Sequence record: SRR22947727_339
Strand: one strand, 5' to 3'
Length of the DNA stretch: 43,292 bases
In this document: positions 1 to 43,292 of the stretch, piece after piece
How the letters are laid out: each line of letters starts with the position of its first letter
How positions within the stretch are numbered: position 1 is the first letter of the stretch
The notes under the pieces: generated by a model
Seen by the model: the letters and a program-made list of their open reading frames with translations, nothing else
Database searches by the model: none
What the model was told of the DNA's origin: nothing
Program-made: the position numbers and the translations under genes

Positions 1-708
1 TTTTTGCCATTTGCGGGAGTCACCTCAATTCCAAGAGATAAAAAGTTTATTGATAAACATTATTCTAATCTCGCAATAGCTATAGCCGGCTACAGAGTGG
101 TTGGTCCTCGTATTGTCCGTCTAGACATTCTCAATCGATTAAGCGATCAAATTCGGCAAGCGCAGCAACAATGCGATATTTCGGGTGATGGAAAGAAATT
201 TCAAATTATGCAAGAAATGCTCGCCATTATGGGTTGTACTTATCTTGAGCTTCAAGGTGTTTTACGAAGCCTAGGGTTTCATTCTAAAGTCATTGAAACT
301 GATCAAATAGATACTAAAAATACAGATATTGAATTAATAGAAAGCAAGCCAAAAGACTTATCTTATTTAGAAAAGTCTGAAGTCATTGGTGACAAAGAAA
401 TTTTATTAGAACCGAAAAACACAAGTCCTAATGATAACAAAACATTGAATATTTATCACCATAGAACACCTAATGAAGAGGGAATCATAGAAGAGTTAGT
501 TAATACAGAATATTGGTTTGTTAATAAAGGAAAGTATAAAAATAATAATACCACCAGAAATAACTTTAAAAATAAAAAACAAAAGACAGTAAGAAAAAAT
601 ACATCAGGCAATCAAAGAAATATTAGCCCACACAATAAGAAAGATACTGCATCCAAGAATTCCCCATTTGCAATACTTGAGGAATTAAAAAGAAATTCTG
701 AAGGCTAA
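1..708 (+). CDS. C-terminal part of a helicase-related protein (SUV3/MgpS-like alphaproteobacterial helicase), 5'-truncated by the window edge
   Basis: 'AGYRVVGPRIVRLDILNRL', 'MLAIMGC...LRSLGF' and a basic tail ending 'NSPFAILEELK' resemble the C-terminus of this helicase; it sits upstream of S4-fdxA-carD, the conserved alphaproteobacterial order. No helicase motifs are inside the window. Confidence 0.7.
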   Translation, partial: FLPFAGVTSIPRDKKFIDKHYSNLAIAIAGYRVVGPRIVRLDILNRLSDQIRQAQQQCDISGDGKKFQIMQEMLAIMGCTYLELQGVLRSLGFHSKVIETDQIDTKNTDIELIESKPKDLSYLEKSEVIGDKEILLEPKNTSPNDNKTLNIYHHRTPNEEGIIEELVNTEYWFVNKGKYKNNNTTRNNFKNKKQKTVRKNTSGNQRNISPHNKKDTASKNSPFAILEELKRNSEG

Positions 709-709
709 T

Positions 710-1027
710 TTGGGAAAGACGAAACAAATACAAAACTTAGACGGTTCAATAATAAGTACTGCTCGTTTAGATGCCTGGCTATATAGAACTAGACTGGTTA
801 AAACTAGAACTGTAGCAACAGCAATTATTTCTAGTGGAAAAATAAGAATAACTAAAAATGGAAGAACTAAAAGAATTAAAAAACCGAGTACACTAATAAA
901 TTCTGGCGACCAAGTCTCTTTTGTACATTGCAATAGGCTCATACAGGTAGAAATGGTTGCGTCACCCACAAGAAGAGTGTCAGCAATCAAAGCAAAATCT
1001 TTATACAGAGACCATTACTCGTCTTGA
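710..1027 (+). CDS. hslR: S4-domain RNA-binding protein (Hsp15/HslR-like)
   Basis: S4 motif 'RLDAWLYRTRLVKTRTVA...KPSTLINSGD'; TTG start 1 nt after the helicase stop. Confidence 0.8.
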   Translation: MGKTKQIQNLDGSIISTARLDAWLYRTRLVKTRTVATAIISSGKIRITKNGRTKRIKKPSTLINSGDQVSFVHCNRLIQVEMVASPTRRVSAIKAKSLYRDHYSS

Positions 1028-1052
1028 CATTCATGTCGCAGGTTGTCAAATC
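1024..1052 (+). promoter_or_regulatory. Putative sigma70 promoter/operator upstream of fdxA
   Basis: Perfect TTGACA at 1024-1029 and inverted copy TGTCAA at 1044-1049; GTCAAATC (1045-1052) resembles the Caulobacter-type -10; AAGGA RBS before the ATG at 1075. Confidence 0.4.
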
Positions 1053-1074
1053 CCGAATATATTAAGGATTTTTT

Positions 1075-1419
1075 ATGACATATATAGTCAAAGATGAATG
1101 TATAAAATGCAAATTTATGGATTGCGTCGAAGTCTGCCCTGTTGATTGCTTTTATGAGGGTGAAAATATGCTAGTCATACACCCTGACGAATGTATTGAT
1201 TGCGGAGTTTGTGAGCCCGAATGTCCAGTTGATGCAATAGTACCTGACACTGAGGACACCCCTGACGGTAAGTGGCTTGAAATAAACTCAAAATATGCAG
1301 AGCTATGGCCTGTCATTACAATAAAAAAAGAGCCCCCAATTGACAGTGAAAAATATGAGTCTGAAACTGGTAAATTTGAAAAATTCTTCAGTGAAAAACC
1401 AGGCACTGGAGATGAATAA
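1075..1419 (+). CDS. fdxA: Ferredoxin FdxA (7Fe/dicluster type)
   Basis: '[21 protein letters not shown]...[12 protein letters not shown]' and 'KYAELWP' are typical of FdxA. Confidence 0.95.
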
Positions 1420-1548
1420 TTAGTTTATTTATAAAAAATTTATCGATGACTCGCTTATATCCACATAATATGTTATTAATATTCTAAATTAATAATCTTT
1501 CAAATAACTTCAATTCACTCGAAATAAATCCCAAAAGGCACTTTAACT

Positions 1549-2169
1549 ATGGCAGGTTCCAAAAAAAATATCGAAAAAAATACATCTAAGAAGTCAAAGA
1601 AAAAAGCCTTCAAGGCAGGACAGCACATAGTTTACCCTGCGCACGGTGTTGGAAAAGTTACAGGAATAGAGCAGGAAATCATAGCTGGCTTTGACATAGA
1701 AACATATGTCGTTCATTTTGAACAAGATAAGATGACATTAAGAGTGCCAACAGAAAAAGCAGAGAACTCAGGAATGCGAGCTTTATCAAATGAACTAATA
1801 TTGAAAGATGCATTTACTACATTAAAGGGTCGTGCCCGCATTAAACGCACCATGTGGAGTAGGAGAGCTCAAGAATATGAAGCCAAAATTAATTCTGGAG
1901 ATCTTATATTAGTGGCTGAAGTAGTGCGTGATTTACATCGAACAGAATCTCAACCTGAGCAAAGTTACTCTGAGCGTCAGCTTTATGAACGTGCGACAGA
2001 TAGAATGGTTAGAGAAGTAGCGGCCATAGAAAAAACTGATAAAGGGTCCGCAATAGAATTAGTATTAGAAACACTTACAAAAGCAAGAACAAGACAGGCA
2101 GCAAAAGTAGCAAAAGAAAGTCCTGGGTTGGATGATAGCTTAGAAGCTAGCTCTGCATCAATCGGTTAA
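1549..2169 (+). CDS. carD: CarD/CdnL family RNA-polymerase-binding transcription factor
   Basis: 'VYPAHGVG', 'TMWSRRAQEYEAKINSGD', 'EQSYSERQLYE'. Confidence 0.95.
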   Translation: MAGSKKNIEKNTSKKSKKKAFKAGQHIVYPAHGVGKVTGIEQEIIAGFDIETYVVHFEQDKMTLRVPTEKAENSGMRALSNELILKDAFTTLKGRARIKRTMWSRRAQEYEAKINSGDLILVAEVVRDLHRTESQPEQSYSERQLYERATDRMVREVAAIEKTDKGSAIELVLETLTKARTRQAAKVAKESPGLDDSLEASSASIG

Positions 2170-2195
2170 CTAAATTAATAAAAATAGGTAAGGTT

Positions 2196-3818
2196 ATGCG
2201 TCACCCGTTAAAGTTCATATTGTTACTCTCCGTTACCTCACTGATTGCTTGCGGTGGAAGTAACGAGAGTAGCTCACCTAATCCACTACCTACCCCTCCG
2301 ACAACAGGTTCATCAGAGCCATCATGGTCGCAGGGTACTTATGCTGCATCATCTACTTTTAAAAACCAATGCGCTATCCCAAGAACAAATTCCGATATAG
2401 ATGGGAACCCTTACCCTGATGAACAAGGATCTACCTTGAAAGAAAAGTTTTGGTTAAGGTCATGGTCTGATGAACTTTATCTTTGGTACAATGAGTTGCC
2501 AGATATCAATCCAGATAATAACGATAACCGGTTAGAGTATTTTGACAAACTCAGAACTTCAGCTACTACTACAAACGGCACACAAAAGGATCAATTTCAT
2601 TTTACTATACCAACAGATGAGTATGAAGAGAGAGTTGCAACTGGCTCGTCCGCTGGCTATGGCGCTAATTTTGTTATCTTAGCAGGCTCTCCTCCTAGAG
2701 ATGTTCGCGTTTCGATTGTTCAGCCTAATTCACCTGCATCTATTAACAATAACCTCCTCAGGGGAACTGAAATTTTAGAAATTGATGGTGAAGATGTAAT
2801 CAATGGTAGTAACACAAATACACTAAATGCAGGTTTATTTCCATCAGAACCTGGAGAGACTCATACTTTTCTTGTACGAGATGCCGGTTCTGAAACAACC
2901 CGTTCTATTTCATTAACCTCAGATGTTGTTGCAGAACAGCCTGTAAACACAACAGCCATAATTGAAACACCTACAGGAAAAGTTGGCTACATAGCTTTTA
3001 CTACATTCGGCACATCAACCGCTGAAGAGCAAATTGCTAATGCTTTCACTCAAATGAGCAATGCTAAAATTAGCGACCTAGTACTTGATTTAAGATATAA
3101 CGGAGGAGGTTTTTTGGCGATAGCTAGTCAGCTCAGTTATATGATTGCAGGGGAAAATCAAACTCAAGGGACATTTTTTGAAGAACTCCAGTTTAATGAT
3201 AAACATCCCGTTACTAACCCTGTAACTAATACAACATTAGAGCCCACACCATTTTACACTACAAGCCTTGGCTTTAATGAAAACTTTCCGGGTGGACAGC
3301 CATTAGATACAGTCGACCTGCCGAGAGTATTTATTATTTCAACAGGCGGGACTTGCAGCGCTAGTGAGGCAGTCATAAATGGCCTCCGCGGTATTGATGT
3401 AGAGGTTGTACTCATTGGCTCCAAGACATGTGGAAAACCTTATGGGTTTTATGGAACAGATAACTGTGGAGAAACTTATTTCACAATTCAATTTAGAGGC
3501 GTAAATTACAAAAACTTTGGTGATTACTCTGATGGTTTCGCTCCTGAAAATAGTGCTACAATAGGAGGGGTTGGGGAATTCATTCCTGGTTGTGTGGCTA
3601 GCGATGATTTTACTAATCAACTCGGTAATGCTAATGAAAACATGCTCAGAACCGCTTTATCATATAGAGAGAATGGAGTTTGCCCAACTAATCAGAATAA
3701 AAACTTACTTTACGCGGATAAATCTAAATATGAAAATAATCCCTCACAATCTCTTTATAGTGAAAAACGAATTGCAAACATGTTCAAACTTAAAAACAGC
3801 CGTATAATAAAAAAATAA
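2196..3818 (+). CDS. S41-family (tail-specific protease-like) peptidase, lipoprotein with PDZ-like domain
   Basis: Lipobox 'LIAC' then a Pro/Ser linker; 'ELYLWY', 'LVLDLRYNGGG', 'TCSASE', 'TCGKPYG'. Confidence 0.9.
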   Translation: MRHPLKFILLLSVTSLIACGGSNESSSPNPLPTPPTTGSSEPSWSQGTYAASSTFKNQCAIPRTNSDIDGNPYPDEQGSTLKEKFWLRSWSDELYLWYNELPDINPDNNDNRLEYFDKLRTSATTTNGTQKDQFHFTIPTDEYEERVATGSSAGYGANFVILAGSPPRDVRVSIVQPNSPASINNNLLRGTEILEIDGEDVINGSNTNTLNAGLFPSEPGETHTFLVRDAGSETTRSISLTSDVVAEQPVNTTAIIETPTGKVGYIAFTTFGTSTAEEQIANAFTQMSNAKISDLVLDLRYNGGGFLAIASQLSYMIAGENQTQGTFFEELQFNDKHPVTNPVTNTTLEPTPFYTTSLGFNENFPGGQPLDTVDLPRVFIISTGGTCSASEAVINGLRGIDVEVVLIGSKTCGKPYGFYGTDNCGETYFTIQFRGVNYKNFGDYSDGFAPENSATIGGVGEFIPGCVASDDFTNQLGNANENMLRTALSYRENGVCPTNQNKNLLYADKSKYENNPSQSLYSEKRIANMFKLKNSRIIKK

Positions 3819-3843
3819 GTGAATTATTTTTTTCTCTAAAAGT

Positions 3844-4836
3844 CTATTTGATACCCGGTAAAACTCTGTCTGGATATGCATGACCGTCCATCATAGCTCT
3901 GATATTAATCATGACTTTTTCTCCCATTTCTTGTCTGCTTTCGTGAGTAGCTGATCCTATATGCGGAGAAAGTATAACATTTCGTAATTTAATTAAATCT
4001 GGATGTATTCTAGGCTCATTCTCATAAACATCTAAACCTGCTCCACTCAACTCACCTAAAGATAATGCATTTGCAAGTGCCGCCTCATCTATGACCTCAC
4101 CCCTAGAAGTATTAACTATATAACTTGTTGGTGATAGTAGTTTTAAACGCTTTTTATTTATCAGGTGATAAGTCTCAGGTGTATTTGGGCAAGTGATTAC
4201 CAATATATCAATTGATGGAAGCATTGGATCAAGTGTAGGCCAATAGGTTGCATCAAATGTGTCCTCAATTCCAGCTGGTAACCTGTTGCGATTATGGTAA
4301 TGGACTTCAAGACCAAACGTTTTAGCTCGTCGAGCCACCGCCTGACCAATACGGCCCATACCAATTATACCTAATCTTTTTCCCCTAATGCGATGTCCCA
4401 ACATAAATGTGGGGGTCCATCCATCAAACTTACCAGATCGAGCCCTACGATCACCCTCAACTAATCGCCTTGGAACTGCTAAAATAAGAGCCATTGTTAA
4501 ATCGGCTGTGTCTTCAGTTAAAACACCTGGAGTATTTGTAACTATAATTCCGCGCTCATGGGCAAAGTTAATATCAATGTGGTCTGTACCTGCTCCAAAA
4601 TTGGCAATAAGACGTAGTTTTTTTGAAGCCGCAGATATTACATCTGAATTTATAATATCTGTAACCGTTGGAACAAATACTTCGCAATCTGCTATTGCTC
4701 TTTTCAGCTCATCTTGAGTCATTAAGTTTGTATCGTTTCTTAAAGTTGTATCAAATAGATTTACCATTCTATCTTCAACGACTTTAGGTAACCGTTGGGT
4801 AACACTTACGCGCGGTTTATTATTAGAAGAACTCAT
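3844..4836 (-). CDS. D-2-hydroxyacid dehydrogenase (glyoxylate reductase/D-glycerate dehydrogenase-like)
   Basis: 'ANFGAGTDHID', 'NTPGVLTEDTAD', 'GMGRIG', 'NTSRG', 'LDVYENEP', 'PHIGSAT'. Confidence 0.92.
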   Translation of the reverse strand: MSSSNNKPRVSVTQRLPKVVEDRMVNLFDTTLRNDTNLMTQDELKRAIADCEVFVPTVTDIINSDVISAASKKLRLIANFGAGTDHIDINFAHERGIIVTNTPGVLTEDTADLTMALILAVPRRLVEGDRRARSGKFDGWTPTFMLGHRIRGKRLGIIGMGRIGQAVARRAKTFGLEVHYHNRNRLPAGIEDTFDATYWPTLDPMLPSIDILVITCPNTPETYHLINKKRLKLLSPTSYIVNTSRGEVIDEAALANALSLGELSGAGLDVYENEPRIHPDLIKLRNVILSPHIGSATHESRQEMGEKVMINIRAMMDGHAYPDRVLPGIK

Positions 4837-4937
4837 ATCTTACAATAAACGACTTTATCTAATTTTCTCAAGCTTAAAGATAATAATATTTAAAATATTT
4901 ACTTTTGATTTAAACATTTTACACCATAAGCAGTAAT

Positions 4938-5504
4938 ATGATCAGGGCTTTTAAAATATACTTAATAACTTTTGGATTTTTCTTTGCAATGGTTCCATAT
5001 TCTTTCAGCAATGGTATTAATCAACAGTATGTTAAATCCGAAAAAGAAATGTTACAAAGAACATCAGAACTTGATAATATACTTCAAGTTCCGCCTGAAA
5101 AAACTCGCAGCGGATTTGCCGTACCCCGGTATGTTAGCTTAAAAGTTGGAAAGGTAAATGGTAGGGCTGGTCCATCAACAAAACACAAAATATCTTGGCA
5201 ATATCGTCGTAAAGGCCTACCTTTAATTGTTATAGCTGAAACTGATACCTGGCGTAAAGTACGTGATATGGCAGGCGATGAAAGCTGGGTTCATAAGCCT
5301 GCATTATCCGGCATCCGAAATGTAATTACTACTTCAAAAACAACCATGCATAAAAGTGTATCCATTGAGGCAGAAATAGTAGCCCTAGTGGACAAAGACG
5401 CTCTGCTACGACTAGAAAAATGTACAAAAAATTGGTGTAAAGTTAGTTTTAAAAAAATTGAGGGCTGGGTTAAACGCTCTAAAATTTGGGGTGCAGAAAA
5501 ATAA
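4938..5504 (+). CDS. Periplasmic tandem bacterial SH3-domain protein
   Basis: Signal-peptide-like N-terminus; 'VPRYVSLK...NGRAGPS...W.Y.RKGLP...WRKVRD..G..WVH' and a second SH3 ending 'WCKV...GWV...IWG'. Confidence 0.85.
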   Translation: MIRAFKIYLITFGFFFAMVPYSFSNGINQQYVKSEKEMLQRTSELDNILQVPPEKTRSGFAVPRYVSLKVGKVNGRAGPSTKHKISWQYRRKGLPLIVIAETDTWRKVRDMAGDESWVHKPALSGIRNVITTSKTTMHKSVSIEAEIVALVDKDALLRLEKCTKNWCKVSFKKIEGWVKRSKIWGAEK

Positions 5505-5597
5505 AATATAACATATTTATTAATAATGAAATTATACTTAAACTCTTGATGTAAATTATTCATAATGCTTGAATGCAAGACTGAAGGAATAAATTAA

Positions 5598-6455
5598 ATG
5601 ATAGATAAGGTTATTATAGCTCGTAACAAATCTGAGCTCGATGCAGTTATTTTACACTATCGGGAAAATAATGAAACCATATCTCTTGTTCCAACGATGG
5701 GAGCACTTCATGAAGGCCACCTTAATTTAGTAAAATTAGCAAAACAAAAATCAGATAGAACAATAGTATCAATATATGTCAATCCTGCTCAATTTGCACC
5801 TGGTGAAGATTTTGAAGCATATCCACGGTCAGAAAATGATGACATAAGTTTACTTATAGAGAAAAAAGTCGATCTGATTTATATTCCAGACCCTAAATCC
5901 ATGTACAATGTGCATCATGCAACAAAAATTATTGTTGGAGGGGTTGCCGAAGGACTAGAAACAGATCATCGGCCTACTTTTTTTGAAGGAGTTGCGCTAA
6001 TAGTCACAAAATTACTCAACAGAGTAACTCCTGATTATGCGATTTTTGGTGAAAAAGATTATCAGCAACTAGCCACCATTCGTCGCTTGGTTGATGATCT
6101 AGATATACCTGTTGAAATTATAGGAGCAAAGATAGCAAGGGATAATCATGGTCTAGCATTATCATCACGTAATAAATACTTAGATAGTCATGGCTTAAAA
6201 ATTGCACGGCAACTCAATAAAATTATGATTTCATACGCAAGCATGATGAGTAAAGGAGCAAATGTTGACAAGGCAACTCAAACCGCAAGAGCAGAGCTAT
6301 TAGAATCTGGATTTAGTTCAGTTGACTACATAGAAGTAAGAAGCCCAAATTCATTGACTATCCTTGAAGGCGGCGTACTTAACAGTCCTGCTCGCTTGTT
6401 GGTAGCAGCGCACTGCCAAGGTGTAAGGTTAATCGATAATTATCCCATTAATTAA
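5598..6455 (+). CDS. panC: Pantoate--beta-alanine ligase
   Basis: 'PTMGALHEGH', 'VNPAQF', 'FGEKDYQQ', 'GLALSSRN', 'RLIDN'. Confidence 0.97.
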   Translation: MIDKVIIARNKSELDAVILHYRENNETISLVPTMGALHEGHLNLVKLAKQKSDRTIVSIYVNPAQFAPGEDFEAYPRSENDDISLLIEKKVDLIYIPDPKSMYNVHHATKIIVGGVAEGLETDHRPTFFEGVALIVTKLLNRVTPDYAIFGEKDYQQLATIRRLVDDLDIPVEIIGAKIARDNHGLALSSRNKYLDSHGLKIARQLNKIMISYASMMSKGANVDKATQTARAELLESGFSSVDYIEVRSPNSLTILEGGVLNSPARLLVAAHCQGVRLIDNYPIN

Positions 6456-6487
6456 TTGTAAAAAAATAAAAGTTCCAGACAAACTTT

Positions 6488-7009
6488 CTATATCGATTTT
6501 ACCATAGTAAACATAGGTATGGGAACGCTACTATAATCATTCCACGAGCTCTCAACTTCGTAACCACACTTTTTATAGAAGTCACGTCCAGATAATGTAG
6601 CAGCCATCTCGAGTACATTAAATCCAGCTTTTTTTGCAGATTTCTCAGCTTCTTTTAGTATCAGGCGACCAACACCTTGTTTAACATAATCAGGATGCGT
6701 ATACATAGCCCTTATTCTAGCTCTATCTTGCTTGGGGTCTAAAAGTCTTGCATTACGGTTTTTGCTATGATTACCTCCATAAAGAGTTGATCTCATAGAC
6801 CAACCCCCACAACCGACAAGGATGTTTTTTGTTTTTACGCAAAAGTAAGTTTTATCGATAATTAATTGTGTATCTATTCCCATTATAGAAAATGAAGCTC
6901 TTATTTGCTCATTTGTTAAATAATTTTTTTGGAGCTCAAGAATTGAAATGTTCATCAACTCCCTAATATCCTGTTCATCATTCATATCTGCTAATCGGAG
7001 GTGGAACAT
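6488..7009 (-). CDS. GNAT-family N-acetyltransferase
   Basis: 'VGCGGWS.R.TLYGG', 'ARIRAMYTHPDYVKQGVG', 'ATLSG..FY..CGY'. Confidence 0.9.
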   Translation of the reverse strand: MFHLRLADMNDEQDIRELMNISILELQKNYLTNEQIRASFSIMGIDTQLIIDKTYFCVKTKNILVGCGGWSMRSTLYGGNHSKNRNARLLDPKQDRARIRAMYTHPDYVKQGVGRLILKEAEKSAKKAGFNVLEMAATLSGRDFYKKCGYEVESSWNDYSSVPIPMFTMVKSI

Positions 7010-7225
7010 ATTAACAAAACCTTTAGATTTTTTTGATCTAACAATGATTATTAAATGATTTAGGTAAAAATTTAGTTATCATAAACAAAATAGTGTTATA
7101 TATATCACAGCTAATAATCAATTTAAATTAAAGCTATCAAAGAGCTTGTACGAAACCCCACAAAAAACTAGTTACTGCCACTGATCATATTAGGTCTTTA
7201 GTTTGCTACAACCAAGAGGATACAC

Positions 7226-9916
7226 ATGCAACGTTTTTCACTAAAATCCGCGTTAGCACTTTCGGCTTCAGCCGCAATGCTAGCAGGTGCAATGGCCGTT
7301 CCGGCTTACGCTCAATCATCAGATGGTATATCAGCAGAAGATGAAGTAGTTTCAATTGGTACACGAAGAAAAGCTCGCTCAGCTGCTGACACTCCAGCAC
7401 CTGTAGACGTAATTTCAGGTGTTGAGTTCACTCAGAACGCAGCAAATGATATTCAAGACTTACTCCGTACATCAGTTCCATCATATAACGTAAACACGCA
7501 GCCAATTTCAGATGCTGCTTCAATCGTACGTCCAGCTAACCTTCGTGGGCTCTCACCGGATAACACTTTAGTACTGGTTAACGGAAAACGTCGTCACCGT
7601 GGTGCTGTAATATCATTTTTAGGTGGTGGTATTGCTGATGGCGCTCAAGGCGTTGATGTTTCTTCACTTCCTGCAATCAGCTTAAAGCAAGTTCAAGTTC
7701 TACGTGATGGCGCGTCATCTCAGTATGGCTCTGATGCTATTGCTGGTGTTATTGGATTTGACTTAAAAGATTCTGCAGAAGGCGGCTCTTTAGAAATTAA
7801 GTATGGCTCAACATATGAAGGCGACGGAGACAATTACTCTATAGCAGGTAACGTAGGTCTGCCTCTCGGAGATGCTGGTTTTATCAATATTTCTGGTGAA
7901 TATGGCGATACTGACGGTACTGTACGTGCTGCGCCTCGTAATGACGTTACTGCACTCGTAGCAGCTGGTAACTCAGCGGCAAGCGACAACCTAACAATTA
8001 ATAGCTATACAGATGAGTTTACTCAGTATTGGGGTCAGCCGGACGTTGAAGATGATATCAAATTAGTTTTCAACAGCGGTATGGAACTAAATGCAAATAC
8101 TGAACTTTATGCATTTGGTACATATGCTGAAAGAACAACTACTGGTGGTTTCTTCTATCGTAACCCTACTAACCGTGGCGGTGTATATCGTGGTGATTTA
8201 GTTGATGCCACAACAGGTGCTTTGGATCCAAACGGTGTTGCATCAATACGTGTTGGTGACTTAGACGGTCTTGGAACTGGCGGATCATGTCCTGCAGGTA
8301 TTCCTTTAGATGGACTTCTTCCAGATCCAACTGTTTTGGCTCAGGTAGTTGCAGATGATAACTGTTTCTCATTCGTTGAAGCAATCCCAGGTGGGTTTGT
8401 TCCACGCTTTGGAGGCGATCTTCGTGATATGGGTATCAGTGCTGGTGTTCGTGGCGACATGGACCTAGGAAATGGTCTTTCTTATGATCTATCTGTTACA
8501 CACGGTACATCTAAAGTTGAATTCTTCATCACCAACACAGTTAATGCTTCATTAGGACCAATAGCTGGTTCAGGAAACAGAGAAGTTGTTCGTGACTTTA
8601 TACCAGGTGGACAAGAGCAAATCGAAACAGTTCTTAATGCTGACTTTGGTTATTCACTTCCAATGGCGGAGTGGGCTTCAGACTTAAATATTGGTTTTGG
8701 TGGTGAATACCGCAAAGAAACATTCGACCTATTTGCAGGTGGACCAAACTCATATGCGTTAGGTCCTTTGGCAGATCAAGGTTTCTCATCAAGCTCAAAT
8801 GGTTTTGGTGGCTTCCCTAACAGTTCATCAAACTCACAGGACGCTTTCGCTGGATATGTTGATCTTGAAGGTGATATTACCGACGCTCTTACATTAGGAG
8901 CTGCTTTACGTTACGAAGATTATTCTAACTTTGGTGATACTTTAAACTATAAAGTAGCAGCGTTATATAAAGTAAATGATAATGTTCGCCTTCGTGGTAC
9001 ATATTCGACTGGTTTCCATGCACCAACAGGTGGGCAAGCTAACATCACAAACGTTACTACTCAAAACGTAAATGGTCAGCTTGTTGATCAGGGAACACTT
9101 CCTTTGAATACACCAGCTGGTCAATTAGCAGCAGATTACATACAATCAACTACTGGTGAACGTCCAACACTTACAGCTGAAGATGCTCGTAACATCTCAT
9201 TAGGTATAGCATTTAACACCGGTGGATTTAACTGGACTGTGGATTACTTTAACATTGATGTTAAAGACCGTGTTGCATTAGGTGCAAATGTTGACTTCTT
9301 GGATGCTCTTCAAGCTGCTGGTGCAACTGCCGGAACAATAGGCGGTGCATTAACTGAACTTGACGCAGCAGGAACAATAAACCGTACAGACTTTGTTGGT
9401 CTTGATGATTTGCTTCAGTTCCGTTTCTTTTCAAATGCATTTGATACAAGAACTCAAGGTATTGACATCAAAGGCGATTATGACTTTGAAATGGCAGGTG
9501 GCGACTCTACAATTATAGTTGCTGCTAACTGGACTGACACAGAAGTGACTCGCCAGGGACCAATTTCTAACGGCCGTGTTAAATCTCTTGAAGACCTGCT
9601 TCCGAATGTAAAAGGCTCAGCTACACTTCTTCATTCTCAAGGAATGTGGAATGGTATGGTTCGCGCTAGTTACTATGGTAAGTGGGATGACACCGGTAAC
9701 GGCGTTGATGGTGTAAGCTCGGAAATTATGATCGATGCTGAAATCGGTGCAGAAGTTTATGAAGGTGTTGAACTTATGATTGGTGCAAATAACATCTTTG
9801 ATAACTACCCTGATGAAAACCCAGGAAAAGGTGGCTCTGGTCAACTTTATCCTGAAGCCTCACCAACTGGTTTTTCTGGTGGTCAATATTACATCAAAGC
9901 TCGCTACACATTCTAA
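7226..9916 (+). CDS. TonB-dependent outer-membrane receptor
   Basis: Signal peptide ending 'PAYA'; TonB box 'EDEVVSIGTR'; plug 'LRGLSPDNTLVLVNGKRRH' and 'VLRDGASSQYGSDAIAGVI'; C-terminal 'GANNIFD...YYIKARYTF'; GAGGA RBS. Confidence 0.95.
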   Translation: MQRFSLKSALALSASAAMLAGAMAVPAYAQSSDGISAEDEVVSIGTRRKARSAADTPAPVDVISGVEFTQNAANDIQDLLRTSVPSYNVNTQPISDAASIVRPANLRGLSPDNTLVLVNGKRRHRGAVISFLGGGIADGAQGVDVSSLPAISLKQVQVLRDGASSQYGSDAIAGVIGFDLKDSAEGGSLEIKYGSTYEGDGDNYSIAGNVGLPLGDAGFINISGEYGDTDGTVRAAPRNDVTALVAAGNSAASDNLTINSYTDEFTQYWGQPDVEDDIKLVFNSGMELNANTELYAFGTYAERTTTGGFFYRNPTNRGGVYRGDLVDATTGALDPNGVASIRVGDLDGLGTGGSCPAGIPLDGLLPDPTVLAQVVADDNCFSFVEAIPGGFVPRFGGDLRDMGISAGVRGDMDLGNGLSYDLSVTHGTSKVEFFITNTVNASLGPIAGSGNREVVRDFIPGGQEQIETVLNADFGYSLPMAEWASDLNIGFGGEYRKETFDLFAGGPNSYALGPLADQGFSSSSNGFGGFPNSSSNSQDAFAGYVDLEGDITDALTLGAALRYEDYSNFGDTLNYKVAALYKVNDNVRLRGTYSTGFHAPTGGQANITNVTTQNVNGQLVDQGTLPLNTPAGQLAADYIQSTTGERPTLTAEDARNISLGIAFNTGGFNWTVDYFNIDVKDRVALGANVDFLDALQAAGATAGTIGGALTELDAAGTINRTDFVGLDDLLQFRFFSNAFDTRTQGIDIKGDYDFEMAGGDSTIIVAANWTDTEVTRQGPISNGRVKSLEDLLPNVKGSATLLHSQGMWNGMVRASYYGKWDDTGNGVDGVSSEIMIDAEIGAEVYEGVELMIGANNIFDNYPDENPGKGGSGQLYPEASPTGFSGGQYYIKARYTF

Positions 9917-9941
9917 GCGACTCGTAATTTTTTAAATACTT

Positions 9942-9972
9942 AAGCCTTGGTTTCGACCAAGGCTTTTTTTTT
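9942..9972 (+). terminator. Rho-independent terminator of the TonB-dependent receptor gene
   Basis: Perfect 10-bp stem AAGCCTTGGT-TTCG-ACCAAGGCTT followed by a T run, about 25 nt after the stop codon. Confidence 0.92.
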
Positions 9973-10003
9973 AGTAATTATCTAAACGTTAATTATAGTT
10001 CTT

Positions 10004-10438
10004 TTACCAAATTCCTAAACTTAATAATTTGGCTCTTAATTCTGATGGCAAGTTGATATATTGTGCATCATTACTAATATCTTTTGGTACATCTTCAGGT
10101 TTCAAATAACGCCAACCCTGAAAAGCGCGCCTGGGGCTAGGATCAACTGGAATTATTTTAGGATTCATTAATATAGAACAAGCTCGTCTACCATCTTTTG
10201 TTTTGGTTTCTTCTAAAGCTACAATCTCATTTCTACATTGAATAAAACCCTTAATTACCCAATAAATAGAGCCGCCCTGTAATAACTCTTCTTTATTTTT
10301 TGGAAACATACGTGTCCGGTGTTCATGAAAAGGAGAAAGTCCTCTCTGAACCCGGCGGCGAACAACTAGTTTTTGCCAATCTCTAAGAGTTGATATCGTT
10401 TCAGAGCCAACAGATAACTTTTGTAAATGTATTGTCAT
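10004..10438 (-). CDS. DUF1489 family protein
   Basis: 'LQKLSVG', 'HRTRMFPK', 'GGSIYWVIKG', 'PRRAFQGWRYL'. Confidence 0.88.
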   Translation of the reverse strand: MTIHLQKLSVGSETISTLRDWQKLVVRRRVQRGLSPFHEHRTRMFPKNKEELLQGGSIYWVIKGFIQCRNEIVALEETKTKDGRRACSILMNPKIIPVDPSPRRAFQGWRYLKPEDVPKDISNDAQYINLPSELRAKLLSLGIW

Positions 10439-10500
10439 TATATGAATACGTATAAATATTAGTTAGTGATTATCTTTAAGTTTGTATCAAGGTAAACAAA

Positions 10501-11859
10501 CTATAATAATATAAAAACAGCTAATGCTAAGAATATAAAAAAGCCTATTATATCAGTAACTGTAGTAACAAATACAGACGAGGAAACGGCAGGGTCTGCT
10601 CCAAATTTCTTAAGACCCAGGGGAACTAATATTCCCGCAAGTCCTGCAAATATATGATTGATAATCATAGCAACAAAAGCAACCATGGAGAGTTTTAAAT
10701 CTTGGAACCAAATATAAGAAATTAATCCCAAAGAAAATGCAAAAATAAAACCAATGATCATAGCAGCAATCGCTTCACGCTGGACTGAGCGCCAGGCTGT
10801 TTGATTAGTCAAATCTCTTTCTGTTAAATTACGAACTGCAACGGTCAGAGCCTGAGTTCCCGCATTTCCTCCCATTGATGCAACTATTGGCATAAGAATA
10901 GCAAGAGCAACAATCTGTGTTATAGCATAATCAAACTGTGCAATTACTATTGAGGCCAGAATCGATGTTATTAAATTTATAAACAACCAAGGAGCTCTGG
11001 CTCTTACAATATCAAAAGATGTATCTGTCAGACTTGCCTCAGTAACACCGGCTAACGCAAGAATATCTTCTTTATTTTCATTTTGAATAATTTCAATGAT
11101 ATCATCAACGGTCATAATTCCTGATAATCTCCCATGATCATCAACAACAGGGGCTGAAATTAAATTATATTTTTCAAATAAATATGCTGCCTCTTCTTGA
11201 TCCATACTCTGACTTATTTTTATTATAGAACTGTCCATAATATGACTTAAAGGTGTATCTCTTGTTGACCTCATAATTGTAGAAAGCGGTACATATCCTA
11301 TAGGCATAAAATGAGTATCTATAACCCAAATATTAAAAAACAAGTCAGGTAACTCTCTACCGTCCTCTCTCATATGATCTATAGTATCACCCACGGTCCA
11401 AAATGGGGGAGCAGCAACAAATTCGCGCTGCATTAATCTACCAATAGTCTCCTCATCAAACCTTAATGAAGCTTCTAGTGTGGCACGATCATAGGGCTCT
11501 AAGGCCTTGAAAACTTCTTCTCGTTGCGCATCTTCCATTTCTTCGATAATTTGTGTGGCATCATCGTTATCAAGCTCAGTAATAGCTGACGCTAATTTTC
11601 TTGAGGTTAAAAGAGGTAATATATCCTCTACTATTTCATCCTCAAGCTCTGCTAAGACATCGGCTGATATAAGTTTAGGCGCAGTCTGAATCACAAACTC
11701 TCGTTGCTCAGATGTAAGTTGTTCAAATTGGTCAGAAAAATCTGCAGGATGGAGTGAAGTTAATTGATCCTCTAAATTACTTTTATCTAATAATTCAAAA
11801 GCTAATAATATTTTATTTTCAGAGTTTTCAGAAGGTAATATAATATTGGGTTTTTCCAT
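10501..11859 (-). CDS. mgtE: Magnesium transporter MgtE
   Basis: N-domain 'LHPAD', CBS pair ('GRLM...APVVD..GRLSGIMTVDD'), TM motifs 'GGNAGTQ' and 'DPAVSSSVFVTTVTD'; AGGAG RBS. Confidence 0.96.
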   Translation of the reverse strand: MEKPNIILPSENSENKILLAFELLDKSNLEDQLTSLHPADFSDQFEQLTSEQREFVIQTAPKLISADVLAELEDEIVEDILPLLTSRKLASAITELDNDDATQIIEEMEDAQREEVFKALEPYDRATLEASLRFDEETIGRLMQREFVAAPPFWTVGDTIDHMREDGRELPDLFFNIWVIDTHFMPIGYVPLSTIMRSTRDTPLSHIMDSSIIKISQSMDQEEAAYLFEKYNLISAPVVDDHGRLSGIMTVDDIIEIIQNENKEDILALAGVTEASLTDTSFDIVRARAPWLFINLITSILASIVIAQFDYAITQIVALAILMPIVASMGGNAGTQALTVAVRNLTERDLTNQTAWRSVQREAIAAMIIGFIFAFSLGLISYIWFQDLKLSMVAFVAMIINHIFAGLAGILVPLGLKKFGADPAVSSSVFVTTVTDIIGFFIFLALAVFILL

Positions 11860-11945
11860 TACTTTCTCCTATTACGCTTAAAAAAATTATGGGTTATATA
11901 TCTTCTATGTCTTGCTTACTTTTAGCTAAAAGGTCAATAAAGCAT

Positions 11946-12407
11946 ATGGAATTTAAGCTTATAACAATTGCATCTGGCTTTATACTTGTATTATTTTCAA
12001 TAGCTTTAGGCTGGATTGATTATAGAACTCACCGTCTTCCAAATAAACTTACGTTTTCTTTAATGCTTGTTGGTTTATTAAATGGGTACATAACAAACAA
12101 GGCAATAGAAAGCTTTATTGGTCTTGCACTCGGTTATTTAATATTTTTTAGTTTGGAGTATTTTTATAAAATTATAAAAAACAAAGAGGCTATAGGTCGT
12201 GGTGATGCCAAGCTTTTAGCCGCCGGCGGCGCATGGTGCGGGTGGGTTGGTCTCCCATACATAATATTGATAGCTAGCAGTACAGGGTTATTGGCTGTAC
12301 TATTTTTTAAAAAAAATTTACTCAAATCAAATGGACATATTCCATTTGGTCCTTTTCTTGCATTTGCTATAACTATGGTCTGGATCTCAAGCACTTACAT
12401 TTGGTAA
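11946..12407 (+). CDS. A24-family prepilin peptidase, short form lacking the N-terminal Cys/Zn domain
   Basis: Catalytic Asp motifs 'WIDYRTHRLPN' and 'IGRGDAKL'; C-terminal 'IPFGPFLA'. ATG 11946 is my preferred start; 11889 is the alternative. Confidence 0.85.
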   Translation: MEFKLITIASGFILVLFSIALGWIDYRTHRLPNKLTFSLMLVGLLNGYITNKAIESFIGLALGYLIFFSLEYFYKIIKNKEAIGRGDAKLLAAGGAWCGWVGLPYIILIASSTGLLAVLFFKKNLLKSNGHIPFGPFLAFAITMVWISSTYIW

Positions 12408-12422
12408 CCGTAGTTATATATT

Positions 12423-13145
12423 TTAAAGCCAAGTCCCCTGCTCCATCAGGCTATAATCAGAACCTAGTTTTTCAAACCCAAAAAGTGGGAGTACTAAATC
12501 AGCATAGGGGTCTAAAGTTTTTACCAGTACTTTGAGGGTATAATTACCATTCATTGATAGTCTAATATCAGCAGTGATGGTTTGATTACCTTCTTCACCA
12601 ATTAAACGAGAAAAAATATCACCATTATTGCATGAAATTTGACCTGATAATAAAGGCCCTGCCCAGTTCCATTTTAAAGCATTTTTCATTAGAAAATTAG
12701 TCGAAAAGTTCCCCTTAGACGTTATGCAGCCTTGTTTATTCCAAAAAATTTCATCCAAATTAATTTTAACTTGCCCGTTAAGACCCTGAAGTCGTCCATC
12801 ACGGGTGGGAAGCTTAGATAGCTGTCCAATAAAGTTAATATTTTTAAATATGTTTTGCGAAGCATCTCCAGAAATAGTCATAGACGGGGAAATAGTTTGA
12901 AAGGAAAATGGCAATTGGTTTTCCAAGTAATTTTTTATATCAAGCTTAATATGTACATTCCCTATGTCCCGTAAGTTCCATAAATGACCTTCCCATACAG
13001 AGCCGGATGCATCCACTTCTTTAAATCCATATTTTTGAATTACCCCATTAGCAAACCATGATAATGGCATGTGCAATACTAATGCAAGAATGCACCCTAA
13101 AGAGGCAAATAAAATGTATAGCTTTTGCATTATACTATTTATCAT
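12423..13145 (-). CDS. gspN: Type II secretion protein N
   Basis: N-terminal TM, 'LHMPLSW', 'ASGSVWEG', 'LSGQISCNNG'; directly downstream of gspD. Confidence 0.75.
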   Translation of the reverse strand: MINSIMQKLYILFASLGCILALVLHMPLSWFANGVIQKYGFKEVDASGSVWEGHLWNLRDIGNVHIKLDIKNYLENQLPFSFQTISPSMTISGDASQNIFKNINFIGQLSKLPTRDGRLQGLNGQVKINLDEIFWNKQGCITSKGNFSTNFLMKNALKWNWAGPLLSGQISCNNGDIFSRLIGEEGNQTITADIRLSMNGNYTLKVLVKTLDPYADLVLPLFGFEKLGSDYSLMEQGTWL

Positions 13146-15042
13146 TAAGCGGGGTAGATTGGCCTTTATCTAAAAGATAGTCATCTATTTTTGAACTAGA
13201 ACGCTGAGATTGTAGCATATCCTCTCTCCTAGCTCGGCTTAAAAGTTCTTGGGTAAGAGGACGAGCATCGGAAGCACTTCTGATTATTTTAGGGCGTAAA
13301 AACACCATCAAATTAGTTTTTTTACGCGACTTTCCTTTTGACTGAAAAGCTCTTCCAACTATTGGCAAGTCACCCAAAAATGGAACCTTTGAAAAATCAA
13401 TCTGCTCGTCATCCTGAAGCAATCCACCCAGAACAATAATCTCTCCATCATTAGCGAGAACAGTTGTAGCAATTTCACGCTTATTTGTCACAAAATCAGA
13501 AGATAATGATGTAATTGCGCCAGCAATTGACGAGACTTCTTGTTTTATTTCAAGTCGAATAACGTCTCCTTCAGATATCTGAGGCAAGACTTCAAGTTTA
13601 ATACCAACCTCCTTTCTTTCAAAGGTTCTGAAAGGATTAATATTGTTTGAACCCATACCTAAACTTTCGCCTGTTGTAATAGGTATCTCTTGGCCAACTA
13701 GAAATGTAGCAGGAACATTATCCAATGTTGTAACAAATGGCGTAGATAAAATATTTGAATCTTCATCGGTTTCAAGTGCATTAATGACAACAGAATATAA
13801 CATATCATTATCAACGCCGCTTAAGCCAGCTAATCCGCCATCTGAACCTGCTAATGAATTAAGTAAGTTAGCTTGTTCTATAGTATCAAATCCGTCTTGT
13901 GCACCTGCAGCCAATGCAGCTACTCCAAGAATATTTGGAGCTGAACGCGAAAAATTTGATGATAAAAGAGGAACACTACTGCCATTTAATCCAGCTAATG
14001 CAAATTGTACGCCAAGCTCTTTAGCTGTTGTATCTGAAATCTCAACAATAATAGCCTCAACTAAAACCTGAGGGCGGCGCACATCCAACCTTCTAATTAT
14101 TTGCTCTAAAGCAACTTGTGTTTCACCAGAAGCACTTATTACCAAAGTATTGCTCTCTGCATCATAAGCTACCGTAGGTAAAGACTGCCCCTCAATTTGG
14201 TAATTAGGCAAAAGATTCACAAGCAAATCAATTATGGAAGCTCCATCGGCATATCGAAGGGGGACAATACTAACAGCCCCCCTTGGATTAACACTACCAT
14301 CTTCCAATGCATTAAGTATGCGTTTTAATTTTATTAAATCTGCTTTAGTTCCTTCGATAACAATACTGTTTGAACCAGGCACTGCTACAACATTATAAGT
14401 AGGTTTCGCACCCCCTAAACTCTTTAAAACTTCTTCAGCATCTGAAGCTAAAAGATTTTTTAACCTAATCGTTTCAATCTCCGAATCTTTAACATCTAAT
14501 ACTTTAACAATTTCACGGGCTTTTCTTAAGTTCTCAGGAAAGTCAGTAATAACTAATACTTTACCTCCTGGGCTTGCTGTAAGCTGGCCCTGACTATGCA
14601 TAACAGGTTTAATTAAGCGTGCAGCCTCAGAGGCTTCGTTATTTTGTAACTTTATAACAATTGTTGCAAATCTTCCATTAAATCCATTGCCAGTCGTAAA
14701 AGGGGCATCTTGAGCTGCGCCCTGGATTAATGTAATGCGATATTCACCAGTGGCAGTACGAACAACGGTATAACCATGAACCCGCATAACATCTTTAAAT
14801 ACTTCAAAGACCTCCCTTTTTGATAAAGATTGCTCAGAAGAAATCGTAACTTTACCCTGCACCCGAGGGTCAACTATAAAGGTGTTCCCAGTAACTATAG
14901 AAACATCATTAATAAAGGCTCTAATCTCTGCCTCCTGCATAGTAATAAGATGATCACCATTACTATAGGCAGGAGTATTAAACCCAGTAAAAATAATTAA
15001 ACATGAAAGCAAGGCAATGTAAAATTTTTGTTTTATTCTCAT
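13135..15042 (-). CDS. gspD: Type II secretion secretin GspD
   Basis: 'FIVDPRVQGKVTI', 'LDVRRPQVLVEAIIVE', 'NILSTP', 'VGQEIP', 'VGIKLEVLPQI', 'SKVPFLGDLP', 'NLMVFLRPKII'. Confidence 0.96.
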   Translation of the reverse strand: MRIKQKFYIALLSCLIIFTGFNTPAYSNGDHLITMQEAEIRAFINDVSIVTGNTFIVDPRVQGKVTISSEQSLSKREVFEVFKDVMRVHGYTVVRTATGEYRITLIQGAAQDAPFTTGNGFNGRFATIVIKLQNNEASEAARLIKPVMHSQGQLTASPGGKVLVITDFPENLRKAREIVKVLDVKDSEIETIRLKNLLASDAEEVLKSLGGAKPTYNVVAVPGSNSIVIEGTKADLIKLKRILNALEDGSVNPRGAVSIVPLRYADGASIIDLLVNLLPNYQIEGQSLPTVAYDAESNTLVISASGETQVALEQIIRRLDVRRPQVLVEAIIVEISDTTAKELGVQFALAGLNGSSVPLLSSNFSRSAPNILGVAALAAGAQDGFDTIEQANLLNSLAGSDGGLAGLSGVDNDMLYSVVINALETDEDSNILSTPFVTTLDNVPATFLVGQEIPITTGESLGMGSNNINPFRTFERKEVGIKLEVLPQISEGDVIRLEIKQEVSSIAGAITSLSSDFVTNKREIATTVLANDGEIIVLGGLLQDDEQIDFSKVPFLGDLPIVGRAFQSKGKSRKKTNLMVFLRPKIIRSASDARPLTQELLSRARREDMLQSQRSSSKIDDYLLDKGQSTPLNDK

Positions 15043-15863
15043 GATTGCAATCCAATTTTTATTTTTTCTGTCTGACCATTTCTAATTATTGTCAAAACAA
15101 CATTACCACTTTTTTTCGACTGCTCAAATAGTTTAACAAAGTTTGGACTCCCAACAGTAATATCAACACCGTCTATTGCAGTAATGATATCTTCCTTTAA
15201 AAAACCAAATTTTATTAAATCCATATTAGGTTGGTTTGGCTTAATTGAGTATCCCATCAACTTACCTGCGTTGTTGACCCTTCTTAAAGAAACATTTTGA
15301 AACAAAAGACTAACATCAAAATCAGAACTTTTACTCATCAAGCTGTCTTCGCTTAAGCTTATATTTTTTTTAGAAGCGTTATATTTATCGCTTAGGCCTG
15401 TTATTTCTCCCCTGTCAAAGGTAAGTCTTTGTATTTTGCCATCAACATCTATAATTATATAATTTTTCTGAACAGATTGCAGGAAAACGCCAGGGTATAT
15501 TAATTCTCCTACTTTATAGCTTTTATCTTTTTCATCTGACTTTTTTAAAATGGCAGAACCATTAGGTCCTGCTATCATACCCGTAAGAATTAAGTTTAAA
15601 GTTGTTTCAGGAGCGTCCTGTTCAATTTTCATTTGGATATTAGACTCTACAGCTGATTTTCTATTAAAAGGATCAACCTCAAATTTAAAAATTTCTTTAT
15701 CAGGGATTAAACTACTTTCATTTTTTTTAATCTCTAGTCTAGAAGGCATCCAAGCAGACGATGGAGAAATATAACTAATAATTGATTTAGCTAATACATA
15801 AAAAATAGCACAAACAATTATTAAGCTTGTAAAACGAAATGCAGGTGTAATTAACTTTTTCAT
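15039..15863 (-). CDS. gspC: Type II secretion protein C with HR and PDZ domains
   Basis: N-terminal TM, 'DPF', 'APETTLNLILTG' HR domain, C-terminal PDZ ('GF..EDIITAIDG...LTIIRNG'); ATGA overlap with gspD. Confidence 0.88.
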   Translation of the reverse strand: MKKLITPAFRFTSLIIVCAIFYVLAKSIISYISPSSAWMPSRLEIKKNESSLIPDKEIFKFEVDPFNRKSAVESNIQMKIEQDAPETTLNLILTGMIAGPNGSAILKKSDEKDKSYKVGELIYPGVFLQSVQKNYIIIDVDGKIQRLTFDRGEITGLSDKYNASKKNISLSEDSLMSKSSDFDVSLLFQNVSLRRVNNAGKLMGYSIKPNQPNMDLIKFGFLKEDIITAIDGVDITVGSPNFVKLFEQSKKSGNVVLTIIRNGQTEKIKIGLQS

Positions 15864-15900
15864 TAAACTAATATCACTATCATAGATAAATGCATCTAAT

Positions 15901-17463
15901 TTACTCTTTTAAAGTTGTACCAGAAGAGTTGGTTTCGATTGATTGTAAATATTTTGGTCGCTCGCGCATACCCCCGCTGACTTGTTCATATGCATATCCC
16001 ATTGATATCACTTCTTTGTCTTTCCCCGCCCCGCTAATAAAAGAGAGGCCCGTTGGTAAGTTTTTGTAAGTCCCCATCGGTACAGTAATATGCGGATAAC
16101 CTGCAATAGCTGGAATCCAACCTGCACCTGTGCCCCCGGGATAAGTATCTCCATACATATGGTCTATTAAAAATGTTGGAGCGGCACTTGGAGTCGTAAG
16201 AAAATCAACGTTATATTGCTTCATTAGTTTATCAATACCATTTTTTCGAGTTGCATTCAGTATTAATTCCAATGAATTCTTATAGTCTTCGGAATTTAAA
16301 TCCTCTAATTTTTCAGATGCTAAAAATATAGATTGGTCAAATATTTCAAGTTCTCTCAAATCTTTTTTATTAAATTCAATTAAATCTTTAAGGCTTCTTA
16401 CCTCAACATCAAGGTTAGTAGTGGAAAGGTAATTATTGAGTGTTGATTTAAATTCATACTTCAAAACCTTATAGGCAGCTTCAAAAAAACCTTCGCCAGG
16501 CTCCCAGGACTCTATTTCCACAAAATCAAATCCTTTGGCTTTTAATTCTTCGATAGCTTTATCAAAGTTATTATTAACTCCAAAGTTATTACCCTTTGCA
16601 AAATTTAATATTCCTATAGTTGTATTCTGTGGAACAATCTTATCTAAATTACTTACATAACTACCATCATTGTCTGTCATTGCATCCATCATTATGGCTG
16701 CCCCTTCAACAGTAAGTGTCATCGGACCGGCTGTGTCTTGTGTAGAAGAAATCGGAATGATATGTTTTTGAGATAAGAGGCCTACAGTCGGCTTAAAGCC
16801 AACTATTCCGTTCATAGTTGATGGACATATAATAGATCCATTGGTTTCAGTTCCTATGGCCGCTGCAACAATACCTGATGCAACCGCAGCACCGCTACCA
16901 GAACTTGATCCACAGGGCGAACGGTTAAGCACATGAGGGTTTTTTACTTGCCCTCGAACTGAGGACCAGCCACTCGTTGATGATTCAGATCTAAAATTAG
17001 CCCATTGCGATAAATTAGTCTTACCTAGAATTACTGCGCCACTATCTCTTAGTTTCTTCACCACAGGAGAGTCACGATTGTTTTTATTATTTTTTAAAGC
17101 CCAACTTCCCCCAGTAGTAGGCAGGTCATCTTTTGTCTCTACATTATCTTTTATAAGAATAGGTTTCCCATAAAGAGGCCCATATTCTTTATTCTCTTCC
17201 ATTTTAGCATCCAGTTTTTGAGCTATTTCTAATGCTTTTGGGTTTACAGAAAGAACGCTTTGTAGGTTAGGGCCTCTTTTATCTATATTATCAATTCGAG
17301 CTAATGCTTTTGAAACAAGTTCTTCTGATGAAAATCCACTCTCTGACAATACTGGAGCGAAAGTATTAGCATCAATTCTCTCCTGAAGCTCTGATTTTAC
17401 TTCGATACATCCTGATAAAATAATAATCGATGTAACCAGCAAAGAATATTTATTTAACTTCAT
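15901..17463 (-). CDS. Amidase-signature family enzyme, predicted lipoprotein
   Basis: 'ILIKDN', '[13 protein letters not shown]', 'GSSSGSG', 'GTETNGSI' (Lys-cisSer-Ser triad); lipobox 'LSGC'. Confidence 0.92.
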
Positions 17464-17539
17464 ATAGATACCTAATTTAAAAATTAGATTAAAGCCGATT
17501 TTTAAATTATTTGAAAGGGTTAAGCTAAGAAATTCTTAA

Positions 17540-18955
17540 TTAAAGAAAACCTAGGTTTTTTTCGCTAAAGTTATTTAAATTAGGCAAGGCATCATTTAAT
17601 TCGTTTTGATCTAAGCCAAACCAGCCCCCAAGTGTAGCAGCATACTGATCAACAGAAGTAGATGGAATTAACCTTCCTCGGTCACCTGTATAAGCGAGAT
17701 CACTTCTATCATAGAGTGGTATTTCACCATATATTTTTTGGCCTTTGACAGCTCCCCCAACAACAAGATGATGGGCCCCCCACCCATGATCCGTACCATC
17801 ACCATTTTCAACGGCAGTTCGGCCAAAATCCGATGCTGTAAAAAGAGTAACTTGATCTGATAAACCCATCTCCTCCATAGCGTTTTGGAAGGAATTAATT
17901 GAAGTTGATATCTGGGTTTCTAATCTGGGCATATTGGTATGCTGATTATCATGAGTATCAAATCCGCCTATCGCAACGTAAAATATTTGTCTCCTGACAT
18001 TAAGGTTATTGCGCGCTGAAATTGTATTAGCTACGGTTCTTAATTGATTGCCAAGGTGACTATCAGGAAATTGAGTGTTAATTCCAACGGAGTTATTTAA
18101 AGCGGATTTATAAGTTTCTATATTTCTGATGGCACGACCATTGATATCGATAAGGTCTTTTCCAAATAAATTATCTGAAGTTACACCCGTCGCATTAAGG
18201 TGATCTCTAAGAGCATTAATAGCTGTATTAGAGGAGCTTCCCGTTCCTAAACGCCAATTTTGCTCTAAAATATTCGCAGAGCTAGGGCTTCCCTTTGCTA
18301 AAAACTGTCTGACATTAGTACTTGATAAAAATACATCGTTACCGCTTGTTGATATAGCTGAAAACACTGGGTCTGAAGAAACATCAGCTTGAAGAATAGG
18401 CTCCAAAAGGCGTCCCCCCCAACCACTTTGTGTACCTTCCGTTCCAAAGCTCATCCAAGTAGACTGCTGATCATTATGCGAAAATAGCCGCGTAGGAAGT
18501 TGAACCGATCCATTATTCATACTTGTACGGTTTGTGGGCTCTATTAATGGGCCAACGTTGCCCACAATTGCGGCTTGGCCTGTATTAAATAAGTTTTGCA
18601 ATTCTGGTACACCCGATGAAAATCCAAATTTACGTCCTCCTAAATTGCTATTAAGGGCGTTAATCTCTAATATGTTGTCAATATCTCGGGACGAATTTCC
18701 GCTGCCAACACCATAGGCTTCAAACATTCCAGGCCTCACACTTGCGAGTGCGTTGTATGATGGAAGGTCTTTTGGTAAGATAAAATCCATACTATCCATG
18801 CCGCCCTTAAGAAACACGCACACAAGAGCCTTGTAACCATTAACTTCGGCTGAAAAAGCATTCAAGCTACCCATTGCGGCCAATAACCCAGTACTGGCCG
18901 AGAATCCAAGGGCACTTGAGGATTTTAAAAACCGTCTTCTGTTGATATATGACAT
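17540..18955 (-). CDS. DUF1501 family protein, Tat-exported
   Basis: Twin-arginine 'NRRRFLK'; 'YKALVCVFLKGG.D', 'LFSHNDQQ..W', 'GGFDTH', 'SDFGRT..ENGDGTDHGWG'. Confidence 0.9.
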   Translation of the reverse strand: MSYINRRRFLKSSSALGFSASTGLLAAMGSLNAFSAEVNGYKALVCVFLKGGMDSMDFILPKDLPSYNALASVRPGMFEAYGVGSGNSSRDIDNILEINALNSNLGGRKFGFSSGVPELQNLFNTGQAAIVGNVGPLIEPTNRTSMNNGSVQLPTRLFSHNDQQSTWMSFGTEGTQSGWGGRLLEPILQADVSSDPVFSAISTSGNDVFLSSTNVRQFLAKGSPSSANILEQNWRLGTGSSSNTAINALRDHLNATGVTSDNLFGKDLIDINGRAIRNIETYKSALNNSVGINTQFPDSHLGNQLRTVANTISARNNLNVRRQIFYVAIGGFDTHDNQHTNMPRLETQISTSINSFQNAMEEMGLSDQVTLFTASDFGRTAVENGDGTDHGWGAHHLVVGGAVKGQKIYGEIPLYDRSDLAYTGDRGRLIPSTSVDQYAATLGGWFGLDQNELNDALPNLNNFSEKNLGFL

Positions 18956-18966
18956 TTTACCCTACC

Positions 18967-20706
18967 TTATAATGCTAACGAAAACTCGGTTGATGTAACA
19001 GCAACATAGACTGCTACTGCGACGCGATTCCATCTATCATCAGAAGTATTATCTTCATGATCTAGCCGAATAGGCATTTCATTTAAGATCGTAACTATTC
19101 GTTCTTTTGTTGCATTTTTCATCATCCCTCCAAGTAGAAGAGTATCCAAATGCTCGGATAATTGGTCGGGCGTGTCCGCTAATGTAACTTCATAGCTGTA
19201 ATCAGGCGCAAAGCTATCAATTGCTTCATCCCGTATTGGTGAACTATTAAAAACATACTCTAACATCCAGTCATTATACCCTATAACTGAACCCTCATGG
19301 ATAATTTGCAATTCGGGTGCTGTTAATCCTTCGTTGCCGCTATATGATTGCGGGGCAATGAATCCTGGGCGGTAAAAATTAAAAACTGAGGGTGATTGAA
19401 AGGGTTGTTGACCTAGCCCCTCATTACTACGGGCATGAAATAAAAGAGCCCACTCATTTTCAGCAAATACATTACCCACATCAAAAGCTCTTGCCCAATG
19501 AATAAACTTAAGGACTGGTTCTCTTACCTTACCATCTTTATTTGATTTCTCTTCGCCGTTAAAAAATTGCTCATCGAGCAAGATAGCTGCTAAAGTTGCC
19601 TTTAGGTCACCCCTGTTTCCTAGTCCAAACTGAACATTATCTACAGATGTGTAACTACCAGTTTCGAAAGCAGTTGCTACGCGCTCTATATATTCAGGGG
19701 TTGGACTACTAGCCGTAAAACGCTGGATCAGGCGAGTGGCAATAAAGGGAGCAAGATTTGGGTGCTCAAATATATGATCAATCGCTTGATCTATTGCAGT
19801 ATCACCATCAACGTAAGCACCGATTGTTTTACCCAGAAATTGTTTTTCATTTTTACTATGATAATTTTGATACATTACCAAAGGAGAGGCTTGATCATAA
19901 TCATCACAATTCCAAAAATCTGATCCCTCACAGCTCAATCCTGTAAATACTCTCGCAAGCCCTACAATATCCTCATTAGTATAAGTTTCTACAGGATTTC
20001 CATTTACTAATTTTTGGGATCCATCCATATTTAGCTCGGTAACACCTAGGGTGAAAAGTTGTAGGAATTCTCTTGCGTAGTTTTCATCTGGGGTTTGAAG
20101 TGGGTTTTGGTTAGAATTATCTCTATTACGGAAATATGTTAAAAAATTAGCCATAGCTGGAGTATAAGTAATCTCTTTCAATAACTCTTTGTAGTTACCA
20201 AATGCATGCTTGTACAACGCGTCAACATAATGCGCATTAATACGTGGCCTATCACCCATATTTAAATCAGAAATAACTGTGATCTGTGACAAAGCGAATA
20301 CCATTCTTTGGCGTAGCTGGTCATCCGCATCAACCATGGCATTCCAAAAAGCTGAAGAATATGACCTATGCTGAATACCTATATTGTCGTCTGTATACTC
20401 CATTACAAAAGGCAAAATATAAGATGGAGGTTTAGCAAACTCCTCTAACACTAAATCCGAGGCATCTCTGTTAATGGCACCTGCTACGTCCTCGCCAGAG
20501 GCCCCAAATGTCATTTTAGATAAAAATGATACCGCTTCCTGATCAGAATTTATTTTTAACTTGGATGAAACAGGAGGTATTGGCGTAACTGAAACAGGCG
20601 GAGTATCATTTCCTCCGCCTCCACATGAAGTTAATAAAATGGCAACAGAAACAGTTAAAATAGTCTTCAAATTCTTATTAACTGCTTTTTTCATAAAATT
20701 TTTCAA
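18967..20706 (-). CDS. DUF1800 family protein, predicted lipoprotein
   Basis: Lipobox 'LTSC' then GGGG and a Pro-rich linker; 'DQLRQRMVFALSQI', 'PDENYAREFLQLFTLG', 'SPSVFNFY'. Confidence 0.9.
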   Translation of the reverse strand: MKNFMKKAVNKNLKTILTVSVAILLTSCGGGGNDTPPVSVTPIPPVSSKLKINSDQEAVSFLSKMTFGASGEDVAGAINRDASDLVLEEFAKPPSYILPFVMEYTDDNIGIQHRSYSSAFWNAMVDADDQLRQRMVFALSQITVISDLNMGDRPRINAHYVDALYKHAFGNYKELLKEITYTPAMANFLTYFRNRDNSNQNPLQTPDENYAREFLQLFTLGVTELNMDGSQKLVNGNPVETYTNEDIVGLARVFTGLSCEGSDFWNCDDYDQASPLVMYQNYHSKNEKQFLGKTIGAYVDGDTAIDQAIDHIFEHPNLAPFIATRLIQRFTASSPTPEYIERVATAFETGSYTSVDNVQFGLGNRGDLKATLAAILLDEQFFNGEEKSNKDGKVREPVLKFIHWARAFDVGNVFAENEWALLFHARSNEGLGQQPFQSPSVFNFYRPGFIAPQSYSGNEGLTAPELQIIHEGSVIGYNDWMLEYVFNSSPIRDEAIDSFAPDYSYEVTLADTPDQLSEHLDTLLLGGMMKNATKERIVTILNEMPIRLDHEDNTSDDRWNRVAVAVYVAVTSTEFSLAL

Positions 20707-20885
20707 CCCAACTCATTCAATAAATACTATTTATTATCATAATTTAATATTTGTCTAGTTAAAGTATCTTAATATTTAATTATATTAATAACTAAATTAC
20801 AATTTACATACACAGGCAATTAAGTCTATTGGGCTCTTACATCATTAATATTTATTCGTAATTGTACTCAAAGTTGGACTCAAAA

Positions 20886-21773
20886 ATGAAAGCATCAAAA
20901 ATTGACGGCCGTATTTTTGCACAAAATTTAAGAAAAAAAGTGCAGCAAGCCGTTACACAACTACCTGAATCTCCTTCTCTGGCAGTAGTTCTTGTAGGTG
21001 AGGATCCCGCAAGCCAAGTGTACGTCGCTAGTAAAGTCAAATTTACAGAGGAATGCGGAATGAACTCTATTGAGTATAAATTACCCGCCAATACCACAGA
21101 AACCAAAGTCGTCAATTTAGTTAAAAAACTAAATGATAATAATAAAGTTGACGGCATATTAGTTCAATTACCATTGCCAAAGGGGATAAATTCAGATAAC
21201 GTGATCAAAGAGATTCATCCTGACAAAGATGTTGATGGCTTAACAGAATCGTCTGCAGGAAGGCTTTCCCTCGGGAAATCTGGTTTGAGACCGTGCACGC
21301 CTACAGGATGCGTAATGTTAGCAAAGGATGAAATTGGGGATTTATCTGGAAAGCATTGTGTTGTTCTAGGACGCTCAATACTCGTAGGCAAACCCGCTGC
21401 TCTTCTGTTTTTAGAGCAAAATTGCACAGTCACAATAGCGCACTCACGAACAAAAAATTTAAAAGCCGTTTGCAAAAGTGCAGATATACTAATTGCAGCC
21501 GTAGGGCGGCCTCAAATGGTTCAGGACAGCTGGATAAAAAAAGGGGCCTGCATAATCGATGTAGGAATTAACAGAGTACCTAGTGTTAAGAGGCCAGGAA
21601 AAACAAGGTTAGTTGGAGACGTAGATTATTCTAATGCTAAAGAAATAGCTGGGTCGATAACACCTGTACCTGGCGGAGTAGGCCCGATGACCATAGCTTG
21701 CCTACTAAGAAATACAGTCATAGCCGCTTGCTCAAGAAGAGGCTGGGAAGCACCCACTATACTTGATTTTTAG
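20886..21773 (+). CDS. folD: Bifunctional methylenetetrahydrofolate dehydrogenase/cyclohydrolase
   Basis: 'IDG', 'DPASQVYV..K', 'GILVQLPLP', 'KDVDG', 'PCTP', 'DVGINR', '[10 protein letters not shown]'; start taken at ATG 20886. Confidence 0.97.
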
Positions 21774-21800
21774 ATTAGCCAAAATAACGCAAAATTCTCT

Positions 21801-23240
21801 TTAATGAAATTTAGATAGAAGTTCTGCAATTTTTTTTGTGCGATTACTAAAGAGGATTTTTGTATAAAATCTTGAGGAAGCCCTTTTTACAGCTTCAGAC
21901 CTTGTTGGATAAGGTGAAATAATTTTAGCGAGCCCAGAAATTTTAATATTATTGACCATCGCCATACTTATTAAATGAATCATCTCTCCCGCCTGCTCGC
22001 CGATAATAGAACCCCCTAAAATCTTTCCCTTACTATCAGCTATTATTTTAACTCCTCCGAGAGTTGAAAGTTCAGAGATGGCTCTATCATTTTCATTAAA
22101 GCTCCAAGTTAAACACTTAATCTTCAAGGATAATTTTTCCGCTTTATCTTCAGTTAATCCAATACTCGCGAATTCTGGCTCAGAATAAATAACTGAAGGC
22201 ATCGATGATATATTAGCTTTTGCCAAAAAATTACCCATAAACGGTGGAGAAAAGTAAAAGTTTTGAATTAGTTTTCCAGCATGATAACCAGCAGCATGAG
22301 TAAACCCTCCCATACCTTGAGTTACATCTCCAGCAGCATATATGCGCTTGTTGCTAGTTCTTAGACTCTTAGATACCTTTATGCCGGTGCGGTCATATAC
22401 AACGTTTGCTTTCTCAAGCCCTAGTTTTTTTATATTAGGGGATCTCCCAGCCGCTAAAAGCAAGTGACTTCCTTGTATAATTTTTCCATTCTCTAGTTCT
22501 ACCGATAACCCTGATTTATTTCTTTTTAGAGACTTTATTTTAACAGGATAATGAAAATTAATACCTTCTTTTTTTAACTCATCAATTAAGATATCGGAAT
22601 GACCTTTATCAAGATTTGCAAGGGGAGGTTGTGCATCAATCACATTAATATTTGAACCTAAACGACTAAATGCTTGTCCAAGTTCAAGGCCTATAGGGCC
22701 CGCTCCAATAATAATTAGTTTTTCGGGTAATTTATCGATAGTGAATATTGTCTCATTCGTCAAAAATGGAATATCATCTATACCGGGAATTGGAGGTATT
22801 GAAGCTTTCGATCCTGATGCAATCACAAACCTTTTAGCCGTTACAATTGCAGAGGGCGAGGTAACAGTCTTACGATTTTTAAACTCAGCATACTCACGAA
22901 TTACGGTGCACCCTAACCCTTCAAACCGTTCCTGACTATCTGCTGGAGCAATCCTGTTAATAGCATTATGCACATGTTGTTGAACCTCTTGGAACTTAAT
23001 GTTTGGTTTTTTTAAATCTACACCAAATGCTTTTGTTTTTTTAAAAATATGTGCTTTCTTACCTGCTGAAATCAAAGCTTTAGAAGGAATGCAGCCGTAG
23101 TTAAGACAATCACCGCCCATTTCGTTTGCTTCAAAAAGAACAACAGACCTACCTAATTGCGCCGCCCCTGACGCAACCGAAAGCCCGGCGGAACCTGCGC
23201 CTATTATGCAAATATCAACATTATATACTTTTTTATTCAT
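21801..23240 (-). CDS. Class I pyridine nucleotide-disulfide oxidoreductase (LpdA/MerA-like, no C-terminal Cys pair)
   Basis: 'IIGAGSAG', redox-active 'GGDCLNYGCIPSK', 'IIGAGPIGLE', 'YAAGDV', 'SPYPTRSE'. Confidence 0.9.
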   Translation of the reverse strand: MNKKVYNVDICIIGAGSAGLSVASGAAQLGRSVVLFEANEMGGDCLNYGCIPSKALISAGKKAHIFKKTKAFGVDLKKPNIKFQEVQQHVHNAINRIAPADSQERFEGLGCTVIREYAEFKNRKTVTSPSAIVTAKRFVIASGSKASIPPIPGIDDIPFLTNETIFTIDKLPEKLIIIGAGPIGLELGQAFSRLGSNINVIDAQPPLANLDKGHSDILIDELKKEGINFHYPVKIKSLKRNKSGLSVELENGKIIQGSHLLLAAGRSPNIKKLGLEKANVVYDRTGIKVSKSLRTSNKRIYAAGDVTQGMGGFTHAAGYHAGKLIQNFYFSPPFMGNFLAKANISSMPSVIYSEPEFASIGLTEDKAEKLSLKIKCLTWSFNENDRAISELSTLGGVKIIADSKGKILGGSIIGEQAGEMIHLISMAMVNNIKISGLAKIISPYPTRSEAVKRASSRFYTKILFSNRTKKIAELLSKFH

Positions 23241-23276
23241 ATGACCCTTAAAAAGCTTTCTTAAAATTAAGTTAGT

Positions 23277-24005
23277 TTATTTTTTTAAATACTTATAAAC
23301 GACAGGCATTAAAGCAAGTAGTGAAAGAACGAAAAATGCAGGAAAAAAGTTTTTTCCTGCATTCTGTATGAGAAGTGACACATCTAATGACTGACCGCTT
23401 GCGGATGCATCCAATAAAGTATCACGTAATCCTGTACCAATTAATGTGTATGCTAGAGTTCCCGGAATAATACCAAATAATGTTGATATAAAATAATGAC
23501 TAAATCTGGCTCCCAAGAGAGCTGGTGCAATGTTTACGACAGCAAAAGGAAAAAGCGGAATTAGGCGAAGAGAGAAAAGGTAGGATAAAGAGTTCTCTTT
23601 AAATCCATTTTCCATTTTTTTTAAAAATGGCCCCGCAGTATTTTGTAAAGCATTATTGAAAGAGTACTTAGTAAGCATGAATAGTATACAAGCCCCTGCA
23701 GTAGCGCTGATAACAGTTGTAGGAACACCTAAAATAGTTCCAAATAAAAATCCGCCCATAATTGTGAGTGCACTTGCAGGGATCATGAATGCAGTTGAAA
23801 GAATATAAATAATAACGAAACCACTGAAAGTTAACCAAAAATTATTTTCTACAAGATTGTTTAAATCCATCGCATACAGACCTAGTGAACTTGGTGTAAG
23901 ATATTGATCCCATCCTTGGTAAAGCGCAAAAAGTAATCCTGATATTAGAGCATAAATTGGCCATATCTTTAAAAAAAAGGATCTTTGGTTTTTACTTTTA
24001 TTCAT
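23277..24005 (-). CDS. TVP38/TMEM64 (VTT/DedA superfamily) membrane protein
   Basis: 'IP..ALTIMGGFLFG', 'SATAGA', 'LRLIPLFPFAVVN', 'GIIPGT'. Confidence 0.92.
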   Translation of the reverse strand: MNKSKNQRSFFLKIWPIYALISGLLFALYQGWDQYLTPSSLGLYAMDLNNLVENNFWLTFSGFVIIYILSTAFMIPASALTIMGGFLFGTILGVPTTVISATAGACILFMLTKYSFNNALQNTAGPFLKKMENGFKENSLSYLFSLRLIPLFPFAVVNIAPALLGARFSHYFISTLFGIIPGTLAYTLIGTGLRDTLLDASASGQSLDVSLLIQNAGKNFFPAFFVLSLLALMPVVYKYLKK

Positions 24006-24010
24006 GACAT

Positions 24011-24838
24011 CTAATTGTCTGTTGCATCATTTAGAGTCCAGTCATAATTATATGATTTAATTTTCACGCCCTTTTCTATAGCATTTTTTAAATCTTTGTT
24101 TGCATGCTTTAAAATATGATCGAGCACACCCCCTTCATTTTCAAAATCTTCTTTGAACCATTTATAAATCGATGAGAGCTGTAATTCATTTTTTTTAAAA
24201 GTAACTCCACGTGAAGAGTTTATGAATTCAGCAGCAGCTCTTAGTTGATCGGCCTCTAAAGTCTCACCTTTCCATGGAGTGGCTTGGAGGTTTGGACAGC
24301 TAATAGATGCACAATTGAGCATATAATGGATATATGGTGATAAATATTGGGATCTCAATATTTTATGCTCTATATCATCAAGACTAACTAATTCACCATT
24401 TAATTTTATAATTTTTCGCTTCCAAGGGCCTGAATTAAAAGGTCCAAGTTTACGTATAGATTTAATTGGGTAATTTTTTATGACTATCCTTACAACAGTC
24501 GCGTTGTATAAATTCGCATAAAAGGCTATAGCATCATTTCTTGATAACAAAATAGGATCTACAGATTTAAGCTTACTTAAATAATTATCTAATAATATTT
24601 GATCCTCAAAGTTCTCAGCTAATTTAGCATAATTAAATAAATTTACACCTTCGATAGCATTTTTCACTAAATAACGTTCAAGAATTAAATACCAATCATC
24701 TTGTATATTAGTATTTATTTCATTTCCGATTTCTTGTTGATAGTTTAAATTTTTTTCTAAATTGAAAGCCATTACCTCAAAAGCATGAACTACAAAAAAG
24801 ATAAAAACAAATTTAAGGTATTTAATTTTTTTGCTCAT
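24011..24838 (-). CDS. DUF547 domain secreted protein
   Basis: Signal peptide; 'AFYANLYNA', 'SLDDIEH.ILR', 'IHYMLNCASISCP', 'LSSIYKWF..DF', 'YDWTLN'. Confidence 0.9.
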   Translation of the reverse strand: MSKKIKYLKFVFIFFVVHAFEVMAFNLEKNLNYQQEIGNEINTNIQDDWYLILERYLVKNAIEGVNLFNYAKLAENFEDQILLDNYLSKLKSVDPILLSRNDAIAFYANLYNATVVRIVIKNYPIKSIRKLGPFNSGPWKRKIIKLNGELVSLDDIEHKILRSQYLSPYIHYMLNCASISCPNLQATPWKGETLEADQLRAAAEFINSSRGVTFKKNELQLSSIYKWFKEDFENEGGVLDHILKHANKDLKNAIEKGVKIKSYNYDWTLNDATDN

Positions 24839-24878
24839 ATATCAAACAATACAAATCCATTGAAGTATAAATTATTTG

Positions 24879-25838
24879 CTATTTATTGTATTTGTTAATC
24901 TTACGAATCTCTACAGCAGGATTGCCAAAAACATAGGAGTTCTCTTTTACAGGCTTTGTAACAACAGACCCTAAACCAATCATTGAATTTTTTCCTATAC
25001 GTAATTTATTTAAAATTTTCGCACCAGGGGCCACCCAGCACCTTGTTCCCATACTCACACTACCAGCAATAACAACTTGAGGTGCAATAAAACAATGGTC
25101 GCCGACTTCACAATTATGGCCAATATTTACTTGGTTTCCAATCATAACTCCAACTCCAATTTTAGTGTCTTTTAAGGAACCCGCTACAATGATACTTTGT
25201 GATCCTATTATAGTATCCATGCCTATAACTACACGACCCAGATGGGGTAGGGTTAATTGTTTACCTTCTTGATTACGCTCTATGGCCTGACCAGGCACTC
25301 CAATAACTGAGTTGGCACGGATTATTGTATTTTCACCTATTACTGAACGACCGGTTAACATAACACCATGATGCAAAATAGCATTATTATGAACTTTACA
25401 TCCCTTTTCAACACTCACGAAAGGGCCAATATAAATATTATCGCCTAATACTACATCAGTGGCAATAAATGATAGCTTGTGAATTCCTTGCCTTGAACGC
25501 TCTTCATCTCGAAATAATGCGCGTACAGCTTGAAAAAAATAATGACGTGGTTTTTCAACTTCTACAATACTATAAGGCAATAATCTATGAGATTGAGTAT
25601 CATTATGTTCTCGCTTAGATTTTTTTATAATTAAAATCGCACCATCAGGTATATTGAAATTCGAAAGTGTTTTGGTCAAAGAAAAATTTGAAAAACTGAG
25701 AATAGACTTACCTGACTCTGAAATTGGTGCAACAGCACGTATGGATGCTCCGTTATCACATAGCGGGATAGCTTCACTTTCCCCTATAAGAGAAATTAAC
25801 TCAGCCAGTTCTAGAGGGGCTGAAGTTTCAAAGAGCAT
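24879..25838 (-). CDS. LpxD-like ACP-dependent N-acyltransferase (left-handed beta-helix), diverged paralog
   Basis: LpxD-like N-domain ('VEKPRHYF'), hexapeptide repeats, 'PHLGRVVIG', 'DTKIG', 'NQVNIGHNCEVG' retaining the catalytic His position, 'VFGNPA'. Confidence 0.8.
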   Translation of the reverse strand: MLFETSAPLELAELISLIGESEAIPLCDNGASIRAVAPISESGKSILSFSNFSLTKTLSNFNIPDGAILIIKKSKREHNDTQSHRLLPYSIVEVEKPRHYFFQAVRALFRDEERSRQGIHKLSFIATDVVLGDNIYIGPFVSVEKGCKVHNNAILHHGVMLTGRSVIGENTIIRANSVIGVPGQAIERNQEGKQLTLPHLGRVVIGMDTIIGSQSIIVAGSLKDTKIGVGVMIGNQVNIGHNCEVGDHCFIAPQVVIAGSVSMGTRCWVAPGAKILNKLRIGKNSMIGLGSVVTKPVKENSYVFGNPAVEIRKINKYNK

Positions 25839-25841
25839 GGT

Positions 25842-26084
25842 TTACTTACTTTGAGATTCTAAAAAAACTAAAAAATCACCCAATGTCTTTAAATCCTGAA
25901 GTTCATCATCTGATATTTTTATACCTAAATTTTCTTCTATACTAAGTAAAAAATTTACCATATCTAAACTATCCAGTCCTGCATCATATAGATCGTCACT
26001 ATTTTTCAATCCTTCAGCCTCAAACATTGGGGATGCTTCAATTAGATATTCAATCAGTGAATCTCTTAAATTAATTCCAGTCAT
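25842..26084 (-). CDS. Acyl carrier protein, pathway-specific
   Basis: Acidic 80 aa protein with phosphopantetheine site 'GLDSLD' and 'IEENLGIKISD'. Confidence 0.93.
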   Translation of the reverse strand: MTGINLRDSLIEYLIEASPMFEAEGLKNSDDLYDAGLDSLDMVNFLLSIEENLGIKISDDELQDLKTLGDFLVFLESQSK

Positions 26085-26085
26085 A

Positions 26086-27024
26086 TCATTTCCTTTTTAG
26101 GATTGCGCTTGCATAAGAAAATCCCACACCAAAGCCACATATAAGCACGCATTTTATATTTTTATCGCCTTCTATATCATTTAAAAGTAAAGGTATAGTT
26201 GAAGATATAGAATTTCCTAAGTTTTCTATATTAATTGGCACTTTTTCAGGCGGCAAATTTAATCGACGAGTTAATGCATTGACAATATATTTACTGCCTT
26301 GGTGGAGTAAAAATTTATCTATATTGTCTTTAGCTATACCTGTTTCCTTCAGCAAAGAAGTAATTTCGTTAGGTATTCGTTTTGCCGCAAAATTAAAAAC
26401 ATCACGACCATTCATAAACAGTTCACGCGACTCATTAATACATAAAGAATCGGACCCACTACCCTCACTTCCATAACGACCACCTATTAATTGCCAACCT
26501 GTATCTACATCGTTAGTAACATATGTAGCACAGGCCGCATCTCCAAAAATTAAAACTGTATTTCGGTCATCTTCTCGTACGGTTTTTGAATAAGGGTCTG
26601 CTGTTATTAAAACACCATTTTTTGCACCAATGGCTTGCATAAACCCTGTTATAGCGGCCAGGCCATAAACATAACCAGAGCAACCGAGTGATATATCAAA
26701 AGTTGCACATGTATTTGGTAATCCCATTTTCTCATGCACAATGGCCGATGTATGAGGTAAACCGTAAGAATCTGGATGCTGAGTTATAACTATCATTACA
26801 TCAAGACTTTGCAAATCTATACCTTTGGTTTGTAAATTACGAAGAGCATTTACCGCCATATCTGATGTCTCCTCGTCTGCTTTTTTACGAAGAACCGAGC
26901 AAGTACCAATTTTATTTTCTAAAAATAATATATTTGTACCAAGATCCGAGGCTCGAGGTGCATTCTCCAAGACTCTAGTTGGTTTGTAAATACCAATAGG
27001 GCCAAATGTATAATGATTTACCAT
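26086..27024 (-). CDS. 3-oxoacyl-ACP synthase III (FabH-like), pathway-specific
   Basis: Cys-His-Asn triad in 'LGCSGYVYGL', 'LHQGS', 'LGNSISSTIP'; also 'IFGDAA', 'MNGRDVF', 'GFGVG'; strong AGGGAG RBS. Confidence 0.93.
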   Translation of the reverse strand: MVNHYTFGPIGIYKPTRVLENAPRASDLGTNILFLENKIGTCSVLRKKADEETSDMAVNALRNLQTKGIDLQSLDVMIVITQHPDSYGLPHTSAIVHEKMGLPNTCATFDISLGCSGYVYGLAAITGFMQAIGAKNGVLITADPYSKTVREDDRNTVLIFGDAACATYVTNDVDTGWQLIGGRYGSEGSGSDSLCINESRELFMNGRDVFNFAAKRIPNEITSLLKETGIAKDNIDKFLLHQGSKYIVNALTRRLNLPPEKVPINIENLGNSISSTIPLLLNDIEGDKNIKCVLICGFGVGFSYASAILKRK

Positions 27025-27061
27025 AAGAACCTCTCCCTAAACATTTTCTCAATAATTTTAT

Positions 27062-27709
27062 TTATGTTTTATAAAAGTAAATACGGCCAGCCAAGTCATT
27101 AACACTATCAACCCCTACATCGGTGATAGACCCTAGACCATCTTTTAAAATTATACTCGTATTTGTTAATATAAGCTTAGGCTTAGCCTTATGATAAAGC
27201 AAAGGTAGTTGCAATCGAGTAGCAAGCCATTTGCAATCTTTATCAACCACGTCTTGATGCCAAAACTTGACCATTGCGACAAATATTTGTGATAACGATA
27301 ATTGAATATTTTTCTTATAAATTGAACCCGTTTTGTTAATCTTAACATCTTGACGGAATGAATTTTCCATGTCTACCAAACGCTCTGTCTCCTCAAGGCC
27401 TGTAGAACGAAGTAAACCAAATAATCTTTTTTTGCCTTTAGTAGTTAAAATTATTTGCGCAACCATATTTTTATCTGCTAGAGGTCGGCTTTCTGATAAA
27501 TAAAGCTCGACTTTACTGTGTATTAATCGCTTAAAAACGATATCTAACATCACATCTTCTTTTTGAAATTCTTTCGTTCCCGTAAAATCATCACTTAGAA
27601 TAAAGTCACAAACTGCGTCCCAAACATTAGCACTTTGAAGATAAGGGCGATCACCTTTAAATGGAATCGTTAGTGTAACCCAATCCAAACCAGTCAATTT
27701 AAACTCCAA
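27062..27709 (-). CDS. Hypothetical protein in the ACP/KAS III module
   Basis: 215-aa ORF filling the gap between the GT and the KAS III gene on the same strand; TTG start uncertain; motif-like 'FKGDRPYLQSANVWD'. Confidence 0.65.
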   Translation of the reverse strand: MEFKLTGLDWVTLTIPFKGDRPYLQSANVWDAVCDFILSDDFTGTKEFQKEDVMLDIVFKRLIHSKVELYLSESRPLADKNMVAQIILTTKGKKRLFGLLRSTGLEETERLVDMENSFRQDVKINKTGSIYKKNIQLSLSQIFVAMVKFWHQDVVDKDCKWLATRLQLPLLYHKAKPKLILTNTSIILKDGLGSITDVGVDSVNDLAGRIYFYKT

Positions 27710-27764
27710 ATAATTTTCTACTGCGCCAGTCAGACATAATGTTTTTTATCAAAAAAAACAGCAC

Positions 27765-29483
27765 TTATTTTAATAAATTAGCATAAAGCTTATTTAATCT
27801 GGTCACTTGTGCTAACCAGCCAAACTCATCATTAAGTTTTTGGGAAGCAATTTTGGAGCTAATTTTATCACTACGCTTAATTACATCTCTTATCACTTTA
27901 GCAATATCCTCAGGGTTTTCTTGTTCAACCAAAGCGCCTAAACTTCGTTCTTTTACTAATTCGGCCATTTCAATGATATCACGACCAATTAGAATAGGAA
28001 TATTTGCCATCATAGATTCAAAAAATTTATTGGGTAGCGCATAGATATAACTTAAACCAATATTTTGAGTGGGCATTACAGAAAAGTTAGCAGTTCGAAT
28101 GTAGTCCAACAAGAACTTTTGTTCCATTGGCCCCACCATGTGAAATCTATCAGCTATGCCTAGTTGCTTCACAAGGTTGATGAAATCTACCTCAGCCTTC
28201 GCTGTTCTTGGCCCGCAAACTACAAAATGCAAGTCTGGAATTTGGGCCACCGCTTCTAAGAAGAATGGTAAACCTCGTGTTATTTTTAAGCCTCCTACAT
28301 AAAGCCCTAATGGTGTATCTTTGGAAACACCAATATCATCGCGCAACTTTGTCGGTGCAGTCTCTGCTACTGAGATATCAGGAGTGTTATAAATAACAAC
28401 AGGTAAAGATACTCCGTGCACACGTTTAATTTCTTTTGCAAGACCGTGTGAAACCGTAATAATTGCATCAGCTTTTTTTGCAAAAAAACCTTCAAATACC
28501 TTAATTTCTTTTTTCCAGCGCCTATGGGAAGGCTTATCCCTATCTGTTTCTAACTCGTGTGCATCGTAAATCAATTTGGCCGAAGTATCTTCGGCAAGAA
28601 ATACACCAACTGGGACATTCACCAAATCGTGAGCATGGATTAAATCCGGAGCAAACGCGATAATTCGTTCCCGCACGGATTCATATATTCGAGCAGATCT
28701 GAACTTGGTAATACGGTAGACATAGGCTTCATCGGATTTATCACGTAACAGAAGCCCCAAAAGATAAGCATGAAGTCTTTTACTTTTTTTTGGTGCACTC
28801 TTATTAATAGTTTCAGCTTTTCTTTGCGCTGCATTTAAGGAAGGCTGCCCAAGTGAATGAAGCCAACGATCTATTAACACATAGGTTAAGGAGAAACCAA
28901 CTAAGATACTGAGTAAAAGCATCGGAATAAAGGAAATAATTCCAATGAAAAAAACAATGAAAAACAGGGAAGTGAACCACGAAAATTTTGCAAACCATAT
29001 GGAAAATTTAGTATATATACGAACGGGATACTCAAAAAAAACTCTTTTCAACTTCCGCAATCTTTTAACCCTTCGTGTTCCTTCCTTGTTAATATTCGTG
29101 AGTTTTTTATTATGGGCTTTGACGCTTGTTTTATAACGCTTTCTTAAAAAATCGACAGTATACTTGGTTAAATATGCTACAATAAGTAAAAAAGCAGTTA
29201 AGCAAAAATTAAACTTAGCAAAAAAACTACCCGGCATCTTGAACAGAAGTAGCTTTAAACTGATCCACTGGCTTTTTATATTTTGTGAATAGTATAAAGT
29301 CGACACCAAGTTGCGTTCATAGTTAACACCATTTATTTTACTATCCCCTATACTTTTACGTTTATCTCTGCAGAATACTCTAACTTCGTATCCAGCAGCT
29401 GCCATGGCTTCTGATGATCTGATGACACGATTATCTCTGATGCAATTATTATCTACAAGAACTGCTATTCTTTTCTTTTTCAT
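27765..29483 (-). CDS. GT4-family glycosyltransferase with a large internal hydrophobic/basic insertion
   Basis: 'DNRVIRSSEAMAAAGYEVRVF', 'PDLIHAHDL', 'IYDAHE', 'IITVS', 'VIYN', 'YVGGL...RG', 'ALPNKFFESM'. Confidence 0.9.
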   Translation of the reverse strand: MKKKRIAVLVDNNCIRDNRVIRSSEAMAAAGYEVRVFCRDKRKSIGDSKINGVNYERNLVSTLYYSQNIKSQWISLKLLLFKMPGSFFAKFNFCLTAFLLIVAYLTKYTVDFLRKRYKTSVKAHNKKLTNINKEGTRRVKRLRKLKRVFFEYPVRIYTKFSIWFAKFSWFTSLFFIVFFIGIISFIPMLLLSILVGFSLTYVLIDRWLHSLGQPSLNAAQRKAETINKSAPKKSKRLHAYLLGLLLRDKSDEAYVYRITKFRSARIYESVRERIIAFAPDLIHAHDLVNVPVGVFLAEDTSAKLIYDAHELETDRDKPSHRRWKKEIKVFEGFFAKKADAIITVSHGLAKEIKRVHGVSLPVVIYNTPDISVAETAPTKLRDDIGVSKDTPLGLYVGGLKITRGLPFFLEAVAQIPDLHFVVCGPRTAKAEVDFINLVKQLGIADRFHMVGPMEQKFLLDYIRTANFSVMPTQNIGLSYIYALPNKFFESMMANIPILIGRDIIEMAELVKERSLGALVEQENPEDIAKVIRDVIKRSDKISSKIASQKLNDEFGWLAQVTRLNKLYANLLK

Positions 29484-29560
29484 TATAATGCCTTACCGAT
29501 AAATACCATAGATGTTACAAACTTAATGATAATACTATTTATTCTTGTTCCAATAAAGAT

Positions 29561-30904
29561 TTAAGCTTTAACAATTCGTTCCGAATATTTATCGAAGATA
29601 CTTTTAGTTACATTTCGAGTATCAACCATTAGGGGAATAACTTTTACTATAGCTTCATAGTCTACATTTGTATGGCCAGTGGCAACAAGACAAGCATCAT
29701 AACTTTCAAAAGACTTTAAATCCCAACTAATAGAATTCATTCCTCCTAATTCAGGATGTTGACTATTAGGTGGAATTGTAGAAACAAAGGGATCATAGTA
29801 ATCCACTTCTGCTCCATGCTGACGCATAAGATTGATAAGCTCAAGAGAAGGGCTTTCACGCATATCATCAATATTTTTTTTATAGGCAATTCCAAGCAAA
29901 AGAACCTTTGAGGTTGCAAGCGCCTTTTTATTTCTTAAAGACATCTCTTCAAGAAGACGCGATACCACTCTATGAGGCATTCGCATATTTACTTCTCCAG
30001 CTAGTTCAATAAAACGAGTTGACACACCATACTGACGAGCCTTCCAAGTTAAATAATATGGGTCAATACGAATGCAGTGACCTCCTACACCAGGTCCCGG
30101 ATAAAACGGCATAAAACCAAAAGGCTTAGTTTTAGCAGCATCAACAACTTCCCAAATATCTATATCCATATGCTCAAAAATAACTTTTAACTCATTAACC
30201 ATAGCAATATTGACCCAACGAAATATATTTTCTACTAGCTTTGTCGCTTCAGCAGTACGGCTATTCGAAACCATCACAGTTTTAACAATAATATTATAAA
30301 GCTCATGCGCCATTGTACGTTCAACTTCACTATCCGCTCCAACAACTTTTGGAATCGTTGAAGTTTCAAAATCAGGGTTGCCTGGATCTTCGCGCTCTGG
30401 AGAATATGCAAGAGCAAAATCAGCACCTGACACTAAGCCAGATTCTTCAAGAATAGGCTTCATTATATCGGTTGTTGTCCCAGGATATGTTGTGGATTCT
30501 AAGATAATAATTTGTCCTGAGCGTAAAATCTGTTTTAATGTATGACATGTTTTTTCAACATAGGTCAGATTTGGTTGCAAATAATCATCAAGAGGAGTAG
30601 GTACACATATGAGAATTGCATCGACGGTTTCTAGTTCTTGATGATCTGTGGTGGCAGAAAACAAACCAGTGTGAAGTAAATTTTCGACACGTTCATTGGC
30701 TATATGTTTCATACCAGATTTTCCAGATAGTAAATCCTCTATCCTTTTATGTGAAATATCATACCCAATTATTTTTATGCCCTTGTTTATGAAAGCTTCC
30801 GCCAATGGTAGGCCAACATAACCTAGGCCTACTATACCAACAGTAAGCTTATTTGAGTTTATTTTTTTAAGAAAAATCTCTCTCATAAGTAATTTATTTG
30901 TCAT
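29561..30904 (-). CDS. UDP-N-acetylhexosamine 6-dehydrogenase (WbpA/WecC-type nucleotide-sugar dehydrogenase)
   Basis: 'GLGYVGLPLA', 'ICVPTP', 'ESTTYPGTT', 'SPEREDPGN', 'GVGGHCI.IDPYYL', 'AYKKNIDDMRESP'. Confidence 0.93.
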   Translation of the reverse strand: MTNKLLMREIFLKKINSNKLTVGIVGLGYVGLPLAEAFINKGIKIIGYDISHKRIEDLLSGKSGMKHIANERVENLLHTGLFSATTDHQELETVDAILICVPTPLDDYLQPNLTYVEKTCHTLKQILRSGQIIILESTTYPGTTTDIMKPILEESGLVSGADFALAYSPEREDPGNPDFETSTIPKVVGADSEVERTMAHELYNIIVKTVMVSNSRTAEATKLVENIFRWVNIAMVNELKVIFEHMDIDIWEVVDAAKTKPFGFMPFYPGPGVGGHCIRIDPYYLTWKARQYGVSTRFIELAGEVNMRMPHRVVSRLLEEMSLRNKKALATSKVLLLGIAYKKNIDDMRESPSLELINLMRQHGAEVDYYDPFVSTIPPNSQHPELGGMNSISWDLKSFESYDACLVATGHTNVDYEAIVKVIPLMVDTRNVTKSIFDKYSERIVKA

Positions 30905-31195
30905 AAATATTGATAACCTATTCTAACTAACAAGCAAAAAATAAAAGCTTTTGCTCAGCAATAAATCTTTATCTTAATAGCAGTTTCAAATATAAATTTG
31001 AAACATTCCTATTATTGTAATTTTCGTTTTCAATTACAGAATAATATTCAATGCAATGTATTTTAAATTTTAAGTGATTCTACCTTAATTTCTCGAGGAC
31101 TCTCAAGTAATTAGAATTTATAATCTTACAAGTCAACTCCACCCTTTTTAGTTAAACCTTAAAATTAAATTTTAAAATTTATTACAATTAACTTT

Positions 31196-32335
31196 TTATT
31201 TTTGAATTTTTTTGAAAAAAATATTTAATAATTCAGCAGCCTTATCTGCCGACAGGCAACTTTCATTTTGTACATACTCACCTTTTTTTAGTTCAATCAG
31301 ACCCTTTCGTAAAGATCGTAGGTTCTCTGGGTTTTCGAGTAAATTCATCCAATCCCCTCCACCTAAATAGAGTATTGGTCGACGAGCCAAGCAGTACTCA
31401 ACATATTTACCTGGCAAAGCATGGCTTTCCTCTGGAGTATACAAAACTAAACCGTCTGCCGCAGATTGCATAGCTTGTGATTTAGTTAAACTTATTTGTC
31501 CATGATATGTAATTTTTGCAGATGAATTATCTATTAATGACTTTTCATCTTTGGTTAAACGTCCAGCGATATGCAAATGTAATTTAGGGCGAATTAATGA
31601 GGTCTTTTCAAAAATATTTAAAAGAGGGAATAAATGTCTTCTTCGATCAGATAATGTAAAACCACCTGAATGGACAATGTTTACATCAGTTGATGGTAGA
31701 ATGTATTTCTCTTTCTGCTCTTCACTAAAATGTCCAATGATTTTATGCGGCACCGAAACTGGTGCAAAAGTCAATATATCATTCATAACGTATCTAGAAA
31801 CTGCAGTTAGTCCGGATACATACTTAAGAGCACGCCTAGCAATAAGTCTCTCTACAAAACGTCGCAGCATTGAACGTTCAAGAATTTTTCGGTGTGGATT
31901 ATGAAACCAAGTATCTCTAAATTCCGCCACCCAATGAACATTTAACCTCTTAGCTAACCTTGACCCAACTATATGAATAGACTCTGAAGGACTTGTTGTA
32001 AAAATACCGTCCGGTGTTATCCCACTTTTTATAACAGCACGCTCAACACGCTTAGCCCAAAGTATATCTGCATCTGGCCATAAAAACCAAATTCTCATTA
32101 CGTTTTTAAAATTGCTGAATATATTAAATGTAGATTTATTGGACGATATGTCGGAAATTGCATTACTAGCACTGCCAATCACACATATGTGGTCAGGATC
32201 ATCTTCTACATTGAATGGAGTTACTAGTGTAATTTTATAACCGATTCTCCTTAAGGCACGTACCAAAAGAAAGGGCCTCCTAGCGCCTCCACTTATTTCT
32301 GGTGGATAGTGTCGAACAAGAAACAAATAATGCAT
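31196..32335 (-). CDS. GT4-like glycosyltransferase
   Basis: 'HYPPEISGGARR', 'WPDADILW', 'TTSP', 'VAEFRDTW', 'PGKYVEY....RPIL'; starts 3 nt after the sqdB-like stop. Confidence 0.85.
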   Translation of the reverse strand: MHYLFLVRHYPPEISGGARRPFLLVRALRRIGYKITLVTPFNVEDDPDHICVIGSASNAISDISSNKSTFNIFSNFKNVMRIWFLWPDADILWAKRVERAVIKSGITPDGIFTTSPSESIHIVGSRLAKRLNVHWVAEFRDTWFHNPHRKILERSMLRRFVERLIARRALKYVSGLTAVSRYVMNDILTFAPVSVPHKIIGHFSEEQKEKYILPSTDVNIVHSGGFTLSDRRRHLFPLLNIFEKTSLIRPKLHLHIAGRLTKDEKSLIDNSSAKITYHGQISLTKSQAMQSAADGLVLYTPEESHALPGKYVEYCLARRPILYLGGGDWMNLLENPENLRSLRKGLIELKKGEYVQNESCLSADKAAELLNIFFKKIQK

Positions 32336-32338
32336 GGT

Positions 32339-33487
32339 TTAATTAGCAATCTGCATCGTTAATCTATTTAAAAGTATATTATCTTTATATTTTTGTATTA
32401 TTTTTAATTCAGAAATAAGTAATTCACTGTTTAATAAAGTCGGTAAAATTCCCATATCAGAAAATTGTGTTTTTTTAATTTCATAATTATTCGCTTGGCG
32501 TTCTTCTTTAAAATGTTCATCTGAGGATATTGAAACAGAGATGTCCATTTCACCAGCAGCCTTTTGTACCTTATTGGCTATATCAATAGCTGAATATATT
32601 TCAGAATATTGATTATGTATCTTTACCTCACCTTTACGCGCAGGGTTATCCACTGAATATTCGATACATTTTAATGTATCAACGAGGTTTTGGTAACATC
32701 TAAATTGAGATCCTGAATTATAAACTGTCAAAGGTAGGCCAACAATAGATTGAGCCATAAATCGATTTATAACATTACCAAATACACAATCATAATATAA
32801 ATTTGGCATTAACTTTTCATTTAAAGTCGTTTGTGGGGTTTGCATACCATAAATAATTCCTTGCATTAAATTACTACATCGCAAGCCATATTTTCGGGAG
32901 TAAAATAATAATAATTGCGAACTCATAGATTTACTTACATGGTATATAGAGTCGCCCTCACGAGGAAATAAAAATTTTTGAGGTTTCTTGTCTTTATCTG
33001 AAAGTTTTAACCAGCCATTTTCAATCGCTACATCTGGAATTCCATACTCACCAATTGACCCAATTTTTATCAAATGACAATCAGGCGCATATTGTATAGC
33101 TCCCCATATGGTATTAAAAGTTACCTCAATGTTATTAGTAAGAATGTTTTTGGCTTCATCTCTCCCTTGCATCGAATAAGCAGCAGAGGGTTGCTCAGCA
33201 GCATGTACAATTGCTTTCGGTCTAATTCGTTTAATTAAATCTTCTACAAAGTTTATGTTAGTTATGTCACCAATTTCAACGTGTATATTAAGACCTGTTT
33301 CTTCTAAAAATAGTTTGGATCTCACTGACAAGTCAGGATTATCAAACATGGTATTAGAACCAGAAATTTTTGTAATTTCACGCCGTAAATAATTGTCTAT
33401 AGCAACTACTTCATGACCCAAAGTAGCTAAATACATTGCGAGTGGCCAGCCTACATACCCATCAGCACCAAGTATTATAATACGCAT
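32339..33487 (-). CDS. sqdB: UDP-sulfoquinovose synthase-like extended SDR (SqdB/SQD1/Agl3 family)
   Basis: 'GADGYVGWP', 'DNYLRR', 'HAAEQPSAAYSM', 'HLIKIGSIGEYG', 'YHVSK', 'LMQGIIYG', 'YD.VFG.VINRF..Q...G.PLTVY' match this family; several positions are diverged. Confidence 0.8.
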   Translation of the reverse strand: MRIIILGADGYVGWPLAMYLATLGHEVVAIDNYLRREITKISGSNTMFDNPDLSVRSKLFLEETGLNIHVEIGDITNINFVEDLIKRIRPKAIVHAAEQPSAAYSMQGRDEAKNILTNNIEVTFNTIWGAIQYAPDCHLIKIGSIGEYGIPDVAIENGWLKLSDKDKKPQKFLFPREGDSIYHVSKSMSSQLLLFYSRKYGLRCSNLMQGIIYGMQTPQTTLNEKLMPNLYYDCVFGNVINRFMAQSIVGLPLTVYNSGSQFRCYQNLVDTLKCIEYSVDNPARKGEVKIHNQYSEIYSAIDIANKVQKAAGEMDISVSISSDEHFKEERQANNYEIKKTQFSDMGILPTLLNSELLISELKIIQKYKDNILLNRLTMQIAN

Positions 33488-33503
33488 TCGAATCCTTTAA
33501 TAT

Positions 33504-34457
33504 TCAACTAAACTTACCAGACTTGTCACCAAAAGCATAAAGGTTTTGTCCTATTTTAGATTCATAATATGGAGACTCGTGGATTACCATCTTTTTAAAT
33601 GCCCTTACAAACGGGGGCAAATATTTGCCCTTTTTCCATGCAGTGGCTACCTGAAAATTTGGAAAATCCCTTACAGGCCGTATTAATAGGTCTTTATCTT
33701 GTACAGGGTCATAACACATTGATCCAATTAACGCACAGCCTAGCCCCATGCGTACAAAATTCTTTAATACATCTGTATCGGCAGCCGCAATTACAATATT
33801 TAGAGATATACCCTTATTATTAAAAGCTGCTTCCAGGGCCTTACGTTCAGAAATACCATTCACATAAGTTAAGATTGGATACTCAGAAATTCGCTTCATA
33901 TCAAGATATCCTGAGCTTAACTCATGCCCTTTTGGTATGCAAATACAATGCTCCCATGAGTAACCTAATTCAAAATCTAAATTAGGATCACTTGCAATAT
34001 TTTCAGTGCACATGGCAATATCTACTACTCCATTACTCACCAGTTTTGCTATATCCGAAGGCATTGTTTGATGAATTTTAAACTCGACCTTAGGCCATTT
34101 TGCCTGAAATCTGCCAATTATACTAGGTAAGAAATAGCGAGCTTGAGCATGAGTAGTTGCAACCGTCATGCTATCTTGGTCAATAGCACTTTGCTCAAAG
34201 GCTAAATTTTGTATATTAATTAAAGCTGTATCTATTGAGTCGATATCATTTAAAATTCTCGTTGCAAAAAAAGTTAATCCATCAAAGCGTTTGCCCTTGC
34301 GGTTTATGAGCTTTAAACCGACTGCCTCCTCCAACTCTTTTATTTTACGGCTTGCGGATGGTTGTGATAATTTCAAAACTTTGGCAGCACGTGATAACAC
34401 CATATCACTACGAATTAATTGACGTAAAAGTTGTATATGACCAATATCTATATTCAT
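33504..34457 (-). CDS. cysB: CysB/Cbl-type LysR regulator
   Basis: HTH 'SQPSASRKIKELEE', 'RKGKR..GLT', 'ATTHAQARYFLP', 'CTE', 'AADTDVLKNFVRMGLG'; divergent from cysH. Confidence 0.8.
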   Translation of the reverse strand: MNIDIGHIQLLRQLIRSDMVLSRAAKVLKLSQPSASRKIKELEEAVGLKLINRKGKRFDGLTFFATRILNDIDSIDTALINIQNLAFEQSAIDQDSMTVATTHAQARYFLPSIIGRFQAKWPKVEFKIHQTMPSDIAKLVSNGVVDIAMCTENIASDPNLDFELGYSWEHCICIPKGHELSSGYLDMKRISEYPILTYVNGISERKALEAAFNNKGISLNIVIAAADTDVLKNFVRMGLGCALIGSMCYDPVQDKDLLIRPVRDFPNFQVATAWKKGKYLPPFVRAFKKMVIHESPYYESKIGQNLYAFGDKSGKFS

Positions 34458-34550
34458 TTATATTATATAGCATTCATATTTATTTATATTCAAGATATAA
34501 GTTAATGGCTATACAGAATTCAGAAATATAAGAATAATAGGCCTTATATA
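34458..34550. promoter_or_regulatory. Divergent cysB/cysH promoter region, probable CysB binding site
   Basis: 93-bp AT-rich spacer between a LysR gene and its divergent target; imperfect inverted ends TATAGCATT (34466) ... ATGGCTATA (34505-34513). Confidence 0.5.
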
Positions 34551-35297
34551 ATGCACGAAAAAATATGCCTTAAATCCATTAGTGAAAAACTTAAAAATCT
34601 TAATTTAATAGATAGATTATTAGCTATTCGCGAATTAGTCGAAGGAAAAATTGTGTTCACATCATCGCTGGGCCTAGAAGATCAAGCTATCACCCACTCT
34701 ATTTTCTCTCAAAATCTAAAAATTGATATAGTGTCACTTGATACTGGTTTTCTTTTCAATGAAACTCACAAAGTTTGGAATGATACTGAAATTAAATATA
34801 AAAAAAGAATTAAACCATTTTTTCCTCATAAAAAAGAAGTTGAAAAATTAGTCGCGTCCCAAGGCAAGTATGGATTTTACGAAAGTATTGAAAATCGTAA
34901 AAAATGCTGTGCTGTTCGCAAACTATCAAGTTTAGATCGCTGCCTTAAAGGCTCTAAAGTATGGATTACAGGCATCAGGGCAAATCAAACTAAAGGAAGG
35001 AGTAAAATGGCATTTATTGAAAAAGATGAAGTTAGAGGTCTTCTTAAAGTAAACCCCCTTTTTGATTGGTCTACAAAAAAACTTCAGGAGTATTTGAATA
35101 TTCATCAAGTCCCAACAAACATTTTACATGCAAAAGGGTACACGTCTATTGGTTGCGAGCCCTGCACCCGAGCCATTAAGCCAGGTGAAGATGAACGTGC
35201 CGGACGTTGGTGGTGGGAAAATGAATTGGGTGAATCAGACCAAGAGTGCGGGTTGCACTTTAGTCCTGAAAATAAAATCATCAAGTCAAAAGCTTAA
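34551..35297 (+). CDS. cysH: Adenosine-5'-phosphosulfate reductase, [4Fe-4S] type CysH
   Basis: 'LDTG', cluster ligands 'KKCCAVRK' and 'SIGCEPCT', 'RAGRWWWE', C-terminal 'ECGLH'. Confidence 0.93.
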
Positions 35298-35307
35298 GGT
35301 AAAAACT

Positions 35308-36210
35308 GTGCGTAAACTATCCCATTTACAATTACTAGAATCAGAAAGTATGCATATTTTTCGTGAGGTTGTCGCCGAATCTGAAAATCCAGTAATGTTA
35401 TATTCAGTAGGTAAAGACAGCGCAGTTATGTTACATTTGGCACGAAAGGCATTTTATCCATCTAAAATTCCTTTTCCTTTAATGCATGTGGATACTACAT
35501 TTAAATTTCGGGAAATGATAACATTTCGAGAAAAAATACGTAAAGATCTAAATTTAGATATTATCGTTCATACAAATCCTGATGGTATCAAACAAAATAT
35601 GAACCCTTTCGACTTTGGTTCTGAGGTTTATACTAATATAATGAAAACAAAAGGCTTAAAACAAGCTTTAAACATTCATGGCTTTGACGCTGCTTTCGGT
35701 GGTGCACGGCGTGATGAAGAAAAATCACGCGCTAAAGAACGTATATTTTCGTTTCGCACAAAAGCCCACCAATGGGATCCAAAAAGCCAGAGACCTGAAT
35801 TGTGGAGCTTATATAATAGTCGCAAACATATCGGCGAAAGCATAAGAGTATTCCCACTATCTAATTGGACAGAATTTGATATATGGCAGTATATCTATCA
35901 AGAGAAGATTCCGATCGTACCGCTATACTTTGCTAAGAAGCGTCCAGTTGTTGAACGCAATGGCTCACTAATAATGGTGGATGATGAAAGATTACCTTTG
36001 TTCGCCGGAGAAGAGCCAACTATGAGAAATATTCGGTTTCGCACACTTGGTTGTTACCCCTTAACCGGAGCACAAATAAGCAATGCAACAACCCTACCGC
36101 AGATAATTCAAGAAACAATGATAGCCAAATTTTCTGAACGACAAGGTCGCGTAATAGATCATGATCAAAACGCATCTATGGAGAAGAAAAAACGCGAGGG
36201 CTATTTCTAA
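35308..36210 (+). CDS. cysD: Sulfate adenylyltransferase subunit 2
   Basis: '[11 protein letters not shown]', 'HVDT', '[15 protein letters not shown]', '[11 protein letters not shown]', '[11 protein letters not shown]'; GTG 35308 after AAGGT is the likely start. Confidence 0.96.
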
Positions 36211-38120
36211 TGAATATTCAAAATGCCGAAATATCTGTTGAAAAGTATATTAATGATCAAGAGAAGAAATCTTTATTGCGCTTTATAACATGTGGCAGTG
36301 TAGATGACGGAAAATCCACACTAATAGGTCGTTTATTGTACGAGAGCAAGTTGCTTTTTGAAGACCAGATTACAGCCCTTGAAGCAGATTCTATAAAAAG
36401 TGGAACGCAAGGTGACGGTATTGATTTTGCATTACTAGTTGATGGATTGGCATCAGAACGTGAGCAAGGTATTACGATAGATGTCGCCTATCGATTCTTT
36501 AGTACTAAGGCCAGAAAATTCATAGTGATTGATACACCTGGTCATGAACAATACACTCGCAATATGGCTACAGGTGCGTCACAAGCTCAGCTAGCTATTT
36601 TACTGATAGACGCGCGTCTGGGACTCTCTACTCAAACAAAACGTCATTCTTATATTATAAAATCTCTGGGAGTAAACCAAGTAGTCGTAGCGGTAAATAA
36701 AATGGACTTAGTTAACTATTCGCAGAACCATTACAATGAGATAATTGCAGAATACACTGAGTTCGCAAAAAAAGTGGGTATCAAAAACTTTAAAGCCATT
36801 CCTATATCAGCATTAAAAGGAGATAATGTTATAAAAAAATCAACAAGGATGCCTTGGTACAAAAGTAAAGCTTTAATGAACTATCTAGATACCGTTTCAT
36901 TTGATAACTTACAAACGTCTCAACCATTTCGTATGCACGTGCAATGGGTTAACAGGCCTAATTCTGATTTTCGGGGGTTTTCTGGGCGCATAACCTCTGG
37001 ACAAATTCAAGTTGGCGATAAAGTCACCGCATTACCATCAGGGTATGAAAGCAGAGTTACAAAAATAATCTCAATGGATGCCGATTTGGAAATTGCTTTA
37101 CCTAATGAGTCTATAACTTTATGCTTAGCCGACGAAATTGATTTAAGCCGTGGTGATACTTTATGCTCCAGCGTTGATACTCCTAAAATTTCGGATCGCT
37201 TTAAAGCTAACATTCTCTGGATGAGCGAAGATGACATGCAACCTGGGCAAACCTACTTAATGAAAATTGGTACACGTATAACTAATGCTACGGTTATGAA
37301 GCCAAAATATGCAATTGATATAAACACATTAACGCATATTTCGGCCAAAACATTAAAGCTTAATGAAACTGGGGTTTGTATAATAAATACTGACCAAAAA
37401 GTTGTATTTGAACCTTATACTGTTAATAAAGAAATGGGTAATTTTATTCTCATCAACCGCCTGACTAATTCTACTGTAGCAATGGGCATAATAGAGCAAG
37501 ATGCAAAAGCCACATCAATTGAACTTAGTACAGATAAGTTATCAATTGATCGAGATCTGCGAGCAGGACAAAAAAATCAAATGCCTGTAACTCTTTGGTA
37601 TACAGGTTTAAAATGGTCTGGAAAAACTTTTATTGCTAACGCTCTCGATAGAAAGCTATTCGCAAATGGAAATCACTCTTTCATTATTGACTCAAATTCA
37701 ACCTGGAAAGGTTTATCCGAAGATTTAAATTATGAGGATGCTGATAGAACAGAAAATAGTCGTCGTGTAGCGCAAGTTTGTGACATGATGAATAATGCAG
37801 GGCTAATTGTACAAACATGCTTTACTTCCTCGTTTTTATCAGAGAGAAGGACCGCAAAGAAAACTATTGGCGAAGATAATTTTATAGAAATATATGTCAA
37901 TACTCCATTAGAAGTCGCTGAAGCGCAAGATATGACGGGTTTTTATAAAAAAGCACGAAGGGGTGAAATAAGTAATATTGCAGGTATAGACTTAAAGTAT
38001 GAACCTCCATTATACCCTGACATCGTTTTAGGATCCCAAACTCATTCATATGAAGAAGCGGCAGATATTATTTTTAATGAATTAATAAAACGGGGCTTTA
38101 TAAAAAAATTATCTAATTAA
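36210..38120 (+). CDS. cysNC: Sulfate adenylyltransferase subunit 1 fused to a degenerate APS-kinase domain (CysN/CysC)
   Basis: Intact GTPase motifs 'GSVDDGKSTLIGRLL', 'DTPGH', 'NKMD'; C-terminal CysC-like domain with altered motifs; TAATG overlap with cysD. Confidence 0.93.
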   Translation: MNIQNAEISVEKYINDQEKKSLLRFITCGSVDDGKSTLIGRLLYESKLLFEDQITALEADSIKSGTQGDGIDFALLVDGLASEREQGITIDVAYRFFSTKARKFIVIDTPGHEQYTRNMATGASQAQLAILLIDARLGLSTQTKRHSYIIKSLGVNQVVVAVNKMDLVNYSQNHYNEIIAEYTEFAKKVGIKNFKAIPISALKGDNVIKKSTRMPWYKSKALMNYLDTVSFDNLQTSQPFRMHVQWVNRPNSDFRGFSGRITSGQIQVGDKVTALPSGYESRVTKIISMDADLEIALPNESITLCLADEIDLSRGDTLCSSVDTPKISDRFKANILWMSEDDMQPGQTYLMKIGTRITNATVMKPKYAIDINTLTHISAKTLKLNETGVCIINTDQKVVFEPYTVNKEMGNFILINRLTNSTVAMGIIEQDAKATSIELSTDKLSIDRDLRAGQKNQMPVTLWYTGLKWSGKTFIANALDRKLFANGNHSFIIDSNSTWKGLSEDLNYEDADRTENSRRVAQVCDMMNNAGLIVQTCFTSSFLSERRTAKKTIGEDNFIEIYVNTPLEVAEAQDMTGFYKKARRGEISNIAGIDLKYEPPLYPDIVLGSQTHSYEEAADIIFNELIKRGFIKKLSN

Positions 38121-38210
38121 ATATAACTCTAGAGATAATATATTTTAATATAATTATTTATAAAACTAAAAATGAATGGCTATGTAAAAACTAATAATAC
38201 TTTAGCTGAC

Positions 38211-39791
38211 TTAATTCGTTTCGTCATCATGATTTAAATCGAACCCAGATGAAACCGGCATTACAGTTGGATCTTTCCAATCATAGACCAAAAAGTTCTC
38301 GCCTAAATCCTTTTTCCATTTATTGGGAATATTAGCATTAGTAGGAACTATAATTTTTATAAAAGGATTGCGTTTGGCCACTGCTAAAATATCAGTTACA
38401 TTGCACTCACTTAATAAACGCCAATCAATGATAAAAATATTTTTTCCCACTTCTTGCCAATGATCAATTAGCTGCATAATAAGTGGATAAATTTGATTGG
38501 GAATTTTATCTAAATGCCTAAAATGATCTTTGACTACAGGACGCGTAATTATTATTGTCTTCTCGCTTGGTAAGTACTCAGCAGTCGAACAATTAGGGTC
38601 TGTAAACAATGTTTCAATACGTTCCAATAAATTAAGATAGTTAAAACGTGTAATTACACCATTTCCTTTCAAATGAAGAACAAAAGGTAGGCGATTTTCA
38701 AGACCTCCATACTTAAAATTTTCTCTTTCAATAGAATATTCTTGACTTATCAACAGAGAATTTTCGATATCACGTGACATTTTAATCTGGGGAAAAAGGC
38801 TGGAAAGTCCTCCAATACTCCCAAAAATACCACGAGCTTTATTCATTATTTGCAACATTAGAATTACCTGAAAAGCCAATAACCCGATACCGGCACCATC
38901 CTCTCCTTTGTTGATCACAATTGTAAAATAAATAAGACCAAGAATAAAAGCACTGACAATAATAGATGAAGATGCATCAAGAAATGCACGTTTTTTGCGA
39001 AGTTTATAACGACTGTTTAAAAATTTACTAAAATCAGGCTCTAGGGTTTGCTTATCGTGAATTTCAATTGGCAAACGATACAGGCGGTTAAGGAGTTTAC
39101 TTAGACGAGATGCAAAGGCTGGCAGCTTTTTAGTGAAATAGATTTCAGAAATTTTATATATATTTGAAGATTGATTAACCATAAGCAAACTAGTTAAAGT
39201 CAAAATTGGTAATATAACCAAGGCAGACTTCCAATTTAATAATGCTAAAAATATTAAGGCCAACCCCATGGATAAAGTTTCAGGAAATATTTTCAACTGA
39301 GCTTGCATGGCTTCACTAGTGTGGCGCACATTTCTTGACAGATTCTTTGAAAACCAAACTCTTTTTATACTGTTTCCGGCATCATATTTATAAAACTTAG
39401 TTCTTCGATAAACTTCCAAAATACGATTGGTTTCCATGTTAAAAAATCTTAAGTCAATTGTTCGTATCAATATTGTTTTAAGATACACCATACATTGCTG
39501 TAAAAAGATCGAGAAAAAAGCTAATAGAAAACAAATATAAAGTGGCACTCCAGTTATAATCTTTAAAAAAAATCCATCAGCCGCCGCAGATGAGAAGCCA
39601 CTAGTAACACTAAAAATTATAAATGCTGGCGCTACAACAACTAAAATATCGGCTAAAATAGATAGTACAATGTAACCGAAAACATACAATTTATTTATAT
39701 TTAGGAATATAATCAAGCGGTCCCACTCAAACATTTTAGAGAGATTTTTGATAAATGATTTTTCTGGTAAAGATTTATCTGGAGTTTTCAT
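38211..39791 (-). CDS. ABC-exporter-type transmembrane protein (MsbA/PglK-like TMD) without a recognisable ATPase domain
   Basis: About 6 hydrophobic helices with ABC_membrane-like spacing ('LALIFLALLNWKSALVILP'); soluble C-terminal region with no Walker A or LSGGQ. Start taken at ATG 39791. Confidence 0.55.
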   Translation of the reverse strand: MKTPDKSLPEKSFIKNLSKMFEWDRLIIFLNINKLYVFGYIVLSILADILVVVAPAFIIFSVTSGFSSAAADGFFLKIITGVPLYICFLLAFFSIFLQQCMVYLKTILIRTIDLRFFNMETNRILEVYRRTKFYKYDAGNSIKRVWFSKNLSRNVRHTSEAMQAQLKIFPETLSMGLALIFLALLNWKSALVILPILTLTSLLMVNQSSNIYKISEIYFTKKLPAFASRLSKLLNRLYRLPIEIHDKQTLEPDFSKFLNSRYKLRKKRAFLDASSSIIVSAFILGLIYFTIVINKGEDGAGIGLLAFQVILMLQIMNKARGIFGSIGGLSSLFPQIKMSRDIENSLLISQEYSIERENFKYGGLENRLPFVLHLKGNGVITRFNYLNLLERIETLFTDPNCSTAEYLPSEKTIIITRPVVKDHFRHLDKIPNQIYPLIMQLIDHWQEVGKNIFIIDWRLLSECNVTDILAVAKRNPFIKIIVPTNANIPNKWKKDLGENFLVYDWKDPTVMPVSSGFDLNHDDETN

Positions 39792-39799
39792 AGCTATAA

Positions 39800-40510
39800 T
39801 TAAAAGTCCCAACCAACATTAAAGTTAAATTTCATTTCTTGAAGAATTTTTGCATCAAGACCTCGTCGCAACACCTGTAACTTATTCTTTGGAGCTACTT
39901 CAGCTTCAGGGCAGGTCCACCAAATAGGGTGGGTTAAGAATTGCAATGCAAAGCCAGATTTTACACTGTGGTGATCTAAAGGATGACCATAATGCCATTC
40001 CCCCCTTGAATCTGATACATATCCAATATCATGTATAAATCTATTCTCATATGTATGGGAGAAACCATCAAACCTGTAATCCTTAAAGTTAAACTCTGCG
40101 GCATTAGCCGTTGGGCGATGAAAACTTATTAGTTTGACCTTTTGGCCTGTTATATTTTGCAATATAAGGGCTTCATGTTTGGCCTTTTGTTGTAAATCGA
40201 CATTTGCCTCTATCTCTAAATGCACTGCTATTTCATGACCCATTTCTACCATTTCTCTTAAGCGTTTTACATTGAGTGGATCAAGTGTATTATAAAACGG
40301 TGAGCTAAGAAGTATAAAAAAAACCGAAGACCAGCCAAAATTATTCTCAATTTTTGCTATTTCATAGGCCCGCTCAATGCTGACATCAACGTCATGGCGT
40401 AATAACAAATGACTTTTAAGTTTAGAAAAGTTATGAAACGAACGTGCTTCATACCCAATTTTCTTAAATTTCTTCAATATAGCGAGATATTCTTCAGTAA
40501 TTGGGTACAT
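39800..40510 (-). CDS. WbmS-like polysaccharide-deacetylase-fold protein
   Basis: 'LLRHDVD', 'GHEIAVH', 'SFHRP', 'YVSDSRGEW', 'QFLTHPIWW'. Confidence 0.75.
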   Translation of the reverse strand: MYPITEEYLAILKKFKKIGYEARSFHNFSKLKSHLLLRHDVDVSIERAYEIAKIENNFGWSSVFFILLSSPFYNTLDPLNVKRLREMVEMGHEIAVHLEIEANVDLQQKAKHEALILQNITGQKVKLISFHRPTANAAEFNFKDYRFDGFSHTYENRFIHDIGYVSDSRGEWHYGHPLDHHSVKSGFALQFLTHPIWWTCPEAEVAPKNKLQVLRRGLDAKILQEMKFNFNVGWDF

Positions 40511-40734
40511 TATTTATCTTTGTTATTAAATTATTCTAATGAGTGTATAATCAACAATTGCACATAAATCAGATATAATCCAACCGTTTGAACAAAAAGA
40601 TTATGTTGTTCTCTAGAAAATATAATAAATAATTAAATAAAATAATAAAGAGTACAAAGGTAAATTTTATATAGTTTAAACAGACTTTAAAGATTAATTT
40701 AAATCAATAAAATAACCACTGGAGCAAGACAGAA

Positions 40735-40977
40735 TTATACTTTCTTTGGTAAACCCAGAGCCCTCTGGCTCTTAGCTATACGCTCTTTAACTTCTAAAAT
40801 CTGAGCTCTCAATTCAAGTATCTCTAATTGAGATGAAAGCGCTTTAATTTTTTCTAACTTGGTATTTTCTGTATCGTTTTCTGTATCGTTTTCTGTTACA
40901 TTTTCTGATTTAACATCTACCACAGGAACAACTTCAGTTTTTAAATCAGCTTCATTTATCTTTTCTTTGGCGGCCAT
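40735..40977 (-). CDS. Small hypothetical protein, acidic N-terminus plus coiled-coil C-terminus
   Basis: 80-aa ORF with a strong AAGGAG RBS; heptad-like 'LEKIKALSSQLEILELRAQILEVKERI'. Confidence 0.7.
   Translation of the reverse strand: MAAKEKINEADLKTEVVPVVDVKSENVTENDTENDTENTKLEKIKALSSQLEILELRAQILEVKERIAKSQRALGLPKKV
40865..40912. repeat. 12-bp tandem repeat, 2 perfect plus 2 degenerate units, encoding SENV-TEND-TEND-TEN
   Basis: TTTTCTGTATCG TTTTCTGTATCG TTTTCTGTTACA TTTTCTGATTTA. Confidence 0.85.
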
Positions 40978-41142
40978 TAATCTCGCTCCTTTTGATGTTT
41001 TACGCGTTCAGGGACTACTTTCTTAGACTTATTGAATTATAGCAAATGACAATATTATAGCAATAATATTTTTATATTTATATCATAATAAATAATTTAC
41101 CCAAATAGGTAGTAATCAAAAAAAAATTGAATTTCACAATAT

Positions 41143-42267
41143 TTAAGAAAGAAATGAAATTGCGGTTTCGATAATCATTGCCTGAGTATGCTGATCTAAA
41201 TAAGGATGCATCGGCAAACTAATTATATTATGAATGCAAGACTCAGTGTTTTTCAGACTACTACCTTGAATAGGGAAATCCATATAAGCTGATTGATGGT
41301 GTACAGGTTTTGGGTAATAACGCGCAGTCGGAATACCTTTGCTTTTTAATTTATTTGCAAAGCTCAAAGGGTCAGAAACTTCGATAGTAAACTGTGCCCA
41401 TGTCGAAACAACACCATCGCGCACGGTGGGCACACGAAGAGCATAATTCCCTAAACTATCAATGTAATTAGAAGCAATAACATTTCGTTTTTCAATTTCA
41501 TCATTAAATATTGCAAGCTTAGGAAGAAGAATTGCAGCTTGAATTGTGTCTAGACGTGAATTAACCCCAATACGAATATTGTCATACTTATCAGTTCCTT
41601 TTCCATGCACCCGTAATGATTTTAAGACTTCTGCCATTTTATTATCATTTGTCAAAATGGCACCACCATCACCATAACAACCAAGCGGTTTTGCTGGAAA
41701 GAAACTAGTTGTGGTGGCATCTGCCCAATATATAGGGTGATTGCCATTTAGTGTAGTCCCAAAACCTTGAGCTGAATCTGCTAATAGTTTTAATTTTTCA
41801 GTCTTAGCAATTTCTGATAATGCAATATAATCAGCGCTTTGACCAAATAAATCTACAGCAATAATAGCTCGTGGTATTAGTTCACCTGCAGTCTTAACCT
41901 CATTGATCGCATTAATAAGACTTGTAGAATCAATATTATAAGTAGCTCGATCAATATCAATAAAAATCGGTGTCGCTCCGACATTTACTATACTCTCAGC
42001 AGTTGCACAGTATGTGAAAGAAGGACAAAAAACAGCATCGCCCGGACCAATTCCCCAAGACAATAAGGCAATATGCAAAGCGTCTGTTCCGTTTGCACAA
42101 CTTATAGCATGTTTTGCATTACCAAAATTTGCAAGCTCTGATTCAAACTGCTTAACTTCTGGTCCCATTATAAAGCCACCATGCTCTAAAACATTTTGTA
42201 TACCCTTATTAATCTCATTTTTAATTCGTTTTCGTTGTGCCTGTAAGTCTATAAATTGAATAGTCAT
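41143..42267 (-). CDS. DegT/DnrJ/EryC1/StrS sugar aminotransferase (WbpE/WlbC/GnnB-like)
   Basis: 'IQFIDLQAQ', 'CANGTDAL', 'VDLFGQ', 'DSAQGFG', PLP-Lys motif 'SFFPAKPLGCYGDGG', 'NSRLDTIQAA', 'SLPMHPYL'; start MTIQF at 42267. Confidence 0.93.
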   Translation of the reverse strand: MTIQFIDLQAQRKRIKNEINKGIQNVLEHGGFIMGPEVKQFESELANFGNAKHAISCANGTDALHIALLSWGIGPGDAVFCPSFTYCATAESIVNVGATPIFIDIDRATYNIDSTSLINAINEVKTAGELIPRAIIAVDLFGQSADYIALSEIAKTEKLKLLADSAQGFGTTLNGNHPIYWADATTTSFFPAKPLGCYGDGGAILTNDNKMAEVLKSLRVHGKGTDKYDNIRIGVNSRLDTIQAAILLPKLAIFNDEIEKRNVIASNYIDSLGNYALRVPTVRDGVVSTWAQFTIEVSDPLSFANKLKSKGIPTARYYPKPVHHQSAYMDFPIQGSSLKNTESCIHNIISLPMHPYLDQHTQAMIIETAISFLS

Positions 42268-42280
42268 GTCTATCTTTCTT

Positions 42281-43240
42281 CTAAGCAGATGGTAAGTTAG
42301 GAGCTTCAAGAACGCGTAAAACACGCAATCCCTCTTCCGCATCAGTAATAGGAGTGGTCCCGTTTTTTATACAATTTAAAAAATGTTGGCACTCTAACTT
42401 TAAAGGCTCTCCCATGGGAACATTTATATATTCTACATCCCTCTTTATCGGCTCAGGTATAGAATTACTATTATCAATGTCATGACGGTATAATGCTAGT
42501 TTCTGCTCCCAATTAGCCGTATCATCAAACACAGCCATTGCTTTTTCGCCGACAAGGACAAGTCGTTGCTCTTTAAAAGGATGGAGCCATGATGTAAAAA
42601 TATGAGCTCGACCACCACGCGGAAAGATAAGGTCAAGGCGCGCCTCATCAACAATACCCTTAGTTATAAAATCAAGACCTTTACCATGTATCGTAGATGG
42701 TGACTCGCCAAACAAGGATAAAATCATCGATAAATCATGAGGCGCCAATGACCAAAAGGCATCTTCTTCTATCCTAAATTTTCCCATACTCAAACGATTT
42801 GAGTATGCATAGCGTAATTTACCAAAATCGCCCGCTTTAACCATCTTAAGCAATTCAACAAATACAGGATGATACTGAAGCAGGTGTCCAACCATCAAAG
42901 TAACATTAGCTGACTTTGCAGCATCACGCATAGCCTCACCGTCAGCGACAGAAAGCGCCAGAGGCTTTTCAACATAAATATGTTTTCCGGCAGATATTCC
43001 CTCAAGAGCAAGCTTTTTATGAAGTTCTGCAGGCGCTGCAATTACAATCCCTGAAACCTCTTCATCCGCCAAAACCTCAGACATTTTCATAGCACATACA
43101 TTATATTCTTTTGCATGCACCATTGCTATTTTAGGGTTGGGGTCAACAATAGATTTTAATGCATCAAGCTCTGCAAAATTCCTTGCAAGGTTTTTACCCC
43201 AATACCCACAACCTACTACAGCCACTTTTATACTTTTCAT
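42281..43240 (-). CDS. Gfo/Idh/MocA nucleotide-sugar 3-dehydrogenase (WbpB/WlbA/GnnA-like)
   Basis: 'VGCGYWGKNLARNF', 'VEKPLA', 'MVGHLLQYHP', 'WSLAPHD', 'SWLHPFKE', 'EPLKLECQHF'. Confidence 0.9.
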   Translation of the reverse strand: MKSIKVAVVGCGYWGKNLARNFAELDALKSIVDPNPKIAMVHAKEYNVCAMKMSEVLADEEVSGIVIAAPAELHKKLALEGISAGKHIYVEKPLALSVADGEAMRDAAKSANVTLMVGHLLQYHPVFVELLKMVKAGDFGKLRYAYSNRLSMGKFRIEEDAFWSLAPHDLSMILSLFGESPSTIHGKGLDFITKGIVDEARLDLIFPRGGRAHIFTSWLHPFKEQRLVLVGEKAMAVFDDTANWEQKLALYRHDIDNSNSIPEPIKRDVEYINVPMGEPLKLECQHFLNCIKNGTTPITDAEEGLRVLRVLEAPNLPSA

Positions 43241-43292
43241 ATTTTTACTGCAGTAGGACTGTCCTCTTTGATAATATAATAAGATGCATACC

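Follow-up and report, generated by a model that had tools for sequence, protein, structure and literature searches.

In cyanobacteria, sqdB directly precedes sqdX, which encodes a GT-B/GT4 glycosyltransferase of about 380 aa. The Agl3 pathway of Sulfolobus acidocaldarius, through which sulfoquinovose enters N-glycans, is the only non-lipid use of this sugar found in the literature searched, as described in an excerpt of PMC8987622; marine O-antigens contain GlcNAc3N(3-hydroxybutyryl)A and related N-acyl diamino-uronates, according to a part of PMC3210612. Here, we analyze a locus within a 43,292-nt stretch of DNA (SRR22947727_339, called the window throughout), of which the block from 24879 to 43240 was examined and compared with 257 genomes of the same family; all features lie on the minus strand unless stated otherwise. 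The best explanation of the region, to which as a whole we give even chances, is that of a surface-glycan island, variable between strains, in a small marine alphaproteobacterium of the Maricaulales type. The gene inventory of the preliminary description is real, with every gene it named found in its place (ORF list, Pfam, and NCBIfam).

The locus is a mosaic and not one proven pathway. Its core, comprising WbpD-like and WbpB/E/A-like proteins, the glycosyltransferase GT379, and a 572-aa GT4, corresponds to the cluster for a diacetamido-uronate glycan that is usual in related genomes of the Maricaulales type, and three cassettes have been added to it: cysB-sqdB<>cysH-cysD-cysNC, a CE4 deacetylase with a multi-TM protein, and unk215-KASIII-ACP with a short LpxD paralogue. 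The preliminary description had joined these genes into one pathway for a sulfonated, N-acylated glycan or glycolipid; its identification of SqdB, the sulfite supply, and the setting outside a lipid operon hold up, but the single pathway does not, as GT379, WbpA/B/E, and the GT4 form a resident cluster in relatives without sqdB. Of the modules, sqdB with cysH/cysDN recurs elsewhere, but the ACP–KASIII–LpxD-like cassette is absent from all nine other sqdB loci. Homologues of the ACP, KAS III, unk215, unk533, and the CE4 gene were found in no other compared locus, and comparison gives no support to co-function of the cassettes; the full gene combination was found in this lineage only. The nearest genome (G001) shares 82–99% DNA identity with the window flanks and carries a DUF547 gene, then a single DegT gene, then rnpA-yidC. 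No initiating transferase, flippase, or polymerase was recognized within the window.

The resident core would be formed by WbpA-like, WbpB-like, and WbpE-like enzymes together with a WbpD-like acetyltransferase just past the window end: the locus continues beyond 43240, and a 99.9% identical metagenome contig extends 195 bp further, encoding the last 55 aa of this acetyltransferase, which share 78–80% identity with the gene that precedes WbpB in relatives. As in the Wbp-type pathway, a 6-dehydrogenase, a 3-dehydrogenase, an aminotransferase, and the N-acetyltransferase fragment are arranged as in relatives. The WbpA-like UDP-N-acetylhexosamine 6-dehydrogenase (29561..30904; TIGR03026, 407.6 bits) matches UDP-ManNAcA/ManNAc dehydrogenases in the PDB (E 3e-63 and 6e-57) and has homologues of 58–68% identity adjoining WbpB/E in relatives. 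The WbpE-like UDP-2-acetamido-3-keto-sugar aminotransferase of the DegT family (41143..42267; PF01041, 316 bits), with a likely start at M26 of a 399-aa ORF, matches the Pseudomonas aeruginosa WbpE structures (E 8e-98). In the WbpB/GnnA position of a sugar 3-dehydrogenase lies a GFO/IDH/MocA oxidoreductase (42281..43240; PF01408), whose homologues, 65–75% identical, directly adjoin WbpE in relatives. The protein was earlier labeled "WbpB-like", but its PDB matches are only generic GFO-family structures; no solved WbpB/WlbA comes close to it, a difference from the Wbp-type systems compared, and it scores 148 bits against the UDP-GlcNAc 3-dehydrogenase model NF040723, below the cut-off of 450. 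No WbpI-type 2-epimerase was seen within the window. The 572-aa GT4 (27765..29483; PF00534/PF13439), which has an N-terminal extension with approximately three hydrophobic segments by hydropathy, has homologues adjoining Wbp genes in three loci (L015, L016, and L018; E 1e-38 to 2.5e-52), and belongs to the resident Wbp-type cluster. GT379 and this GT4 would incorporate the diacetamido-uronate-type core sugar into a glycan.

A second accessory set would consist of the CE4 deacetylase, the KAS III, the dedicated ACP, and the short LpxD paralogue. The LpxD paralogue (319 aa; 24879..25838) scores 209.9 bits against NF002060 (cut-off 207) and matches LpxD structures over residues 123–307 (E about 6e-22); like LpxD it has an N-terminal domain and a left-handed beta-helix, but it lacks the C-terminal helical extension and falls short of the equivalog cut-off (TIGR01853, 149 against 242.5). 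Its relatives of 285–330 aa carry names from Pseudoalteromonas, Vibrio vulnificus, Chryseobacterium, and Bacteroidia, and a canonical LpxD is encoded elsewhere in the nearest genome. The dedicated acyl carrier protein (80 aa; 25842..26084; PF00550, E 3.1e-11) has the phosphopantetheine-site motif GLDSLD and scores under all NCBIfam ACP cut-offs. The FabH-like KAS III condensing enzyme (26086..27024; PF08541/PF08545; FabH-like PDB entry 3gwa, E 5.2e-44) keeps its Cys, His, and Asn motifs (GCSGY, HQGS, and GNSISS) intact in the alignment. The intergenic gaps in the cassette are 1–3 nt, and no ketoreductase lies within it. In pairing an LpxD-type beta-helix acyltransferase with a condensing enzyme and an ACP of its own, the cassette resembles the ACP-dependent N-acylation cassettes of O-antigen/capsule loci, and the paralogue is a putative acyl-ACP-dependent sugar N-acyltransferase. 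Through this set, an amino sugar would probably lose its N-acetyl group and receive a short 3-oxo- or 3-hydroxy-acyl group in its place. Since a WbpD-like acetyltransferase is encoded, completion of the diamino-uronate would not require the LpxD paralogue, and its N-acylation by the cassette is plausible as one possibility among others. Between the GT4 and KAS III genes lies unk215 (27062..27709), which has no Pfam match even at E<=5 and no homologue in the compared loci, and for which AF2, run on the single sequence, gave no usable model (pLDDT 31).

The deacetylase (39800..40510), earlier called WbmS-like, has no Pfam match, but at the fold level its AF2 model (pLDDT 93.7) points to a CE4 (NodB-type) sugar deacetylase, only loosely WbmS/ArnD-like: Foldseek ranks CE4 deacetylases highest (28 matches at E<=1e-3), with ArnD at E 1.6e-3 and WbmS (3hft) at E 1.9e-3. 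Across its protein family (3168 representatives at E<=1e-3), H39, D40, D42, H97, and H131 are invariant and H92 is nearly so. The multi-TM protein unk533 (38211..39812) has about seven hydrophobic segments and a soluble C-terminal domain without a Walker A motif; Pfam gave no match at 1e-3 and, at E<=5, a single weak one at the level of chance. Its earlier reading as ABC-TMD-like draws only on these segments and on a weak ABC_membrane lead from a language model (109 shared features at a score of 0.92, with PF00664 present among 16% of the members), and the protein is a possible exporter or flippase-like component. The small acidic, coiled-coil-like unk80 (40735..40977; ORF list), with no Pfam match at 1e-3, chance-level matches only at E<=5, and no homologue in the compared loci, may be no gene.

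The SqdB protein (32339..33487) is a full-length extended-SDR homologue of Arabidopsis SQD1 (1qrr, E 3.5e-77, residues 2–374; approximately 40% identity by eye in the alignment), of a sub-clade with the motifs GSIGEYG and YHVSK, and is present as this type in 9 of the 257 family genomes. Unlike SQD1, it is encoded alongside an APS reductase and an ATP sulfurylase of its own. A CysB-family LysR regulator (33504..34457; NF009327, 234 bits, below the cut-off of 402) lies 16 nt upstream of sqdB and divergent from cysH. Three genes follow on the plus strand: cysH (34551..35297; NF002537, 232 bits, cut-off 154; TIGR02055, 221.9, cut-off 235.3), cysD for the ATP sulfurylase small subunit (about 35308..36210; NF009214, 525 bits), and a cysN-cysC fusion for the ATP sulfurylase GTPase subunit and APS kinase (36210..38120; NF004035, 874 bits). 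CysH carries CC, CxxC, and ECGLH at residues 119, 202, and 232, motifs that mark Fe-S APS reductases, and its product would be sulfite. CysD and CysNC are 66% and 49% identical to the copies in G001, a genome in which cysH, sulfite reductase, and SqdB were not found. The closest cassette is that of G265, whose cysB-sqdB<>cysH-cysD-cysNC block is arranged identically and shows 53–85% amino-acid identity (CysB regulator, in the equivalent position, 69%; CysD 85%; CysNC 74%). In the proposed route, CysD/CysN would convert sulfate to APS, the Fe-S type CysH would reduce APS to sulfite, and the SQD1-type SqdB would join sulfite to UDP-glucose, giving UDP-sulfoquinovose, with the set controlled by the CysB-family regulator and the sulfite destined for SqdB rather than cysteine.

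That the locus has its own sulfite supply is the best supported claim of the preliminary description, as the cys genes near SqdB behave as a dedicated supply in relatives. Seven of the nine genomes with the window-type SqdB have cysH and/or cysD/cysNC within about 8 kb of it, and one of the other two has its SqdB on a 2.7-kb contig and so counts neither way; sqdB–cys clustering exceeds chance, and sqdB–cysH adjacency recurs across several genera. We consider it highly improbable that the block is instead a housekeeping operon for assimilatory sulfate reduction, gained by a lineage that had lost it, with sqdB as a passenger on a shared sulfite pool. CysB-family regulators are typical of sulfur assimilation; CysH occurs in 182 and sulfite reductase in 172 of the 257 family genomes, usually adjacent; and G265, where the cassette sits among sulfur and amino-acid genes, has a sulfite reductase. 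However, neither the island (Pfam and NCBIfam) nor the nearest genome was found to have a sulfite reductase gene, an absence which for the window lineage is inferred from G001 only, the gene being present in 10 of 17 genomes of the genus. In four genomes of 96–100% completeness (G114, G071, G139, and G271) cysH adjoins sqdB and sulfite reductase (PF01077) gave no match, this cysH being the sole copy in the first three and one of two matches in G271; two others (G081 and G211) have one cysH beside cysI and another beside sqdB, and in at least 13 further genomes a cysH (approximately 250 aa) directly adjoins the other SqdB type. The same linkage to APS reductase argues for sulfite use by SqdB itself, and against the very unlikely case that its sub-clade sulfonates another UDP-sugar (e.g., UDP-GlcNAc) or acts as a 5,6-dehydratase. 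Compared with SQD1, S-I-G replaces T-M-G and YHVSK replaces YHLSK/YHTTK, a departure seen in only 4 of 121 aligned homologues (motif census); the score against NF041015 is 331.9 bits, under the equivalog cut-off of 575; and sqdB sits amid genes for UDP-GlcNAc-derived sugars. In an excerpt of PMC8987622 the SqdB fingerprint is given as [ST]-M-G, and SQD1/Agl3 form the 5,6-ene without sulfite. The substitutions are, however, conservative, and the catalytic S/T, Y, adjacent H, and K are all kept; the protein is a credible UDP-sulfoquinovose synthase, as had been proposed.

The UDP-sulfoquinovose would most likely be used by a glycosyltransferase of the island for decoration of the glycan. GT379 (31196..32335), a divergent GT-B enzyme in which Pfam matches only the GT4 N-terminal half, starts 3 nt downstream of sqdB and is the first candidate because it is cotranscribed with it. 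Its family occurs in 43 of the 257 genomes, none with the window-type SqdB, 20 with the other type only, and 23 with neither, so that GT379 is not a dedicated sulfoquinovose transferase; neither glycosyltransferase of the window can be tied to sulfoquinovose. That the cassette feeds SQDG synthesis through a SqdX-like GT379 or an unlinked lipid glycosyltransferase, with the Wbp and acyl genes as mere neighbors in a variable region, appears to us rather unlikely. The position of GT379 after sqdB, its size, and its GT-B/GT4 type resemble SqdX; SQDG appears in chemotaxonomic descriptions of related prosthecate genera; phosphorus sparing by a sulfolipid would suit a marine, small-genome lifestyle; and the G265 cassette has no glycan neighbors, so its product would there be used by an unlinked enzyme. 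Unlike SqdX, however, the GT379 family has a distribution independent of SqdB and accompanies WbpA/B/E, which it adjoins in 11 of 23 loci, sqdB being absent there, and likewise in one genome from the same genus as the window; among the SqdB-free genomes are those with most of the closest homologues of GT379 (G105, G117, G014, G070, G098, G146, G176, and G083). The alphaproteobacterial sulfolipid operon sqdB-sqdD-sqdC, which would lead to the same nucleotide sugar, is present in this family with a GT8 and an SDR after SqdB (L037, L038, and L039); it uses the other SqdB type, 32–36% identical to that of the window, which has no GT8 or SqdC, and the two types stand at separate loci in two complete genomes. 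A query for a SqdD-like GT8 gave no match in G001, G006, G014, or G265 but did match G015, the positive control. Other members of the window-type clade share their operons with glycan genes: in five of nine loci, sqdB has a PseB-like dehydratase on one side and a GT2 of approximately 700 aa on the other, and in G114 a pseB-like gene, sqdB, cysH, GT2, a small ORF, cysD, and cysNC form one co-directional run. This GT2 is absent from the window and was not found in G265.

Use in the glycan of the island would be akin to the Agl3 pathway, with UDP-sulfoquinovose supplying a non-lipid glycoconjugate. Unlike that pathway, the window belongs to a bacterium, its locus resembles those for O-antigen or capsule rather than an oligosaccharyltransferase system and is known from its genes alone, and no sulfoquinovose-specific glycosyltransferase was identified in it. 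The locus hints that the sulfonated sugar sulfoquinovose may reach the surface of some bacteria, beyond its place in membrane lipids.

The gene inventory claimed for 24879–43240 in the preliminary description was borne out by an ORF map together with Pfam and NCBIfam scans. Minus-strand genes encode a GFO/IDH/MocA oxidoreductase in the WbpB position (42281–43240), a WbpE-like DegT aminotransferase (41143–42267), a CysB-family regulator (33504–34457), SqdB (32339–33487), and a WbpA-like nucleotide-sugar 6-dehydrogenase (29561–30904). Pfam further assigned a 379-aa GT-B protein downstream of sqdB, here called GT379 (31196–32335), a 572-aa GT4 (27765–29483), a KAS III (26086–27024), and an ACP (25842–26084), and NCBIfam a 319-aa LpxD-like protein (24879–25838), all likewise on the minus strand. 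To these the ORF map adds, on the same strand, a small ORF (40735–40977), a 236-aa protein with a CE4 fold (39800–40510), and two proteins without assigned function, the 533-aa multi-TM unk533 (38211–39812) and the 215-aa unk215 (27062–27709); cysH, cysD, and cysNC (34551–38120) lie on the plus strand between two minus-strand gene groups. Gene spacing suggests four putative transcription units: WbpB–WbpE; the CE4 gene and unk533, which overlap by 13 nt; cysB–sqdB–GT379, spaced by 16 and 3 nt; and WbpA–GT4–unk215–KAS III–ACP–LpxD-like, with gaps of 77, 55, 37, 1, and 3 nt. Neither promoter matches (78 vs. 81 in shuffled sequence) nor terminator matches (7 vs. 11.7) rose above shuffles, and Rfam gave no family at threshold within 20000–43292.

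SqdB aligns over residues 2–374 of its 382 with the solved plant SQD1 structures (1qrr and 1i24; E 3.5e-77 to 4e-77). The catalytic [ST]...Y-x3-K and the His beside the Tyr are conserved, with GSIGEYG and YHVSK aligning to GTMGEYG and YHLSK of SQD1. Although the protein is thus like the SQD1/SqdB/Agl3 synthases in full-length similarity and catalytic residues, it differs from them in the [ST]MG fingerprint and in its NF041015 equivalog score (331.9 bits, below the cut-off of 575). The fingerprint published for UDP-sulfoquinovose synthases is [ST]MG-xn-Y-x3-K, according to PMC8987622, and the window SqdB has S-I-G in place of [ST]MG. Among 121 aligned homologues, T-M-G occurs in 117, S-I-G in 4, and YHTTK in 116, the combination of S-I-G and YHVSK being common to the window SqdB and three close relatives. 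When metagenomes were scanned with SqdB, two loci encoding a 100% identical SqdB and one spurious match came up, without new contexts, and the plasmid collection contained only homologues of at most 36% identity.

The SqdB of the window was claimed to have its own sulfite supply, and comparative genomics gives good support for a sulfoquinovose cassette equipped in this way. CysD (525 bits), CysNC (874 bits), and CysH (232 bits) all exceed their NCBIfam cut-offs. CysH carries the motifs CC, CxxC, and ECGLH, which mark Fe-S APS reductases, so that sulfite would come directly from APS. No sulfite reductase was found within the window (Pfam), in G001, the nearest genome, or in four genomes in which cysH stands beside sqdB (G114, G071, G139, and G271); genome-wide statements on the window lineage are drawn from G001 and related genomes. 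What chiefly supports a dedicated supply is the distribution of cysH and sulfite reductase around sqdB in the family. Among the 257 family genomes, cysH occurs in 182 and sulfite reductase in 172, the two being normally adjacent, and sqdB-bearing genomes deviate from this usual adjacency. An SqdB of the window type (45–63% identity) was found in 9 of the 257 genomes, from six genera; cysH adjoins it in G081, G114, G139, G271, G071, and G211, mostly with cysD and cysNC nearby, and the co-directional order in G114 is pseB-like, sqdB, cysH, GT2, small ORF, cysD, cysNC. G114, G071, and G139 have no cysH other than the one on the sqdB side, there are two cysH matches in G271, and G081 and G211 each have a cysH beside cysI in addition to that beside sqdB, two copies in all. 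The closest sulfoquinovose cassette, in G265, has an identical block, cysB–sqdB divergent from cysH–cysD–cysNC (53–85% identity), and is set among amino-acid and sulfur genes. G086 has no cysH, cysD, or cysNC within 20 kb of sqdB, and the G270 contig is too short to judge the sqdB context. On the G139 contig C78 (locus L080), two cysD–cysNC pairs (2568–5296 and 11408–14223) flank sqdB–cysH within 12 kb.

A second SqdB type, that of the alphaproteobacterial lipid operon, is 32–36% identical to the window's and was present in 27 of 61 and 124 of 257 genomes in two scans; of 12 loci examined, 3 have a GT8 and an SDR after it, in the classical sqdB–sqdD–sqdC order. By the listed coordinates, at least 13 genomes (G023, G037, G080, G087, G100, G118, G124, G143, G244, G245, G246, G253, and G259) have a cysH of ~250 aa within ~250 bp of this type, and many of them have a second cysH beside cysI. 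The pairing of sqdB with cysH is therefore general in the family.

The cassette is inserted among resident glycan genes. Against the WbpE chains of P. aeruginosa the aminotransferase gave E 8e-98, and the 6-dehydrogenase matches UDP-ManNAc(A) dehydrogenases; the oxidoreductase has the generic GFO/IDH/MocA fold, its best solved match being a putative oxidoreductase (E 3.4e-23), and its position beside WbpE is conserved in relatives. A metagenome contig 99.9% identical over 20,951 bp (L065) extends 195 bp beyond the window, so that the island continues past the window end, and the extension encodes a 55-aa C-terminal fragment of a WbpD-like acetyltransferase. In L014, L018, and L020, the hexapeptide gene located upstream of WbpB is 78–80% identical to this fragment. 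The locus thereby shares with the WbpA/B/E/D diacetamido-uronate pathway both a WbpE-type aminotransferase and a WbpD-type 3-N-acetyltransferase. GT379 has 112 homologues, with titles from Robiginitomaculum, Hirschia, Algimonas, and Woodsholea, and a genome scan gave 23 loci. In 11 of the 23, at least one WbpA/B/E homologue (58–75% identity) occurs in the flanks; cysD–cysNC occurs in one (L024) and an SqdB match in none. Pfam scans of these loci revealed a ~200-aa hexapeptide (WbpD-like) gene upstream of WbpB and further GT4 genes. G014, from the window's own genus, shows GT379 divergent from WbpB–WbpE–WbpA, followed by a GT4, without sqdB, cys genes, or the acyl genes. Together these arrangements indicate that WbpD/B/E/A, GT379, and the 572-aa GT4 form an ancestral cluster to which the rest was added. 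One further metagenome contig (L064), 99.9% identical to the window, lacks 27978–31734; the join, across a 7-bp microhomology, links residues 1–198 of GT379 in the same reading frame with the C-terminal 70 residues of the 572-aa GT4 and takes out WbpA. A 268-aa protein of the shape of this fusion (P0003) was called on another contig, and the missing stretch reflects either a deletion that occurs naturally in the glycan core or an error of assembly.

The acyl genes are of another distribution. The LpxD-like protein matches LpxD structures over the beta-helix, the alignment stopping at about chain residue 306–313 of 341–348, and it ends at residue 319, without the C-terminal helical part; it scores 149 bits against the 242.5 of TIGR01853 and has no PF04613 match. 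A role for this paralogue as the lipid A enzyme of the organism is rejected, since a canonical LpxD (282.5 bits) is encoded elsewhere in G001. Its metagenomic relatives are 44–65% identical, more distant relatives of 285–330 aa bear names from Pseudoalteromonas, Vibrio vulnificus, Chryseobacterium, and Bacteroidia, and among 401 sampled class genomes there was no match at E ≤ 1e-40. In the KAS III, the Cys, His, and Asn motifs are intact. The deacetylase described beforehand as WbmS-like is upheld at the level of a predicted NodB-type CE4 fold with a conserved Asp/His metal site: the model of the 236-aa protein (pLDDT 93.7) has CE4 deacetylases as its top Foldseek matches (28 matches at E ≤ 1e-3), with ArnD and WbmS further down the list, and in this large family (3168 representatives) H39, D40, D42, H97, and H131 are invariant and H92 nearly so; the window protein itself has no match to Pfam PF22537 or PF01522. 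The ABC-TMD-like label of unk533 is a weak lead from a language model, with no ABC-family Pfam match and no Walker A visible by eye in the C-terminal domain. The single-sequence AF2 model of unk215 reached a pLDDT of 31. Homologues of ACP, KAS III, unk215, unk533, and the CE4 protein were found in none of the other loci compared, so the link of these genes to sqdB is unique to the window lineage. According to PMC3210612, 3-hydroxybutyryl and malyl N-acyl variants of GlcNAc3NA are known marine O-antigen residues, and the predicted acyl chemistry would thus be of a known kind. Given the WbpD-like enzyme, acylation would need prior deacetylation, by the CE4 enzyme, or another acceptor.

On sequence comparison, the locus is a strain-variable mosaic. 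G001 (1.8 Mb, 97% complete) is identical to the window at 99% of DNA positions over 3400–16131 and at 82–90% over 21071–24698; past DUF547, it has a single DegT gene and then rnpA and yidC. No SqdB, cysH, sulfite reductase, GT379, or SqdD-like GT8 was found in G001. It does encode cysD and cysNC, on a different contig, but their identity to the window genes is only 66% and 49%. Island DNA had no matches in family genomes beyond 63–70% at cysDN, WbpA, and WbpB/E; no step in base composition marks the cassette, and the island borders show no tRNA and no flanking repeats of note. Bordering the island at 21801–24838 is a trio encoding an FAD-dependent pyridine-nucleotide-disulfide oxidoreductase, a DedA/VTT membrane protein, and DUF547; G001 preserves the gene order of this trio, at 73–88% amino-acid identity. 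An ARAGORN tRNA-Leu(CAG) call at 14391–14478 on the minus strand falls inside the ORF of a type II secretion secretin (13135–15042) and is probably false. The cysD–cysNC pair retained by G001 (contig C31, locus L051, 6069–8857) is accompanied by neither cysH nor sulfite reductase, so APS and PAPS could be made there but not sulfite or sulfide, which suggests that in G001 the pair serves sulfation only.

Where the sulfoquinovose would go is a question of the glycosyltransferases. GT379 lies in a predicted unit with sqdB, yet its family is independent of SqdB: in a cross-tabulation of the 43 genomes with GT379, among which kin are not independent, the window-type SqdB occurs in none, the other type in 20, and neither type in 23. 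These 23 lead us to reject GT379 as a dedicated sulfoquinovosyltransferase, and they disfavor a dependence on UDP-sulfoquinovose as in the sqdB–sqdX sulfolipid pair. From the sqdB–sqdD–sqdC sulfolipid operon the window differs in having no GT8 (Pfam); an SqdD-like GT8 was likewise not found in G001, G006, G014, or G265, with G015 as positive control, nor in G114, G071, G023, G037, or G139. In five loci (G081, G086, G114, G139, and G071), sqdB lies beside a PseB-like dehydratase and a ~700-aa GT2; the window lacks this GT2, and neither G265 nor G001 yielded a match to it.

Three observations favor a glycan over a lipid as the predicted destination of sulfoquinovose: the operons in which sqdB stands in relatives, the lack of SqdD, and the position of the cassette inside a glycan island. 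An unlinked lipid synthase may still use UDP-sulfoquinovose. The ~700-aa GT2 protein (L077:13694–15793, L078:7117–9231, L079:11410–13431, L080:6095–8263, and L082:6532–8667) is a candidate sulfoquinovosyltransferase. Conserved alongside cysH and sqdB of the window type in five related genomes, it combines an N-terminal half of ~370 aa without assignment and a GT2 domain. At another site in the complete genome G071 (L089, C1:2029500–2042700), an SqdB of the other type adjoins a Bac_transf initiating sugar-phosphate transferase, a Wzy_C protein, and a cytidylyltransferase, and not SqdD. The glycan pathway first proposed for the locus is thus partly supported: the sulfoquinovose cassette with its sulfite supply has good comparative support, and we infer that it is coupled to the Wbp glycan and to N-acylation.

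The cassette stretch was detected in at least 19 marine metagenome runs from 10 studies, and four of these runs may be the source itself; two of the runs are metatranscriptomes, with 0.98 and 0.91 of the sampled words, where DNA carry-over is possible. In literature outside subscription journals, non-lipid sulfoquinovose was described for archaeal N-glycans only, and the same scope gave no paper joining sqdB, cysH, sulfite, and a gene cluster. We tentatively propose, judging it somewhat less than evenly probable, that some marine Maricaulales-type bacteria make a surface polysaccharide with sulfoquinovose, fed by a branch of ATP sulfurylase and APS reductase that ends at sulfite, solely for SqdB, in genomes that lack a route from sulfate to sulfide; such a polysaccharide would be the first non-lipid glycoconjugate with sulfoquinovose in bacteria and an unrecognised marine source of sulfoquinovose, in the window combined with an N-acylated diamino-uronate.

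Sulfoquinovose is among the most abundant organosulfur compounds and is usually reckoned as part of the photosynthetic lipid SQDG, whose head group it forms. If the proposal is true, the surface glycans of heterotrophic marine bacteria would bring a new sulfoquinovose pool and source into the marine sulfur cycle, and bacterial surfaces would carry a new anionic, hydrolysis-resistant C-sulfonate decoration, which, encoded in a hypervariable locus, would be relevant to recognition by phages and grazers. It would also give a clear reason for the survival of cysH and cysDN in streamlined genomes without sulfite reductase. Across both SqdB types, the linkage of sqdB and cysH extends to at least 20 family genomes, and a lone APS reductase beside SqdB should not be taken for sulfate assimilation in annotation.
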